A DNA stretch of 62,578 nt, counting the filler, from Nitrospirae bacterium CG2_30_53_67 (GTDB lineage: Bacteria > CG2-30-53-67), in the NCBI GenBank assembly GCA_001873285.1. It is 7 parts of 7 records of this genome, joined end to end, with 100 filler letters (N's around TTAATTAATTAA, not from the genome) between each part and the next. Parts side by side here need not be neighbours in the genome. Positions count along the whole stretch, not along the records: positions 1 to 5,819 come from MNYV01000133.1; positions 5,920 to 15,034 come from MNYV01000013.1; positions 15,135 to 20,854 come from MNYV01000066.1; positions 20,955 to 26,651 come from MNYV01000004.1; positions 26,752 to 50,184 come from MNYV01000098.1; 2 more parts are not named here. One strand, 5' to 3'. The position numbers and the translations under genes were made by a program. A model generated the notes under the pieces. It was not told the origin of the DNA, searched no databases, and worked only from the letters and a program-made list of their open reading frames with translations. Position 1 is the stretch's first letter; each line of letters begins with the position of its first letter. Of this stretch, positions 1-62,578 are shown piece by piece.

Positions 1-217
1 GGTTCGAGGATTCAAGAACCTATAGAGATCCAGGGTTCAAGGATTCAAGTGGTTTTTTGATTTCTGTTACCTTTCAGTTTTTTCTATGCTTTTCACTTGG
101 ACCCTAAGCCCCTTAACCCCTCGGACCCTTGAGTTTTTAAAAAGCACTTCACTTGACCCCTGGAATCCTTGACCCCTTGACCCCTGATGTTTTCACCCAC
201 TCTTTTGGAGATGATCC
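1..217. mobile_element. Family A intergenic element (MITE-like, 8-nt tandem-repeat arms), copy 1, cut by window start
   Basis: Reverse complement nearly identical to 15135-15357 and 26425-26651; ends in TTTTCACCCACTCTTTTGGAGATGATCC, the conserved terminus. Confidence 0.85.
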
Positions 218-256
218 TAAAATGCATTTTAATGGGTCTTCCCTCTCTTTTTTCCA

Positions 257-284
257 TTGACAAGATGATTTTTTTTTCTATAAT
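257..284 (+). promoter_or_regulatory. sigma-70 promoter of the SWIB gene
   Basis: TTGACA (257-262), 16-nt spacer containing T9, TATAAT (279-284). Confidence 0.7.
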
Positions 285-345
285 TCAGATAATCATTTAT
301 TTGATGGGGGTATTGCATCTAAAATTTTTTTAAAGGGAGGCTTCA

Positions 346-771
346 ATGGCTGCTAAGAAGAAAATTACAAAGAAGGCTTCACCCAAGAAGAAAACTGCAA
401 AGAAAGCCGCACCCAAGAAAAAAGTTGCAAAGAAAGCCGCACCCAAGAAGAAAACTGCAAAGAAGGCCGCACCCAAGAAAAAAGTTGTAAAGAAAGCCGC
501 ACCCAAGAAGACGAAACGCAAACCCAATGTTGCATTCATGAGACCGGTTCAACCTGACGGCGCACTCAGTGCCGTGGTTGGGTCAACGGCCATCCCGAGG
601 ACAGAGGTGACCAGAAAGTTATGGGATTACATCAAACGGAACGGCCTTCAGGACCGGATCAACCGGAGAATGATTAATGCGGATGATAAGCTCCGGACGA
701 TCTTTGGAGGAAAGAGCCAAGTCAGTATGTTTGAGATGACCAAACTGGTCTCAAGACATATCGGCGCCTGA
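346..771 (+). CDS. SWIB/MDM2-domain protein with histone-H1-like Lys/Ala/Pro-rich N-terminal repeats
   Basis: Five KKA(A/S)PKK repeats, then SWIB signature RTEVTRKLWDYIKRNGLQD...INADDKL...VSMFEMTKLVSRH; GGGAGG RBS. Confidence 0.9.
   Translation: MAAKKKITKKASPKKKTAKKAAPKKKVAKKAAPKKKTAKKAAPKKKVVKKAAPKKTKRKPNVAFMRPVQPDGALSAVVGSTAIPRTEVTRKLWDYIKRNGLQDRINRRMINADDKLRTIFGGKSQVSMFEMTKLVSRHIGA
370..510 (+). repeat. 30-bp coding tandem repeat, about 5 units
   Basis: AAGAA(A/G)GCCGCACCCAAGAA(A/G)AAA... recurs every 30 nt. Confidence 0.9.
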
Positions 772-781
772 ATGAATCCGT

Positions 782-830
782 TGCTCCCTTGATCTTCTCT
801 CGAAAGGGAGAGATCAAGGGAGCATAAAAA
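782..830. terminator. Stem-loop downstream of the SWIB gene
   Basis: TGCTCCCTTGATCT...AGATCAAGGGAGCA inverted repeat. Confidence 0.65.
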
Positions 831-880
831 AGCCGGGTTTTTACCTCGAAAACTCCCATCTTGTTGCCTAGGGTTTTCAT

Positions 881-983
881 AAGATTTGGTGTTTCCTTTT
901 TTAGTTTGCGTTTCAGTCTTTCACTTGACCCCTCGACCCCTCCACCCCTCGACCCCTTTTACCCACTAAATGATAGAAGAACC
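881..983. repeat. Family A element, partial copy
   Basis: CACTTGACCCCTCGACCCC...TTTTACCCACTAAATGATAGAAGAACC matches the family terminus. Confidence 0.75.
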
Positions 984-1036
984 TTATTTTTTATGTTACA
1001 GTAGGCCTGCATCATATCTCATGTCAGGGAGAGCGC

Positions 1037-1714
1037 GTGTCCAAGCTTTTTCTTTTCTACATTCTCATGCTGATCACCCGGAATTCGCTTCTTTCCCTCC
1101 TGATTGTCCTGGTTCTTTATTTTGTCCTGGACCGCCGGTATATCGGTCTGCTCCCGGATTTCTCGGCGCCCTTACGCACCCGCAGAGAGGTCTCAAGGCT
1201 TAAAAGAGAAGTCATGCTCAATCCCCACAATGCCGAGGCGCTGAGCGACCTTGGACGGGACCTGGTACGCATGAAACGGTATCGGGAGGGGGTGGAGTAT
1301 CTCGGCCGGGCCCTGAATAGGATGTCAGATATTCCTGAAACACAGTTCTATCTCGGGGTAGGATATCTCTATCTCAAGGACCTGGATCGGGCAAAGAACC
1401 ATCTTCAAAAGGCCGTTCAACTCGACCCTCGGTACCGGTACGGCGAGCCTTATCTTCGGATGGGGGATTATCATGTCGAAAGAAATGAACTGGATGAAGC
1501 CCTCAAATCCTATGAAGCCTTTACAGGAATTCATACCTCCAGCTCGGAAGGGTTTTTCAAGATCGGTGAGTTGCAGCTTAGAAAAGGGGACTCCGATAAG
1601 GCTAAGATATACTTCAGGAAGTCCATGCAGGCATTCCGGGGGTCCCCGGCGCATAAAAAAAGGATTGACCGGCCATGGTATTGGAAGGCAAGGTTGAGGC
1701 TTTTGAGGCTGTAG
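1037..1714 (+). CDS. Membrane-anchored tetratricopeptide repeat protein
   Basis: Hydrophobic N-terminus followed by about four TPR motifs (e.g. ETQFYLGVGYLYLKDLDRAKNHLQKAVQLDP). Confidence 0.85.
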   Translation: MSKLFLFYILMLITRNSLLSLLIVLVLYFVLDRRYIGLLPDFSAPLRTRREVSRLKREVMLNPHNAEALSDLGRDLVRMKRYREGVEYLGRALNRMSDIPETQFYLGVGYLYLKDLDRAKNHLQKAVQLDPRYRYGEPYLRMGDYHVERNELDEALKSYEAFTGIHTSSSEGFFKIGELQLRKGDSDKAKIYFRKSMQAFRGSPAHKKRIDRPWYWKARLRLLRL

Positions 1715-1888
1715 ATCCTGCTTATGATCGTATGGACGGGATGCGGACGTAAGGGGATTCCATTGCGCAGGCGGGCGGATTTTAATAAAAATAATCCCCC
1801 TTCTTTTAAATCTAAATGCCTATCACCCCTTCCCCGCCCCAAAAGAGGGTATGACATTCTTACGGGCAAAGGTTTGCACAAGCGATTC

Positions 1889-2074
1889 TCATGCAGCAAC
1901 AACCGTCTTTTCCAGCCGGTCGAACAGACCCATCAGAATCATTTTCCGTTCTTTCAGATGATCCCGGAAATCCTTCTGATCGGTATCCCTGATCTCCATA
2001 CTGAGTTCGGAAATCATGCAGGTCAGGGCCTCTTTGAGGAGCAGGACCTCTTCTCCAGTCATTTCAATCCTCAT
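1889..2074 (-). CDS. Small hypothetical helical protein (61 aa)
   Basis: Purine-rich RBS upstream; natural-looking amphipathic sequence. Confidence 0.55.
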   Translation of the reverse strand: MRIEMTGEEVLLLKEALTCMISELSMEIRDTDQKDFRDHLKERKMILMGLFDRLEKTVVAA

Positions 2075-2175
2075 AAGATCATCCCCTTTCGTTCATTTGA
2101 AACCCCTTGGAATAAACCCCTTACGTCTCTAATTAATAGCACAAAACTCCTTTTTTGTCCAGAAGAGGATTACCC

Positions 2176-2330
2176 CGGGTGTGAGACAAATTTATAGGTA
2201 AATATTTCTCTGAAAGCGTCATTCCCCGACTCGATCGGGGAATCCACCCTTCGGCAGGCTCAGGGTGACAATTGTCATGGTGAGCTTGTCGAACCATGGA
2301 TTGTCCGATCGGGGGACCGGACAATGACAA
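2176..2330. repeat. Family C REP-like palindromic element with a nested CCCTTCGGCAGGCTCAGG hairpin unit
   Basis: GTCATTCCCCGACTCGATCGGGGAATCCA...GGACAATGAC; near-identical segments at 9272-9633, 11130-11243 and 58104-58269. Confidence 0.8.
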
Positions 2331-2353
2331 CCATATTTAATCAAAGGTTGTCT

Positions 2354-3544
2354 TTACTCCATGGGGTCTGAAATCAGGGCGAGGACCCCGGATAAGGTGT
2401 GAAGGCAGTTGATCTTGCCTACGGGTGCGATCTCCCCATCGGAGAAGAAGCCGATCAGGGGCATGGTTCCAAAGTATTTCCGGATAAGATGGATTTTAAG
2501 AGGCATGGTCCTGCAGAGGGAGTCTCTCCTCCCGGCGTACTGGAAATAGAGCCCGAACCGGGGCGGACATGCAAGATGGGCCTGTGAAAGGTTTTCGAGC
2601 ATCTCTTCGAATTCCTGGGCTGCCCTTGTTTCATCACGAACCACAAACGACAGGGGCTGGCCTTCAGTGACCGTCTCCGAGGTCAGAATGCTCCCGTCCG
2701 AAGGATCTATCCCTGTGATCTTGCGGACAATGTAGTTGCCGCTTTGGAGCTCGGTGCTGGACGGATCCACCGGAAGGCCGATCAACAGATTTCGCAGGGC
2801 AGAAGGGAGGTTCTCGGCTACGGGTTCCTGGATGAGCTGCAGCAGGTGCTCCAGCGCCGGGCGTCCGCGAAGCTCCTGTATCCGTCCCCCCATGGCACGG
2901 GTCACGAGCAGGGGGCCGCTGACCGGATGGCAGGCCTGGGCGATCCCGATGGCATGTGAAAATTCTCCGGTTAGATAGATCCCGGAGACGGAGCCGGATG
3001 CCGTATCATGGTCACCGATCTGGTAGGTCTGCTTCCGGCTTTCCTCTCCGGATGCACAGCCCCCGATCAGGGTGAGCGGTGAACCGCACTCTTCTTGAAT
3101 GCTGTTCAGAAGTGCCGGAACATGAACCGAGTTGGGGTCCGGGAAAAGAATGAGCAGTTCGGATTTCTTCCTCATTTGCTTGGCAAACTCCCCGATGGCA
3201 TGGCCTATCATGGAGTCTCTCTCAAAGAGGTTGCGGTAGAGAAAGGTGTATCCGGAAATCATGTTCGAGTGTACGGCCATCACGGCGATTCCTGGGCCGA
3301 TCTCGATCTCTTCCTGATGGGTCAGGACACCGATCCCGCTGCAGCCCGTGATGCGGGAGGCCCCGGTTACGGTTTTGACCTCACGGATGATCTCGTCGAA
3401 ATGGCCTGAGTGATGAGGGGTCGCAAAGACCAGCGCAAAGTCTGAGCGGATGATCCCAGCGCTGGACACGGCAAGGCTCCCGGCCTCTCTGGCGGCCTCT
3501 CGGGCATTCTCTTTTTTGGAACAACCGACCCCTGCCTCGATCAT
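2354..3544 (-). CDS. FIST N/C-domain protein (NosP-like putative sensor)
   Basis: ITGCSGIG, GGCASG and PLIGFFSDGEIAP...LHTLSGVLAL motifs typical of FIST proteins. Confidence 0.85.
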   Translation of the reverse strand: MIEAGVGCSKKENAREAAREAGSLAVSSAGIIRSDFALVFATPHHSGHFDEIIREVKTVTGASRITGCSGIGVLTHQEEIEIGPGIAVMAVHSNMISGYTFLYRNLFERDSMIGHAIGEFAKQMRKKSELLILFPDPNSVHVPALLNSIQEECGSPLTLIGGCASGEESRKQTYQIGDHDTASGSVSGIYLTGEFSHAIGIAQACHPVSGPLLVTRAMGGRIQELRGRPALEHLLQLIQEPVAENLPSALRNLLIGLPVDPSSTELQSGNYIVRKITGIDPSDGSILTSETVTEGQPLSFVVRDETRAAQEFEEMLENLSQAHLACPPRFGLYFQYAGRRDSLCRTMPLKIHLIRKYFGTMPLIGFFSDGEIAPVGKINCLHTLSGVLALISDPME

Positions 3545-3699
3545 GTCAGATCCTTCTTATGATGGCATGAATACCATTAGACCATTTTCCACTTTTTCTG
3601 TCAAATTATCGGTAAAATCCTGCGGCTGTTTCAGGGGTCAAAATGGAGAAAAATTCTTCCCGGTTGACTTGGTCCGCTTTCCCGTGTATTTATAATTTA

Positions 3700-4524
3700 A
3701 TGACGACTGATATTCTGATAGGCGATTTCCGGTGTATCCTTCTGGATGGCGGGACCTTCCGGGTGGATGGCGGGGCCATGTTCGGGGTGGCGCCCAAAGT
3801 CCTCTGGGAGAAGAAGGCCCGGCCTGATGCAAAGAACCGGGTCACGCTTTCCATGAATCCTCTCCTGATCCTGGCGCCCGGCCTCAGGATCCTTGTGGAT
3901 CCCGGCATTGGGGAGCGGGAAGCGGGGAAGTTTGGGGAGCATTATGCCGTTCTCAATGCAGGAAATCTGGAACAGGAGCTTGCCCGATCCGGTGTGAGGC
4001 CGGAGGAAATCGATATCGTGATCAACACTCACCTCCATTGGGATCATTCAGGAGCCGGCATCCGCCTCCTTTCAGACGGAGGGCTTGTCCCGATGTTTCC
4101 GAATGCGGTCTATCTGGTACAGCAGGGCGAATGGGAGTCGGCCTGCCGGCCGGATGAATGGACCCGGGCGAGTTACGTCTTTCAGGGGGAACCTGTTTTG
4201 ATCCGGACCGGGCAGATGGAACTGCTTCACGGAGAAGCCGAGATCGTGCCGGGAGTCCGGGTCATCAGGACGCCTGGGCATACCCCTTTTCACCAGTCCG
4301 TGCTCATCGAATCCGGGGGAGAGGCCCTGCTCTATGTCGGGGACCTGATTCCCATGGCGGCCCATATGCGCCTGCCTTATATCACCTCCCTGGATCAGGA
4401 TCCGTCCCTGACCCTGAGGATCAAGAGGAGAATCCTCAAACAAGGAGGGGATATGGGATGGACGCTCGCCTTTTGCCATGAACCGGAGAAAGAGAAGAGG
4501 ATCCTCCCCTGCAGGAAGGTATAA
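3700..4524 (+). CDS. MBL-fold metallo-hydrolase (YtnP-like)
   Basis: DGGAMFGVAPKVLW, THLHWDH metal motif, TPGHT; ATG 3700 chosen as start. Confidence 0.88.
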   Translation: MTTDILIGDFRCILLDGGTFRVDGGAMFGVAPKVLWEKKARPDAKNRVTLSMNPLLILAPGLRILVDPGIGEREAGKFGEHYAVLNAGNLEQELARSGVRPEEIDIVINTHLHWDHSGAGIRLLSDGGLVPMFPNAVYLVQQGEWESACRPDEWTRASYVFQGEPVLIRTGQMELLHGEAEIVPGVRVIRTPGHTPFHQSVLIESGGEALLYVGDLIPMAAHMRLPYITSLDQDPSLTLRIKRRILKQGGDMGWTLAFCHEPEKEKRILPCRKV

Positions 4525-4649
4525 ATTCGATTGTCAGAAATAAAATTCTGTGTTAATTTTGATCAATTCTTAAAAAGTCTGAAAGCTCCCTCTCCCTCGA
4601 TGGGAGGGGATAAAGGATTTTTTTACGAAGCTTTTAAGAGGGTTGGCGA

Positions 4650-5447
4650 ATGATCCGCAAACCGGCTGTCTCGGGCATGTTCTACGACTCGGACCCTGCC
4701 AGGCTCCGGAGGATGGTGCGGGGTTTTATCAAAGATGAGCCGAAAACCGAGGCCCTGGGTGTGATCGTTCCTCATGCGGGATATATCTATTCCGGGACCG
4801 TGGCCGGCGTGGTCTATTCCAGGATCACCCCGAGAGAGACCTATATCCTTCTCGGTCCGAATCATACCGGGCTGGGACCGGCCGCTTCGATGATGTGCCG
4901 CGGGGAATGGGAAACCCCGCTCGGCGCCATGAAGATTGATCAAAGACTGGCCTCCTCTCTTCTCGGGGGATCAGAACTTCTCGAAGAGGATACCCAGGCC
5001 CATCTTCGGGAACATTCCATCGAGGTTCAGCTTCCCTTTCTGCAGATTCTGGGCGGCGGGACCTTTATCCCAATCACGCTTATGGGGATCGATTACCAGG
5101 GCTGCGAGAAGGTCGCCTCCGCCATTGTTGAGGCGGTCAAGGCGTGCGACCGGCCCGTGCTCATCGTGGCCTCTTCGGACATGACTCATTTTGAGAGCCG
5201 GGAGTCGGCCGAGCGCAAAGACCGTCTGGCCCTTGACAGGGTGGAGGCACTGGACCCCGAAGGGTTTTATGAAACCGTCCGGCGCTACAGGATCAGCATG
5301 TGCGGCTATATTCCTGCCACGATCATGTTGATCGCAGCCAAAGCGCTGGGAGCGGCCCGCGCTGCGGTGGTCCGGTACGCCACCTCCGGGGATGTGACCG
5401 GAGACATGGATCAGGTGGTGGGGTATGCAGGTGTGATCGTGGAGTAG
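4650..5447 (+). CDS. amrB: AmmeMemoRadiSam system protein B (MEMO1 family)
   Basis: RKPAVSGMFY, PHAGYIYSG, GPNHTG, EHSIEVQLPFLQ, ASSDMTH, SMCG, VVGYA. Confidence 0.9.
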   Translation: MIRKPAVSGMFYDSDPARLRRMVRGFIKDEPKTEALGVIVPHAGYIYSGTVAGVVYSRITPRETYILLGPNHTGLGPAASMMCRGEWETPLGAMKIDQRLASSLLGGSELLEEDTQAHLREHSIEVQLPFLQILGGGTFIPITLMGIDYQGCEKVASAIVEAVKACDRPVLIVASSDMTHFESRESAERKDRLALDRVEALDPEGFYETVRRYRISMCGYIPATIMLIAAKALGAARAAVVRYATSGDVTGDMDQVVGYAGVIVE

Positions 5448-5465
5448 AATAAGCGTTCAAACCGT

Positions 5466-5750
5466 TCCAAAAGAGTGGGTGAAAACATAAGGGTTACGCT
5501 GCGCGTGCCCCGCTGTTCTCTATATTTGCCGGGGCATCTTGGGGTCAAGGGGTCAAGGATTCCAGGGGTCAAGTGAAGTGCTAAAATCATAAGGGGCCTA
5601 GGATTATAGGGTCCAAGGGTTCCAGTGTTTTTCTCTGAAGATTTTGCTTGCGTTTCAGTATCTCACTTGAACCCTTGACCCCTCGACCCCTGGAACCCTA
5701 TGGATCTTCAACCCTCGAACCCTTTTTACCCACTCGATGGGAGAAGAACC
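5466..5750. mobile_element. Family A element with nested family B insert (5495-5544)
   Basis: Both family termini present (TCCAAAAGAGTGGGTGAAAAC ... TTTTACCCACTCGATGGGAGAAGAACC) with GGGGTCAA arms. Confidence 0.85.
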
Positions 5751-5819
5751 GTAATAAAAGACCTCCTCCAAGGTGATTCGGGATAGACAAAATTCTTGTT
5801 GACGATCTTCTAAAACATG

Positions 5820-5919
5820 NNNNNNNNNNNNNNNNNNNNNNNNNNNNNNNNNNNNNNNNNNNNTTAATTAATTAANNNNNNNNNNNNNNNNNNNNNNNNN
5901 NNNNNNNNNNNNNNNNNNN
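5820..5919. other. Artificial contig linker
   Basis: N44-TTAATTAATTAA-N44, stop codons in all six frames. Confidence 0.97.
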
Positions 5920-7372
5920 GATGTTCTGCGCTCAGATAAAGCCCGGGCTCCGAAGAGGCCTCAACGAGGGCAAAGAGATTCTCCGAACCTGGACCTTTGA
6001 GTTCCTCTCCCTCCTGCCAGTCATTGTTGCTCCACCGTACGGCATGCACGGGACTTTCTCCGAGCTGCAGGCCGGAAAGGGTCTGGGCATAGAGTTCGCT
6101 TCCGATGCTGCGGATGAAAAGCCCTTTCCGGCGGTGTACGATCCGGAGGGCTCCTTGCTGCTGTGTGATCACAAGGACTCCTTCGTCCGTGTTGACGATG
6201 ATCTCGTCCACGCCGTCTCCGTTCAAGTCAGAGGCTTCCAGCCAGAAAAGCGTGGAGAGATCCTGATCTTCGAGTCTTTGGCCCACCCTCAGCATTCCCT
6301 GACGGAACGTATAAATCTGGATCTTCCCCGGTGTCCCGACGGCCAAAGCCCGATTGCCCTCTCCCATGAAGTTTCCTGCGGCCATGGACATGATCCGTTT
6401 GTCCAGTTTGAGGATTCGGACCCAGTGTGCCGGATCATGAAATCCTTGCAATGGGGGGAGCTTGGGCATGGCCGGCAGAACGGCGCCGCCGGCTGCGGCC
6501 ATGGGGAGCGCCAAAGGCGCGGCGGCCTCCTCGCTTTCCGGTCTGTCAGCGGAAAGGATATCTGCGCCCTGCTGAGGGGGAGCGGAGGCCATGGTTTCAG
6601 CCGGGACTGCGGCAGGCAGGGGCTGGGCCGTCTTGGATGCTGGCCGCGCCTCAGCCATGGAAGTACTCCGGGACGAAAGCAGGACCGAAAAGGTGTCGAG
6701 CCCCGCTCCTGTTTCCACGGCATAGGGCGCCATTTGCAGAATGTTTTCTCCGAAACCCGAGAGGACCTTGACCTGTAAGATGAGAGGGGTCTTCAGTGCG
6801 GGCCCCAGTACCGAAAGGTCCATCTGCTCGAGGGCAGAGAAGTCCGCGTAGTGGTTCTGGATCATGGCCGTGAGCACGTCTTCGGTCCGTACCGGGTCGA
6901 TGTCTCCCTTGGGCGGTGAGTATTCAAGAAGAAGACCGAGCGCTTCCCTGGACATGGGGACCAGAGCGACCGGGAGGGGTCTCGGCCATCCCGTGACCGG
7001 ATCGCCTTTTTTGATCTCCTGTTTTCTGATCCTTTCCGCCCGGATTTCCTGGCCGGAAACCCCGGTTACGCGGACCAGGGCCGCCGGCTGAGGGAGAGCT
7101 CCTTTGGCCGTCTCTTTTTTGATCATGAGATAGGCGCCGGATACGACCGGGGAACCCGGCGCCGTCTGGATCACCACCGTGGACCCTTGCACATCCTGAA
7201 CTTTACCGGAAAAGACCGGGAAGAGGTGAAGGATCCGTGAGGTGATCTCCTGATAGGCGTCTGTCTTTGCATGGGCGGTGATGGAGGTGAAGGAAATGAG
7301 AATGGCGGTGATGAACATGAAAAGAACAAGGCCCCTGAGGGCGCGGCCGCAAAGCGGTGGAATAACGGACAT
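5920..7372 (-). CDS. Secreted protein with FG-GAP/VCBS-like repeats, 3' end lost at contig break
   Basis: Signal peptide ending AHA; ASDLNGDGVDEII and AGNFMGEGNRALAV repeats. Confidence 0.7.
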
Positions 7373-9118
7373 CTAATGGGTCTCCTTTCCGTGATAGATC
7401 TGAAATCCAGTGATCCCCCGGATGACCTCCGCGTAACGGGGATCGATGTTAATCAATTGGATCCGTTTCTTGTACCGTTTGATCATGCGTTTCCTGAAAA
7501 GGAGGATCTTGAACGCCATCGGGGTGATCGCGCGGACCTCCTGAAAATTGATGATCACGGTCTTGGCCCCCTGCCGGATCGCCTGCCGGCTCTTGCTCCA
7601 GAGTTTGCGGGCGGAAACCTTGTCCAGCACGCCTTGCAGGTCCAACTGGAAGACCGGCTCGGTCCCGATCTTCCGGATCCGAATCCTGAGGAAGTCCATG
7701 ATCTTTGCCGAGGTCTCCACGGCGCCTTTGGCCGTGTGATCGAGAGCGGCCGTGATCTTCTCCTTAGAGTGGATGATCTCCGGAATCCTGTTGAAGATCT
7801 TCGAGAACCGGGGAACCTTCCCTTCCGGACTCCTTTCCACGATCCGCCGATAGCCGTAGTTCAGGGCGAGCCTGGGGAAGAGCCTCGGCTGAGGATGCAG
7901 GACACGCCTCGCGATGGAGCTTATTTTGTAGGTCTCGTGGAATGCCCAGAAGTATCCCTCCTGAAGCGTCTCCGGCGTCATGAGTTTGGGGTAAAAGACC
8001 GCGTTTCCGGAATTATACTTCCCCCAGTCATAATCGAATATCCTCCCCTGGTCCTGAAGCTTGTGAAACAGCTTGGTCCCCGGGAGCGGGGTCAGGATAT
8101 GATAGGTGGGGAGGGCGATCCGGTTCTTCTGCACAAAGCGGACCGTGCGCTCAAAAACCCCCTCATCGTCGGTATCGAACCCGAAGATGAACCCCGCGTT
8201 GATCATGATCCCGTGGTCATGGATCTTCCTGATGGATTCTTCATATTCCGAGACCTTATTGATCTTTTTGTTTGCGGCCTTCAGGGTCTCGTCCGACAGG
8301 GACTCGATCCCCACGAACATGGAGACGCACCCGCTCATCATAGCAAGTTTAAGGAGTTCATCATCCTTGGCCATGGTGAGCGACCCCTGGCTCCCCCACT
8401 TGATCTTGAGCGGGATCAGAGCGGTGAAGAGTTCCCTGGCATATTTCCGGTTGCCCACGATGTTGTCGTCCACAAAGGCCACGAACTTCGCATTGAACCT
8501 TTCCTTGAGCTGCCGCACCTCGGCCGCCACCTGTTCGACCGGACGGAAACGGTAGGTGTTCCCGAAGAATTCGGTTACGGAACAGAAATCGCAGGAAAAC
8601 GGGCACCCCCGTGTGGTCTGAAGCGAGTTGGCGGTCATGTACCGGTCCCGTTTCAGAAGGCCCAGGCGCGGCATGGGGATTCGGCTCATATCAACGGGTT
8701 TTTCGGATTTGTAGATCCCTTTCATACGCCCGTGTTGAGCGTCCTCGATCACCTTGCCCCAGACATTTTCAGCCTCCCCCACCACCACGGCGTCCGCATG
8801 GGCTAGCGCCTCATCGGGCATGAGCGAGGCATGGATTCCTCCCATGACCACGGGCACCCCTTTGGCCCGGTAGGTCTCCGCAATCTCATAGGCCCTTGGG
8901 ATATAGGTGCTCATAGTCCCGATGCCTACGAGATCCACCGGCTCGTTCAGGTCCAGCGCCTCCACGGTCTCATCCGTGATCGAGACCTCGTGCTCCGGCG
9001 GCGTGAGGGCGGCGATGATCGGGAGGCTGAGCCTGGGGAACCAGATGGCCCGGACTTCCTTTCCGGTATGCCGCATGTGTGAGCCTTTGAGGGCCGGGTC
9101 TATCAGCTTGATTTTCAT
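7373..9118 (-). CDS. B12-binding-domain radical SAM protein with a C-terminal STAS-like domain
   Basis: N-terminal PRLSLPIIAALTP...GGIHAS cobalamin-binding region; TTRGCPFSCDFC CxxxCxxC; C-terminal LDLQGVLD...VIINFQEVRAIT. Confidence 0.88.
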   Translation of the reverse strand: MKIKLIDPALKGSHMRHTGKEVRAIWFPRLSLPIIAALTPPEHEVSITDETVEALDLNEPVDLVGIGTMSTYIPRAYEIAETYRAKGVPVVMGGIHASLMPDEALAHADAVVVGEAENVWGKVIEDAQHGRMKGIYKSEKPVDMSRIPMPRLGLLKRDRYMTANSLQTTRGCPFSCDFCSVTEFFGNTYRFRPVEQVAAEVRQLKERFNAKFVAFVDDNIVGNRKYARELFTALIPLKIKWGSQGSLTMAKDDELLKLAMMSGCVSMFVGIESLSDETLKAANKKINKVSEYEESIRKIHDHGIMINAGFIFGFDTDDEGVFERTVRFVQKNRIALPTYHILTPLPGTKLFHKLQDQGRIFDYDWGKYNSGNAVFYPKLMTPETLQEGYFWAFHETYKISSIARRVLHPQPRLFPRLALNYGYRRIVERSPEGKVPRFSKIFNRIPEIIHSKEKITAALDHTAKGAVETSAKIMDFLRIRIRKIGTEPVFQLDLQGVLDKVSARKLWSKSRQAIRQGAKTVIINFQEVRAITPMAFKILLFRKRMIKRYKKRIQLINIDPRYAEVIRGITGFQIYHGKETH

Positions 9119-9271
9119 TTTTGGAAAGTCCTCCTGGTGCAGCGGTCATGAAAACATGGAGCATTCATGCGTCCCACAGCCGACAGCAGGGAAAGATCCG
9201 ATGAAAAAGATGCTTAAAGATACACCAGGTCCCGTGACATGTCAAGGTTGTGTTTATGTGTGTTTATGTGT

Positions 9272-9633
9272 GGGTGTGCAACAAATTTATGGGTAACATT
9301 TCTCTAAGAGCGTCATTCTCCGACCCCCCGATCGGGCCTGTCCTCCGACTTGGAGGCTGTGTCGCAATGCATTCTGGAGCGAAAAATAAAAAATTGTTCC
9401 CCACATTTTAACCAGGGGAAGTTATGTTGTGGAATCGACAAGCAAGTTGGTTGCTCATGTAAGCGCTCATTCCCCACTTCTTAAAATAGCGTTGCATTGC
9501 GACACAGCCTCTGGATCGGGGAATCCACCCTTCGGCAGGCTCAGGGTGACAATTGTCATAGTGAGCTTGTCGAACCATGGATTGTCCGGTCAAGCATGCC
9601 CTCCGACTTGATCGGGGGGCCGGACAATGACAA
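9272..9633. repeat. Family C REP-like element containing a nested MITE
   Basis: Same GTCATT...GGACAATGAC frame and CCCTTCGGCAGGCTCAGG unit as 2176-2330. Confidence 0.8.
9353..9511. mobile_element. MITE, 159 bp, with perfect 19-bp terminal inverted repeats
   Basis: GAGGCTGTGTCGCAATGCA (9353-9371) and TGCATTGCGACACAGCCTC (9493-9511); interrupts the CCGACTTGATCGGGG palindrome. Confidence 0.85.
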
Positions 9634-9647
9634 CTGCGGGATCCATG

Positions 9648-9932
9648 CTACAGGTTTGCCCGCTTAATGATCTTTTCGAGTTCTTTTCTGTTAATGATTC
9701 TCATAATGGTTATGGTATGGCTTTGCAACCTGTATAGAACCCTGTAATCTCCGGAACGAAGCCGGTAGAGAGGCGGTTTGAATCCTTTCAGTTTCTTAAT
9801 TCCGGATCCTCCGGGCAAGGGGTTTATGGAAAGAGATTTTATCTCCGAGATGACCTGATCACGGAAAGCTTTTGGAATATCATTTAGGTCATCAATGGCT
9901 GCGCGGGCTAATTGGACAATGAATTCATCCAT
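9648..9932 (-). CDS. RelE/ParE-family type II toxin
   Basis: 94 aa, basic; IKKLKG...YRLRSGDYRVLY...INRKE. Confidence 0.88.
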   Translation of the reverse strand: MDEFIVQLARAAIDDLNDIPKAFRDQVISEIKSLSINPLPGGSGIKKLKGFKPPLYRLRSGDYRVLYRLQSHTITIMRIINRKELEKIIKRANL

Positions 9933-9939
9933 TAATCTT

Positions 9940-10175
9940 GCGGCTTTGTAAAAAGTCCATCTGCAGGTTACGCTTTCCGCTCCGAACAGAGTTCAGAGCG
10001 CCGCGTGCCCCGCTTTGCATTATCCATGCCGCCTACGGCGGCTTTAACATTAATGTATCTTGGGGTGCGCTGCGTCCTTCGTCATTGCAGCGTAGCTGTA
10101 AGTACGCCTCATTCCTCAGGACTTGCGCGCGGAGCTATAGGAGCTTTTTACTTTGCCGCCTCATTTGAGGACTTT
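9940..10175. mobile_element. Palindromic non-coding element with nested family B insert (9969-10065), between antitoxin and toxin
   Basis: Imperfectly inverted GCGGCTTTGTAAAAAGTCC ... GAGCTTTTTACTTTGCCGC; inner TACGCT...GTATCTTGGGG. Confidence 0.7.
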
Positions 10176-10421
10176 TTATGATAGGTAGTCATCCAGTGAA
10201 ATAACTCTGCCGGCCTTTATATCCGCTTCCGCTTTTGCTATCTTCTTTCGTATGGCCGGGCTGTTCTCAATGATAAAGTCTTCAAGATCGTCTTCAGTAA
10301 GCCGGGTAAGAGATGCCGCCGGTTTTCCTCTATAGGTGATGATCACAGGTTTTCCCTTCACCACCTCGCGCAACAGTTCATTCGTTTTGTTCTTTAATTC
10401 AACCGTATTGGCCACTCTCAT
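10176..10421 (-). CDS. Phd/YefM-family antitoxin
   Basis: ELKNKTNELLREV..GKPVIITYRGKPAASL; AGGAGG RBS. Confidence 0.9.
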   Translation of the reverse strand: MRVANTVELKNKTNELLREVVKGKPVIITYRGKPAASLTRLTEDDLEDFIIENSPAIRKKIAKAEADIKAGRVISLDDYLS

Positions 10422-10434
10422 AAAAGACGCCTCC

Positions 10435-10473
10435 TAATAGCGCTATTATAATAGCCATGTTGCAGCATGTCAA
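10435..10473 (-). promoter_or_regulatory. TA operon promoter with overlapping operator palindromes
   Basis: Minus strand TTGACA-17-TATAAT; perfect palindromes TAATAGCGCTATTA (10435-10448) and GCTATTATAATAGC (10442-10455). Confidence 0.75.
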
Positions 10474-10500
10474 GAAGATAAAAAAGTTGAGTTATTTTTT

Positions 10501-10962
10501 TTACCTATGCCGTCTTGATTTCATTGCCTTTTCGATCTCCCGAACCTCTTCCCGCTTCTTGATATCCTCTCTCTTGTCGTACTCGCGCTTCCCCTTGGCC
10601 AGAGCGAGTTCCACCTTGGCCAGACCCCTGGAGAAATAGACGGTCACGGGAATCAGGGAGAACCCTTTCTCCCGGATCTTGCCGATCATCCGGCGGATCT
10701 CCCTTTTATGCATGAGAAGTTTGCGGGTCCGGATGGGATCGTGGTTTGAGATGTTCCCGTGTGTGTAGGGGCTGATATGCATCTGATAGAGGTAGAGCTC
10801 TTCCCCCTTTAAACCCGCATAACTGTCTTTGAGATTGGCCTGCCCGTTGCGCAGGGATTTGACTTCGGTCCCGGTCAGGATCATGCCCGCCTCGTATTTT
10901 TCCACCAGGAAGTAATCCCTGTGGGCCTTGCGGTTGGTGCAGACGATCTTTTTTCCTTCCAT
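10501..10962 (-). CDS. smpB: SsrA-binding protein SmpB
   Basis: [44 protein letters not shown]. Confidence 0.98.
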
Positions 10963-11084
10963 GACATCTCCCGGTCTCTTTTTGTATTGATCTACAGTAA
11001 CATAAACACAAAACTCCGGGCAATATGTTTGATAAAAAGGGACGGAGGGGCTTTTTTTGAATATGTATTAGGGTCCGTCCCTTT

Positions 11085-11245
11085 CGGTCTGCGATAAAAA
11101 TATGGGTAGACCTCAGGATTGATATGTTGTCATTGTCCGGCTTGACCGGACAATCCAGTCTTTTATTGTCTGGATTCCCCGATCAAGTCGGGGAATGACG
11201 CTCTTAATAAAAAATATTTATCCATAAATTTACCGCACACCCGGA
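11085..11245. repeat. Family C REP-like element
   Basis: GTCATTGTCCGGCTTGACCGGACAATCCA and inverted TGGATTCCCCGATCAAGTCGGGGAATGAC; outer flank shared with the copies at 2176 and 9272. Confidence 0.8.
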
Positions 11246-11317
11246 CCCTTTTTGAAAGCTTGATTTTCCTGATGGGATGATATAGGATTTTTAAAACCTT
11301 ATTAAGGAGGAGAGACC

Positions 11318-11797
11318 TTGGCGGATCTCAGCCATTTTGATGAAGAGGGGCGTTCCCGCATGGTGGATGTCTCGGACAAGAAAGAGACCCTTCGGGAGGC
11401 CGTGGCGCACGGCGCGATCTCCATGCAGCCCCGGACCTTCGAGCTGATTCAGGACAGGAAGATCAGTAAAGGGGACGTCCTGGGCGTGGCCCGTGTGGCC
11501 GGGATTATGGCGGCAAAACGCACGGCCGAGCTGATCCCCATGTGCCACCCGCTCAGTATTACGGGAATTGAGATCCTCTTCTACCCGGATCCCGAGAAGA
11601 GCAGGATTGAGATCGAGGCCCGGGTCAGAATCACAGGCAAAACCGGGGTCGAGATGGAGGCGCTGACCGCGGTCTCGGCCGCGGCCCTCACTATCTACGA
11701 CATGGCCAAGGCCGTGGACCGGGGGATGGTGATTTCGGATATCCGGCTTATGAAAAAGAGCGGCGGGAAAAGCGGTGTCTTTGAGCGCAAGGCGTAA
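11318..11797 (+). CDS. moaC: Cyclic pyranopterin monophosphate synthase MoaC
   Basis: [47 protein letters not shown]. Confidence 0.98.
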
Positions 11798-11875
11798 AAA
11801 TTGGCCGATAAGTTGGCCGATAAGGTTGAAAAATTCTGAAAAAGGTGTATAGTTATACTACATCATCCAAAGAAG

Positions 11876-12226
11876 GGGGGCGATTGGTCTCGACGGGGGT
11901 GAGAAAGCCCCGGCTGCATGCCGAGGTCCCGGTGGCTCGTTAAACAATCGGGAAAACACAACTGCCAACAACGAACTGGCACTGGCTGCTTAATTAAGCA
12001 ACCCGTCCTCTTTCTCCTGCCTGTGGGGGGGAGTCAGGGCGCAATATTCACAGGATAGCCAAGCGGGGAGGGCTCCGGCCCCAAAGGCGAAACATCAGGA
12101 GATAGCGACGAGGCTAAGCCCGCCCTTGGGGCGTGCCTCCGGGCGAATCCCAAATCCAAGGGTAAGCATGTAGAGGTCGTGGCGGACCATTTCCGGACGC
12201 GGGTTCGATTCCCGCCGCCTCCACCA
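11876..12226 (+). ncRNA. ssrA: tmRNA
   Basis: 5' GGGGGCG pairs with 3' CGCCTCC-A-CCA; T-arm GGGTTCGATTCCC; tag frame 11964-11993 encodes ANNELALAA*; smpB nearby. Confidence 0.95.
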
Positions 12227-12260
12227 ATTATTACTTGTTGCATTGCAACAAGTAATAATT
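12226..12260. terminator. Perfect hairpin between convergent ssrA and cheX-like genes
   Basis: AATTATTACTTGTTGC-ATT-GCAACAAGTAATAATT. Confidence 0.7.
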
Positions 12261-12261
12261 G

Positions 12262-13128
12262 CTACGCTGGTTTCAGGAAAATGCCGAGTTCAACCTGCTC
12301 GTCAGCCACATAGAGCGGAAACAAAAGTCCCATTCCTCCCTCGGGGATATGAACGCCTTTCCCTCTCACGTCAAGGACCTCAGGGGGGACAATGCCGATC
12401 GTTTTTCCCAACTGGACCGCCTTGGCCGCGATATTGCCGCAGACAATGTTCATGAACTCCATGACGGTGTCATCCAGCACTTCATCGGTTTCATTCGTCA
12501 CGTCATCTTCCTTCAGAATCGCCTTTGCAATCAGTTTCCTGACGCCTGATGAGACGGAAAGCAGGTACTGTGCCTTCACTTGCCCTGTCAAGTTCATGGA
12601 AACGATGGTATCATTGGGCTCCATCTTTTGAATGACCACACACTGCCCGGGCTTGAAGGTAAGATTCACAATGCGGGTAAACATCTTATAGGTCAGGTCT
12701 GCCGCCGCTTCCCATACCTTGGGATCCGGCACACCGTCAGGGATGGCCACTTTCTCGATCATGTAGGGCGCCTGATCAATTTTAAAAGCATCAAGATAAC
12801 CCGGCAGATCATCCGCTTGAATGGCGCCCACTTTAACCAGCGCTTCTCCAATGTACAAGTGGGTGCTTTTCTGTTTTGCAAGGACCTCTTTGAGCTGATC
12901 CTCGGTCAGGATACCTAACTTGATGGACATGTCGCCGAATCGCAGATCTTCGGACCGCTGCGCTTCATGGATGCGTTCAATGTCCGCATCGGTTAAGAGG
13001 CCCATAGAGCGAGCCATTTCGCCGAACTTGATGTTGACGAAATCCTGCAGTTCCACGGCTTTCAGCAGGTCTTCCCTTGAAACCACTCCCTTCTCCACCA
13101 TAAACTGGCCGAAAAATTTAACCGCCAT
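12262..13128 (-). CDS. CheX-domain phosphatase with N-terminal MshEN-like repeats
   Basis: C-terminal DTVMEFMNIVCGN...IVPP CheX motif; four N-terminal (F/I)G..(L/M)...G...L...L..Q-type repeats. Confidence 0.78.
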   Translation of the reverse strand: MAVKFFGQFMVEKGVVSREDLLKAVELQDFVNIKFGEMARSMGLLTDADIERIHEAQRSEDLRFGDMSIKLGILTEDQLKEVLAKQKSTHLYIGEALVKVGAIQADDLPGYLDAFKIDQAPYMIEKVAIPDGVPDPKVWEAAADLTYKMFTRIVNLTFKPGQCVVIQKMEPNDTIVSMNLTGQVKAQYLLSVSSGVRKLIAKAILKEDDVTNETDEVLDDTVMEFMNIVCGNIAAKAVQLGKTIGIVPPEVLDVRGKGVHIPEGGMGLLFPLYVADEQVELGIFLKPA

Positions 13129-13221
13129 GACGGATCTCCCTCATTTGAAAATAGTTTAAATAGGACAACTCTCGTACGGGCACATTTACCCCGGAAACCG
13201 TCTCGTCATCCCTGTAATTAT

Positions 13222-13532
13222 GGTTCTTCTCCCATTTAGTGGGTAAAAAGGGTTCGAGGATTCAAGGGTTCAAGGGGTCAAGTGAAATACTGATACCGGT
13301 AAACCGAGTACAAGAACGCAAGCAAAATCTCCAGAGAAAAACACTGGAACCCTTGATCCCAAGATGCCTTAGTGTAGTAGCCGTCGCAGACGGCAAGTAT
13401 AGAGAAAAGCGGGACACGAGAAGCGTAACCCTATGACCCTCGGCCCCTTATGTTTTTAGCACTTCACTTGACCCCTGGAATCCTTGACCCCTTGACCCCT
13501 GATGTTTTCACCTACTCTTTTGGAGATGATTC
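13222..13532. mobile_element. Complete family A element with an 8-bp flanking direct repeat and nested family B insert (13357-13427)
   Basis: GTAATTAT at 13214-13221 and 13533-13540; ends GGTTCTTCTCCCATTTAGTGGGTAAAAA and TTTTCACCTACTCTTTTGGAGATGATTC. Confidence 0.88.
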
Positions 13533-13539
13533 GTAATTA

Positions 13540-13905
13540 TTACACCTCACGGAGAATTCGCAGCACATCATCAGCTTCAAAGGGCTTGCATATAACGTTT
13601 CGGGCGCCGAGTTTCATGGCCTCGGTAAATTTGTCACTAACCCCGCCAAGCGAGGTCACCATGACGATTTTCGCATTCTGGTCAAAGGCGATCAGACTTC
13701 GTAATGCAGTCAACCCATCCATCGTGGGCATATTCATATCCATGCAAACAATGTCCGGATGTCCGGCCTGATACTTCATGATGGCCTCTGCGCCGTTCTT
13801 TGCCCGGTCCATCACCTCAAATTCACCCGTACTAACAATAATTTTTTCAAGCCGGCGGCTCACGGAGATGCTGTCATCCACGATCAGAATTTTCTTCATA
13901 TCCAA
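13540..13905 (-). CDS. CheY-like single-domain response regulator
   Basis: ILIVDD, DIVCMDMNMPTMDG, VMVTS, KPF. Confidence 0.92.
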   Translation of the reverse strand: MDMKKILIVDDSISVSRRLEKIIVSTGEFEVMDRAKNGAEAIMKYQAGHPDIVCMDMNMPTMDGLTALRSLIAFDQNAKIVMVTSLGGVSDKFTEAMKLGARNVICKPFEADDVLRILREV

Positions 13906-13999
13906 TCACCCTCCTGACTTGTCTTGCCGAACAACCATGCATGAAGTTGAATTTATGAATTGGTACCTTTATCGGCATAACGGGCAGTTTTCTTTAGAC

Positions 14000-14719
14000 T
14001 TATTCATATTCCGGCTCCACGATCCCCCGTTTTAACATAATATGATAGATGTGAGCGGCCCGGCGTGCCACAAATCTTGAATGGCCGATCGGATTGTATT
14101 TCCTCGGGTTCGGCAGCACGGCGGCCAGTCTCGCAGCCTCTTCAGGTCCGAGCGCTGAGGCGGGCTTGCCGTAATACCTTCTGGATGCGGCTTCAATGCC
14201 GAAGATCCCCCGGTCGCCCCATTCGGCCACATTGAGATAGATCTCGAGCATCCTCTTCTTCTTCAGGGTTTTCTCCATGCGCCATGTAATGATCGCCTCA
14301 CGGATCTTTCTGACCGGGTTCTTGGAAGGCGAGAGATAGAGGTTCTTTGCAAGCTGCTGGCTGATCGTGCTCCCGCCCAGTTTAAATTTTTTTGCCTGGA
14401 TATCCTTTTCCACGGCCTCCTGCAGGGCCTCGTAATCAAAGCCCTCGTGGCTCCAGAATTTGTCGTCTTCGGCGATGAGCACGGCCTTGATGAGATAAGG
14501 CGATATGGCCCTGTAGGGGACCCATATCCGGCTGATCGTATCATGCTTACCCATGATCTTCCATTCCTTCTCGCGGTATTTCATGAAAGCCGTCTTCCCG
14601 GGATTTTCTTTGGCAAGGCTGGACACATCCGGGTAGACGAACTGGAAGGCAGTGAGTCCGAAAAGCGCAAGAACCAAAAAGAGAATGAACCGTTTTATAA
14701 AGGATTTTTTCTTCGCCAC
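14000..14719 (-). CDS. mtgA: Monofunctional peptidoglycan transglycosylase
   Basis: AEDDKFWSHEGFD, GGSTISQQLAKNL, RKIREA, LEIYLNVAEWG. Confidence 0.93.
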   Translation of the reverse strand: MAKKKSFIKRFILFLVLALFGLTAFQFVYPDVSSLAKENPGKTAFMKYREKEWKIMGKHDTISRIWVPYRAISPYLIKAVLIAEDDKFWSHEGFDYEALQEAVEKDIQAKKFKLGGSTISQQLAKNLYLSPSKNPVRKIREAIITWRMEKTLKKKRMLEIYLNVAEWGDRGIFGIEAASRRYYGKPASALGPEEAARLAAVLPNPRKYNPIGHSRFVARRAAHIYHIMLKRGIVEPEYE

Positions 14720-14926
14720 CCAGAGAAAATATCACGCCGGATGATCCCCCTGCAAGGAAAAAGGGCAAGGAGATCGGGGTCAGAAAAGGGGACATCCTGA
14801 TCGGCCGGGTGCGCGTGCCCCACGGAATCAAGGCCAAGACCGAGATGAAGGTCCTGGTCACCATCACCCCGCCGTTATGAAAAGCCGTCGAATCTTAAGA
14901 CCTTGGGGAAGCTCGTTTCCATCGTA

Positions 14927-15034
14927 TCATCCGGGCGGGGGCGGGGCATCCATCAGAAGAAAGGCGGGCCTGGCCTTGAAGGGGTTGTAAAGCGGATCGC
15001 CGATCAGGACCATCCGCCATGAAAGGTAGGGATT
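14927..15034 (-). CDS. C-terminal fragment of a probable TIGR03790-family protein, cut by contig break
   Basis: Manual translation NPYLSWRMVLIGDPLYNPFKARPAFLLMDAPPPPG*; SW..V.IGDPLY.PF recalled as that family's terminal motif. Confidence 0.5.
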   Translation of the reverse strand, partial: NPYLSWRMVLIGDPLYNPFKARPAFLLMDAPPPPG

Positions 15035-15134
15035 NNNNNNNNNNNNNNNNNNNNNNNNNNNNNNNNNNNNNNNNNNNNTTAATTAATTAANNNNNNNNNN
15101 NNNNNNNNNNNNNNNNNNNNNNNNNNNNNNNNNN
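15035..15134. other. Artificial contig linker
   Basis: N44-TTAATTAATTAA-N44. Confidence 0.97.
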
Positions 15135-15384
15135 AAGAGTGGGTGAAAACATCAGGGGTCAAGGGGTCAAGGATTCCAGGGGTCAAGTGAAGTGCTTTTT
15201 AAAAACTCAAGGGTCCGAGGGGTTAAGGGGCTTAGGGTCCAAGTGAAAAGCATAGAAAAAACTGAAAGGTAACAGAAATCAAAAAAACCACTTGAATCCT
15301 TGAACCCTGGAACCCTTGAACCCTGGATCTCTATAGGTTCTTGAATCCTCGAACCCTTCTTATCCAATAGATGGGAGAAGAAGC
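15135..15384. mobile_element. Family A element at contig start
   Basis: 15135-15348 reads identical to 26438-26651. Confidence 0.85.
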
Positions 15385-15432
15385 AAAAAAGGTTTCTCAA
15401 ATGATGATCCTTTTATAAGGAGATGGATCCTT

Positions 15433-16356
15433 ATGTCCAAAAAAATTCGTAACAACCCGCTCAACCTCCATTTAAACCGGAGAAACTTCATCAAAGGCAC
15501 GGCCATGGGCATTGCCGCATCCGCTCTGCCGCTGAAAAACGCGGACGCCTCGTTCTTGGACGTCTTTTTCCAGAAGCATTTCAGGGAAATGAGCAAGCAG
15601 GAGATCCAGGAGGTCCTTGACCGTTTCGAGAAAACTTATTCCGAAGAGTATGGAAAAAAGGTTTCAGTCAAGGCGACACCTCCCCTTCCGGATGTCCTCT
15701 TCGGGTATGGATTGGACCTTTCGCGCTGCATCGGCTGCCGCCGCTGCGTCTATGCCTGCGTCGGGGAGAACAATCAGTCACGGGACCCGCAGATCCACTG
15801 GATTACGGTCCTTCGCTTCAAGAACGGGGAAAAATGGGTGGATCTCGAAAACTCGGAGTCCTATTACAATCCTGCCCAGGTGCCTGAGCCGGACCATTTC
15901 TATATGCCGGTGCAATGCCAACAGTGTGAGAATCCGCCCTGCGTCCGGGCCTGTCCCACGCAGGCCACATGGAAGGAACCGGACGGGATCGTGGTGGTGG
16001 ACTATAACTGGTGTATCGGATGCCGCTACTGCATGGCTGCCTGCCCTTACGGGGCGCGGCACTTCAACTGGGCCGAGCCGAATATCCCGCCGGACGAACT
16101 GAATCCTGAGACCCATTATCTCGGCAACCGCCCCAGATACAAGGGTGTGGTTGAAAAGTGCACCTTCTGCATCCAGAGAACCCGTGCCGGGAAGTATCCT
16201 GCCTGTGTGGAGGTCTGTCCCGTGGGGGCAAGAAAATTCGGGAATCTGCTGGATCCGAAAAGTGAGATCCGTTACTGCATCGAAAACAAGCGCGTCTTCC
16301 GCCTGAAAGAAGATTTGAATACCTATCCAAAATTTTATTACTTCTTTGCAACCTAA
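15433..16356 (+). CDS. Tat-exported 4Fe-4S protein (NrfC/DsrO/HmeA family)
   Basis: RRNFIKG twin-arginine motif; CIGCRRC, CQQCENPPC, CIGCRYC, KCTFC...PACVEVCP. Confidence 0.9.
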   Translation: MSKKIRNNPLNLHLNRRNFIKGTAMGIAASALPLKNADASFLDVFFQKHFREMSKQEIQEVLDRFEKTYSEEYGKKVSVKATPPLPDVLFGYGLDLSRCIGCRRCVYACVGENNQSRDPQIHWITVLRFKNGEKWVDLENSESYYNPAQVPEPDHFYMPVQCQQCENPPCVRACPTQATWKEPDGIVVVDYNWCIGCRYCMAACPYGARHFNWAEPNIPPDELNPETHYLGNRPRYKGVVEKCTFCIQRTRAGKYPACVEVCPVGARKFGNLLDPKSEIRYCIENKRVFRLKEDLNTYPKFYYFFAT

Positions 16357-16383
16357 ACATTTTTTGGACGAGAGGAAACAGCG

Positions 16384-17610
16384 ATGGCTGAAATCATCCG
16401 AAACTTTTTCAAGGCATTGAAACAGATCACCATCGGGGACCGAAAATATTACATGTGGCTCGCGTTCCTCGGCTTCTTCATCTTCATAGGCCTGGCGGCC
16501 TACTTCCAGCAGATCAATCGGGGACTGATCGTCACGGCCATGAGGGATCAGGTCTCCTGGGGGCTCTACATCTCCAACTTCACCTTCCTCGTGGGTGTGG
16601 CCGCTGCAGCGGTGGTCCTGGTCGTCCCGGCTTACATCTACAACTTCAAACCCATCAAGGAGATCGCCATTCTCGGGGAGATGCTCGCCACCACGGCGGT
16701 CATCCTCTGCATTCTCTTTGTCATGGTGGACCTGGGGCAGCCCACACGGATCTGGCACATCCTCCCTTTTATCGGCGCCATGAACTTTCCGAGTTCTCTC
16801 CTGGCGTGGGACGTGGTGGTCCTCTCCGGCTATCTCATCATCAATTTGACCATCTTTCTTTACGCGCTCTATAAGCTTTCTCTGGGCAAGGAGTACAGCC
16901 TTCAACTCATTGCGCCCCTCATCATCCTTTCCATCCCCTGGGCCGTGGGAATCCACACGGTCACGGCCTTTCTCTATAACGGCCTATCGGCCCGGCCCTA
17001 CTGGAACGCTTCGATCCTGGCGCCGAGATTCCTGGCCTCGGCCTTCTGCTCGGGTCCCGCGATCATGCTGATTCTCTTCCAGATCATCCGCAAGGTCTCG
17101 CGTATTGATATCGAAGACAAGGCCATCTTCAAGATTGCGGAACTCATCGCCTATGCCATGTGTCTCAACCTCTTCCTCTTCGGGGCGGAGGTCTTCAAAG
17201 AGTTCTATTCCGGAAGCATCCATCTGGCTCCCATGAAGTACCTCTTCTTCGGGCTTCACGGCCATACCAGCATGGTCCCCTGGATGTGGTGGTCCGTAAT
17301 CCTGAACATCACCGCTCTTGTCCTCTTTCTGACCCCCAGTACCCGTGAGAATTTCCTCACCCTCAATACCGCGTGTATCTGCATGTTGATGGGGATCTAC
17401 ATCGAGAAAGGGATGGGCGTCGTGGTCCCGGGCTTTGTGCCTACAACCCTCGGAGAGATCTATGAATACTCACCGACCAATTATGAAATCCTGATTACCA
17501 TGGGGATCTGGGCCCTCGGCGCCTTGATTTACACCCTGATGCTGAAATTCGCCATCCCTGTTTACACCGGCGAACTTCGCTTCGAGTCCAAAAAAAACAA
17601 AACTGCTTAG
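16384..17610 (+). CDS. NrfD/DsrP/PsrC-family integral membrane quinone-interacting subunit
   Basis: WGLYISNFTFLVGVAAAAV, VDLGQP, GIHTVTAF, APRFLASAF; about 10 TM helices. Confidence 0.9.
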   Translation: MAEIIRNFFKALKQITIGDRKYYMWLAFLGFFIFIGLAAYFQQINRGLIVTAMRDQVSWGLYISNFTFLVGVAAAAVVLVVPAYIYNFKPIKEIAILGEMLATTAVILCILFVMVDLGQPTRIWHILPFIGAMNFPSSLLAWDVVVLSGYLIINLTIFLYALYKLSLGKEYSLQLIAPLIILSIPWAVGIHTVTAFLYNGLSARPYWNASILAPRFLASAFCSGPAIMLILFQIIRKVSRIDIEDKAIFKIAELIAYAMCLNLFLFGAEVFKEFYSGSIHLAPMKYLFFGLHGHTSMVPWMWWSVILNITALVLFLTPSTRENFLTLNTACICMLMGIYIEKGMGVVVPGFVPTTLGEIYEYSPTNYEILITMGIWALGALIYTLMLKFAIPVYTGELRFESKKNKTA

Positions 17611-17663
17611 ATATCAGTTCGTTTCATGAGAAAAATATTTTTTATTGAATTATTATTTTTCTA

Positions 17664-17692
17664 TTGACAATGATTTTCAATTTCAGTATTAT
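17664..17692 (+). promoter_or_regulatory. fur promoter overlapped by a Fur box
   Basis: TTGACA-17-TATTAT; GACAATGATTTTCAATTTC (17666-17684) matches 14/19 of GATAATGATAATCATTATC. Confidence 0.72.
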
Positions 17693-17730
17693 CTGTATAA
17701 ACAGACTGTTTCAATTTTGGAGAAATCCCC

Positions 17731-18162
17731 TTGTTGAAGAAGATGCTCGAGCAATTCCAGAATTATCTCTCATCCAAAGGCCTGCGCATGACCGGTCAAC
17801 GGGAGCTGATCGCCCGCACCTTTTTTGAAAACCAGGGGCATATGGGCGCCGAAGAACTCCATCATCGTGTTCAGAAGATCTCCACCCAAGTCGGCTATGC
17901 CACGGTCTACCGCACTTTAAAACTTCTCTCGGACGCCGGTCTCGCCGCCGGCAGGAGCTTCGGCGGCGGTTTTACCCGTTATGAACCGGACAACCAGATT
18001 GAGCACCACGACCATCTGATCTGCACCCGATGCGGCAGGATCATCGAATTTGAAAACGACCGCATCGAATCGCTTCAGAAATCCGTTGCCGGTCAATACC
18101 GGTTCAAAGTCACACATCACGTCATGGAGCTTTACGGCGTTTGCAGCAAGTGCCGTTCTTAG
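17731..18162 (+). CDS. fur: Fur-family transcriptional regulator
   Basis: GLRMTGQRE, ATVYRTLKLL, HHDHLICTRCG, HVMELYGVCSKC. Confidence 0.93.
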   Translation: MLKKMLEQFQNYLSSKGLRMTGQRELIARTFFENQGHMGAEELHHRVQKISTQVGYATVYRTLKLLSDAGLAAGRSFGGGFTRYEPDNQIEHHDHLICTRCGRIIEFENDRIESLQKSVAGQYRFKVTHHVMELYGVCSKCRS

Positions 18163-18180
18163 TTTTTTTATTCTATTTTT

Positions 18181-18206
18181 GATAATGATTTTCATTATCT
18201 TATAAT
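18181..18206 (+). promoter_or_regulatory. Fur box and -10 element upstream of the porin operon
   Basis: GATAATGATTTTCATTATC (18181-18199) matches 17/19 of consensus; TATAAT at 18201-18206. Confidence 0.85.
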
Positions 18207-18221
18207 CATGGAGGTCTCGAT

Positions 18222-19481
18222 ATGTCTTTCATAAATAAATCAGGAGAGGTCAGAGTGTCCGCATATCCCGCATCCAAGGTGATGCCGTCCGTACCCAGCT
18301 TATCCGTTTCGGGATCTGTGCCGGCATCTATAATGAGAATCACCAAGAATATGATCTTCATCTTTTTACTCATTCTGATCTCTGCCGTCCCTGCTTTTGC
18401 GGACAGGCTTTCCGACATGGAAGAGAAAATCGAACACCTCACAAATGAACTGGAGGAGTTAAAGATGGAACGCACCGAGGATGAATCCAAGATCCACTTC
18501 CACGGTTATGGCGAGCTGCACTACAACGCCATTGAAAGTGACGAGAATGAGATGGACATGCATCGAATGGTGATCGGCCTGACCTACAGCTTCACGGATC
18601 GGATTATCCTCGACGCAGAGGTGGATTTTGAGCATGCCGCTCAGGAAATGGAACTTGAATTTGCACACCTTGACTTCCTGATCAACGACGCATTCAACAT
18701 CCGTGCCGGCGCCATCCTGATGCCGGTAGGGTACCTGAACGAGTATCACGAACCGCCGCTTTTCTACAGCGTGGAGCGGCCTTATGTCCAGAAGTACCTC
18801 ATTCCCACTTCATGGCAGGAGGGAGGCGCCGGAATCTTCGGTGAGATCATGCCGGGACTCCGTTACCGAGCCTACATCGTAGGCGGTTTGGATGCATCCG
18901 GCTTTACTGCAAAAGACGGCATCCGAAAGGGAAGGCAGAAGGTGTCAGAGGCCAAGGCCGAGGACCTCGCTTTTGTGGGGAGACTGGAGTATGTGGGCCT
19001 GCCCGGCCTCCATCTGGGGGCTTCCTTTTATACCGGCGGGGCTGCGCAGGACGATCCCTCCCTGGGAGACGCAGACGTCACCCTGGCCGAAGTGGACGGC
19101 AAATACCGCATCGGCAATCTGGAACTGATCGGGCTCTATACCCGGACCGATATCGGCGATACGGACAAGATTTTTGCCGCAACCGGCCAGGCCGTGGGCG
19201 AAGAACAGACAGGCTGGTATACTGAGGCCGCCTACCACATTCCGTTTTCATCGTCCAAGAAGGAGTTGGTCGTCTTTGCCCGGCGTGAAGAATTCGATAC
19301 GCAAAAGGAGCTGAGTTCCGGCCTCACCAAGGATCCCGCCAATGACCGGGAGGTTACGACCACGGGGCTGGCCTACTATCCCATACCCGAAGTGGCGATC
19401 AAAGCTGATTATGAGATGTGGAAAGACGGGACAGAAAATGACTTCAATGTGTTTAACCTCGGCGCAACGTATATGTTCTAA
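18222..19481 (+). CDS. Outer-membrane beta-barrel porin (OprO/P-like); start may be 18333
   Basis: Signal peptide ending AFA, short coiled coil, HGYGELHYN, EVDFEH, amphipathic strands, C-terminal YMF. Confidence 0.82.
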   Translation: MSFINKSGEVRVSAYPASKVMPSVPSLSVSGSVPASIMRITKNMIFIFLLILISAVPAFADRLSDMEEKIEHLTNELEELKMERTEDESKIHFHGYGELHYNAIESDENEMDMHRMVIGLTYSFTDRIILDAEVDFEHAAQEMELEFAHLDFLINDAFNIRAGAILMPVGYLNEYHEPPLFYSVERPYVQKYLIPTSWQEGGAGIFGEIMPGLRYRAYIVGGLDASGFTAKDGIRKGRQKVSEAKAEDLAFVGRLEYVGLPGLHLGASFYTGGAAQDDPSLGDADVTLAEVDGKYRIGNLELIGLYTRTDIGDTDKIFAATGQAVGEEQTGWYTEAAYHIPFSSSKKELVVFARREEFDTQKELSSGLTKDPANDREVTTTGLAYYPIPEVAIKADYEMWKDGTENDFNVFNLGATYMF

Positions 19482-19565
19482 ACCATTATGATGGCAGACC
19501 TCTGCTACAGGGAGAGGCAGGCGCTTTGCTGCCGATCTCTGCGGCAGAAAAAATGAGGAAACCGA

Positions 19566-20138
19566 ATGAATCAAGCAATGGCTGTTCACATATCATTTTC
19601 GACATTGTTCACCCTTGTTTTAGGGTGCACTCTCGTTTCCGAGGGCCGGGCCGAGGTCTATTTAACCCAGGAGCAGGCTTTGAAGATCGCCTTCCCCAAA
19701 GCCGAAGAGATCGAAACGGTTACGCTTTCCTTAGACCGGGAACTTAAAATACGTATTGAGAAGCGGGCACAAACTCCCGTCCGCTTCTCAGAAATACCTG
19801 TCTATATTGGGAGGACTCAAGGGCAGCCGATTGGATATGCCATGATCCACGATGTCAAAGGCAAGGCCCGCCCCATCACCTATATGGTGGTGATCAACCC
19901 GCAGGGCCGGGCGGCGCGCGTAGAAATCCTGGCTTATCGGGAATCCCATGGCTATGAAGTCCGCTATCCGTCTTTCCTCAAGCAGTTCTTCGGGAAGTCG
20001 CTCGCGGATCCGATCCGAAACCATCAGGATATTCTAAACATCAGCGGGGCCACGATCTCCTGCCGGGCCATTGCCGACGGAGTCAGGCTCCTGCTCGGGG
20101 TGTGGGAGGAATTCTACGGCAAGGAGGTTGTCCCATGA
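19566..20138 (+). CDS. Exported FMN-binding (flavinylation-motif) protein
   Basis: Signal peptide; VEILAYRESHGYEV...FLKQF; NISGATIS flavinylation motif. Confidence 0.85.
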   Translation: MNQAMAVHISFSTLFTLVLGCTLVSEGRAEVYLTQEQALKIAFPKAEEIETVTLSLDRELKIRIEKRAQTPVRFSEIPVYIGRTQGQPIGYAMIHDVKGKARPITYMVVINPQGRAARVEILAYRESHGYEVRYPSFLKQFFGKSLADPIRNHQDILNISGATISCRAIADGVRLLLGVWEEFYGKEVVP

Positions 20139-20623
20139 AACCCCTGAATGGCAACGGACCCAATCCGGCCCTCAAGGCAGCAACGGGATTCCTGCTGCTC
20201 TTTCTCCTGTCCGGCATCCTTGTTTCGGTCGCACATGGAATCCAGAAGATCGGCTTTCTGCCGGAGACGGTTTCGGCCCACTACCTGGGATCAGACGAGG
20301 CCATGGTCTACCCCAAGGAGCTTCCGGAATTGATGGAGTCCACCCACGTTCATCTCTTCATGATCCCCCTGGTCTTTTATATCCTCTGCCATCTTTTTGC
20401 CCAGACCCGGGTCTCCAAGAGATGGAAGATCACGGTGATCGTCCTGACCTTCGCCAACATCGCCGGGACCCTGGTCACCCCGTACCTTATCCGGTTCGTC
20501 TCTTCCGGTTTTTCCTGGCTGGTTCCCTTTCATGACGCGGTCTTCGTCCTCTCCGCTCTCTTGCTCACCTTCGAGCCTCTGCGCGCTATCTTTCAAAACA
20601 GGGGCTGCGGTTCCGGAGAATAA
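20135..20623 (+). CDS. Hypothetical 4-TM membrane protein with His residues in or near TM segments
   Basis: ATGA overlap with the upstream stop, AAGGAGG RBS; THVHLF...LCHLF. Confidence 0.75.
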   Translation: MKPLNGNGPNPALKAATGFLLLFLLSGILVSVAHGIQKIGFLPETVSAHYLGSDEAMVYPKELPELMESTHVHLFMIPLVFYILCHLFAQTRVSKRWKITVIVLTFANIAGTLVTPYLIRFVSSGFSWLVPFHDAVFVLSALLLTFEPLRAIFQNRGCGSGE

Positions 20624-20627
20624 ATAT

Positions 20628-20854
20628 GGTTCTTCTCCCATTTAGTGGGTAAAAAAAGGGGTCAAGGATTCCAGGGTTCAAGGGGTCAAGTGTTTGTTTT
20701 CCAGTGACTTGATCAGTGCCTTGAGCATCCACTCAACCTCCTCGATATCACTCTTAAGTCTTTTTGTTATTTTATAAATCTCCAAACATAATTGATATGA
20801 CTGGGGCCTTTCCTTTAACTCCTTGTAGTATTTGAGCACTTCACTTGGCCCCTG
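20628..20854. mobile_element. Family A element carrying a four-helix-bundle gene remnant
   Basis: Terminus GGTTCTTCTCCCATTTAGTGGGTAAAA and GGGGTCAA arms flank ORF 20678-20839. Confidence 0.8.
20678..20839 (-). pseudogene. Internally deleted four-helix-bundle (23S rRNA IVP/TIGR02436-like) protein, 53 aa
   Basis: Manual translation MLKYYKELKERPQSYQLCLEIYKITKRLKSDIEEVEWMLKALIKSLENKHLTP keeps the family N- and C-terminal helices but lacks the central Q.RRA..S...NIAEG core. Confidence 0.7.
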
Positions 20855-20954
20855 NNNNNNNNNNNNNNNNNNNNNNNNNNNNNNNNNNNNNNNNNNNNTT
20901 AATTAATTAANNNNNNNNNNNNNNNNNNNNNNNNNNNNNNNNNNNNNNNNNNNN
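20855..20954. other. Artificial contig linker
   Basis: N44-TTAATTAATTAA-N44. Confidence 0.97.
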
Positions 20955-21046
20955 ATGAAAGATGATTTAGATGATGATGTGAAAAAAAAACATTCACCCA
21001 TGCAGAAACCTTTATTGGCAACACTGAGTTTGCCGAGGAGGGATTT

Positions 21047-22300
21047 ATGAAAAGCATGCATCAACTCAAAGATCAAGTAACCCCCTTTTTTTTATTTTTC
21101 CTTGTTCTGTTTCTGATCTGCACAGGAATCTTTCTGCCGCACAAAGTCCGGAGTGCAATGGAAAAGAAAGGTGATGCCGCGTTTATCTTCCCGGAAGATG
21201 CCAACAAGGGCTGGAAGCTGTTTCTTTCAAAGAATTGCATCACCTGCCATACCATATGGGGTCAGGGAGACGGGACGATCGGGCCCGACCTGGGACGGAT
21301 CCATATCAGCCACCTCTCCGAAGGTCAGCTGGCGACGAATATCGTCAATCACCTTCCAAACATGTGGGAAAAGATGCAGGAACAAGGAGTCCGCTTTCCC
21401 GCGATAACCGATGTGGAGATGGCCGAGATCTTTTCCTTTCTCTATTTTATCCGATACGTGGATGAACCGGGGAATCCGGATGACGGGAAAAACCTCCTCT
21501 CCTCCAAGGGATGCATCCGCTGCCATTCCATTTTAGGCAAAGGAGGAAACATCGGCCCCGACCTGACCCGGTGGGGGATCTACATCAATCCCATTGTATG
21601 GGCCCAGCAAATGTGGCAGCATGCCCCGCAAATGGAACAAGAGATGAAAAAGAAGGGGATGTCCTGGCCGGACCTTGACTCAAAGGATATGATCAACCTG
21701 GTCGCTTATGTCCAGAGCATCGGCGGCAAGATCCAGGATGAATACCATCTGGAGCCCGGATCGCCGGTGCGAGGGAGGACATTATTTGTTGAAAAAGGAT
21801 GCAAGGACTGCCACACCATTGAGGGAGAAGGGAAGCATCAGGGACCGGACTTCGGCAAGATCGAGTTTCCGAGGACCCTGGCAGGGATGGCCGCGCTCAT
21901 GTGGAATCATTCACCTGACATGATGAAGATCATGAAGGCCCGTGAGATCCCGAGGAAGGATATCAATCCCCAGGAGATGGCGGACATCCTTTCATATCTC
22001 TTCGCTTACAGGTATTTCGATCCTCCTGGAGACGTTCAGCGAGGTAAAAAAATATTCGAAGAGAAGAATTGCGTGATCTGTCATACCGTCGGACCGGGAG
22101 GAAGAGACGGTTCCATCGGACCCAATCTGGGGCAGCTCCATCAGATCACGATCATCAAAGTCACCCAGGCGATCTGGAACCACGGCCCCAGCATGATGCA
22201 GAAAATGAGGGATTACGGATTCTCCTGGCCGGTATTGAAAGACTCGGACTTAAACGACATCGTGGCCTATATGCAGTCCGTAAGCCTTCAGAAAGAGTAA
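21047..22300 (+). CDS. Exported tetraheme cytochrome c with four tandem class I-like domains
   Basis: CITCH, CIRCH, CKDCH, CVICH, each followed by GP(D/N)(L/F) and an (N/Q)H.P.M motif. Confidence 0.88.
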   Translation: MKSMHQLKDQVTPFFLFFLVLFLICTGIFLPHKVRSAMEKKGDAAFIFPEDANKGWKLFLSKNCITCHTIWGQGDGTIGPDLGRIHISHLSEGQLATNIVNHLPNMWEKMQEQGVRFPAITDVEMAEIFSFLYFIRYVDEPGNPDDGKNLLSSKGCIRCHSILGKGGNIGPDLTRWGIYINPIVWAQQMWQHAPQMEQEMKKKGMSWPDLDSKDMINLVAYVQSIGGKIQDEYHLEPGSPVRGRTLFVEKGCKDCHTIEGEGKHQGPDFGKIEFPRTLAGMAALMWNHSPDMMKIMKAREIPRKDINPQEMADILSYLFAYRYFDPPGDVQRGKKIFEEKNCVICHTVGPGGRDGSIGPNLGQLHQITIIKVTQAIWNHGPSMMQKMRDYGFSWPVLKDSDLNDIVAYMQSVSLQKE

Positions 22301-22459
22301 GGAGTTCATGAAGCAAATATCAGAGTGTTGAGCGCGATGGGTTCTCCTGCGGAGTGTCGCATGTTCCATGCAGATTTTTTAAACACTTTGCTCAGACTCA
22401 CGCCCTGCCGGTCTTCCAACACGTTGACTTTTTGCATGAATTCCTGTATATAATCGTCT

Positions 22460-24409
22460 ATGAAGTCGAATAGACTCTTCTCTCACCCGAGGATACGGGC
22501 AAAACTGATTCTTGCCTTTCTTACAATCGGCCTGATCCCTGTTCTGGTATTGGGAAGCCTGAGTCTGACCAGCTCGAAGAAAGCGCTTCAAAACAGCGCC
22601 GTCATGCAGGTCCATTCAGCGCTTTCCGCCAAGGTTGAACGGCTGCAGGACGCCCTGAGGCACGCTGAAAAAGACCTCCGGCTCCTCAGCCAATCCCCTT
22701 CTCTGATCACCTTTGCGGAATTTTATCCCGGCAACGTGGTCGGCAGAAACAACCTGAACCGAATGCTGATCCGCTCGCTGGAGGATCTTGCTGAAGGGAA
22801 CCCTTTATATAGTGAACTCCTCCTCTTGAACCCCGAAGGGGAGCAGGTCCTTCGCGTGTTCCGAAGGGATGGGAAGCTCATGATCCAGGGGCAGGACCTG
22901 TCCCTGAATTTCAGCAAGGAAGATTTTTTCTGGAAGGCCATGGATACAGGCCGGGGAGAGATGATCATCACCTCTTCACCTTTGAGATCCATGGAAGGAA
23001 AAGATGATTTACAGACCCTGATCTACTCAACGGCGATTTATGACCGCGGCCATACGCAAAAAGGGATCTTGAGTCTCCGGTTTCTCATCAAGGATCTTGC
23101 ACGACTTGCAAGCTCCGGCGGAGACTCCATGGGCAACACCTATCTCATGGATCACCAGGGCGGGTTTATGTATCATATCGACAACAACGAACCCTATCCC
23201 ATTCAAGGCGGGTTTCCCGGCACGCTCGATGAACGGACCATCCAGAAAATTCTTTCCGGGCACGAGGGGCTGATCACGGAAGAAGCAAACCGCATCCTTT
23301 CCTATACCCCCATCTTTCCCGGAATCAATGAATCGGATAATTTTTGGGTCATGGTCATTGATCTCTCACGCTCGGTCGTCTATGCCCCTGTCAGAAGATT
23401 TCTTTTCTTTCTCGGCATCATGGTCATCGCCCTGGCCGTCATCGGCGCCCTCCTCGGCATGACGGCCTCACATCACTTGGTCCGTCCCATCCTCATGCTG
23501 CATCAGGGCGCACAACTGATTGCAAAAGGAGACTTCGACCATAAAATCACGGTTCAGACCAACGATGAGATCGAGGATCTTGCCGTGCAATTCAACCTGA
23601 TGGCTCAGCGGCTGAAGGAATCGCGGCGCCGCCTTACACAATGGAATGAAGATCTTCAGAAAGAGGTCGAGAAGAGGACGCAGCAGCTTTTCCAGGCCGA
23701 CAAAATGGCCGCTTTGGGCGCTCTCTCTGCGGGCATCGCCCATGAAATCGGAAATCCCCTGGCTTCCATGAAGACCAATGTCCAGTTGTTAAAGGAGAAC
23801 CTGGGCGAGCAGAACACGCACAGCATCTTTCTGAAAAGGATTCTCAATGAAATTGACCGGCTCAGCAAATTCTTCAGGACCTTCTCCTCTTTTGCAAGGC
23901 CGGTCAAACCTCAAATCGCCCCCTGCGACATCCGGCAGATCATCCGGGAAGTCATCCTCTTCGTGACAAAAGAAGCCGCAGCCCACGGCATTGAACTGCG
24001 GGAGGCGTTCGACCCTCATCTCCCCCTTGTACAGGTCGATTTTCAAAGGATGCAGCAGGTCTTTCTGAATCTTTTTCTGAATGCGATCCAGGCCATGCCT
24101 CAAGGCGGCGCCATCACCGTCAGCGTCCATGCCCAGAAGGAAGATGCCGTGGATGCAACGCCGGCGGAAAAGGTCATGGTCACCGTCTCAGATACCGGCC
24201 AGGGAATCCCCGATTCATTGCGTCCTAAAATTTTCGAACCTTTCTTTACCACAAAACCCAACGGCATGGGCCTCGGACTTTCCATCACGCACCAGATCGT
24301 CATGGAGAACCACGGCGCCATCTCCATGGAAAGTTCTCCGGGGAAAGGAACGACCTTCTCAATCCTTTTACAGGCCGTGAGGTTGACGGCCGCAGCGAAC
24401 ATCACATGA
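22460..24409 (+). CDS. Sensor histidine kinase (Cache-like periplasmic domain, HAMP, HisKA, HATPase)
   Basis: Two TMs, DEIEDLAVQFNLM, AHEIGNPL, NAIQAM, DTGQGI, GMGLGL. Confidence 0.93.
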   Translation: MKSNRLFSHPRIRAKLILAFLTIGLIPVLVLGSLSLTSSKKALQNSAVMQVHSALSAKVERLQDALRHAEKDLRLLSQSPSLITFAEFYPGNVVGRNNLNRMLIRSLEDLAEGNPLYSELLLLNPEGEQVLRVFRRDGKLMIQGQDLSLNFSKEDFFWKAMDTGRGEMIITSSPLRSMEGKDDLQTLIYSTAIYDRGHTQKGILSLRFLIKDLARLASSGGDSMGNTYLMDHQGGFMYHIDNNEPYPIQGGFPGTLDERTIQKILSGHEGLITEEANRILSYTPIFPGINESDNFWVMVIDLSRSVVYAPVRRFLFFLGIMVIALAVIGALLGMTASHHLVRPILMLHQGAQLIAKGDFDHKITVQTNDEIEDLAVQFNLMAQRLKESRRRLTQWNEDLQKEVEKRTQQLFQADKMAALGALSAGIAHEIGNPLASMKTNVQLLKENLGEQNTHSIFLKRILNEIDRLSKFFRTFSSFARPVKPQIAPCDIRQIIREVILFVTKEAAAHGIELREAFDPHLPLVQVDFQRMQQVFLNLFLNAIQAMPQGGAITVSVHAQKEDAVDATPAEKVMVTVSDTGQGIPDSLRPKIFEPFFTTKPNGMGLGLSITHQIVMENHGAISMESSPGKGTTFSILLQAVRLTAAANIT

Positions 24410-25761
24410 AACCGAATCTGCTCATTGTTGAAGACGACGAGTCCATGCTTTCCACCCTGGGGGATCTCTTCCAGCAGGAAGGGAAACAGGTGATCTGCGC
24501 CCCCAACGGCCAAAAGGCCATGGATGAGTTTTTCAAGAACCAGCCGGACCTGGTCCTGCTGGATATCAGGCTTCCGGACATGGACGGGCTCAGTCTGCTC
24601 AAAAAAATGAGGGAGACCGTTCCGGATCTTCTCGTGATCATCATGACCGCATACCCCGAGGTCCCCACCGCCATACAAGCCATGAAAAGCGGAGCCTATG
24701 ATTACATCAATAAACCTTTTGAGCTGGATGAACTGCGTCTGGTCATCCAGAAGGCCCTGGAGACCCGCCAGTTAAAAGACGAAGTCAAACGCCTTCGGCA
24801 ACAGGGGGAATACGCCTCTCTTTCCACACCGATCCTCGGCAGCAGCCCGGCCACCCTGCAGTTACATCACCTGATCCGGATGGTCGCAGAAGCGCCCAAG
24901 ACACCGGTCCTTCTTTCCGGGGAATCCGGCACAGGAAAGGAACTCGCCGCCAACGCCATCCACTACCAGAGCGCCCGGGCCCATGGGGCTCTGATCAAGG
25001 TCAACTGCAGCGCCCTTCCGGAGAACCTCCTGGAGGATGAACTCTTCGGACACGAGAGAGGGGCTTTCACCGACGCAAAGGAGACTAAGAAAGGGCTCTT
25101 TGAACTGGCTGACGGAGGGAGCCTGTTCCTCGACGAAATCGGCGAGATGACCTCTTCTCTTCAACCCAAACTTCTGCGGATTCTGGAAGGGGAGCCTTTT
25201 CGACGTGTGGGAGGAACCCGTGAAATAAAAACCGATGTGAGGATTATCGCTGCAACAAACCGGGACATTTTGGACATGTTGGAAAAAAATATCTTCCGGC
25301 AGGATTTGTATTTTCGCCTCAAGGTCATGGAGATCCGTCTTCCAACCCTTAGAGAAAGAAAAGAGGATATCCCATTGCTGGCGAATCACTTTATGCATCT
25401 CCACAGCCGGGAGATGGGGCGTTCCGAGGGGACTATGACCGGGGAAGCGCTCGAGTTGCTGATGAGTTATTCATGGCCCGGGAACGTCCGGGAACTCAGG
25501 AACGTGATCGAGAGAGCGGTCATCTTAGCCCATGGCAAACCCATCGACAGGGAACACCTCCCTTTGGAACTCTGCAAGTCCGCAATTGCCGAAAGATTCA
25601 AGGAGACCGTGCCTTTATCCATGGACCTCAAGCTTGAAGATCTGGAAAGGGAATATATCTTGACCATCTTAAAGAAACTGGACGGCAACAAGTCACTGGC
25701 TGCAAAACGGCTCGGGATCTCCCGTTCGACGTTGATCGAGAGACTCAAACGCTACCATTAA
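24406..25761 (+). CDS. NtrC-family sigma-54-dependent response regulator
   Basis: REC domain, GESGTGKE, ELFGHERGAFTDA, WPGNVREL, C-terminal HTH. Confidence 0.95.
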   Translation: MKPNLLIVEDDESMLSTLGDLFQQEGKQVICAPNGQKAMDEFFKNQPDLVLLDIRLPDMDGLSLLKKMRETVPDLLVIIMTAYPEVPTAIQAMKSGAYDYINKPFELDELRLVIQKALETRQLKDEVKRLRQQGEYASLSTPILGSSPATLQLHHLIRMVAEAPKTPVLLSGESGTGKELAANAIHYQSARAHGALIKVNCSALPENLLEDELFGHERGAFTDAKETKKGLFELADGGSLFLDEIGEMTSSLQPKLLRILEGEPFRRVGGTREIKTDVRIIAATNRDILDMLEKNIFRQDLYFRLKVMEIRLPTLRERKEDIPLLANHFMHLHSREMGRSEGTMTGEALELLMSYSWPGNVRELRNVIERAVILAHGKPIDREHLPLELCKSAIAERFKETVPLSMDLKLEDLEREYILTILKKLDGNKSLAAKRLGISRSTLIERLKRYH

Positions 25762-25842
25762 AAAAAATCTTGCATTTTTAAATTGATCACCCTATACTCC
25801 TATCCCGATGAAAGGTAACTCTTCTTCATCAAATCATGGGGG

Positions 25843-26424
25843 GTGAATATGAGGAGAGGTTTTGCAGTACTGCCTTTTTTTGTCCTGATGACCTGGATTC
25901 TAATTTCACCGGTCATCGCCTCGGATTCAGACAGCGCGGATCATCAAGACACTTCCACCAATGAAGACGCGGTCTACAAGGGCGATCCACAGCATCCCGA
26001 TATCCCTGATTTTTTCGTCCCCCCTCCCCCTTTCTCTGAAGGAATCTTCCCCTGCTCCGGTTGCCATAAGGATATGAAACCCGATAAACAGCGAAGGAAA
26101 CTGGAGATGTTCCACCAGGACATCGAACTGAAGCATGCCGGTCCGCAACAGTGGTGTCTGGATTGCCATAATGCGGACGACCGGGACAAGCTCCATCTGA
26201 TCGACGGGCGCCTGATCGATTTCAAGGAATCCTACCTTCTCTGCGGCCAGTGCCACGGGACCAATTTCCGGGACTGGAAGGCCGGGGTTCACGGGAAGAG
26301 GACCGGAGAGTGGAACGGCAAGAAACTTTACCGGTTATGCGTTCACTGCCACAACCCGCACCAGCCGCGCTTTAAACCACTGACACCCAAACCGCCGCCT
26401 GTGCGGCCTGATGATATCAAATAA
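25843..26424 (+). CDS. Exported tetraheme cytochrome c
   Basis: Signal peptide; CSGCH, CLDCH, CGQCH, CVHCH. Confidence 0.88.
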   Translation: MNMRRGFAVLPFFVLMTWILISPVIASDSDSADHQDTSTNEDAVYKGDPQHPDIPDFFVPPPPFSEGIFPCSGCHKDMKPDKQRRKLEMFHQDIELKHAGPQQWCLDCHNADDRDKLHLIDGRLIDFKESYLLCGQCHGTNFRDWKAGVHGKRTGEWNGKKLYRLCVHCHNPHQPRFKPLTPKPPPVRPDDIK

Positions 26425-26651
26425 GGACCATCTCCAAAAGAGTGGGTGAAAACATCAGGGGTCAAGGGGTCAAGGATTCCAGGGGTCAAGTGAAGTGCTT
26501 TTTAAAAACTCAAGGGTCCGAGGGGTTAAGGGGCTTAGGGTCCAAGTGAAAAGCATAGAAAAAACTGAAAGGTAACAGAAATCAAAAAAACCACTTGAAT
26601 CCTTGAACCCTGGAACCCTTGAACCCTGGATCTCTATAGGTTCTTGAATCC
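26425..26651. mobile_element. Family A element at contig end
   Basis: Starts GGACCATCTCCAAAAGAGTGGGTGAAAAC immediately after the cytochrome stop codon. Confidence 0.85.
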
Positions 26652-26751
26652 NNNNNNNNNNNNNNNNNNNNNNNNNNNNNNNNNNNNNNNNNNNNTTAAT
26701 TAATTAANNNNNNNNNNNNNNNNNNNNNNNNNNNNNNNNNNNNNNNNNNNN
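26652..26751. other. Artificial contig linker
   Basis: N44-TTAATTAATTAA-N44. Confidence 0.97.
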
Positions 26752-26898
26752 ACTGGAAAACAAACACTTGACCCCTTGACCCCAAGATACCTCAGTGTAG
26801 TAGCCGTCGCAGACGGCAAAGATAGAGAAAAGCGGGGCACGCGAAGCGTAACCCTGGAATCCTCGAACCCTTTTTACCCAATAAACGGGAGAAGAACC
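26752..26898. mobile_element. Family A element end with four-helix-bundle 3' tail and nested family B insert (26780-26850)
   Basis: CTGGAAAACAAACACTTGACCCCTTGA encodes LENKHLTP*, the same tail as ORF 20678-20839. Confidence 0.8.
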
Positions 26899-26915
26899 AG
26901 TCATTTAAACGGAGT

Positions 26916-27443
26916 TCATGGTTCCCATCTTTCATAGCAGACGATCTCATTCAGGGATTTTCTGCCGTTAAACTCCGGCGTTTCATTCGGATATCCAATG
27001 GGCGTCATCCCCACGACCCGCCATGGGTCCGGGATATTGAGGAGCGCTTTGACCTTCTTCTCGTTGAAGGCGCCTATCCAACAGGTGCCCAGCCCTTCGG
27101 AGGCTGCGGCCAGCATCATATGATCGAGGGCAATGGAGACATCGATTGCAAAGGTCTTCATGTAATCGCCTTGACGCTGATAGCATTCCTCTTCATTGCC
27201 GCAGGCCACAATGCTCGCGTCTCCCATGCCCAGGTGGAGATGTTTCGCTCCCCGAGTGCATTCTACCAGGGCTTTCTGTGTCCCTGGGTCGCGTATCACC
27301 ATGAATTTCCACGGCTGAAGGTTCACGGCCGAAGGAGCCAGCCGGGCTGCGTTGAGTACGCGCTCCAAGACCTCTTGAGGGATTTTTTTATCTTTGAATT
27401 TTCGGATGCTCCGTCTCTTCTGTATCGCCTCATAGAGTTCCAT
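26916..27443 (-). CDS. Nitroreductase family protein
   Basis: RRSIRKF, APSAVNLQPWKF, GLGTCWIG, IGYP. Confidence 0.92.
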   Translation of the reverse strand: MELYEAIQKRRSIRKFKDKKIPQEVLERVLNAARLAPSAVNLQPWKFMVIRDPGTQKALVECTRGAKHLHLGMGDASIVACGNEEECYQRQGDYMKTFAIDVSIALDHMMLAAASEGLGTCWIGAFNEKKVKALLNIPDPWRVVGMTPIGYPNETPEFNGRKSLNEIVCYERWEP

Positions 27444-27622
27444 GTCACTTCCTCTCCGGTAAAGGTTGCATTTTTTTGTTTGCTCTTCCAATCCGTTTGA
27501 ATTATCATAGTATATGAAAATTTGATCAAGAGATCAATCCTTTCATGATATTTCAGTCACTGAGAAATTTCGTGCCTTCGTGTCTTTACGGCAAATAGGT
27601 TCGGATTTATCGGGTTGGGAAT

Positions 27623-28720
27623 ATGGATAAACGTTCGGCTTTTTTAGCATTAAACGCCGCCAAGGGGATGACGCCGAGACTTTTTTGGAAGGTGATACGG
27701 ATGGTTTCGGATCCAGGCCGGATCTTCTCCATGACCGAGGAGAAGATGATGGGCATGGGCCTCACCCGGGAGATGGCCGGCCGTCTGCTCCATGAACAGG
27801 ATCCGGCGCGCTTTGCAGACGAGGAGGAGCAGCGGATTCGGGAGATCGGAGGGAAGATCCTGATCCATGGCGATCCGGGATACCCCCCGTCTCTCCTGCA
27901 GATTACTGATTCTCCGCCGGTCCTTTATCTGCTCGGAACGTTCAGGAAGGAGGACAGGCTTTCCTTTTCTATCGTGGGCTCCAGGGCAGCCTCCACACAA
28001 GGGCGTTTGAATGCGGAAATGATCTCAGGCAAACTGGCCGGCATGGGGATCACCATTGTCAGCGGGCTCGCCATAGGGATCGACACCTGGGCGCATCAGG
28101 GGGCCCTCATGGCCGGAGGACGGACCATCGCTCTTCTGGGGTGCGGTCTGGACCATCCCTATCCGAGATACAACAGGGAACTCAGGAATCGGATTGCGGA
28201 GCATGGGGCGCTGATGAGTGAATTCCCTCTGGGATCTCCCCCTCTTCCCATGAACTTTCCCCGGAGAAACCGGCTTATCAGCGGGATCTCCATGGGGACC
28301 CTGGTGGTTGAGGCCGCGAAAAAAAGCGGTTCCCTGATTACGGCAAAATTTGCCCTGGAGCAGGGAAGAGATGTCTTTGCCGTTCCGGGGAACATCCGCT
28401 CACCGCTCAGTTCCGGAGTCAACGCTCTCATTAAGAAGGGGGCCAAGCTGGTCGAAAGAGTCGAGGATATTATCGAGGAGTTTCCGGATGAGGTCCAAAA
28501 GTACCTCAAGCTGCATGAAACGAAGATTGAAGAGCATTCGGCGGGCCGGGACCGGGAAGAGCGCCTGATCCTGAAGCTGATCCACAAGGAGCCCGTGCAT
28601 ATCGACGAGCTGACCCGGGAGACCAGCATAGCGCCGGCGGCGATTTCCTCACTGCTGATGAAAATGGAGATGCAGGGATTGGTCAGACAGCTTCCGGGCA
28701 AGCTTTTTATCAGACCGTAA
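27623..28720 (+). CDS. dprA: DNA-processing protein DprA
   Basis: IVGSR, VSGLAIGID, FPRRNRLISG, SGSLITA, FAVPG. Confidence 0.96.
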   Translation: MDKRSAFLALNAAKGMTPRLFWKVIRMVSDPGRIFSMTEEKMMGMGLTREMAGRLLHEQDPARFADEEEQRIREIGGKILIHGDPGYPPSLLQITDSPPVLYLLGTFRKEDRLSFSIVGSRAASTQGRLNAEMISGKLAGMGITIVSGLAIGIDTWAHQGALMAGGRTIALLGCGLDHPYPRYNRELRNRIAEHGALMSEFPLGSPPLPMNFPRRNRLISGISMGTLVVEAAKKSGSLITAKFALEQGRDVFAVPGNIRSPLSSGVNALIKKGAKLVERVEDIIEEFPDEVQKYLKLHETKIEEHSAGRDREERLILKLIHKEPVHIDELTRETSIAPAAISSLLMKMEMQGLVRQLPGKLFIRP

Positions 28721-28735
28721 CGTAATGGAGGAAGA

Positions 28736-31177
28736 ATGGGAAAATCACTGGTGATCGTGGAATCACCTTCCAAGGCCAAGACCATTCACAAGTTTCTCGG
28801 GAAGAACTTTAAGGTATTGGCATCGGTAGGGCACGTACGGGACCTTCCAAAAAAGGAACTCGGAGTGGACCTGGAGCGGAATTTTGAACCCAAGTATGTC
28901 ACCATCCGAGGCAAAGGTAAGGTTCTTGCTGAGATCAAGAGCGCAGCCCTGCATGCCGATGCAGTCTATCTGGCGCCCGACTTCGACCGAGAAGGCGAGG
29001 CCATTGCCTGGCACCTGGCCCAGATCCTGGAAAACAAGACCAAGGAGATCTACCGGGTGGTTTTTAATGAAATTACTCAGAAGGCGATCACCCAGGCCTT
29101 TCAGCATCCGGGACGGATCGACCAGAACCGAGTCGATGCGCAGCAGGCCCGGCGCATTCTCGACAGGATTGTGGGTTATAAAATCTCTCCGCTCCTCTGG
29201 GAAAAGGTCAGGCGGGGTCTTTCTGCGGGCCGGGTCCAGTCCGTGGCCGTCCGCCTCGTCTGTGAGCGTGAGGTTGAGATCCAGGCTTTTAAGCCCGAGG
29301 AATACTGGTCGATTACGGCGGAGCTTAAGGCCAAGGAGCCGCCGGTCTTTGAGGCCAAACTGCAAAAGATATCCGGAGGCAAAGCGGAGGTATCCAATGG
29401 GGAGCAGGCCCAAGGCATCATTGAGAAGATCCAGGGTCAGGATTTCCGGGTAAGCAGCATTGAAAAGAAACAGAAAAAGAAAAACCCCGTGGCCCCCTAT
29501 ACCACGAGCAAACTCCAGATGGATGCCTCAAGGAAGCTCGGGTTCTCAGCCAAAAAGACCATGATGATCGCACAAAAACTCTATGAGGGGCTTCCCGTAG
29601 GGAACGAAGGAAACGTCGGGCTGATTACCTATATGCGGACCGATTCCACGAGAGTGGCCGTGGATGCCCTGAATGAGGTGAGGGGGCTGATCCAGGATCG
29701 GTTTGGAAAAGAATATCTTCCGAACAGTCCCAGGCAGTATGCCAAGGGCAAGGGCGCGCAAGACGCCCATGAGGCCATACGCCCCACCTCCTCGCTGCGG
29801 GACCCCGAATCCATCCGAGCCTACTTGGACCATGACCCTTTTCGCTTGTATCAGATGATCTGGAACCGGTTTGTGGCCAGCCAGATGAACCCTGCCATCC
29901 TGGATACCGTATCCGTGGATATCCATGTCAAGGAGTTTACCTTCCGTGCCACGGGGAGCGCCATCCGGTTTAAAGGGTTCATGACGCTCTATATGGAGGA
30001 GGCCGAAGGAGAAACCGGTCCTGTGGAAGGGGAGAGTGTCCTGCCTCCTCTCCACGAAGGGGAACTTCTTCATGTCCGTCAGATTGTTCCGAGGCAGCAC
30101 TTCACGGAGCCGCCTCCCCGTTATAGCGAGGCCACCCTGGTCAAAGAGCTGGAAGAGAAGGGGATCGGGCGTCCCAGCACCTATGCGGCGATCCTTTCCA
30201 CCATCCAGGATCGGGAATATACGGAAATACGGGAAAAACGTTTTCACCCGACCCCCTTGGGGGTGTTGGTGAACCGCCTGCTGGTTGAAAGCTTTCCGGA
30301 TATCCTGAATGTGGAGTTTACATCGAACATGGAGGGGGAGCTGGACCGGATCGAGGAAGGGATGTCGAACTGGAAGGTGATCCTGAAAACCTTTTATGAC
30401 AAGTTCGTCGGGGATTTGGAAAAGGCCCGCGTGACCATGCGGGATATCAAGAAGGAGCTCGAGGATACCGACATCATCTGTGAAAAGTGCGGGAAGAAGA
30501 TGGTCATCAAGTGGGGCTACAACGGCGAGTTTATCGCCTGTTCCGCCTTTCCGGAATGCAAGAACACCAAGGATTTTCTGAGGGACGAAGAGGGCCGAAT
30601 CCAGATTATGAAAGTGGAAAAGGCCGATGAGAAATGTCCGGAGTGTCAGGCGGAGATGGTGGTGAAGCAGGGAAAATACGGAAGGTTCCTGGCGTGCACC
30701 CGGTATCCGGAATGCAAAACCACGCGCAGGCTTGTTCAGGATGAAAACGGCAGGATTAAGACCGCTCCTGAAGAGAAGACCGATGAGATCTGTGATAAGT
30801 GCGGAAAGCCCATGGCCGTCAAACATGGGCGATACGGCAAGTTCCTCGGATGCAGCGCCTATCCGAAATGCAAGAATATCAAGCCGCTCAGCATCGGTGT
30901 GCCGTGCCCCGTGGAGGGGTGCGGCGGCTTCGTCGTTCAGAAGATATTCAAGGGAAGGACCTTTTACGGCTGCAGCCACTATCCCAAGTGCCGGTTTAAC
31001 AGCAAGCAGAGGCCCTTGAACGAACCGTGCCCTGCCTGCGGCAGCCCTTATCTCATCGAACGTTTCCGCAAGGAGGGGGAGACATACCATAAGGATATCG
31101 GCTGCCCGAACAAAAGTTGTGAATACGCCCGTGAGATTGAAGATGCAGCTCTCAAAGATGGGTCTTCTCCAAAATAG
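28736..31177 (+). CDS. topA: DNA topoisomerase I with C-terminal zinc ribbons
   Basis: IVESPSKAK, DREGEAIAW, SAGRVQS, LITYMRTDS, AHEAIRP; repeated C4 ribbons. Confidence 0.98.
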   Translation: MGKSLVIVESPSKAKTIHKFLGKNFKVLASVGHVRDLPKKELGVDLERNFEPKYVTIRGKGKVLAEIKSAALHADAVYLAPDFDREGEAIAWHLAQILENKTKEIYRVVFNEITQKAITQAFQHPGRIDQNRVDAQQARRILDRIVGYKISPLLWEKVRRGLSAGRVQSVAVRLVCEREVEIQAFKPEEYWSITAELKAKEPPVFEAKLQKISGGKAEVSNGEQAQGIIEKIQGQDFRVSSIEKKQKKKNPVAPYTTSKLQMDASRKLGFSAKKTMMIAQKLYEGLPVGNEGNVGLITYMRTDSTRVAVDALNEVRGLIQDRFGKEYLPNSPRQYAKGKGAQDAHEAIRPTSSLRDPESIRAYLDHDPFRLYQMIWNRFVASQMNPAILDTVSVDIHVKEFTFRATGSAIRFKGFMTLYMEEAEGETGPVEGESVLPPLHEGELLHVRQIVPRQHFTEPPPRYSEATLVKELEEKGIGRPSTYAAILSTIQDREYTEIREKRFHPTPLGVLVNRLLVESFPDILNVEFTSNMEGELDRIEEGMSNWKVILKTFYDKFVGDLEKARVTMRDIKKELEDTDIICEKCGKKMVIKWGYNGEFIACSAFPECKNTKDFLRDEEGRIQIMKVEKADEKCPECQAEMVVKQGKYGRFLACTRYPECKTTRRLVQDENGRIKTAPEEKTDEICDKCGKPMAVKHGRYGKFLGCSAYPKCKNIKPLSIGVPCPVEGCGGFVVQKIFKGRTFYGCSHYPKCRFNSKQRPLNEPCPACGSPYLIERFRKEGETYHKDIGCPNKSCEYAREIEDAALKDGSSPK

Positions 31178-31242
31178 TGGGTGAAAACAAAAGGGGCCTT
31201 TTTACCCACTAAATGGCCGATGGCTCGTAGAGGAGAAGAACC
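31160..31242. mobile_element. Minimal (empty) family A element; its terminus supplies the topA stop codon
   Basis: GGGTCTTCTCCAAAATAGTGGGTGAAAAC...TTTTTACCCACTAAATGG...GGAGAAGAACC. Confidence 0.7.
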
Positions 31243-31357
31243 AATAGAAAACTGTAGCGGGTGCGGGGGAGACAAAGGGGTTGGAGGAAGAATAAAGAGA
31301 ACCGTCCCCTTTAGTTCCCAATCACTCCGGCTTGCTCGCGCCGGTGGAGGTGTGGTA

Positions 31358-31660
31358 ATGAGCATAAAAATTGATATTCCGAAAGCGGAAATCCAAGAGT
31401 TTTGCCGTCGCAACCAAATCCGCCGTTTGGCCGTGTTCGGGTCGGTTCTGCGCGATGATTTCACGCCCGAAAGCGATGTGGACGTGCTGGTGGAATTCGA
31501 GCCGGGCGCGCGAGTGGGGTTGATTGCGTTGGCGGGTATGGAAATCGAATTGAGTCAACTGCTGGGCCACAAGGCGGAAATGCACACGGCCAAGGGCCTC
31601 AACCCGCATTTCCGTGATGAGGTGTTGGGCCTGGCGGAGGTGCAGTATGAGCAAGGGTGA
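31358..31660 (+). CDS. MNT-family nucleotidyltransferase antitoxin
   Basis: FGSVLRDDFTPESDVDVLVEF; GGAGG RBS. Confidence 0.9.
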   Translation: MSIKIDIPKAEIQEFCRRNQIRRLAVFGSVLRDDFTPESDVDVLVEFEPGARVGLIALAGMEIELSQLLGHKAEMHTAKGLNPHFRDEVLGLAEVQYEQG

Positions 31661-31991
31661 CGACTCGCTCAGTCTGAAAGATATGCTCAATCACGCCCGA
31701 GAAGCGGTCGAGCTGTTGGGCAATTCGAGCCGGGAAGAATTGGGACGCAATCGTGTAATGCAGCTGGCGCTGACGCGTCTGGTGGAGATTGTGGGCGAGG
31801 CAGCCAATCGCGTCTCTGAGGAGACACGATTGGCGAATCCGAAAATTCCTTGGCCGCAGATCATCGGAATGCGTAATCGGCTTGTTCACGGGTATGATGT
31901 AATAGACTTTGATTTGCTGTGGGACACGGTGACGGACGACCTGCCTCCACTGATCGCTGCGTTGCAAGAGATCGTGAGGGAAAAGGAATAA
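31647..31991 (+). CDS. HEPN (DUF86/HepT-like) RNase toxin
   Basis: EIVGEA, IPW..IIGMRNRLVHGY (RxxxxH); overlaps the MNT gene. Confidence 0.9.
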   Translation: MSKGDDSLSLKDMLNHAREAVELLGNSSREELGRNRVMQLALTRLVEIVGEAANRVSEETRLANPKIPWPQIIGMRNRLVHGYDVIDFDLLWDTVTDDLPPLIAALQEIVREKE

Positions 31992-32059
31992 AACCGATGG
32001 CGGGGAACAAACAGGAAGGAACAAATAGGGGCCATTTAAATAACGGTCGCTGTCCCCCT

Positions 32060-32192
32060 TTACTACGGGCAGAGTATAAATTGTCAGACTTCCCGGGAGG
32101 CTTCATGCGAGGGAAGTACGCGAGCCGCTTGCGTAAGTCATCGAATATCGTTGTCCTTAGACCTGAAGTGGCTGAAGCATTCCCCAACGAAT
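32060..32192 (+). pseudogene. Fragment of a small antitoxin-like (BrnA-like) protein
   Basis: LRAEYKLSDFPGGFMRGKYASRLRKSSNIVVLRPEVAEAFPNE, no proper start or end. Confidence 0.45.
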
Positions 32193-32260
32193 GGGGTCAG
32201 ACACCAAATCAAATACCGCATGGGCAAGGAACTGGACAACGGCGAGGAAGGAGAATAAGT

Positions 32261-32580
32261 ATGCAAGAAAAATCATTAGCCATTTTTGAAAACTATAAAA
32301 TCCGCCGTCACTACAATGAGCAGACAGATAAAATTATGGTTGGCCAAGGTGGGATACGAACGATTGCAGGATATGAGCGATCCCGCGCGCTCACTCGATC
32401 GCGCCCGTAAATACTGGCGTGAGCACGGCAGAAGCGAAAAGTGGATCCAACAGCGGATGATGGGTCAGGAAACCCGTAATAAACTTACCGATTACTGGAA
32501 AGACCACGAAATAACCAAGGAAGACGAATATGCTATTCTCACCAACATCATTCATCAGGAATGGAGCGGCGTTTCAGTCG
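32261..32580 (+). pseudogene. Bro-N-domain (antirepressor-like) gene remnant with internal deletion and frameshift
   Basis: MQEKSLAIFENYKIRRHYNE switches frame to IKLWLAKVGYER...GRSEKWIQQRMMGQETRNKLTDYW...ILTNIIHQEWSG, then is truncated. Confidence 0.65.
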
Positions 32581-32630
32581 ATTTGGAAGCATACATTGGC
32601 GCTTGTGCCAAAATATGCTTACAATAACAC

Positions 32631-33953
32631 ATGAATAATGCAAACCAGGAACTGACCGTTATCGGAGGGGGGCTGGCCGGCAGCGAGGCCGCTTTCCAGG
32701 CTGCTGAAAGGGGGATTCATGTCCTGCTCTACGAAATGCGTCCTACCCGGTATACCCCCGCCCATAAAACCGACCGGCTGGCCGAGCTGGTCTGCAGCAA
32801 TTCGTTTCGTTCCGAGGACCCCGCCAATGCCGTCGGTCTGCTCAAAGAAGAGATGCGGCGTGCCGGTTCTTTGATCATCCGGGCGGCTGATGCCCATCGG
32901 GTTCCGGCCGGATCGGCCCTTGCCGTGGACCGGGAGCGGTTTTCCGAGGAGATTACTCAAGTGATGATGCATCATCCCCGTATCCGCGTCATGCGGTCAG
33001 AAATCACGGAGATCCCGGAAAGGGGAGTCGTGATCCTGGCCACAGGCCCATTGACTTCCGACCGGATGGCCGATTCCATTACGCGGTTCACAGGATCCTC
33101 GCATCTCCACTTTTATGATGCCATCGCCCCGATTCTGGATGCGGAATCCATCGACCGCTCTTTGGTCTTTGCGGCTTCCCGTTACGACAAAGGGGGGGCT
33201 GACTACCTCAACTGTCCCATGGAAAGGGAGGAGTACGACCGGTTCTATGAAGCCCTGACGGCCGGGGAGAAGGTTCCGGCGGAACCCTTTGAGGAGCCCA
33301 GGTATTTTGAAGGGTGCATGCCCATCGAGGTTATGGCGGAGCGCGGCAGGGAGACCCTCTTGTTCGGCCCTATGAAACCGGTGGGCCTGATCGATCCGAG
33401 AACCGACCGGCAGCCCTATGCCGTGGTTCAGCTCAGAAAGGAAAACCGGGAAGGGGCGGCGTACAACATGGTCGGGTTCCAGACCAAGCTCACCTATCCG
33501 TCGCAGGACAGGGTCTTCCGGCTGATTCCAGGGCTGGAAAAAGTCGAGTTTATGCGGTATGGTAGTGTGCACAGGAACACCTTTGTGGACGGGCCGAGAA
33601 TATTGAAAAAGACCCTTCAGTTCCGGCAGAGGGAAGATCTCTTCCTGGCCGGGCAGATCACGGGTGTGGAAGGATACGTGGAATCCACGGCCATGGGCTG
33701 GCTGGCCGGAGTTCTTGCAGCCCGTATGATCCAGGGGGAACCCCTGTCGCCGCCTCCGCCGGCCACGGCCCATGGCGCCCTTGTGGAGCATGTGACCAAC
33801 GAGGCCTATAAGGAATTTCAACCCTCCAATGTCAATTGGAGCCTGTTCCCATCACTTCCCGAAAAGATTCGTTCCAGGCGTGAGCGGAGGGAGAAGATGT
33901 ATGGCCGGGCACTGGCTCAATGGGAGGAGTATCGGAAACAGGTGACGCTATGA
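32631..33953 (+). CDS. trmFO: Folate/FAD-dependent tRNA (uracil-5) methyltransferase TrmFO
   Basis: [44 protein letters not shown]. Confidence 0.97.
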
Positions 33954-34903
33954 AAGACATGCCGGATCAGCAGACCGGGACTGCGGCCTTTGACAGGCGC
34001 CTCTCGGAATTTGAATCCTACCTCAAACATGAAAAGAATGCCTCGGAGCATACGGTCAAGAATTACTTAAGCGATCTGATCCAGTTCAAGGCATTTCTCG
34101 GGGCATACCGATCCTGCCTGGAGGATTTGAGCCGAATCGATCATCGGGTCATCAGGCATTTTCTCTCTTATCTTCATCAGAAAAAGTATCATAAGTCCTC
34201 CATGGGGCGGAAGGTGGCGAGCCTCAGGAGTTTTTTTAAGTTTCTTCACCGTGAGAGGGTTGTGCAAGTCAACCCGGCCAAGGCCGTGGCCACGCCCAAG
34301 GCGGAAAAGAAGCACCCCAGGTTTCTCTCCGTGGACGACGCCTTCCGGTTGATGGAGGCGCCGGATGAGAAGACCGGATCCGGCCTCCGGGACAAGGCGA
34401 TTCTTGAGGCATTCTATTCCTCCGGAGTCCGGATCAGCGAGCTGGCCGGATTGAATGAAGAAGACATGGATCTCTCCATCGGCCTGATGAAAGTGATGGG
34501 CAAGGGGCGCAAGGAACGGATTGTCACTCTCGGATCGCATGCCGTCCAGGCGGTCGAGCGATACCTGAAAGGCAAGGATGTGCCGGGTGACGGGACCTTT
34601 CATGCCGGGCACAAGACGCCGCTGTTCCTGAACCGATACGGCAGCCGGCTCAGCATCCGTGGGATCCGCAGGGTTGTTGAAAAATATGTGAGGCAATCTG
34701 CCGCGGCGTCCCGCATTTCACCCCATGGGCTGCGCCACTCATTTGCCACCCACCTTTTGGACGGAGGCGCCGATCTCCGGAGCATTCAGGAACTCCTGGG
34801 CCATGTCAGCCTCTCCACAACTCAGAAGTACACACATGTCAGTATGGATAAACTCATGGAAGTTTACGACAAGGCGCATCCGAGGGCCCACAAGAAACGC
34901 TGA
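33950..34903 (+). CDS. xerC: Tyrosine recombinase XerC
   Basis: [31 protein letters not shown]...TTQKY; follows dprA-topA-trmFO. Confidence 0.9.
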
Positions 34904-34986
34904 TCATGATTGACTTCTCGATCCGTCCCGTTGTAAACTCCGTTATAGAAAAAATTCCATGACGGAGTGAACTCCCTTTAAAGAAA

Positions 34987-35463
34987 GTTCATCTCCAAAA
35001 GAGTGGGTGAAAACATAAGGGTTCAAGGGGTCAAGGATTCCAGGGGTAAAGTGAAGTGTTAAAACATAAGGGGCCGAGGGTCCCAGTGTCGTGTCAACCT
35101 TGTAGTGTCTTTTGGTGTCACCCCCTCATCCTAACCTTCTCCCCTATGGGGAGAAGGGATGTTTGAACCTCCTTTCCCCTTGGGGAGAGGATTGAGGTGA
35201 GGGGGAAAATGGGATACGTCATTTTAGACGTGACGCGACACTATAGTTCAGGGTTCCCAGTGTTTTTCTCTGGAGATTTTGCTTGGATTTCAGTATTTCA
35301 CTTGACCCCTTGACCCCAAGATACCTCAGTGCAGTAGCCGTCGCAGACGGTCCCGGCCCGGCAAGAATAGATTCAAGGAGATGCCGGGATCTAACGACAA
35401 AAACAGAGAAAAGCGGGGCACGCGAAGCGTAACCCTGGAATCCTCGAACCCTTCTTACTCATT
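34987..35463. mobile_element. Family A element with two nested inserts
   Basis: Terminus CATCTCCAAAAGAGTGGGTGAAAAC; inserts at 35085-35242 and 35314-35431. Confidence 0.82.
35085..35242. mobile_element. MITE with 12-bp TIRs enclosing a CCCTCATCCTAACCTTCTCCC-type double hairpin
   Basis: AGTGTCGTGTCA ... TGACGCGACACT (11/12 complementary). Confidence 0.7.
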
Positions 35464-35475
35464 AAAGGAACCTGC

Positions 35476-38400
35476 ATGAAGAAACACGCTGAATTTGTTC
35501 ACCTCCATATACACACCCAGTACAGCCTTCTGGACGGCGCCATACGGTTGAGCGAGCTTTTCAAAAGAGCCGCCGAGTACAAAATGCCGGCCTTGGCGAT
35601 TACGGACCATGGAAACATGATCGGCGCCATCCATTTTTACAAAAAGGCCATGAAGAGCGGGATCAAACCGATCATCGGCTGCGAAGTCTATGTGGCCCCG
35701 GGTTCCCGGCTGGAAAAGCCGGCAGGGAATGAAGAGAGCGCCTACCATCTGATTCTCCTGGCGAGGAACCAGGCCGGTTACAAGAACCTGATGTGGCTGG
35801 TCAGCGAGGGATACCTGAACGGTTTTTACCGAAAGCCCCGGATCGATAAAGAGGTGCTTCGAGAGCATGCCGAGGGGTTGATCGGCCTTTCGGCCTGTAT
35901 GCACGGGGAAATCCCGTCCTATCTTCTGCAAGGGCAAAGGGACAAGGCCGCTCGTGCGGCCGGAGAATATGCCGATATCCTCGGGAGAGGAAATTTTTAT
36001 CTGGAGATCCAGGATAACGGGCTTGAGGATCAGAAGGTGGTGAATGACGAGATGATCCGGCTTGCAAGAGAGCTCTCCATTCCGCTGGCGGCGACCAACG
36101 ACTGTCATTATCTGAAGAGAGAGGATGCCGCCGCCCACGAGGCTTTGCTTTGTATCCAGACCGGAAAGACCCTGATGGAAGAAGACCGTTTCCGCTTCTC
36201 TTCGGATCAGCTCTATTTCAAGTCACCCGAAGAAATGGTCCAGGCCTTCAGCCATATCCCCGAAGCGATCCGCAATACGATAGAGATTGCGGAACGCTGC
36301 AATCTTGAGCTTGAATTCAACAAGATTCATTTACCTACGTATGATGCGCCGAAAGAGGTGAGCCTTGAGTCCTATCTCCAAGAGAAGGCCGAAGAGGGTT
36401 TCCTTGACCGGATGAAGCATGGAAAGATTCCGGCCGGCCAGGAAGAGATCTACCGAGCCCGTCTTGCCGAGGAGCTGAGGATCATCAAAGAGATGGGATT
36501 CCCCGGGTATTTCCTTATCGTATGGGATTTCGTCCGATGGGCCAAGGGTCAGGGGATTCCGGTCGGACCGGGGAGGGGATCCGGGGCCGGGTCGCTTGTG
36601 GCCTATGCCCTGGGAATTACGGATATCGACCCGATGGCCTACGGTCTTATCTTCGAGCGGTTCATGAATCCGGAGCGGGTGAGCATGCCGGACTTTGATA
36701 TTGACTTCTGCATGGAACGCAGGGGCGAGGTCATCGAGTATGTGACGAAACGGTACAGCATGGATAAGGGATACGGCAATGAGGCCGTGGGGCAGATCAT
36801 GGCCATCGGTTCCCTTCAGGCTCGGGGGGTGATCCGAGATGTGGCCCGCGTCATGGGGATCCCTTATGCCGAAGCCGACACCCTGGCAAAGCTGGTTCCG
36901 AACGAGCTGGGGATCAAGCTCCCGGACGCAGTCCGCCGGGAGAAGAAATTCAAGGAAATGGCGGACAAAGATCAGAAGATCAAGAAACTGCTCGATATTG
37001 CCATGGCCCTGGAAGGCCTGTACCGGAATGCATCCACCCACGCGGCCGGCGTGGTGATCGGTGACCGCTCTCTCCGGGAGTGGACCCCCCTCTACCGGAG
37101 CGAAGAGGCCGAGATCGTCACCCAGTACGACAAAAAAATTGTGGAGGAAGTCGGGCTGGTCAAGTTCGATTTCCTCGGACTCAGGACCCTGACGGTCATC
37201 GACAAGGCCGTTAAGATCATCAACCGCGAGCGCATGACGCAGGGGGGCCTTGGGGAAGGTCCTGCAGACCGGCAGGCGCCGCTCAACATGCTGGAGATCC
37301 CTCTCAATGATCCGGCTGTGTTTGAACTCCTCTCCCGAGGGGATACGATGGGGATTTTCCAGCTTGAAAGTTCGGGGATGCGGGAACTCCTGGTCAAGAT
37401 GAAGCCCCAGAACTTCGAGGACATCATCGCCCTGGTCGCCCTCTACCGACCGGGGCCTATCGGAAGCGGGATGGTGGATGACTACGTCATGTGCAAGCAC
37501 GGGAAAAAGGAGATGGAGTTCATCCTCCCTCAGCTCAAACCGATTCTCAAGGAGACCTATGGAGTCATCGTCTACCAGGAACAGGTGATGGAGATCGCCA
37601 AGGTTCTGGCCGGCTATTCTCTGGGGGCCGCCGACCTCTTGAGGCGCGCGATGGGCAAGAAGATACCCGAGGAGATGGACAGGCACAAGTCCATCTTCTT
37701 GAACGGGGACGCGAAGCTGGGGATCCCCGGCGCAGTCAAGAAGGGAATTGATGCCAAGAAAGCGGAAAAGGTCTTTGACCTCATGGCCTATTTCGCAGGG
37801 TATGGATTCAACAAGTCCCACTCGGCCGCTTATGCCATGATTGCCTATCAGACGGCCTATCTCAAGGCGCACCACCCTGTGGAGTTTATTGCCGCCTTGA
37901 TCTCTTCGGATATGGACAACACGGACAAGGTGGTTCAGTATATCTCGGAATGCAGGGAGCGGGGGATAGAGGTCCTTCCGCCCGATCTGAATGAGAGCAG
38001 CATGGATTTCACAGTCGTCGGAAACAAGATCCGGTTCGGCCTGGCCGCCGTAAAGAACGTCGGGGGATCGGCCATTGATGATATCCTGAAGGCCAGGGAG
38101 ACGGGCGGGCCCTTCAAGTCCATCTCCGATTTTTTTACGAGGGTGGATCTGAAGAAGGTGAACAAGAGGGTCATCGAAGGGCTGATCAAGTGCGGCGCCT
38201 TTGATTCCACGGGAGCAAAAAGATCACAGTTGATGGAGGTCTTTGAGTCTGCCATGGAGATGAACCATCAGGCGCAGCGGGACCGAGAGCTTGGGCAGGG
38301 GAGCCTTTTCGGTCAGGCGGGGGGCGTCCATTCCTATGAGACCGAAGTGTCTCTGCCTGGAATCGAAGAGTGGCATGAAAATCAGCTTCTCCGGTACGAG

Positions 38401-39009
38401 AAGGAGTCCCTCGGGTTTTACATCTCCGGGCACCCCCTGGCCCGGTGCACGGGAGAGATCAAAAAGTTTGCCAATTCGGACACGGCCAAGATCAAGGAGT
38501 TGGGAGAAAATGCGGAGGTTTCCCTCTGCGGCGTGATCTCCGCCTGCAAGAAAAAAGTGACTCGGCGGGGCGACAAGATGGCTATCCTGAGCCTTGAAGA
38601 CCTTCAGGGAGTGACCGAGGTCCTGGTCTTCCCCAAGGTTTATGAAAAGACGCAGGATATCCTTGAAAGCGATCTTCCTGTGCTGGTCAAAGGGCGGATC
38701 AAGAAGGACGAAAAGGGCGTTTCCATCATCTCCGAGGAGATCGCTATGCTGAAGGACATACGAAAACGTGAGGCAAGACGCGTGGACATCCGTCTATCCT
38801 CAATCGGCTTGAATGATGAACATTTAAGCCGGATCCATGATATTCTGCTGCAGAACAAGGGGGGATGTGAGGTCTATCTGCACATTCTTGTTCCCAACCA
38901 CAGCGAAGCCGTGATCTCTGTAGGGAATGATCTTCGCGTGAGCCCATCGGACAGGATGATCGTGGACATAGAAAGCATTGCCGGCAACCGCGCGGTGACG
39001 GTCTCTTAA
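35476..39009 (+). CDS. dnaE: DNA polymerase III alpha subunit
   Basis: HLHIHTQYSLLDG PHP domain, GPGRGSGAGSL, PDFDIDF, KFDFLGL, YGFNKSH; no intein. Confidence 0.98.
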   Translation: MKKHAEFVHLHIHTQYSLLDGAIRLSELFKRAAEYKMPALAITDHGNMIGAIHFYKKAMKSGIKPIIGCEVYVAPGSRLEKPAGNEESAYHLILLARNQAGYKNLMWLVSEGYLNGFYRKPRIDKEVLREHAEGLIGLSACMHGEIPSYLLQGQRDKAARAAGEYADILGRGNFYLEIQDNGLEDQKVVNDEMIRLARELSIPLAATNDCHYLKREDAAAHEALLCIQTGKTLMEEDRFRFSSDQLYFKSPEEMVQAFSHIPEAIRNTIEIAERCNLELEFNKIHLPTYDAPKEVSLESYLQEKAEEGFLDRMKHGKIPAGQEEIYRARLAEELRIIKEMGFPGYFLIVWDFVRWAKGQGIPVGPGRGSGAGSLVAYALGITDIDPMAYGLIFERFMNPERVSMPDFDIDFCMERRGEVIEYVTKRYSMDKGYGNEAVGQIMAIGSLQARGVIRDVARVMGIPYAEADTLAKLVPNELGIKLPDAVRREKKFKEMADKDQKIKKLLDIAMALEGLYRNASTHAAGVVIGDRSLREWTPLYRSEEAEIVTQYDKKIVEEVGLVKFDFLGLRTLTVIDKAVKIINRERMTQGGLGEGPADRQAPLNMLEIPLNDPAVFELLSRGDTMGIFQLESSGMRELLVKMKPQNFEDIIALVALYRPGPIGSGMVDDYVMCKHGKKEMEFILPQLKPILKETYGVIVYQEQVMEIAKVLAGYSLGAADLLRRAMGKKIPEEMDRHKSIFLNGDAKLGIPGAVKKGIDAKKAEKVFDLMAYFAGYGFNKSHSAAYAMIAYQTAYLKAHHPVEFIAALISSDMDNTDKVVQYISECRERGIEVLPPDLNESSMDFTVVGNKIRFGLAAVKNVGGSAIDDILKARETGGPFKSISDFFTRVDLKKVNKRVIEGLIKCGAFDSTGAKRSQLMEVFESAMEMNHQAQRDRELGQGSLFGQAGGVHSYETEVSLPGIEEWHENQLLRYEKESLGFYISGHPLARCTGEIKKFANSDTAKIKELGENAEVSLCGVISACKKKVTRRGDKMAILSLEDLQGVTEVLVFPKVYEKTQDILESDLPVLVKGRIKKDEKGVSIISEEIAMLKDIRKREARRVDIRLSSIGLNDEHLSRIHDILLQNKGGCEVYLHILVPNHSEAVISVGNDLRVSPSDRMIVDIESIAGNRAVTVS

Positions 39010-39110
39010 AAAAAGAGTTCAAACCATTCAAGCGGTTTAAATCGTTTAAACTCTTTGAACGGCTTGAACGATTTCTTTTTTCCTGGAGAAAACAGAAGGA
39101 ATAAGAAACC

Positions 39111-40059
<949 letters not shown>

Positions 40060-40073
<14 letters not shown>

Positions 40074-40314
40074 TGAAAGCCGAGATTCCCTGCGGATCCT
40101 TGCGCGAGTTGATCGGAGGCAGATCGCCTATCTGAATGCCGTCTTGGAGTCCTATGAGGGACTGGGTCTCCTGCGGACGCTGAACCCGGCTGAAGGGATC
40201 GTTTGTTTCTATGTCTCAAACCCCCTCTCAGAAGAAACCCATGCGCTTCTTCAGTCCTTACAGAAAGAGATCGGTCTTGAATTTTGTGTATCATCATTCC
40301 ATGGATGCCTTTAA
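40060..40314 (+). CDS. Small conserved protein (DUF4911-like)
   Basis: IAYLNAVLESYEGLGLLRTL; overlaps the accA stop and the next start. Confidence 0.65.
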
Positions 40315-41098
40315 AGCCGCTCTTCTGGTCACGCTTTTTTTCTTCATGTTCCCCGTCCGGGTTTCGGGAGAGAACAGTTGTGTGAAGTGCCATGAAGGTA
40401 TAGAAAATCCGGCCATCAGGGAATTTCATAAGGAATGGAAGGCGTCTGCACATTCCCGTTCAGGGATCACCTGTGAGCACTGTCATGGCGGGGATCCGGG
40501 GAAGAGCGGGAAGGAGGCCGCTCACCAAGGTGTTCACAATGCGTTGGATCGTGAAAGCTCTGTCTATTATACGAAGATTCCAGCCCTTTGCGGAGGGTGC
40601 CACATCGCCGCCTTCAGTGAATTCAAAACAAGCAGCCATTACAGCAACCTTATCACCAAGGGGACCGGCCCCAATTGCGTGACCTGCCATGATGCCATGG
40701 CCACGAAGATCATCAAACCGGGTGAGATTGAGATCTTTTGCGCGCTGTGCCATAATGCGAAGATGAGTCTGCTTCCGGGTGTCACAAAAGACGCCAAGAC
40801 CTGCCTGGAACGGATGGACCTGATCGGGCAGAAGATTCAGGAGGTAGAAAGGGCCCTGGCGCAGGCGGAAAAAAGCGGAACCGATACCACCCAGGCCAGG
40901 GGATTTCTCTCCCTGGCCGGGCGTGAATATGCCGCCTCTAAACAGGACTGGCACAGCTTTCAGTTGAACCGTGTCGCATCCCGCCTCAAGGGGGTGGAAC
41001 GGCTTGTGCAAAAGGCAGGGGATTCATTCATCCGCCCCAAAGAAGATCGGACTGACTCCTATGAAAATTCTGCAGTTCCTGCAGCGCCTATCCATTAA
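40301..41098 (+). CDS. Exported pentaheme cytochrome c with C-terminal helical bundle
   Basis: Signal peptide; CVKCH, CEHCH, CGGCH, CVTCH, CALCH. Confidence 0.88.
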   Translation: MDAFKAALLVTLFFFMFPVRVSGENSCVKCHEGIENPAIREFHKEWKASAHSRSGITCEHCHGGDPGKSGKEAAHQGVHNALDRESSVYYTKIPALCGGCHIAAFSEFKTSSHYSNLITKGTGPNCVTCHDAMATKIIKPGEIEIFCALCHNAKMSLLPGVTKDAKTCLERMDLIGQKIQEVERALAQAEKSGTDTTQARGFLSLAGREYAASKQDWHSFQLNRVASRLKGVERLVQKAGDSFIRPKEDRTDSYENSAVPAAPIH

Positions 41099-43175
41099 TG
41101 CCAAGGTCGGCCTGGCCTACCTGGGGTTTGTGATCATCACCAGCGGCGCAGGGAGCCTGCTGGTTGTCTACAATGAAAAGGCGGTCATCCGGCAGGGGCA
41201 CATCGACCTGGTCCGGAACCTTGCAGAAAACACCCAGCCGGTCCTTCTGGTCGAACACAGGATGATGCTGAACCGGCTGGTCCAGACCGTCGGGAAGATG
41301 CCTGATGTGCGGTCCTGCGCCATCATGAACAAAAACAACCTGGTGGTGGCCCATACGGATATGGCCATGATCGGGCGGATACTTCTGATCGGCGAACCTG
41401 CCATAGGATCCTTTAAAAAGAACGAATATTATTTTGAGGTCTTTGGTAAGCAGTTCGAGAATATCTATGTTCCGGTTTACAGTTCCGACCGATATCTCGG
41501 GAATGTTTTTGTAGGGTTCGATGCCCCCAGCTTTGTGCGCCTGTTCCGACAGCCCGGTCGGGCTGCCATTGAAAGCATCCTGATTGTCATTCTTTCTACG
41601 GCCTTGCTGGGGCTGATCGGGGCGTTTATTATCGTCAGGCTCATATCCTATCCCATCCGCGTCCTGACCAAGAAGGTTTACAACGTTCATCAGGGCAAGA
41701 TCCCCGAAAGGCGCTTGCCCAAGAGCTACGTCTACTGCTGGGAACAATTAGACTGTAAGCAAGTCCAATGCCCCTCTTACGGGAACAAGGCGGAGAAATG
41801 CTGGGCCGTTGCCGGGACCTTCTGCAGGGGAAAGGTGCAGGGGGTCTTCGCCCAGAAGATAGGGGACTGCAGAAAGTGCATTATTTTTAAAAAGAATGCC
41901 GGAGATGAAGTAGCCCAGCTTAACGATGCATTCGACATCATGGTTCGGGACTTGGTCTATAATACCGAGAAGGCGAATGAGGCCAGGGAAGATATAGAAA
42001 AGTATGCCAGGCAGATTGAAAAGGCCAACCAGGAGAACGCCGACCTCAAGGCCTATACCGAGAGAATTCTCAACAGCCTATCATCCGCCGTGATCTCCCT
42101 GGATAAAGACATGGTCATCAGGAAATACAACCGGACCGCTCAATCCCTTCTGGGGTTGGACCTCGAAAGGCTTGTGGGGCGGGGTATCTCGGAGATCACC
42201 CAATTTTGCAGCCGGTGCAATGACTTTTTCGGTTTGATACTGGCGGCATTGGCAACCTATAAAGAACAAGGAAAACCGATCATCGGGCAAGAGGTTTCCG
42301 TGACCAGGGCCGACGGGGAACCCATGACCATCAGCCTGAGCGTGCTTCCTCTTCATGGAGATCCGGCGCTTGAAAAGACCCCGATGATCGTGACCTTTGA
42401 AGACATTACGGAAAAGGAAAAGATGCGGGAGGAGCTGACGCTCTCGAGGCAGCTTGCCGAGCTGGGGGAGGTGGCGGCCAAGGTGGCGCATGACATCCGG
42501 AACCCCCTGAATGTCATTGCCGGCGGGGTTCATTACCTCACGTCCAAGTATTTAAACGATCCGGAGATCCAGAATATGTCCAACCTGATCAGCGGCCAGG
42601 TGGAGCGGTTGAACAGTGTGACATCGGCCCTGCTGAAGGTCTCCAAACCCATGATGCCGAATTTCAATGTGTGTGATCTGAACCGTTTGATAGACGAGTC
42701 CAGCTCTTTCCTTCTGGAGGAGATCAACCTGGCCGGGCTCATTCTAAAAAAGGATTATGCAAAGGATATCCCTCCTTTGTTCCTGGACGCCAATCAGATC
42801 CAACGGGTCGTGATCAATCTGATTGAAAACGCCATGGAGTCCATGCCCGGCGGGGGGACCATTACCCTCAGGACACGGTACCTGCAGAATGAAGGGAAAT
42901 CGGACGAACAGGTGGAGCTGACCGTCCTGGATACAGGGCCCGGGATTTCCGATGAGATCATGGATTCGGCATTCAAACCTTTTTACACCACCAAGGTCCA
43001 TGGAACCGGACTCGGTCTTGCCATTGTCAGGCAGATCATCACGCAGCACCATGGCCAGGCCAGAATCAGGAGAAGAGAGCCCGGGCCGGGCGCCGAGGTC
43101 TTGATCCTTCTTCCCGTCAAGACTGTACAGAAGGATAGGTCCCATGTCTATTCATCAAAGCGTCCTTGTGATTGA
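41061..43175 (+). CDS. Sensor histidine kinase: periplasmic domain, HAMP with 7-Cys (two-CW type) insert, PAS, HisKA, HATPase
   Basis: Two TMs; PIRVLT...[CWEQLDC...C...CW..AGTFC...CRKC]...DEVAQLNDAFDIM; AHDIRNPL; GTGLGL. Confidence 0.9.
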   Translation: MKILQFLQRLSINAKVGLAYLGFVIITSGAGSLLVVYNEKAVIRQGHIDLVRNLAENTQPVLLVEHRMMLNRLVQTVGKMPDVRSCAIMNKNNLVVAHTDMAMIGRILLIGEPAIGSFKKNEYYFEVFGKQFENIYVPVYSSDRYLGNVFVGFDAPSFVRLFRQPGRAAIESILIVILSTALLGLIGAFIIVRLISYPIRVLTKKVYNVHQGKIPERRLPKSYVYCWEQLDCKQVQCPSYGNKAEKCWAVAGTFCRGKVQGVFAQKIGDCRKCIIFKKNAGDEVAQLNDAFDIMVRDLVYNTEKANEAREDIEKYARQIEKANQENADLKAYTERILNSLSSAVISLDKDMVIRKYNRTAQSLLGLDLERLVGRGISEITQFCSRCNDFFGLILAALATYKEQGKPIIGQEVSVTRADGEPMTISLSVLPLHGDPALEKTPMIVTFEDITEKEKMREELTLSRQLAELGEVAAKVAHDIRNPLNVIAGGVHYLTSKYLNDPEIQNMSNLISGQVERLNSVTSALLKVSKPMMPNFNVCDLNRLIDESSSFLLEEINLAGLILKKDYAKDIPPLFLDANQIQRVVINLIENAMESMPGGGTITLRTRYLQNEGKSDEQVELTVLDTGPGISDEIMDSAFKPFYTTKVHGTGLGLAIVRQIITQHHGQARIRRREPGPGAEVLILLPVKTVQKDRSHVYSSKRPCD

Positions 43176-44472
43176 CGATGAACCGGCCATCCTGGAGGTT
43201 ATGCGGTTAAACCTCGCCAAGGAAGGTTATCAGGTCCTGACCGCGGCGTCAGGGGAGGAGGGTCTCGCCATGCTCTCCGAGAAGCTCGTGGATGTGGTGA
43301 TCGTGGATTATAAAATGCCCGGGATGAACGGGATCGACTTTCTGGAAAAGGCAAAAGTTAGGCGCCAGGATATCCCGGTCATTCTGGCCACGGCCTATGG
43401 GACCATCGACATGGCGGTCAAGGCCATGAAGCTCGGGGCATACAACTACCTAACCAAGCCGTTGAATTATGAGGAGATGATTCTGCTCCTCAAGCAGGCC
43501 GTAGAGAAGAAGCGCCTGGTGGAGAATGTGAAGGAACTGCGGAAGGAAGTCCGTGAGCAGTTCCGTTTTGAAAAGATCATCACCAACAACAAAAAAATGC
43601 TGGAACTGCTCGACATGGCGGCGCATGTCGCTGAAACCGATGCGACCCTGCTCATCCGAGGGGAGACCGGAACAGGCAAGGAACTGATTGCCGGCGCCGT
43701 TCACTACATGAGCCCTCGAGGGGACAAGCCGTTTTTAAAGGTGAACTGTACGGCGCTTCCGGTGACCCTTTTAGAAACCGAGCTGTTCGGGCATGTGAAA
43801 GGCGCCTTCACGGGGGCATCGAGGGACCGGAAAGGACGATTCGAGGCCGCAGACGGGGGCACGCTCTTTCTCGACGAGATCGGAGACATCTCACAGAATA
43901 TGCAGCTCAAGCTCCTCCGGGTTCTGCAGGAGATGGAGTTTGAAAAGCTCGGAAGCAACGAAACCCTGAAGGTGGATGTCAGGGTCATCGTCTCCACGAA
44001 CCGGAACCTTGAGGAAGCCATCCGGAAGGGCTCGTTCCGGGAGGATCTCTTTTTCCGCCTCAATGTAGTCCCGATCTTTATCCCTCCTCTCCGGGAGAGA
44101 AAAGACGATATTTACCTGCTGGCCAACCATTTTCTTGAGAGGTCCAACAAAAAACATAAGAAAGAGATCCATGTCATCCCATCTGAAGTGATGCTGACCC
44201 TGCTGAACTATGACTGGCCCGGGAACGTTCGGGAGCTCGAGAACGTCATAGAGCGGGCGGTCATTCTTTCCAAAGGAGATGCTCTCGATGTGGCGCACTT
44301 TAAGGTTCTTGCCGGCGCTGTGCAGGCGAGGAAGAAGAGCGAAAGGGAGATCCTGATGGAACTGGAAGAAAAATATGCAGGCTTTCCCAACACCCTCGAA
44401 ATGATCGCCAAAGATCTTGGGATCAATGCTTCGACCCTGTATCGCAAAAGAAAAAAGTATGGCCTGGCCTGA
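43144..44472 (+). CDS. NtrC/ZraR-family sigma-54-dependent response regulator
   Basis: REC domain, GETGTGKE, GAFTGA, WPGNVREL, LGINASTLYRK HTH. Confidence 0.95.
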   Translation: MSIHQSVLVIDDEPAILEVMRLNLAKEGYQVLTAASGEEGLAMLSEKLVDVVIVDYKMPGMNGIDFLEKAKVRRQDIPVILATAYGTIDMAVKAMKLGAYNYLTKPLNYEEMILLLKQAVEKKRLVENVKELRKEVREQFRFEKIITNNKKMLELLDMAAHVAETDATLLIRGETGTGKELIAGAVHYMSPRGDKPFLKVNCTALPVTLLETELFGHVKGAFTGASRDRKGRFEAADGGTLFLDEIGDISQNMQLKLLRVLQEMEFEKLGSNETLKVDVRVIVSTNRNLEEAIRKGSFREDLFFRLNVVPIFIPPLRERKDDIYLLANHFLERSNKKHKKEIHVIPSEVMLTLLNYDWPGNVRELENVIERAVILSKGDALDVAHFKVLAGAVQARKKSEREILMELEEKYAGFPNTLEMIAKDLGINASTLYRKRKKYGLA

Positions 44473-44491
44473 TTCACGCCCTGCCCGGAGA

Positions 44492-44697
44492 TTGCATTTT
44501 GCACGATTCATAGGAAAAGTTTTTCCCACACATGATCCTCTCAGAATTGGATTCCGATAAGATTCTCGCCTTTTATAGGATAATCTCCGTTTGAAAATTG
44601 TATCCGAAACATCAATGGGTTAAGCAGCAGGACCTGGATGTTTGCAAAAATGGATGCCGTCATTGTAATCTTTTGGGCTTAGGAAAAGTTTTTCCTA
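44492..44697. promoter_or_regulatory. Candidate upstream activator sites (two near-palindromes)
   Basis: TAGGAAAAGTTTTTCCCA (44511-44528) and TAGGAAAAGTTTTTCCTA (44680-44697), each preceded by a TTGCA motif. Confidence 0.65.
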
Positions 44698-44828
44698 ATT
44701 ATTACATGAATATATTCTTGATCCATTGATATTTTTAAACCCCTTCATGCCCCTGCGCTAATAAAATTATAGAGCATTTTCAAGACATTGAAAAGATATG
44801 CAGACCCCAGGTCCGCCCGCCTCCATTT

Positions 44829-44845
44829 TTGGCACAGGTTTTGCT
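44829..44845 (+). promoter_or_regulatory. sigma-54 -24/-12 promoter
   Basis: TTGGCACAGGTTTTGCT matches TGGCAC-N5-TTGCW. Confidence 0.88.
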
Positions 44846-44900
44846 CTATGAGTTTATAGATTATAAACATTATAGATCCGTTTGATGCCCGGGCCGATGA

Positions 44901-46736
44901 ATGAAACGTTGTGTCATGGTTTTAGTGATGTTCTCATTTCTACTGAACGCCGGGAATCTTCATGCAGTACAGTATCTGTTGAGAATCACGGATGCCCCCT
45001 ATCCGGCAGATACTAATTTCGGCGCCGATACCCTTCTTGCGGATGACGGTTTTTATCCGAGTTCGGGCCTTTCCCTGGGTTTCAACTTCCCCTTTTATTG
45101 CAGCACGTATAACAAAATCTATATTGACGTGAACGGATTTATTACCCTGGGGTCCAAGTCCTCCGGACAATACGACGACACCGATAACCAGACCTTCCCT
45201 CTCTACGATAACGCCGGTTCCAACCCGGAATTTTACAGCATCCCGATGATCGCGCCCTTCTGGTCTGATGTGATCACCGAGCACAGCACCGACCCGGACG
45301 TGATCGCCTATGAAAATGCCATAGGCAGGCCCGGCAGCCAGAGACATGGACAAATCCGGTATCGTCTCGACTCCGTCTCTTCTCCGAAAAGGGTGATCGT
45401 GACCTGGAATGATGTCTTTCATTATCGGGATGCCGCATGGGGGGACGACAACACCACCGGGAATAATTTTCAGCTCGTCCTGTATGCAGACGGCCGTATC
45501 CAGTTCAATTACGGGGCCATGGGGTGGCGGGGGTTCAATGCGCCCTATCAGAGGATGGCGACCATCGGCATTTATTCTGCCGATCACGCGGCCGGAAGCC
45601 CCTGCGAGGGACAGGCCGCGCCGTACGATATCTTCTATCCCGAGGACAATCAGGTATCAGGAAAAGAGCTTCTCTATCTCATGGATACGGATGAAGATGA
45701 TATCCCTGACGATGGAGATGCATCGGGTGCGGCCGGAGACCATCTCTGCAGGCGCCCGGTGGTGGACAACTGCGACGACAATTGCCGGGATGTCATGAAT
45801 TTCGATCAGGATGATACGGACGGGGACGGGGTGGGAGACCTCTGCGACAGCGACGATGACAACGACGGTGTCCCGGATGTATCCGACAACTGCCCTCTCG
45901 CGGCAAATCCGAGCCAGACCCATTCGGATGCCGACACCCATGGGGACGCCTGCGACAACTGTGTGACGGTTGCCAATGAAGATCAACTGGACACGGACGG
46001 AGACGGACAGGGAGATGCCTGTGATTCCGATGATGATAACGACGGTGTTCCGGACGGTTCGGATAACTGCCCGGTTACAACCAATCCTTCCCAGGCCAAT
46101 TATGATCAGGATAGCATGGGGGACATCTGTGACCCGGATGCGGACAATGACGGTCTCAGCAATATCAGTGAGAACCAGTGGCCCTACACCAACTGGCTGG
46201 ACCCGGATACGGACCACGACCACTATACGGACTGGGAAGAGTTTAATCATGACGGGAACCCGGCATATTCTTTCTTTCTCGACACCGATCCGAACAATCC
46301 GGATTGCGACGGCGACGGGCTTCTGGACGGGGATGAGGCGCATATCTTCGGGACCAACCCCAAAAGAGCGGATACGGATGCAAACGGGGTCCCTGATGGA
46401 CAGGAAGATTTCGATCATGACGGGCTCGTTAACGTAGATGAGATCGCCGTGGGGACCAACCCCTGGAATCCGGATTCGGATAACGACGGCCTGATGGATG
46501 GGGCGGATCCATGGCCTTTGGATATCAATTACCGGGACGGAGATCTGGACGCCTCCGGGTCCGTGGATGCAGCGGATGCCTTGATTGCCATGCGTATTGC
46601 ATCCGGTTTGATAACGGCCACCACCGTGCAACTCCAGCACGGCGACGTGACTCCCATGGGGGCGCCGGACGGCATGATCGATATCTCGGATGCCTTGATG
46701 GTGATGAGAAAAGCCATGGGACTGGTTGCCTTTTAG
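44901..46736 (+). CDS. Secreted protein: nidogen-like domain, thrombospondin type 3 Ca-binding repeats, dockerin-like C-terminus
   Basis: Signal peptide; LGFNFPFY..YNKIYIDVNGFIT, IAPFWSD, FQLVLY; repeated DTDGDGVGDLCD/DNCP; GDLDASGSVDAADALIAMR duplicated as DGMIDISDALMVMR. Confidence 0.85.
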   Translation: MKRCVMVLVMFSFLLNAGNLHAVQYLLRITDAPYPADTNFGADTLLADDGFYPSSGLSLGFNFPFYCSTYNKIYIDVNGFITLGSKSSGQYDDTDNQTFPLYDNAGSNPEFYSIPMIAPFWSDVITEHSTDPDVIAYENAIGRPGSQRHGQIRYRLDSVSSPKRVIVTWNDVFHYRDAAWGDDNTTGNNFQLVLYADGRIQFNYGAMGWRGFNAPYQRMATIGIYSADHAAGSPCEGQAAPYDIFYPEDNQVSGKELLYLMDTDEDDIPDDGDASGAAGDHLCRRPVVDNCDDNCRDVMNFDQDDTDGDGVGDLCDSDDDNDGVPDVSDNCPLAANPSQTHSDADTHGDACDNCVTVANEDQLDTDGDGQGDACDSDDDNDGVPDGSDNCPVTTNPSQANYDQDSMGDICDPDADNDGLSNISENQWPYTNWLDPDTDHDHYTDWEEFNHDGNPAYSFFLDTDPNNPDCDGDGLLDGDEAHIFGTNPKRADTDANGVPDGQEDFDHDGLVNVDEIAVGTNPWNPDSDNDGLMDGADPWPLDINYRDGDLDASGSVDAADALIAMRIASGLITATTVQLQHGDVTPMGAPDGMIDISDALMVMRKAMGLVAF

Positions 46737-46877
46737 AAAGCGGTATCGGAAGTAACGGAAGTAACAGATGGAACTTTTCACACAAATCCAGTGGAAAGGG
46801 GGTGTAATCAGACATTCATAATTCGTTTATTTATCAATGAAGCATTCACTAACGTAATGATTTGAATGGAGGTATTT

Positions 46878-49800
46878 ATGAAAAAGTTATTGAGAATGTC
46901 GGCCTTATTTTTGCTTATGGCGGGCATGGCCGTGATCTATCCTGCCACCGGCTTCAGCAAGCCGGGTGGAGGCGGCGGAGGCCACGGCGGCGGCGGGAAA
47001 ACCGCCACCCCGCCCAAGAACGCCTTCAACATCATGATGAACTACGAGCTGGGGATGCACTGCACGGGATTTGAGTTCTCCTACTGCTGTATCCTCCCTC
47101 CGTACAATTCGATCCTGGCCCAGGTGGTCAAGACCGAGAAGGCGGGGGGCAAGCCCAAGCTCATGGAATCCGACCCCAACGTAGGGATCGACGGTCTGGG
47201 CCGGCCGACCGTGGTGCGGGATACCGCATTGGACGGGAACGGGAACTTTAAGAAATACGTTCTTAAATACTGGCACGATGCCCAGCCCAGAAACGACGGC
47301 CGAGGGGCGCCGCAGACCAGCACCCTGATCAGCCAGGTGGAGGGGAACTCCCTCCTGATGTGGAACACCAAATTTGACTCAGCAAAAGTTGATGCCAACG
47401 GCGCCCTGACTTACGGGACCTATAACGGCGCAACCGGCGTCATGCAAGGCGATGGGGATTACACGGACGCCACGGACAACTATGCCAACGCCTGGATGAA
47501 CCATCTCTACATCTATGCGGACCTGGAGGGCGGCAACCCGGCGAACTCCAGCCTGGAAGGGGATAAGATCCGTCTCGGTGTGGCGGGCCACGTGCAGTAT
47601 CCTCCGAACGTGGGCGCCTCGCTTCAGCCCATGGGTCCAGGCGTCGTGGGCGCAGGTTTCGGCAACGTGCTGACCTTTTCCAAGGACTCAGGGACCGTGG
47701 TCTACACCCAGATGAAGGTTTTGGAAAATCTTCCGGTCATGTTGACCTCGCCCCGGATCTGGGAGGCGTTGGGCCTTCCTCTGACCCCGTTTGAGGACAC
47801 CATCAATTTCTTCGGTGATCCCGGGGCCGTGGACGAGGATTCAATCCGGCCCTATGTGTTCATGCGCGCCGAGCTTCAGGACTATAATACCGGCGCGGCC
47901 ATACTCGATGACGGGAACCCGGTGCGCGGCTTCGGGACGGCGCCCATTGATATCCCGAACTGCGAGCGCTGCCACGCCACATTCAGCAGTGTGAACAGCG
48001 CCAACCCCGTAGGCTCGCCCCAGTATGCCCTGGTCATGGATGAGATCAACTTCTGGAACTGCTACTACGGGATCAACACTGCGGCCGGGGACTCGGACTG
48101 GTATTCGAGACTCAAGGGAGCGGCCATCAGTATTTTGAAGATCCACGACATGAAGCGCGGGACCTCATTTACGGCGAATTTCCCGGCAACCACCATCAAC
48201 TGCGCCACGGGCGAGCTCTCCGGGGACACGAGCGACATCGTACAGAAGACCCGGCTCGGTCATGAGGCCGTGGTCTGCCAGCGCTGCCATGCGGACAACG
48301 TGATTGCCGCGGTCAAGTCGGCCAATATAGGGCAGGAGATGGTGGATAACGGTTCAGATATAGATCCGTCCCAACTGGGCGCGTTGATTCGGCCCCTGAC
48401 TGAGGTCATCCACCGCGAACACAGGAACAGGGAGTTTTCAGACTCCCTGGGGAGGAACGGAGGCTGTCAGGGCTGCCATCCCTCTCACCGGTCCGACGGA
48501 TCCTTGGACAATTATCCCATCACACAGGACGGGATGAACTTCTTTGCAGGGAGCGATAACCGGAACGCCGCAGGCGGATGCTATGTGGGCCGCGACGTGC
48601 ATTCCAATCCCGGAAGAAATACCGACGGCGCCGAGACCCCGAGTCATCTGAATCCCATCGGCCAGTGGCTGGTGACCAATGTGGCCAAGGACACGGGGAC
48701 CGACAAGGGGATCTGGTGCACCAACTGCCACAGCCAGTTGGGTCAGGAACTCTGGAAAAAGGATAATATGAGCGACCCGATCCACGGGGTCGGCGTTTAC
48801 ACGGCCCGGAACGAGTCGTTCCCCGCAGGTGTGGCGGCTGCCCTTGGTGTCTCGGAGGCCCAGACCATTGCCTGGCTCGATCCCAAGACCAATGCGGATA
48901 CGGCGGCGATCTGGAACCGGGATCCGGGACTCTGCAACTACGTTGCGGGATACTTCGGCGTCATTCCGGTCAATCCCGATCATGACGGGAATGTAGCCAC
49001 CGTCGAGGTTCAGGTGAACAGCGCGTCAGCATGCACCACAGGCGGCGGCACGGGCCTGATTGACTGCGGCGCTGACTACCCGGGCGCTCCCGCTTTCTAT
49101 ATCTGCGGTTCCACGGATGCGGACGGGGATTTCAGCGTGAAGGTCTTGGACTTCTGCACCACGTCCGACTGCGTGGCGGCGGCCCAGGCAACCCTGCCTT
49201 CCGGCTCCGTGGCCGTGCCGGTGCCTTTCTCGGCTGCCTCGGACGGACGGGACCACTGGCTGGCCGGGGGCGAGCCCCACTGTGCGGACTGCCATGCGGC
49301 GCCATACGTGGAGAACAGCGGGAACAACAACCCCTTTCCGCCGTTCAACTACCCGAAAAAGCCGGCCCTGTTCCGCTACACCCGAGGGCATCAGGACATC
49401 ACCTGCCAGGGGTGTCATGAGTCGATTCACGGGCTCTATCCGGTCACCCCGAACATCGACACCACGTCCTATGCCCAGGCGGCCGGCATGAACACGGACG
49501 GCTCCCACGGACCGCTCAAGTGCGGGGCCTGTCATAAGGCGAACAGTAGTGGCGTAGATAGTGCCGTGGCTAATCTGACATTCCAGGGAACAGCGATTGC
49601 CAACAACTTCGATGCGGCGGTCTCCTGGATGCACACCTACACGGAGGAGTCGGACCCACGTGACAGCACCTGCCTGCGCTGCCATGGAGACAACCGGTCC
49701 AAGATTTCTTCCACCAATGGGAAATGGACGACCCATGCCAAATCAGGCCGCGTCTCCAGAAAGACCATGGACAAGGTGGAGATCCTGCAGCTGGGCCATG

Positions 49801-49985
49801 TGTCCGGCGACCCTGCCTTTGAGAGTCCGTATACAACCCTGTGCAAGACCTGTCACGGAGACCGGGGCAACAGGGTTTCCTGCAGCAGCAAAAAATGGAA
49901 AAACCATCTTGTGGAAGGGCGTGCCTCTGCCTCTGTCTGGGAGTATGTCTCAGGACAGAAGACCGGAGGAACCTGCGGGTACTGA
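46878..49985 (+). CDS. Large exported multiheme cytochrome c (9 CxxCH, about 1035 aa)
   Basis: GGAGG RBS, signal peptide, Gly linker, ELGMHC...LPPYN N-domain; CERCH, CQRCH, CQGCH, CTNCH, CADCH, CQGCH, CGACH, CLRCH, CKTCH. Confidence 0.9.
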   Translation: MKKLLRMSALFLLMAGMAVIYPATGFSKPGGGGGGHGGGGKTATPPKNAFNIMMNYELGMHCTGFEFSYCCILPPYNSILAQVVKTEKAGGKPKLMESDPNVGIDGLGRPTVVRDTALDGNGNFKKYVLKYWHDAQPRNDGRGAPQTSTLISQVEGNSLLMWNTKFDSAKVDANGALTYGTYNGATGVMQGDGDYTDATDNYANAWMNHLYIYADLEGGNPANSSLEGDKIRLGVAGHVQYPPNVGASLQPMGPGVVGAGFGNVLTFSKDSGTVVYTQMKVLENLPVMLTSPRIWEALGLPLTPFEDTINFFGDPGAVDEDSIRPYVFMRAELQDYNTGAAILDDGNPVRGFGTAPIDIPNCERCHATFSSVNSANPVGSPQYALVMDEINFWNCYYGINTAAGDSDWYSRLKGAAISILKIHDMKRGTSFTANFPATTINCATGELSGDTSDIVQKTRLGHEAVVCQRCHADNVIAAVKSANIGQEMVDNGSDIDPSQLGALIRPLTEVIHREHRNREFSDSLGRNGGCQGCHPSHRSDGSLDNYPITQDGMNFFAGSDNRNAAGGCYVGRDVHSNPGRNTDGAETPSHLNPIGQWLVTNVAKDTGTDKGIWCTNCHSQLGQELWKKDNMSDPIHGVGVYTARNESFPAGVAAALGVSEAQTIAWLDPKTNADTAAIWNRDPGLCNYVAGYFGVIPVNPDHDGNVATVEVQVNSASACTTGGGTGLIDCGADYPGAPAFYICGSTDADGDFSVKVLDFCTTSDCVAAAQATLPSGSVAVPVPFSAASDGRDHWLAGGEPHCADCHAAPYVENSGNNNPFPPFNYPKKPALFRYTRGHQDITCQGCHESIHGLYPVTPNIDTTSYAQAAGMNTDGSHGPLKCGACHKANSSGVDSAVANLTFQGTAIANNFDAAVSWMHTYTEESDPRDSTCLRCHGDNRSKISSTNGKWTTHAKSGRVSRKTMDKVEILQLGHVSGDPAFESPYTTLCKTCHGDRGNRVSCSSKKWKNHLVEGRASASVWEYVSGQKTGGTCGY

Positions 49986-50033
49986 TGATTGGTCGGCAAG
50001 TATCGTAGTGTGTCTGTAAAGTGAGCAAACCGG

Positions 50034-50067
50034 AAACGGGGGGGAAGATCCTTCCCCTCCGTTTTTT
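50034..50067 (+). terminator. Intrinsic terminator
   Basis: AAACGGGGGGGAAG-ATC-CTTCCCCTCCG-TTTTTT. Confidence 0.75.
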
Positions 50068-50184
50068 ATACTGGATTGTCGGGTCGGGCCTGTCCTCCAA
50101 TCCCCCGATCCGGTCTGAGGGCAGGCATTTTTGTCGCAGGCCCTTTTTCCCCGATTCAATGGACAACGCAAGGATTTTGATGGT

Positions 50185-50284
50185 NNNNNNNNNNNNNNNN
50201 NNNNNNNNNNNNNNNNNNNNNNNNNNNNTTAATTAATTAANNNNNNNNNNNNNNNNNNNNNNNNNNNNNNNNNNNNNNNNNNNN
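50185..50284. other. Artificial contig linker
   Basis: N44-TTAATTAATTAA-N44. Confidence 0.97.
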
Positions 50285-51217
50285 GTCCACAATCCCGGAC
50301 TTGAGCGCCGAGGCATGGACCTCGGCCCCTCCTTCGATCATGAGACTGCTGACCTCCATCACTCCGAGGTCTTCCAGGATCTGGACGAACTCGATCCTGT
50401 GCATCCCCTTTTTCGCGACCAGGACCGTGACGTTTCGTTCCTGATAGGCCTTAATCCTCTCCCGAGCTACGTCCCCTCCTGCAAAGATGAAGGTCTTGGC
50501 AGGGGAATCATTTACGATCACCCGGGCATCGAGCGGGGTCCTCAAGTGGGTATCCAGGATGATTCGGATCGGGTCCCTGCCCTGGCGTCCGGCGAGCCGG
50601 GTCGTCAGGCTCGGATTATCCGTGATGACCGTGTTGACGCCGACCAGGACCGCATCCACGGTGTCCCGGATTTCATGCGCTCGTTCCCGTGCGGCTTCTC
50701 CGGTGATCCACCTGGAGTCTCCGGTCCGGGTCGCAATCCTTCCATCCAGGGAGACCGCCGCCTTGAGGATCACAAAGGGGATCTTCTTCGTGATGTATTT
50801 GATGAAAAACTCGTTTAATTTTCGCGCCTCGTTCTCCAGTATCCCGACGTCCACCTTAATTCCGGCGTCCCTGAGCATCCGGATTCCCCTGCCGTTGACC
50901 AGCGGATTCGGGTCCTGCATGGCGGCCACCACACGGGCCACCCGGCTTCGGATGATGAAATCCACGCATGGAAGGGTCCGCCCCCGGTGGCAGCACGGCT
51001 CCAGGGTCACATACAGCGTGCTCCCCTGCGCGGCCATGCCGGCCTCATTCAGGGCGTGAATCTCAGCATGAGGTGTCCCGGCCTTCTGGTGGTAGCCCAT
51101 TCCGGCAACGGCCCCATCCTTGACCACGACCGCGCCGACCATGGGATTCGGCGATGTGCGCCCTCTACCCTGTTGGGCCAGATGCAAAGCCATTTTCATG
51201 TAATCCGTGTCATTCAT
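50285..51217 (-). CDS. ribD: Riboflavin biosynthesis deaminase/reductase RibD, 3' end lost at contig break
   Basis: SPNPMVGAV, HAE, TLEPCCH.GRTLPC, SLDG, WITG, IEGG. Confidence 0.96.
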
Positions 51218-51302
51218 TGATAAACTCGTTTAAATCATATAGATGAATATTTTTCCTCAAACGCATGATATTACAGATGAACTTCCTGCAAAACCGTCCA
51301 AA

Positions 51303-51334
51303 TAAAAAACCCGAAGCGTATAAACACTCCGGGC
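51303..51334 (-). terminator. Riboswitch expression-platform terminator
   Basis: Minus strand CCCGGAGTG...CGCTTCGGG-TTTTTT between the aptamer and ribD. Confidence 0.78.
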
Positions 51335-51360
51335 ATTCATTTCACACATAACTGTGCAAG

Positions 51361-51480
51361 CCTTCTTCCATCCAGACTGTCACTGTCGGCCCCGGAGTCT
51401 CACCGGATCAGTCCCCATGTTTACACGAGGAGTCGCGGGCTATACCGCCGATCGGGATTTTCACCCTGCCCTGAAGGTTT
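51361..51480 (-). ncRNA. FMN riboswitch (RFN element)
   Basis: Minus strand CTTCAGGGCAGGGTGAAAATCCCGATCGGCGGTATAGCCCGCGA...GATCCGGTGAGACTCCGGGGCCGACAGT..AGTCTGGATGGAAGAAG upstream of ribD. Confidence 0.96.
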
Positions 51481-51502
51481 ATACATATTCAAATTTGGAT
51501 AT

Positions 51503-51531
51503 ATCTTATGACCGGTGCAGATAAAAGTCAA
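51503..51531 (-). promoter_or_regulatory. sigma-70 promoter of the rib leader
   Basis: Minus strand TTGACT-17-TAAGAT. Confidence 0.65.
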
Positions 51532-51694
51532 GCCTTTTTTCAAACAAGCCTTTTTCGGTCTGATGAGAACCGGGCAGAGCGTCCCTGCTCCCGTGATCTC
51601 AGGAGGTTGAACCCAAAGATTCTCTTGTCAACTTCAATGGAATTCTCTATATATTAGGGGATACGGATTTAAAGAGATCATCTCAGGAAAAATT

Positions 51695-53042
51695 ATGCAG
51701 CGGTTCTTCATGTTCAGTGGCGCTTTTCTTCGCGCCATGCAATTCAGTTTCCTGGTTATGGTTATTGTGCCAAGCGCTGCATCTTCTGAACCCCCGATCA
51801 TGGAAGCCCATGCTTCTATCACCTATCCCATTTCTTCTCCGTATTATCCTATTGTCCTCAGAGGAAAAGACCTTCCGTCTCTTCATGATGTTCCCATAGG
51901 ACGGATTTCCCTGTATGCAGCCCATGGGGCACAAATCAAACCGATCCCCTTCCAGATCGATCGCCGTGATAAAAAAGGACGGTTCGAAATCCCAGTTGAC
52001 CAGGAGGGCAAGACATTTGAGAAACGCCAACCCCTGGACGAAAACGACGAGTGCGTGTTCATGTCTTCGGATATCGGTGAGAAAATAGAGTCAATCCCTG
52101 ATGTGGCGCGGATCGAAGGAGCCACGGGCATCGAGATGACAGACCCCGGCACCGGCCGGCACGGGTGGGTCTATGCATTGGTCTTTCAAGGGGCGCCCCC
52201 CGGAGGTTGCCGATCATGATTATGTTTCCTACAACCCTGCAGATGACTCTGTCGAATCCAATGTCTACCGGATCGCGTTTTCAAAGAAGAAACCCTTTCT
52301 CGTGGACACCCTCCTTCAGAAAGATGAGGTGAGTCATCAATATAGCAAAAATTTTTCAGATACCATGAAAATCAGACATAAAGGGAAGCTCTTCCACCAA
52401 TTTGAATTCCTGAGAACCCAGGATGACTACACCTCCCGGCTGGCGGCTGTCAAGGACGGACCCGTCCGGGTCATCCGAAGAACAGAGAACAGGGTCCGCG
52501 TCCTCTGGAAATTTCGCACCCCCGACATTACCATTGATTATGTCCATTACGCCAATGCCTTTTTTGTGAACACCTCCATTGATGTCCCCTTCAGACCCGG
52601 ATGGTTCCTTTCGGATATGGCTACCCTGATGACCATGGACGGCAACGACGATCCGTCGCTGCCTCAAGCCAGCCTTTTCAGTAACTCGTTCCAGGACGGG
52701 CTCGTCATCAACGGAAGGGTGACGGAAGAGAAGAAACGATTCAATGCCTCCGGTGACAAATATTTCGTTCTGTCCAGCGCCTACGGGAAAATATTAGTCA
52801 GGCTGGATATTCAAAAAGGCTCCCCCATTCAAGACAAGGTCTACCTGATGGACGACAGGAACGTCCCTGACCCTCCGGAAAATATTCCCGGCCAGTTCGG
52901 CAACGTGGGTTTTCTTTTAAGGGGCTGGGAAAATCTGGATGTCTCCGTCCAGCGATTGTGCATGGCCGTTTATCTGATCCGGGATGTCTCCGTGCAACAG
53001 GGTCTGGAGACATTGAAAAACGCCCCTTCCTTTATGAACTGA
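51695..53042 (+). pseudogene. Exported hypothetical protein split by a frameshift in a C6 run
   Basis: ORFs 51695-52219 and 52173-53042 fuse as ...VFQGAPPEVADHDYVSY... if one C is removed from 52196-52201. Confidence 0.7.
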
Positions 53043-53280
53043 GACATAACCGAATGAAAGGATACGGATGCACATCCCGATAAAACCGCTATCGTAATGA
53101 TAGCTAGTATTTTATATTTCATATGTGGCCGCGAAGCACGGCTGACTGATACTGAGCCAACAGTCTCGGATCATCAATCGACCCATGATGATGGACCTGT
53201 TTCCACTTGCCGTCAATTTTACTGATATAGGTTGGTATGACCATACTTGCTTTGGGAACCATATCGTGCCCCGCCGGATT

Positions 53281-55566
53281 TCATAACGGCGCTTTCCTGA
53301 GCCTGAGGGCGTTGCTGATGACCGACACGGAGCTGAAACTCATGGCCGCCGCCGCAATAATGGGAGAGAGCAGCCATCCGAAAGCCGGATATAGCAGACC
53401 GGCAGCCACCGGCACGCCGACCGAATTATAGATAAAGGCGAAGAAGAGATTCTGACGGATGTTGCGCATGGTCGCACGGCTGAGAAGTCTTGCGCGCACA
53501 ATGCCTCGAAGGTCGCCCTTGATCAGGGTGACGCCGGCGCTTTCCATGGCCACGTCCGTGCCTGTGCCCATGGCGATGCCGACATCCGCCTGCGCCAGCG
53601 CCGGCGCATCGTTGATGCCGTCGCCGGCCATGGCCACCACCCGTCCTTCAGCCTGAAGTTTCTTGACCACCTCCGCTTTTTGTTCCGGCAACACTTCAGC
53701 CTGGACCTGATCAATCCCCAGCTTGCGTGCAACGGCTTCGGCTGTCCTGCGGTTGTCGCCCGTGAGCATGACGATCCTGATCCCTTGGGAATGCAAGGCT
53801 CGTATGGCATCAGGGGTGGAGTCCTTGATCGGGTCGGAGACACTGAGCAGACCGGCAGCCTTATCGTCGATACTGACGAACATGACAGTATGACCTTCAG
53901 CCCGAAGGTCGTCGGCCTGTTTTGAAAGATCGCCTGCACGAATACCGAGGCTTTCCAGGAGCTTGATGTTGCCCAGAGCGACCTTGTGCCCTTGGATGTC
54001 GCCTGTGACGCCCTTTCCGGTCACCGACTGGAAGTTGTTGACCTGAGTGAGCTCCATGCCCTTGTTTCGAGCGCCCCGTACGATCGCCTCTGCAAGCGGG
54101 TGTTCGCTCCCCTGCTCAAGGCTGGCGGCCAACCGGAGCGCCCGCTCTTCATCAGCGCCGGCAACTGTTTTTACGATGACCAGTTCCGGTTTTCCCTGGG
54201 TCAGGGTTCCGGTTTTATCCACGACCAGGGTATCCACCTTTTCCATGATCTCCAAGGCTTCGGCATTCCTGATCAATACACCGGCCATGGCGCCCCTGCC
54301 CGTACCCACCATAATGGATATGGGCGTTGCCAGTCCGAGCGCGCAAGGGCAGGCGATGATCATAACGGCCACGGCATTGACGACGGCATGGGCCAGTCTG
54401 GGTTCCGGTCCCCACAGGCCCCAAATCAGGAAGGTCAAGACGGCGATGATGATCACAGCCGGAACAAAGTATCCCGAGACCACGTCGGCCAATTTCTGGA
54501 TGGGGGCTCGTGAGCGCTGTGCCTCGGCAACCATGTTGACAATCCGTGACAACAGGGTATCGGCGCCGACCTTCTCCGCCCGCATCACCAGGCTTCCCGT
54601 ACCGTTGATCGTCGCGCCGATCAGCCTGTCCCCGGAGATTTTTGTTACTGCCATAGGCTCGCCGGTAACCATGGATTCATCCACATGGCTTGCGCCGTCA
54701 AGCACGGTGCCGTCCACCGGTATCTTCTCACCGGGCCGCACGTGAAGCCTATCGCCCGGCTGGACCTCCTTCAGCGGGATCTCCTCTTCCCTGCCGTCAT
54801 CATGGATGATGCGGGCGGTATTCGGCGCCAGGCCCAGTAACAACCGCATCGCGGCGTTGGTGCGTGAACGGGCGCGCAGTTCGAGCACCTGCCCCAGGAG
54901 CACCAAAGCGGTGATCATGGCCGCCGCTTCGAAATAGACATCCACGGCGCCGCCTTGCATCTGCATGACGGGCGGAAAGATATGCGGAAAGAAGAGCGCA
55001 ACCACGCTGTAAATCCAGGCCACCGAGACACCGAGACCAATCAGGGTGAACATATTCAGATTCCATGTCAGAACCGACTTCCAGCCTCGAACGAAAAACG
55101 GCCGGCCCCCCCAGAGCACGACCGGCGAAGCCAATGCAAACTCCATCCATTGAACCATACGCATGGAGAGTCCTTCCGGCAGCAGTGAGGGCCAAAGATC
55201 CGCCGTCATGGCAAGCAGAAATAACGGCGCCGACAGGATCGCACTCACCCAGAATCGCCGGGTCATGTCGAGAAGCTCCGGGTTTTCTTCTTCCGTTGGG
55301 ACCATTCTCGGCTCCAGCGCCATGCCGCACTTCGGACAGTCGCCCGGAGAGGATTCCCGGATCTCAGGATGCATGGGGCAGGTGTAAACGGCTCTCCTCT
55401 CTCCCTTCTTTTCAGGCGCCGCCGGTTCTTGTTCCAGATATGGCTCCGGGTTCTCCTTGAACTTGTGCAGGCAGTGTTCACAGCAAAAGTAAAAATGTTC
55501 CCCGGCATGTTCATGATGATATTTGGAATCACTTGTGACCTTCATTCCACAGACAACATCTTTCAT
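53281..55566 (-). CDS. copA: Cu(I)-translocating P1B-type ATPase with YHS and heavy-metal-binding N-terminal domains
   Basis: DVVCGM...[50 protein letters not shown]...MSFSS; AGGAG RBS before 55566. Confidence 0.93.
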
Positions 55567-55606
55567 ATTTGTATTCTCTCCTGCATGGCGTTTCGTGTCA
55601 GTTTGA

Positions 55607-56098
55607 TCATTCTTGTTTGGCCACACCTGAAACCAGGACTTTCCCGACGATTTTCATTTCAAGGTAATCGAGACTCCTCTCAAAGAATTGAACCAGGAGA
55701 TCGGCTGTTTCGTATTTTTTATCTTCGAACGGCACAGCCAAGACTGCCGATTTGCCCTTGATCCCCTTTCTATTCTCGGGACAATTGAAATAGACGAATC
55801 TATCCATGAAACATTTCATGAGACCCGTTGGACCGTACCAATATACGGGTGTTCCAAAAACAAGCACATCGCTTTCAATGATTTTAGGATAAATTTCATT
55901 CATATCATCCTTCTTGCTGCATCTCTTTCCTTTCCAGCAACGATGACATCCATCACACTCCTGGATCCGCAAGTCTTTCAGGAAAAGCAGATCCGTTGCC
56001 GCTCCATGAAGCTTGGCCCCGGACAGAATTTGTGAAACAAGAATGTGTGTATTGCCATGTTTCCGAGGACTGCCGACGATTCCCAATACTTTTTTCAT
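55607..56098 (-). CDS. Flavodoxin-fold iron-sulfur flavoprotein (NADPH-dependent FMN reductase family)
   Basis: [16 protein letters not shown]...C, GTPVYW, MKCFMDR. Confidence 0.88.
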
Positions 56099-56194
56099 TG
56101 ATCAATCCCAAACCTGAATGAAGGATTAGAGGTAATAGATAAACGCCATATTCCCATTTATTAATAGTCTCGAAATAGAATAGACATGGTTCAT

Positions 56195-56298
56195 GAAATC
56201 TCCCCCTACCCCTCTTTTCCAAAGAAGGGGAAATTCCTCCCTTTGACAAAGGGAGGTTGGAGCCTGCCCTCGAATGGGTTTATCGAGGGAGGGATTTT
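56195..56298. repeat. Palindromic intergenic repeat with a nested GCCTGCCCTCG hairpin unit
   Basis: AAATCTCCC...CTCCCTTTGACAAAGGGAG...GGGATTT; inner unit resembles sequence at 9336, 9595, 50088 and 58152. Confidence 0.55.
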
Positions 56299-56414
56299 CG
56301 ATATGATGTCGTTTCTATTATGAGAACCTTAATATATCGTATTTTACAGGCATTTTCAACTCGTCAAAAACTTCTTGAAGTTGATCTATCCCCTATCTTT
56401 ACTTTAAGCGGCCC

Positions 56415-56630
56415 TGAGGTGGTCAAGTAAAAATGGACACTTATTTAAGCGGCCTTTCTTAAAAGCCACATACGCTCGTACTCCCTGGGACTCAGATATC
56501 CAAGATAAGAATGACGCCGTTTACTATTATAGAACATCTCGATGTAGTCAACGATGTCTGTCCTGGCTTCGTTCCTGGTATTGTAATTTGTGAAAAATAC
56601 CCGTTCTGTTTTCAGGCTGCCAAAGAAACT
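56415..56630 (-). mobile_element. IS3-family insertion sequence, right end with transposase C-terminus
   Basis: Manual translation SFFGSLKTERV...ARTDIVDYIEMFYNSKRRHSYLGYLSPREYE...* (stop 56445-56447), then IRR GTGTCCATTTTTACTTGACCACCTCA ending in CA. Confidence 0.88.
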
Positions 56631-56730
56631 NNNNNNNNNNNNNNNNNNNNNNNNNNNNNNNNNNNNNNNNNNNNTTAATTAATTAANNNNNNNNNNNNNN
56701 NNNNNNNNNNNNNNNNNNNNNNNNNNNNNN
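56631..56730. other. Artificial contig linker
   Basis: N44-TTAATTAATTAA-N44. Confidence 0.97.
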
Positions 56731-56821
56731 TGCAGTTTCTGAACGGGAGGAAAAAACTGGATGGGTATCCGGTTTTTTCGTTGATGAAATTTTAACAGTT
56801 ACTATTTGAATGGAGATGCTT

Positions 56822-58009
56822 ATGCCTGAGAGATACCTGTTTACGTCGGAGTCCGTCACCGAAGGCCACCCGGACAAGATCGCCGATCAGATCTCCGATT
56901 CCATCCTGGATGCCATCCTGGACCAGGACCCGAACGGCCATGTGGCTTGCGAAACCCTGGTCACCACGGGGCTGGCCCTTGTGGCCGGCGAGATCACCAC
57001 GACCTGTTACGTGGATATTCCCAGGGTCGTGCGGGAGACCATCAAGGACCTGGGATATACGCGGGCCAAATACGGTTTCGACTACGAGACCTGCGCGGTG
57101 GTCACCTCCATCCAGGAGCAGTCCCCGGATATCGCCATGGGAGTCAACCGGGGAAAGGAAGAAGAGCAGGGGGCCGGCGATCAGGGCTTGATGTTCGGTT
57201 ATGCCACGAATGAGACCCCGGAGTATATGCCGCTTCCCATCAGTCTGGCCCACAAACTGACCCGGAAGCTTGCCGAACTCCGCAAAGAGGACGTCCTCGA
57301 ATACCTCCGGCCCGACGGTAAGTCTCAAGTGACCGTGGAATATGAGAATGGGACTCCGAAACGGGTACATACCATTGTCATATCCACGCAGCACAGCCCG
57401 GATGTGACGCTCAAAGAGATTCGGGAAGACATGATTGAGAAGGTCATCAAACCGGTCATCCCGCCGGATCTGCTCGATGAGGAAAATATTACTTACCATA
57501 TCAACCCGACCGGGCGTTTCGTGGTCGGCGGTCCTCAGGGGGACTGCGGCCTGACCGGGAGAAAGATCATCGTCGATACCTACGGCGGCGTGGGAAGCCA
57601 CGGGGGCGGATGTTTCTCAGGCAAAGATCCTTCCAAGGTGGACCGTTCCGGCGCCTACATGGCCCGATATATCGCCAAGAATATTGTGGCCGCGGGAATC
57701 GCCAAGAAATGCGAGATCCAGCTTGCCTATGCCATCGGCGTGGCCCAGCCGGTTTCCGTGCATATCGACGGCTACGGCACCGAGAAGATCCCTCACCAGA
57801 AGATCGTAGAGATGGTACGCAAACTCTTTGATATGCGTCCCGCCAAGATTATTAAAAAGCTCGACCTCAAACGGCCGATCTACAAAGCCACTGCGGCGTA
57901 TGGGCATTTCGGCAGAAGCCCCGAAGGGATCCTCTGGCGCAAAGGAGACGGCTTTACCTGGGAGAAGACCGACATGGCCGATGAGTTGAGGCGGCTGGCG
58001 GGACTGTAA
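56822..58009 (+). CDS. metK: S-adenosylmethionine synthetase
   Basis: [40 protein letters not shown]. Confidence 0.98.
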
Positions 58010-58103
58010 AACAGTAGGCAGTAGATATATATCATTGCATAATTAAAGCGGCATAAATGTTATTCTTAACGTTGCATAGTATACTTATCTTGTCTGCGCT
58101 GTC

Positions 58104-58269
58104 GTCATTGCCCGACCCTCCGATCAAGTCGGAAGGCAAGCTTAATCGTGGGATCGGAGGGCATGCTTGATCGGGCAATCCATGGTTCGACAAGCTCGCC
58201 ATGACAATTGTCACCCTGAGCCTGTCGAAGGGTGGATTCTCCGGTCAAACCGGAGGAGGAGAATGACAA
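58104..58269. repeat. Family C REP-like element, reverse orientation, between metK and ahcY
   Basis: CCATGGTTCGACAAGCTC...CCCTGAGCCTGTCGAAGGGTGGATT is the reverse complement of the units at 2241-2300 and 9521-9580. Confidence 0.8.
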
Positions 58270-58299
58270 TATGCAGCCTTAATAGAGGAAGGAGTTGTG

Positions 58300-59577
58300 A
58301 TGAGTACGGAAATAAAAGCAAGGTGTGATGTGGCGGCCCCGGAGCGCGCCGCGGAAGGAAAGCGAAGGATCGAGTGGGCCGATCAGGATATGCCGGTGCT
58401 CCGGGAGGTGCGGAGACGGTTTGAAAAAGAACTTCCCTTGAAGGGGATGAAGATGTCGGCCTGTCTTCACGTGACCGCAGAGACGGCCAACCTGGTCCGG
58501 ACGCTCAAGGCGGGCGGGGCCGATCTCCTGCTCTGCGCATCCAATCCCCTCTCCACGCAGGATGATGTGGCCGCGGCCCTTGTTCAGGAATACGGTATCC
58601 CGGTTTTTGCAAAGAAAGGCGAGGATCGGGACACCTTTTACCGGCATATCGAGGCGGCCGTGGCGCACAGCCCCAACATGACCATGGATGACGGTGCGGA
58701 TCTCGTCTCGTCGATCCTTTCCAGGCATCCGGAACTGGCCGGGCAGATCGTCGCGAGCATGGAGGAGACGACCACCGGCGTGATCCGGCTCAAGGCCATG
58801 GAGAGGGACCATGCCCTTCTCTTCCCGATCATTGCGGTTAATGACGCGGACACCAAACATCTCTTCGACAACCGTTACGGCACCGGCCAGTCCACGGTGG
58901 ACGGCATTATCCGCGCCACGGACATCCTCCTCGCCGGCAAGACCGTGGTAGCGGCAGGGTACGGCTGGTGCGGCAGGGGATTTGCCATGCGGGCCAAAGG
59001 CATGGGCGCCAACGTGATCGTTACGGAGGTGGATCCGATCAAGGCGATTGAAGCGGCCATGGACGGCTTTCGGGTGATGCCGATGATTGAAGCGGCCCGG
59101 CGGGCCGACCTGATCTGTACGTTGACCGGTGACATCCACGTGGTCCGGGCGGAACATTTCAAGGTGATGAAGAACGGCTGTATGATCTGCAACTCAGGCC
59201 ACTTTGACGTGGAGATTGATCTTGTGGCCTTGAAGAAGACGGCCGTAACGGTCCGAGAGGGTGTGAGGAACTTTGTGGATGAATATATGATGGACGATGG
59301 AAGAAAGATCTTCGTCCTTGCCGAGGGGAGACTGATCAATCTCTCGGCTGCGGAAGGGCATCCGGCGTGCGTCATGGATATGAGTTTTTCCACGCAGGCA
59401 CTGGCCTCGGAATACGCCGTGAAGAACAAGGGGAAACTGGGCAAGAAGGTCTACGATGTTCCCAAGGAAATCGATTCCTGGGTCGCCTCTCTGAAACTCA
59501 AGACCATGGGGATCAGCATCGATCAACTGACTGATGAACAGAAAAAGTATCTCTCTTCATGGGATATGGGGACGTAA
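58300..59577 (+). CDS. ahcY: Adenosylhomocysteinase
   Basis: CLHVTAETA, SNPLSTQD, EETTTG, FDNRYGTGQS, GYGWCGRG, GHPACVMDMSF. Confidence 0.98.
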   Translation: MSTEIKARCDVAAPERAAEGKRRIEWADQDMPVLREVRRRFEKELPLKGMKMSACLHVTAETANLVRTLKAGGADLLLCASNPLSTQDDVAAALVQEYGIPVFAKKGEDRDTFYRHIEAAVAHSPNMTMDDGADLVSSILSRHPELAGQIVASMEETTTGVIRLKAMERDHALLFPIIAVNDADTKHLFDNRYGTGQSTVDGIIRATDILLAGKTVVAAGYGWCGRGFAMRAKGMGANVIVTEVDPIKAIEAAMDGFRVMPMIEAARRADLICTLTGDIHVVRAEHFKVMKNGCMICNSGHFDVEIDLVALKKTAVTVREGVRNFVDEYMMDDGRKIFVLAEGRLINLSAAEGHPACVMDMSFSTQALASEYAVKNKGKLGKKVYDVPKEIDSWVASLKLKTMGISIDQLTDEQKKYLSSWDMGT

Positions 59578-59584
59578 AGAATTA

Positions 59585-59931
59585 GGATCATCTCCAAAAG
59601 AGTGGGTGAAAACATCAGGGGTCAAGCCCCGTCAGAAGTTTCACAAATAAATAAAGTGGATCAAAAAGCACAAGGAATACTGTAAAGAACGGAACTTCTA
59701 ACGGGGCAAGGGGTCAAGGATTCCAGGGGTCAAGTGAAGTGCTTTTCAAGACTTGAGGGTCCGAGGGTCCAAGGATTCAAGGGGTCGAGTGAAGTGCTAA
59801 AAACATCAGTGGTCAAGGGTTTTAGTGTTTTTCTCTGAAGATTTTGCTTGCGTTCTTGTACTCGGTTTACCGGTATCAGTATTTCACTTGACCCCTTGAA
59901 CCCTGGAATCCTCGAACCCTTTTTACCCACT
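59585..59931. mobile_element. Family A element with a nested 82-bp MITE
   Basis: GGATCATCTCCAAAAGAGTGGGTGAAAAC terminus; right part nearly identical to the reverse complement of 13238-13345. Confidence 0.85.
59626..59707. mobile_element. MITE, 82 bp, 15-bp TIRs, probable AA duplication
   Basis: GCCCCGTCAGAAGTT ... AACTTCTAACGGGGC (14/15) splits GGGGTCAA|GGGGTCAA and adds AA. Confidence 0.78.
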
Positions 59932-59973
59932 TTTGCATTTTGATCTTTGGTTTTTTATCTTTCTTTGGAAACC

Positions 59974-61608
59974 ATGTCTCTATTGCTGAGTGAAATTCGG
60001 CTGACGCCTGACCAGGATGCCTTGGATCTGAAACAGGTTGTGGCCGGTCTCATGCAGATACCCCTCGCCGAGATCATGTCTTTCCGGATTGTCCGCAGGT
60101 CCATTGATGCGCGTCAGGATGTGCGGATCCTCTATCAGATAGAGATTTCCGTTCCGGATGAGGAGAACCTGCTCCGGAGATTCCGGGAAACCGGCGGGGT
60201 GCGGGTCGAGCGCGCAAAACCCTCACCGGTCTTCCCGCTCATAAGACCCATCCGGTTTGAAACAAGGCCTGTGGTCATCGGATTCGGTCCGGCGGGGATT
60301 TTTGCCTCCCTGATCCTCGCCCGTTCCGGGGCGAAACCCATCATCCTGGAACGGGGGCGCCGCATGAAGGAACGCATCGGGGACGTGCAGGCCTTCTGGT
60401 CTGAAGGGGCTTTCCTCCCCGACAGCAATGTCTGTTTCGGCGAAGGCGGAGCGGGGACGTTTTCGGACGGGAAACTCACGACCGGAAAGAGAGCCCGGGA
60501 GATCCCCTGGATTCTGCAGGAACTGGTTGATGCAGGAGCGCCCTCGGAGATCCTTTATGAATCCCACCCGCATATCGGAACCGACCGGCTGAGGAGCGTG
60601 ATCGTCACCCTTCGTGAAAAAATCGAATCCGCAGGCGGTGAGGTTCGATTCAAAAGCCGGATGACGGACCTCGTGGTTTCCGACGGCGTGGCGCGGGGCG
60701 TCATCGTCAACCATCAGCAGGAGATCGAGACCGATACCGTCATTCTCGCCCTGGGTCACGGGGCCGGGGATACCCTTGAGGCACTCCTTGGATCCGGGGT
60801 CCGGATGGAACCCAAACCGCTGGCCGTGGGGCTGCGCATAGAACACCCGCAGGAAATCATCGACCGGGCGCAGTACGGCCGGTGGGCGGGACACAGGCGC
60901 CTTGGCCCCGCGGATTACCGTTTGACCTTCCGGGATAAGATTCTGGGCCGCGGGGTTTATTCCTTCTGCATGTGCCCCGGCGGGAAGGTGATCGCGGCGA
61001 ATGCAGAGCCGGAAAGCGTGGTCACGAACGGGATGAGTTCTTATCACAGAGCAAGCGGCCATGCCAACAGCGGTCTGGTCGTCACCGTTCATGGAGATGA
61101 TTTCGGCGGTTCTCAGCCGCTCTCCGGCCTTGCCTTTCTCCGAGGAATGGAGAAGGCCGCCTTTCAAATGGGGGGAGGGGATTATTCGGCCCCGGCGCAG
61201 CGGGTCACGGACTTTCTGCGGGACAAGAGATCTGCGGCGCTCCCTCCGGTGACCTATCGTCCCGGCGTGGTCCCGGCGGATCTCATGGGGCTGCTCCCGG
61301 ATTTTGTCACCCAGGGTCTCAAGCGGGCCCTTTATGCATGGGGGCGCAGGATTTCAGGATTCCTCTCGGATGAGGCCGTGCTGATCGGGATTGAGACCCG
61401 GACCTCCTCCCCGGTGCGGATGCTCAGGGGTGGAGATTACGCCTCCATCAGCGTGAAAGGGCTCTATCCCGTGGGAGAAGGGGCCGGTTACGCCGGGGGG
61501 ATTGTCAGCTCAGCCCTGGATGGGGTACAATGTATACGATCTATTTTGCAAAGCAAGGGGATCAAGAGACATGAGAGCGAAGTTCAGGAACACGGAATAC
61601 GGCGTTGA
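59974..61608 (+). CDS. Uncharacterized FAD-dependent dehydrogenase (COG2509-like)
   Basis: RRSIDAR, IGFGPAG, FGEGGAGTFSDGKL, PHIGTD, SFCMCPGG, ETRTSSP, GEGAGYAGGIVS. Confidence 0.9.
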   Translation: MSLLLSEIRLTPDQDALDLKQVVAGLMQIPLAEIMSFRIVRRSIDARQDVRILYQIEISVPDEENLLRRFRETGGVRVERAKPSPVFPLIRPIRFETRPVVIGFGPAGIFASLILARSGAKPIILERGRRMKERIGDVQAFWSEGAFLPDSNVCFGEGGAGTFSDGKLTTGKRAREIPWILQELVDAGAPSEILYESHPHIGTDRLRSVIVTLREKIESAGGEVRFKSRMTDLVVSDGVARGVIVNHQQEIETDTVILALGHGAGDTLEALLGSGVRMEPKPLAVGLRIEHPQEIIDRAQYGRWAGHRRLGPADYRLTFRDKILGRGVYSFCMCPGGKVIAANAEPESVVTNGMSSYHRASGHANSGLVVTVHGDDFGGSQPLSGLAFLRGMEKAAFQMGGGDYSAPAQRVTDFLRDKRSAALPPVTYRPGVVPADLMGLLPDFVTQGLKRALYAWGRRISGFLSDEAVLIGIETRTSSPVRMLRGGDYASISVKGLYPVGEGAGYAGGIVSSALDGVQCIRSILQSKGIKRHESEVQEHGIRR

Positions 61609-62578
61609 GCTTGAGAAGACCATCACCGAACTCACTCATCTCTTCTTCGAGACCGAAAAGAGCAGGAATTTAAAGACCCGCTTTGAGAATCCCCATCTGG
61701 TCAAATGCTGGGAGAAGACGGGCTGTACCCGCAGGGAATGCCCGGCCTATGGGGCCGAGAATTTACGCTGCTGGCAGATCGCCGGGACGCATTGCGGGGA
61801 TACGATTGTGGGGAGCCGCGCCCGCCTCCTTCAGGACTGCAAGGACTGTGAGGTCTTCAAGGCCTCCACACGGGAACCGGCATCCGATCTGGGCGAGCTC
61901 TTTAATAATATGATGTTTATCCTGGAGAGCAGCGACCAGAGCAAGTACAAGGAATGCTACATTAAATTCGAAGGCGTGGTCAACGAGATGTCCCGGCTTT
62001 TTTTTGAGGCCGAAGAGCACAAGGATTTCAAGACCCGCTTTGAGAATCCCCTTCTGGTGAAATGCTGGGAGTACACGCACTGTACCCGAGAGGGATGTCC
62101 GGCCTATGGTTCAAAGAACCGCCGCTGCTGGCAAATCGCCGGCACCCATTGCGGAGAGAAGGTGGTGGGGAAGAATGCCCGTCTCCTGGATGACTGCAAG
62201 GATTGTGACGTGTTCAAGTTGTCCACCCAGGATTCCATGGCCGAGTTGGGAGAACTTTTCAACAACATGATGTTTACCCTGGAACAGAGGATGGAGCAGA
62301 TCAGGGAGGCCGAGCTGGATCTGGAAAAGAGGATCGAGGAGGCCACGGTTCAGCTCAAGGAGTCACAGGCCCAGTTGATTCAAAAGGAGAAGATGGCCGG
62401 CGTGGGGCTTCTGGCCTCCGGCATCGCTCATGAGGTCGGGAATCCGCTCACGTCCATCTCTTCTCTGGTTCAATTGATCCAGAGAAAGACGGACGACCCT
62501 GTGAGTCAGGAAAGGCTCAGCCTGATTCGCAAACATATCGACCGGATCTCGGAAATTGTGCGGGAACTGGTAGACTTT
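61571..62578 (+). CDS. Soluble histidine kinase with two tandem 7-Cys (two-CW type) modules; runs off the window and is absent from the ORF track
   Basis: Manual translation from ATG 61571: MRAKFRNT...CWEKTGCTRRECPAYGAENLRCWQIAGTHC...CKDC, repeated 119 aa later, then EKMAGVGLLASGIAHEVGNPL H-box. Confidence 0.88.
   Translation, partial: MRAKFRNTEYGVELEKTITELTHLFFETEKSRNLKTRFENPHLVKCWEKTGCTRRECPAYGAENLRCWQIAGTHCGDTIVGSRARLLQDCKDCEVFKASTREPASDLGELFNNMMFILESSDQSKYKECYIKFEGVVNEMSRLFFEAEEHKDFKTRFENPLLVKCWEYTHCTREGCPAYGSKNRRCWQIAGTHCGEKVVGKNARLLDDCKDCDVFKLSTQDSMAELGELFNNMMFTLEQRMEQIREAELDLEKRIEEATVQLKESQAQLIQKEKMAGVGLLASGIAHEVGNPLTSISSLVQLIQRKTDDPVSQERLSLIRKHIDRISEIVRELVDF

Follow-up and report, generated by a model that had tools for sequence, protein, structure and literature searches.

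Can a DNA element of 71 nt be a mobile module in its own right, and if so, what is its target and what moves it? The question is raised by five copies of a hairpin-bearing sequence, family B, in the window (the whole 62,578-nt stretch of DNA analysed here, from Nitrospirae bacterium CG2_30_53_67), which consists of seven MAG contigs with N/TTAATTAATTAA linkers between them. A preliminary description had reported these five copies, and all of them are present exactly where it placed them; two adjoin contig ends. The copies and the elements around or inside them are:

26780-26850, plus strand: family B short form (71 nt), at the site CACTTGACCCCTTGA^ACCCTGGAATCC in the right arm of a family A copy
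13357-13427, plus strand: family B short form (71 nt) of the TCCC... subfamily, at the site CACTGGAACCCTTGA^ACCCTATGACCC
13240-13520 (approximate limits), no strand assigned: host family A copy of MITE type, surrounding the 13357 copy
35314-35431, plus strand: family B long form (118 nt), lying upstream of dnaE; in G001, a genome of the same genus, the orthologous site is empty
35351-35397, plus strand: 47-nt inner insert with its own stem (TCCCGGC...GCCGGGA), within the 35314-35431 copy
34990-35455 (approximate limits), no strand assigned: host family A copy with inverted octamer arms GGGTTCAA, GGGGTCAA and GGATTCCA, surrounding the 35314 copy
5495-5544, minus strand: 50-nt family B derivative that has lost the first hairpin (H1), at the site CCTTGACCCCTTGA^ACCCTTATG
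9969-10065, minus strand: divergent 97-nt core of ancestral type, with an extended 3' hairpin (CGCTCTGAAC...GTTCGGAGCG), scoring 98.6 bits with core model R1
9940-10130 (approximate limits), minus strand: stand-alone scaffold AAGTCCTGAGGAATGAGGCGTAC...core...ACCTGCAGATGGACTT, enclosing the 9969-10065 core

The element begins CCCCAAGAT... and ends ...GCGAAGCGTA; its first base varies (C, T or A) and the boundary can be placed with an ambiguity of 1 nt. A search with the 19-mer 3' end gave four matches at three mismatches or fewer, compared with none in 100 shuffles, and missed the 9969 copy because the longer hairpin there splits the motif. The 9-mer CCCCAAGAT alone was not significant at one mismatch (21 matches versus 28.7 expected). 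The 26780-26850 copy lies directly after a 23S_rRNA_IVP gene remnant truncated by the contig start and is 100% identical to copies on contigs C1, C10 and C98 of the host genome (G000, a MAG of 2.37 Mb), whilst the 5495-5544 derivative has a sister copy on contig C183 at 1843. Inner inserts had been suggested for two copies. The one in 35314-35431 is real: the 47-nt sequence is confined in G000 to family B copies (14 full, seven of them at 100% identity, and two partial) and is identical across copies of both subfamilies. In 9969-10065 the extra sequence is instead the extended 3' hairpin, which is usual in the tRNA-linked units described below. The surroundings of this fifth copy, taken at first for an unrelated element, are a conserved scaffold that carries the core in several genera, with a paralogue on contig C33 and relatives at loci L043, L048 and L049 of other genera.

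Family B is a discrete element with exact ends and a defined target motif. A filled site is longer than an empty one by exactly 71 nt (118 nt where the long form is present), and the target is not duplicated. The uninterrupted host sequence CCCTTGAACCCTGGAATCC is found at 59893-59911 and 20666-20684, and the site of the 13357-13427 copy has 30 empty paralogues reading GGAACCCTTGAACCCTATGACCCTCGG or near variants. In one host module, 30 empty copies (27-31 nt) could be compared with 19 filled ones, and the difference was exactly one B, located either at CTTGA^ACCC or 8 nt upstream at CTGGA^ACCC, with the total host length constant. Three orthologous filled and empty pairs between G000 and G001 were likewise exact, without duplication or footprint: the window copy at 35314-35431 is matched by an empty site on G001 contig C38, and in the reverse direction the filled G001 loci L014 and L067 are matched by empty sites on G000 contigs C10 and C60. 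Gain or loss of family B is thus recent between these sister species.

The target reads NNGA^AYCC, with insertion between its two A's. Over 42 sites in G000 the conserved bases were G at -2 (40/42), A at -1 (41/42), A at +1 (42/42), C at +2 (39/42) and C at +3 (41/42). The preliminary description had proposed site-specific insertion without duplication or terminal inverted repeats, to be abandoned if the ends proved variable or the target random; the paralogous and orthologous pairs give exact ends, and the 42-site tally gives a fixed motif. It had also proposed that the copies nested in family A arose in separate events, which agrees with the 11 flank clusters obtained by automatic single linkage and the at least 12 contexts obtained by manual reading. 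A copy on contig C98 is 100% identical to those on C1, C10 and C39, yet sits in another context. Empty sites are plentiful: T[TGC]GAA[CT]CC occurs unfilled 1472 times in G000, 922 of these outside octamer-rich DNA, where hardly any are used, a point against the account preferred below.

The fold of the core is conserved. Family-wide, its length ranges from 71 nt (the short form) to about 100 nt, and the forward strand forms four helices supported by both covariation and minimum-energy folds: a 4-bp helix in which CCCC pairs with GGGG to close the 5' end, a 6-bp hairpin whose loop is of GNA type, a 3' hairpin stopping one base short of the 3' end and, in the longer forms only, an extension of this 3' hairpin. 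Covariation was assessed over 31 sequences and 20 pairs. Paired cells made up 96.7% of the total, versus 34-52% with the partners slid; 12 pairs had changes on both sides, and none of 500 shuffles reached the observed values. Since G-U wobble cells are present and A-C cells are absent in helices 2-4, it is the forward strand that folds. The hairpin loops are GCA, GAA, GTA or GGA closed by C-G, a class that is unusually stable in DNA. The hairpins noted from the start are therefore borne out, and the modelled fold brings the two element ends, and both junctions, next to each other.

Approximately 50 copies are present in G000 (47 places by blastn, 44 by covariance model), and family B is restricted to one family of genomes. 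With the covariance model the core was found in all nine genomes of the family to which G000 belongs (3-67 matches each), with head-to-tail cores in G002 and G008, and in none of five genomes of the sister family. None of the 32 genomes searched outside the G000 family had a core, and a viral collection gave no core matches.

Most B copies are inside family A. This host is itself an element bounded by terminal inverted repeats, and its cargo is a 23S_rRNA_IVP gene or what remains of one; where the core lies downstream of that gene it is oriented in the sense of the gene. A further nested element, unrelated and bounded by terminal inverted repeats, lies within the 34990-35455 copy (~35085-35245). 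Nesting reaches three levels, with the 47-nt insert in B and B in family A. The octamers used in the family A arms, CCTTGA^ACCC, CCTGGA^ATCC and CCTCGA^ACCC, imitate the T-loop of a tRNA. Because the B subfamilies follow the family A host type, many B copies arose by spread of family A or by conversion between its copies rather than by new insertion, which also counts against the preferred account; at C69:7338, an entire A-plus-B block (~260 nt) is missing in G001.

The resemblance to the T-loop, and the connection to tRNA genes that follows, were absent from the preliminary description. All nine genomes of the G000 family, and none of the five sister-family genomes, contain repeat units linked to tRNA-Ser, of which the family B core is the mobile part. 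In every genus of the family, these units place the core in the T-loop at TTCGA^ATCC, within partial or whole extra copies of tRNA-Ser that adjoin real genes, and always in the sense of the tRNA. In one case, in G004, the copy is full-length: a 99-nt core interrupts a tRNA-Ser(CGA) copy of 69 + 18 nt at TTCGA^ATCC, beside the intact 89-nt gene. G005 has three units, one after each of three tRNA-Ser genes; units beside tRNA-Ser genes also occur in G002, G003, G004, G006 and G007, and G000 itself has a core splitting a T-loop on contig C131. A second type of site within the units reads GAGA^ACCC. The T-loop is probably the home site of the core. In an unrelated lineage (G028) a unit after tRNA-Ser has a 40-nt insert at the same point of the T-loop.

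That family B is a non-autonomous, structured mobile module is very likely. Our preferred account of the whole, a structured module for T-loop sites that spread into family A and is moved by an HUH enzyme, we hold at a probability of roughly 45%. The core would be at home in the tRNA T-loop, with GGTTCGA^ATCC as the archetype, and the short form would have spread in G000 into the T-loop-like octamers of the family A arms, multiplying there also as a passenger of a multiplying family A. Movement would be in trans, through an enzyme that recognises structure and works on single-stranded nucleic acid. Our first choice would be a Y1 HUH transposase of the RAYT/IS200 kind, which would cut behind two A's, the one in the left flank (NNGA^) and the one at the 3' end of B itself (CGTA^).

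The identity of the enzyme is the more doubtful part of this account, and an HUH enzyme is a leading guess of low confidence. The traits that favour it are the lack of terminal repeats and of duplication, the cut after A on both sides and the stable class of hairpin loop described above; the left flank is NNGA at 40 of the 42 sites, as expected from the IS200/IS605-type rule of insertion 3' of a fixed 4-5 nt word. Y1_Tnp genes occur in G000 and in all eight other genomes of the family. In G000 the matches lie on contig C69 and where contigs C109 and C125 end, contig C85 begins with DNA of the same gene, and none of these genes has B ends on either side. The single-copy gene for a 326-aa Y1 protein has homologues in all five sister-family genomes, which all lack the core, and a close orthologue (at least 57% identity) in only two of the eight other family genomes. 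IS200/IS605 elements have a strong orientation bias relative to replication, from insertion into the lagging strand; B orientation compared with contig GC skew, a crude proxy that is blurred by the many family A passenger copies, gave 20 positive and 26 negative (p 0.46). The two B hairpins are unlike each other, and the 3' hairpin abuts the element end, whereas that of IS608 does not. The right flank (AYCC) matches the left in conservation, something that a target rule confined to the left flank would not require.

The preliminary description had suggested an HUH origin (IS200/IS605, IS91 or REP type) or an IS110-like mechanism. The tests lent no support to the former, with no Y1 or IS91-like gene flanked by B ends, and a long, gene-bearing version between B ends was not found in G000; nor was one seen in 24 metagenome stretches, of which the cores and 30 nt of flank were read. 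IS91 has a Y2 transposase and inserts next to CTTG or GTTC. With a 1-nt boundary shift some B sites become CTTG^A, but the TCGA, TGGA and GAGA sites misfit this rule, and the one IS91-like gene is broken and lies inside a RAYT-like gene on contig C71. For IS110, the DEDD transposase domain PF01548 had no matches in G000 and was present in four of the eight other family genomes, compared with the core in 9/9; two of the genomes in which it was not found are 99-100% complete, with 3 and 29 cores. REP/REPIN with RAYT does not fit: GTAG precedes H1 in the short form but is unconserved in the alignment, there are no inverted doublets, and the RAYT-like genes are unlinked to B. B is not a classical MITE, having neither terminal inverted repeats nor duplication. 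For a PATE one would expect a Y1 TnpA that recognises the B ends and autonomous relatives with those ends, whereas in G000 no Y1 gene is B-flanked and no long version was found.

Conservation in both flanks would agree with a site-specific recombinase of another kind, whether of the tyrosine or serine class or an IS110-type DEDD enzyme guided by RNA. It would act on a short core, A|NCC, common to the target YNGA|AYCC and to the joined ends CGTA|CCCC. The first four bases of B (CCCC, TCCC, ACCC or ATCC) resemble the right half of the target, insertion recreates target-like junctions, tandem cores exist, and T-loops are classical crossover sites of integrases. We nevertheless consider such an enzyme improbable: the IS110 transposase was not found in G000 or in four of the eight other family genomes, the inverted arms required by tyrosine recombinases are missing from the octamer sites, and a non-systematic look noticed no integrase gene adjoining any copy. 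A similarly low probability attaches to the proposal that B has no machinery of its own and spreads by conversion between family A copies, A-plus-B amplification and rare microhomology-mediated template switches, the apparent target being donor flank (...YNGA, AYCC...). The correlation of subfamily with host type and the ~260-nt block missing in G001 agree with it, the three clean orthologous polymorphisms all fall where other family A copies are filled, and the arms are tandem octamers prone to slippage. Yet the four helices are kept by compensatory changes across genera, which implies selection on the element itself, and identical boundaries recur in unrelated contexts (the tRNA T-loop, GAGA^ACCC of the units, stand-alone scaffolds and several octamer registers). 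The type-2 module, with two positions and constant host length, would require two compensating slippage events, and the head-to-tail cores of G002 and G008 also argue against it.

The fold and the T-loop site lend rather more to a third proposal, although it too is unlikely: B could be an RNA-level element, either an intron-like or retro-mobile structured RNA that enters T-loop-like RNA sites (e.g. by reverse splicing or template switching) and is fixed by reverse transcription, or a functional extension of a tRNA-like minihelix RNA seen only as DNA copies. It is the forward strand that folds, as the G-U cells and the lack of A-C cells in helices 2-4 show, and the fold sets the two junctions side by side; the core has the sense of the tRNA in the units and of the upstream 23S_rRNA_IVP gene; and E. 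coli RtT, of similar architecture, is annotated as an RNA product. Against this, the group II intron reverse transcriptase in G000 is a single fragment, we know of no bacterial machinery for protein-dependent splicing of tRNA introns, and the family A octamers are not T-loops as RNA because they have no T-stem. Two further points favour the proposal: the insertion point after A58 of the T-loop is the bulge at which T-loop/UA_handle motifs accept extra helices (PMC2615604), and small archaeal tRNA introns that spread between genes are on record (PMC4090602).

Whatever moves it, family B offers a clean natural case: a structured element of very small size that lacks terminal repeats and duplication, whose target is known to the base and which was recently active between sister species; since targets are defined, the mobilising enzyme can be sought at the bench. 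If the T-loop is the true target, a sequence that ranks among the most conserved in biology serves as a landing site, and the family A arms would act as decoys that spare tRNA genes. A bolder and distinctly speculative version is that no bacterial element homing to the tRNA T-loop (between A58 and N59) has been described before this core, that tRNA-linked units, among them the long-unexplained E. coli RtT/tyrT repeats and the G028 unit, are scars or safe havens of such elements, and that family B is a lineage in the act of escaping into a decoy motif of another mobile element, possibly by a new structure-guided strand transfer that requires neither terminal repeats nor duplication.

Among known systems, the IS200/IS605-derived PATEs and REP/REPIN with RAYT share with family B the absence of terminal inverted repeats and of duplication, subterminal hairpins, sequence-specific insertion, a non-autonomous nature and many copies. 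Family B differs in having no B-flanked Y1 gene, dissimilar hairpins, conservation of both flanks, no evident strand bias by the crude GC-skew proxy and Y1 homologues that do not track the core. IS1397 and ISKpn1 (in BIME/REP), members of the IS110 family (in REP) and nested MITEs also land inside other repeats and so use the repeat of another element as a landing pad; these have genes, or terminal repeats and duplications, whereas family B has neither. The tRNA introns of Thermoproteales are short, similar inserts at several positions in different tRNA genes, and their mode of spread is described as unknown (PMC4090602). They need a bulge-helix-bulge motif and the archaeal splicing endonuclease, whereas G000 is bacterial and most B copies lie outside tRNA genes.

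The closest architecture to the units is that of the 178-bp tyrT-linked repeats of E. coli (RtT, Rfam RF00391), annotated as an RNA product. Both kinds of unit lie after a class II tRNA gene. The complement of the tRNA 3' end and then (A)TGAGAA open the unit, and a copy of that 3' end including CCA closes it; in both, the T-loop is split at GGTTCGA^...^ATCC by a hairpin-rich insert, which in E. coli K-12 is 68 nt with GCA and GAA loops. This RtT-style split, at TTCGA^ATCC, was met in G005, G004, G002, G003 and on contig C131 of G000. Full-length alignments of RF00391 to units were obtained in four of the eight family genomes (26-32 bits, per-genome E 3e-4 to 1e-2), and G000 gave no match; with a best score of 31.9 bits against a gathering score of 45, the units were rejected as members of RtT RNA. 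Core model R1 did not detect the E. coli insert (7.4 bits, E 0.43), so homology of the two cores is not shown. The linkage is to tRNA-Ser here and to tRNA-Tyr in E. coli, where the insert is confined to the RtT locus (1-9 places per genome, all RtT-annotated among the matches listed), whereas the core here is dispersed. Through the core a dispersed repeat is connected with RtT-type tRNA-linked units, the origin and function of which have been open since tyrT was sequenced and for which the literature consulted still gives no mode of action.

All five copies of family B claimed in the preliminary description were found in the window:

5495-5544, reverse strand, family B copy
9969-10065, reverse strand, divergent family B copy
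13357-13427, forward strand, family B copy, 71-nt short form
26780-26850, forward strand, family B copy, 71-nt short form
35314-35431, forward strand, family B copy, 118-nt long form with a 47-nt inner insert

The 3′ 19-mer of B matched the window four times at ≤3 mismatches, with no match in 100 shuffles; the 5′ 9-mer alone, at one mismatch, was not above chance (21 observed versus 28.7 expected). The window comprises contigs C35-C41 of the metagenome-assembled genome (2.37 Mb, 183 contigs, completeness 95%), with N/TTAATTAATTAA linkers between them:

5820-5919, linker (N runs around TTAATTAATTAA)
15035-15134, linker of the same kind
20855-20954, linker of the same kind
26652-26751, linker of the same kind
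50185-50284, linker of the same kind
56631-56730, linker of the same kind

Because seven separate contigs are laid end to end, neighbourhood across a linker has no meaning. Contig ends adjoin two of the five B copies, which is expected since repeats break assemblies. At gathering thresholds, the known RNA families in the window are a tmRNA and an FMN riboswitch only. The tmRNA (tag ANNELALAA; 11876-12226), the SmpB gene close by (10501-10962) and the FMN riboswitch (51356-51482) are ordinary features.

Across the genome, the 3′ 19-mer occurs 45 times and blastn with B finds 47 places. These comprise 26 short copies (62-77 nt), 14 long copies with the 47-nt inner insert, a further long copy truncated at its 5′ end, and six that are fragments or variants. 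Four more copies, all divergent, emerged from a profile search, on contigs C36 (C36:4082, the window copy at 9969-10065), C33, C131 and C167. The inner insert (window 35351-35397 and 13 other copies) is identical across both B subfamilies despite their differing backbones and, judging from these sequences, seems to have spread among B copies later than the subfamily split; an insert in B in family A is a third level of nesting. On C167 (7085-7350; 386-650 of stretch L089), the 3′ hairpin of one core is enlarged by about 200 nt that are strongly self-complementary; neither this nor a variant on C81 has an Rfam match. The preliminary description had also suggested looking for long versions with a transposase or recombinase between the same ends. 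A search of the genome with the unpaired 5′ and 3′ ends returned only short remnants (on C26, C61, C144, C147, C62 and C46) or chance matches, and at the places examined no gene lay between B ends.

To examine the end points, anchors were set on both sides of one host module and filled and empty copies were compared. The 30 empty copies were 27-31 nt long, typically GGAACCCTTGAACCCTATGACCCTCGG, and the 19 filled copies were longer by exactly one B. Within the module, B follows either CTTGA or, at a position 8 nt further upstream, CTGGA, with the total host length constant. In the same-genus genome G001, where flanking DNA is about 80-88% identical, three orthologous sites differ by B alone: the copy upstream of dnaE (window 35314-35431) is absent at G001:C38, where the site reads CCCCTGGA|CCCCTGGAATCC, and the G001 copies at loci L014 and L067 are absent at the orthologous sites on our contigs C10 and C60. 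No target duplication or footprint was seen at any of the three. Sequence-specific insertion without target duplication, as originally proposed, is thus borne out at both the paralogous and the orthologous sites; the initial finding is genuine, and sharper than its author could see.

At the 42 delimited sites in this genome, which are not independent because most lie within homologous arms, the last two bases of the left flank are GA (G in 40, A in 41) and the right flank begins with ACC (A in 42, C in 39, C in 41). An octamer-type sequence, CCTTGAACCC, and a T-loop are the candidate targets, and joined B ends, in a circle or tandem, would read GCGTA|CCCCAAGAT. Flank contexts fall into 11 classes by automatic clustering and at least 12 by manual reading; the copies on C1, C10 and C39 share 100% identity with the one on C98, which lies in a different context. 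Empty T[TGC]GAA[CT]CC sites number 1472 in the genome versus 437 expected from composition (550 lie within octamer-rich DNA and 31 are T-loop-like), so that occupation by B is sparse and nearly restricted to family A arms.

Of 12 G001 loci examined, seven had both flanks on a single contig of our genome. B alone was missing from our genome at two of these seven, and at four (L070, L072, L075 and L076, of which L075 alone was aligned in detail) a larger B-containing piece was missing or shorter; at the seventh (L005), both species have a family A copy with B in a different arrangement. Conversely, an entire A-plus-B block of ~260 nt at C69:7338 is absent in G001. From these differences between species, turnover is recent and B also rides as a passenger of family A.

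The host itself, family A, has inverted octamer arms and a larger form with a gene whose product matches 23S_rRNA_IVP (four-helix bundle); a 67-aa C-terminal piece of the product matches PF05635 (E 9e-12). Examples are:

~34990-35455, window, family A
~13240-13520, window, family A
50700-51650 of contig C161, family A

All the family A genes seen are remnants, some internally deleted, or are truncated where a contig ends. B is located directly after the stop codon of the 23S_rRNA_IVP gene, in the same sense as the gene, and presence of the family A element as a whole differs between sister species. A third repeat family of ~160 nt, with terminal inverted repeats TAGTGTCGCGTCA...TGACGCGACACTA, occurs at window ~35085-35245 and at C164:3044. 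It lies within the family A module that also contains the B copy at 35314-35431, and a 19-nt gap distinguishes it from its orthologue in G001.

To describe the fold of the core, we aligned 31 non-identical sequences from six genera-level sources. Four helices are proposed: P1 (columns 1-4 with 60-63), H1, the H2 closing stem and an H2 extension, which in the short form is replaced by a GAA triloop. Pairing holds in 96.7% of cells, versus 34-52% with slid partners, and both partners change in 12 of the 20 pairs; the observed values were not reached in any of 500 shuffles. The weakest helix, P1, is 90% paired, and most hairpins have a GCA, GAA, GTA or GGA loop with C-G as the closing pair. Because G-U cells are present and A-C cells absent in H1 and H2, the forward strand is taken as the folding strand. 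Energy folding agrees with the proposed helices, with modest forward-strand z-scores (-1.5 to -3.3), and discriminates neither between RNA and DNA nor between strands.

The phylum is represented in the genome collection by 14 species genomes only, in two families, f1 (which includes our genome) and its sister f2. The 71-nt B sequence matched each of the eight remaining f1 genomes and had no match in 32 genomes outside f1; R1, the covariance model of the core, found 3-67 copies per genome in 9/9 f1 genomes and none in five f2 genomes. When 185,579 species genomes were scanned with one pattern, nine stretches matched, of which two were dismissed as chance matches and seven were genuine, all from similar groundwater genomes. 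The same pattern gave no match in viral contigs and 24 stretches in metagenome contigs, 23 of them also detected by the B profile and most, from their flanks, being known loci of our genome. The region was present in 23 listed sequencing runs, kept as contigs and all from groundwater or aquifer DNA, with no RNA run among them; contigs from four runs were compared with window 26752-46700. Joints that skip B (35312→35432 and 35313→35434) had sides of 20-24 letters carrying other letters. They were read as paralogous empty family A copies rather than alleles.

The HUH mechanism first suggested for B is one among several candidates. Of four explanations, mobilisation in trans ranks first: B would be moved by a structure-specific enzyme acting on single strands, the Y1 HUH kind being the likeliest. 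Candidates in the genome, none linked to B, include a Y1_Tnp protein of 326 aa whose tail weakly resembles DnaA_C, a second, IS200-like Y1 gene at three contig ends (C109 end, C125 end and C85 start), and a third, RAYT-like Y1 gene (C71:18297-19401, L051) interrupted by a broken IS91-family transposase fragment (Y2, zinc-finger, in-frame TAG). Homologues of the 326-aa protein occur in 8/8 f1, 5/5 f2 and 11/27 other genomes searched; since f2 has them without the core, this protein is not a specific co-occurring partner. Ahead of the second Y1 gene stands a ~40-nt repeat (GGAACAAATAGGGACAGCGCCCATTTTTACTTGACTTCAC), in one copy or in tandem up to three times, which may be that gene's own REP-like partner and is unrelated to B. 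B orientation showed no bias relative to contig GC skew (20 versus 26).

Next in rank is an RNA-level route of spread; a group II intron reverse transcriptase, present as a fragment only, is the remaining candidate gene and is likewise unlinked to B. Third comes a different recombinase, for which A|NCC would be the short core shared by target and element. The IS110-like mechanism initially suggested was not supported here: no IS110 transposase was found in our genome, and with IS110 in 4/8 f1 and 2/5 f2 genomes there is no co-occurrence with the core. Last comes wholly passive spread through conversion and template switching, which as the whole story is opposed by the conserved, covarying fold.

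The most interesting lead is the link to tRNA T-loops and to units resembling RtT repeats. The divergent core on C131 lies directly after a tRNA-Ser gene, where the 3′ portion of that tRNA is present a second time and encloses the core (...GGGGGTTCGA[core]ATCCCTCTCTCTCCGCCA). Among the other f1 genomes, G005 has three consecutive tRNA-Ser genes, each followed by a unit ending in its own tRNA's 3′ end; such units, or cores beside tRNA-Ser genes, also occur in G002, G003, G004, G006 and G007, and a G008 contig begins within a unit. In G004, a 99-nt core interrupts an entire extra tRNA-Ser(CGA) copy, which adjoins the intact 89-nt gene, precisely at TTCGA^ATCC; 69 nt of the copy precede the core and 18 nt, identical at 18/18 positions, follow it. 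A dense array in the same genome (L036, G004:C229, 1-2500) contains a single intact tRNA-Ser(CGA) gene together with two copies whose T-loop is interrupted, and several minihelix units that each carry one or two cores. A second core type in it ends ...AAAAGTCA and lies at GAGA^ACCC. Within units, cores are also found towards the 5′ end at GAGA^ACCC, and head-to-tail cores occur in G002 and G008. Given the T-loop position of the cores, the family A sites CCTTGA^ACCC, CCTGGA^ATCC and CCTCGA^ACCC are T-loop look-alikes. None of 42 ARAGORN tRNA calls in our genome is interrupted, and we found no description of an element inserting in bacterial T-loops in the open-access literature. The split point follows A58 and so coincides with the bulge where T-loop/UA_handle motifs take extra helices (PMC2615604).

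The Rfam model of the E. coli RtT/tyrT repeats (RF00391) aligned end to end with units from four of the eight f1 genomes at 26-32 bits (gathering score 45; E-values down to 3e-4 per genome), with no match in our own genome; matches in genomes G024 and G013 were spurious when inspected. Permissive RNA-family scans of the units returned only sub-threshold RtT and tRNA-driven matches such as sX4. We found no open-access text explaining RtT repeats as insertions. The E. coli RtT insert is not dispersed: it occurs at 1-9 places per genome, and the best 8 of 4728 records are all annotated RtT, with none outside its own locus among these listed matches. The E. coli K-12 locus has the same build as the f1 units, a tRNA-Tyr gene being followed by GGGGAAGGATGAGAAGCTTCGACCAAGGTTCGA, a 68-nt insert with hairpins bearing GCA and GAA loops, and ATCCTTCCCCCACCACCA. 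As R1 scores this insert at 7.4 bits and does not recognise it, the likeness we claim is one of architecture and not homology of the inserts. In an unrelated lineage (L096, G028:C29, 1399-1601), the unit behind a tRNA-Ser(GCT) gene contains a split copy of the tRNA 3′ end, its T-loop divided by a different, 40-nt insert at TTCGA^ATCC, the same point as in the f1 units.
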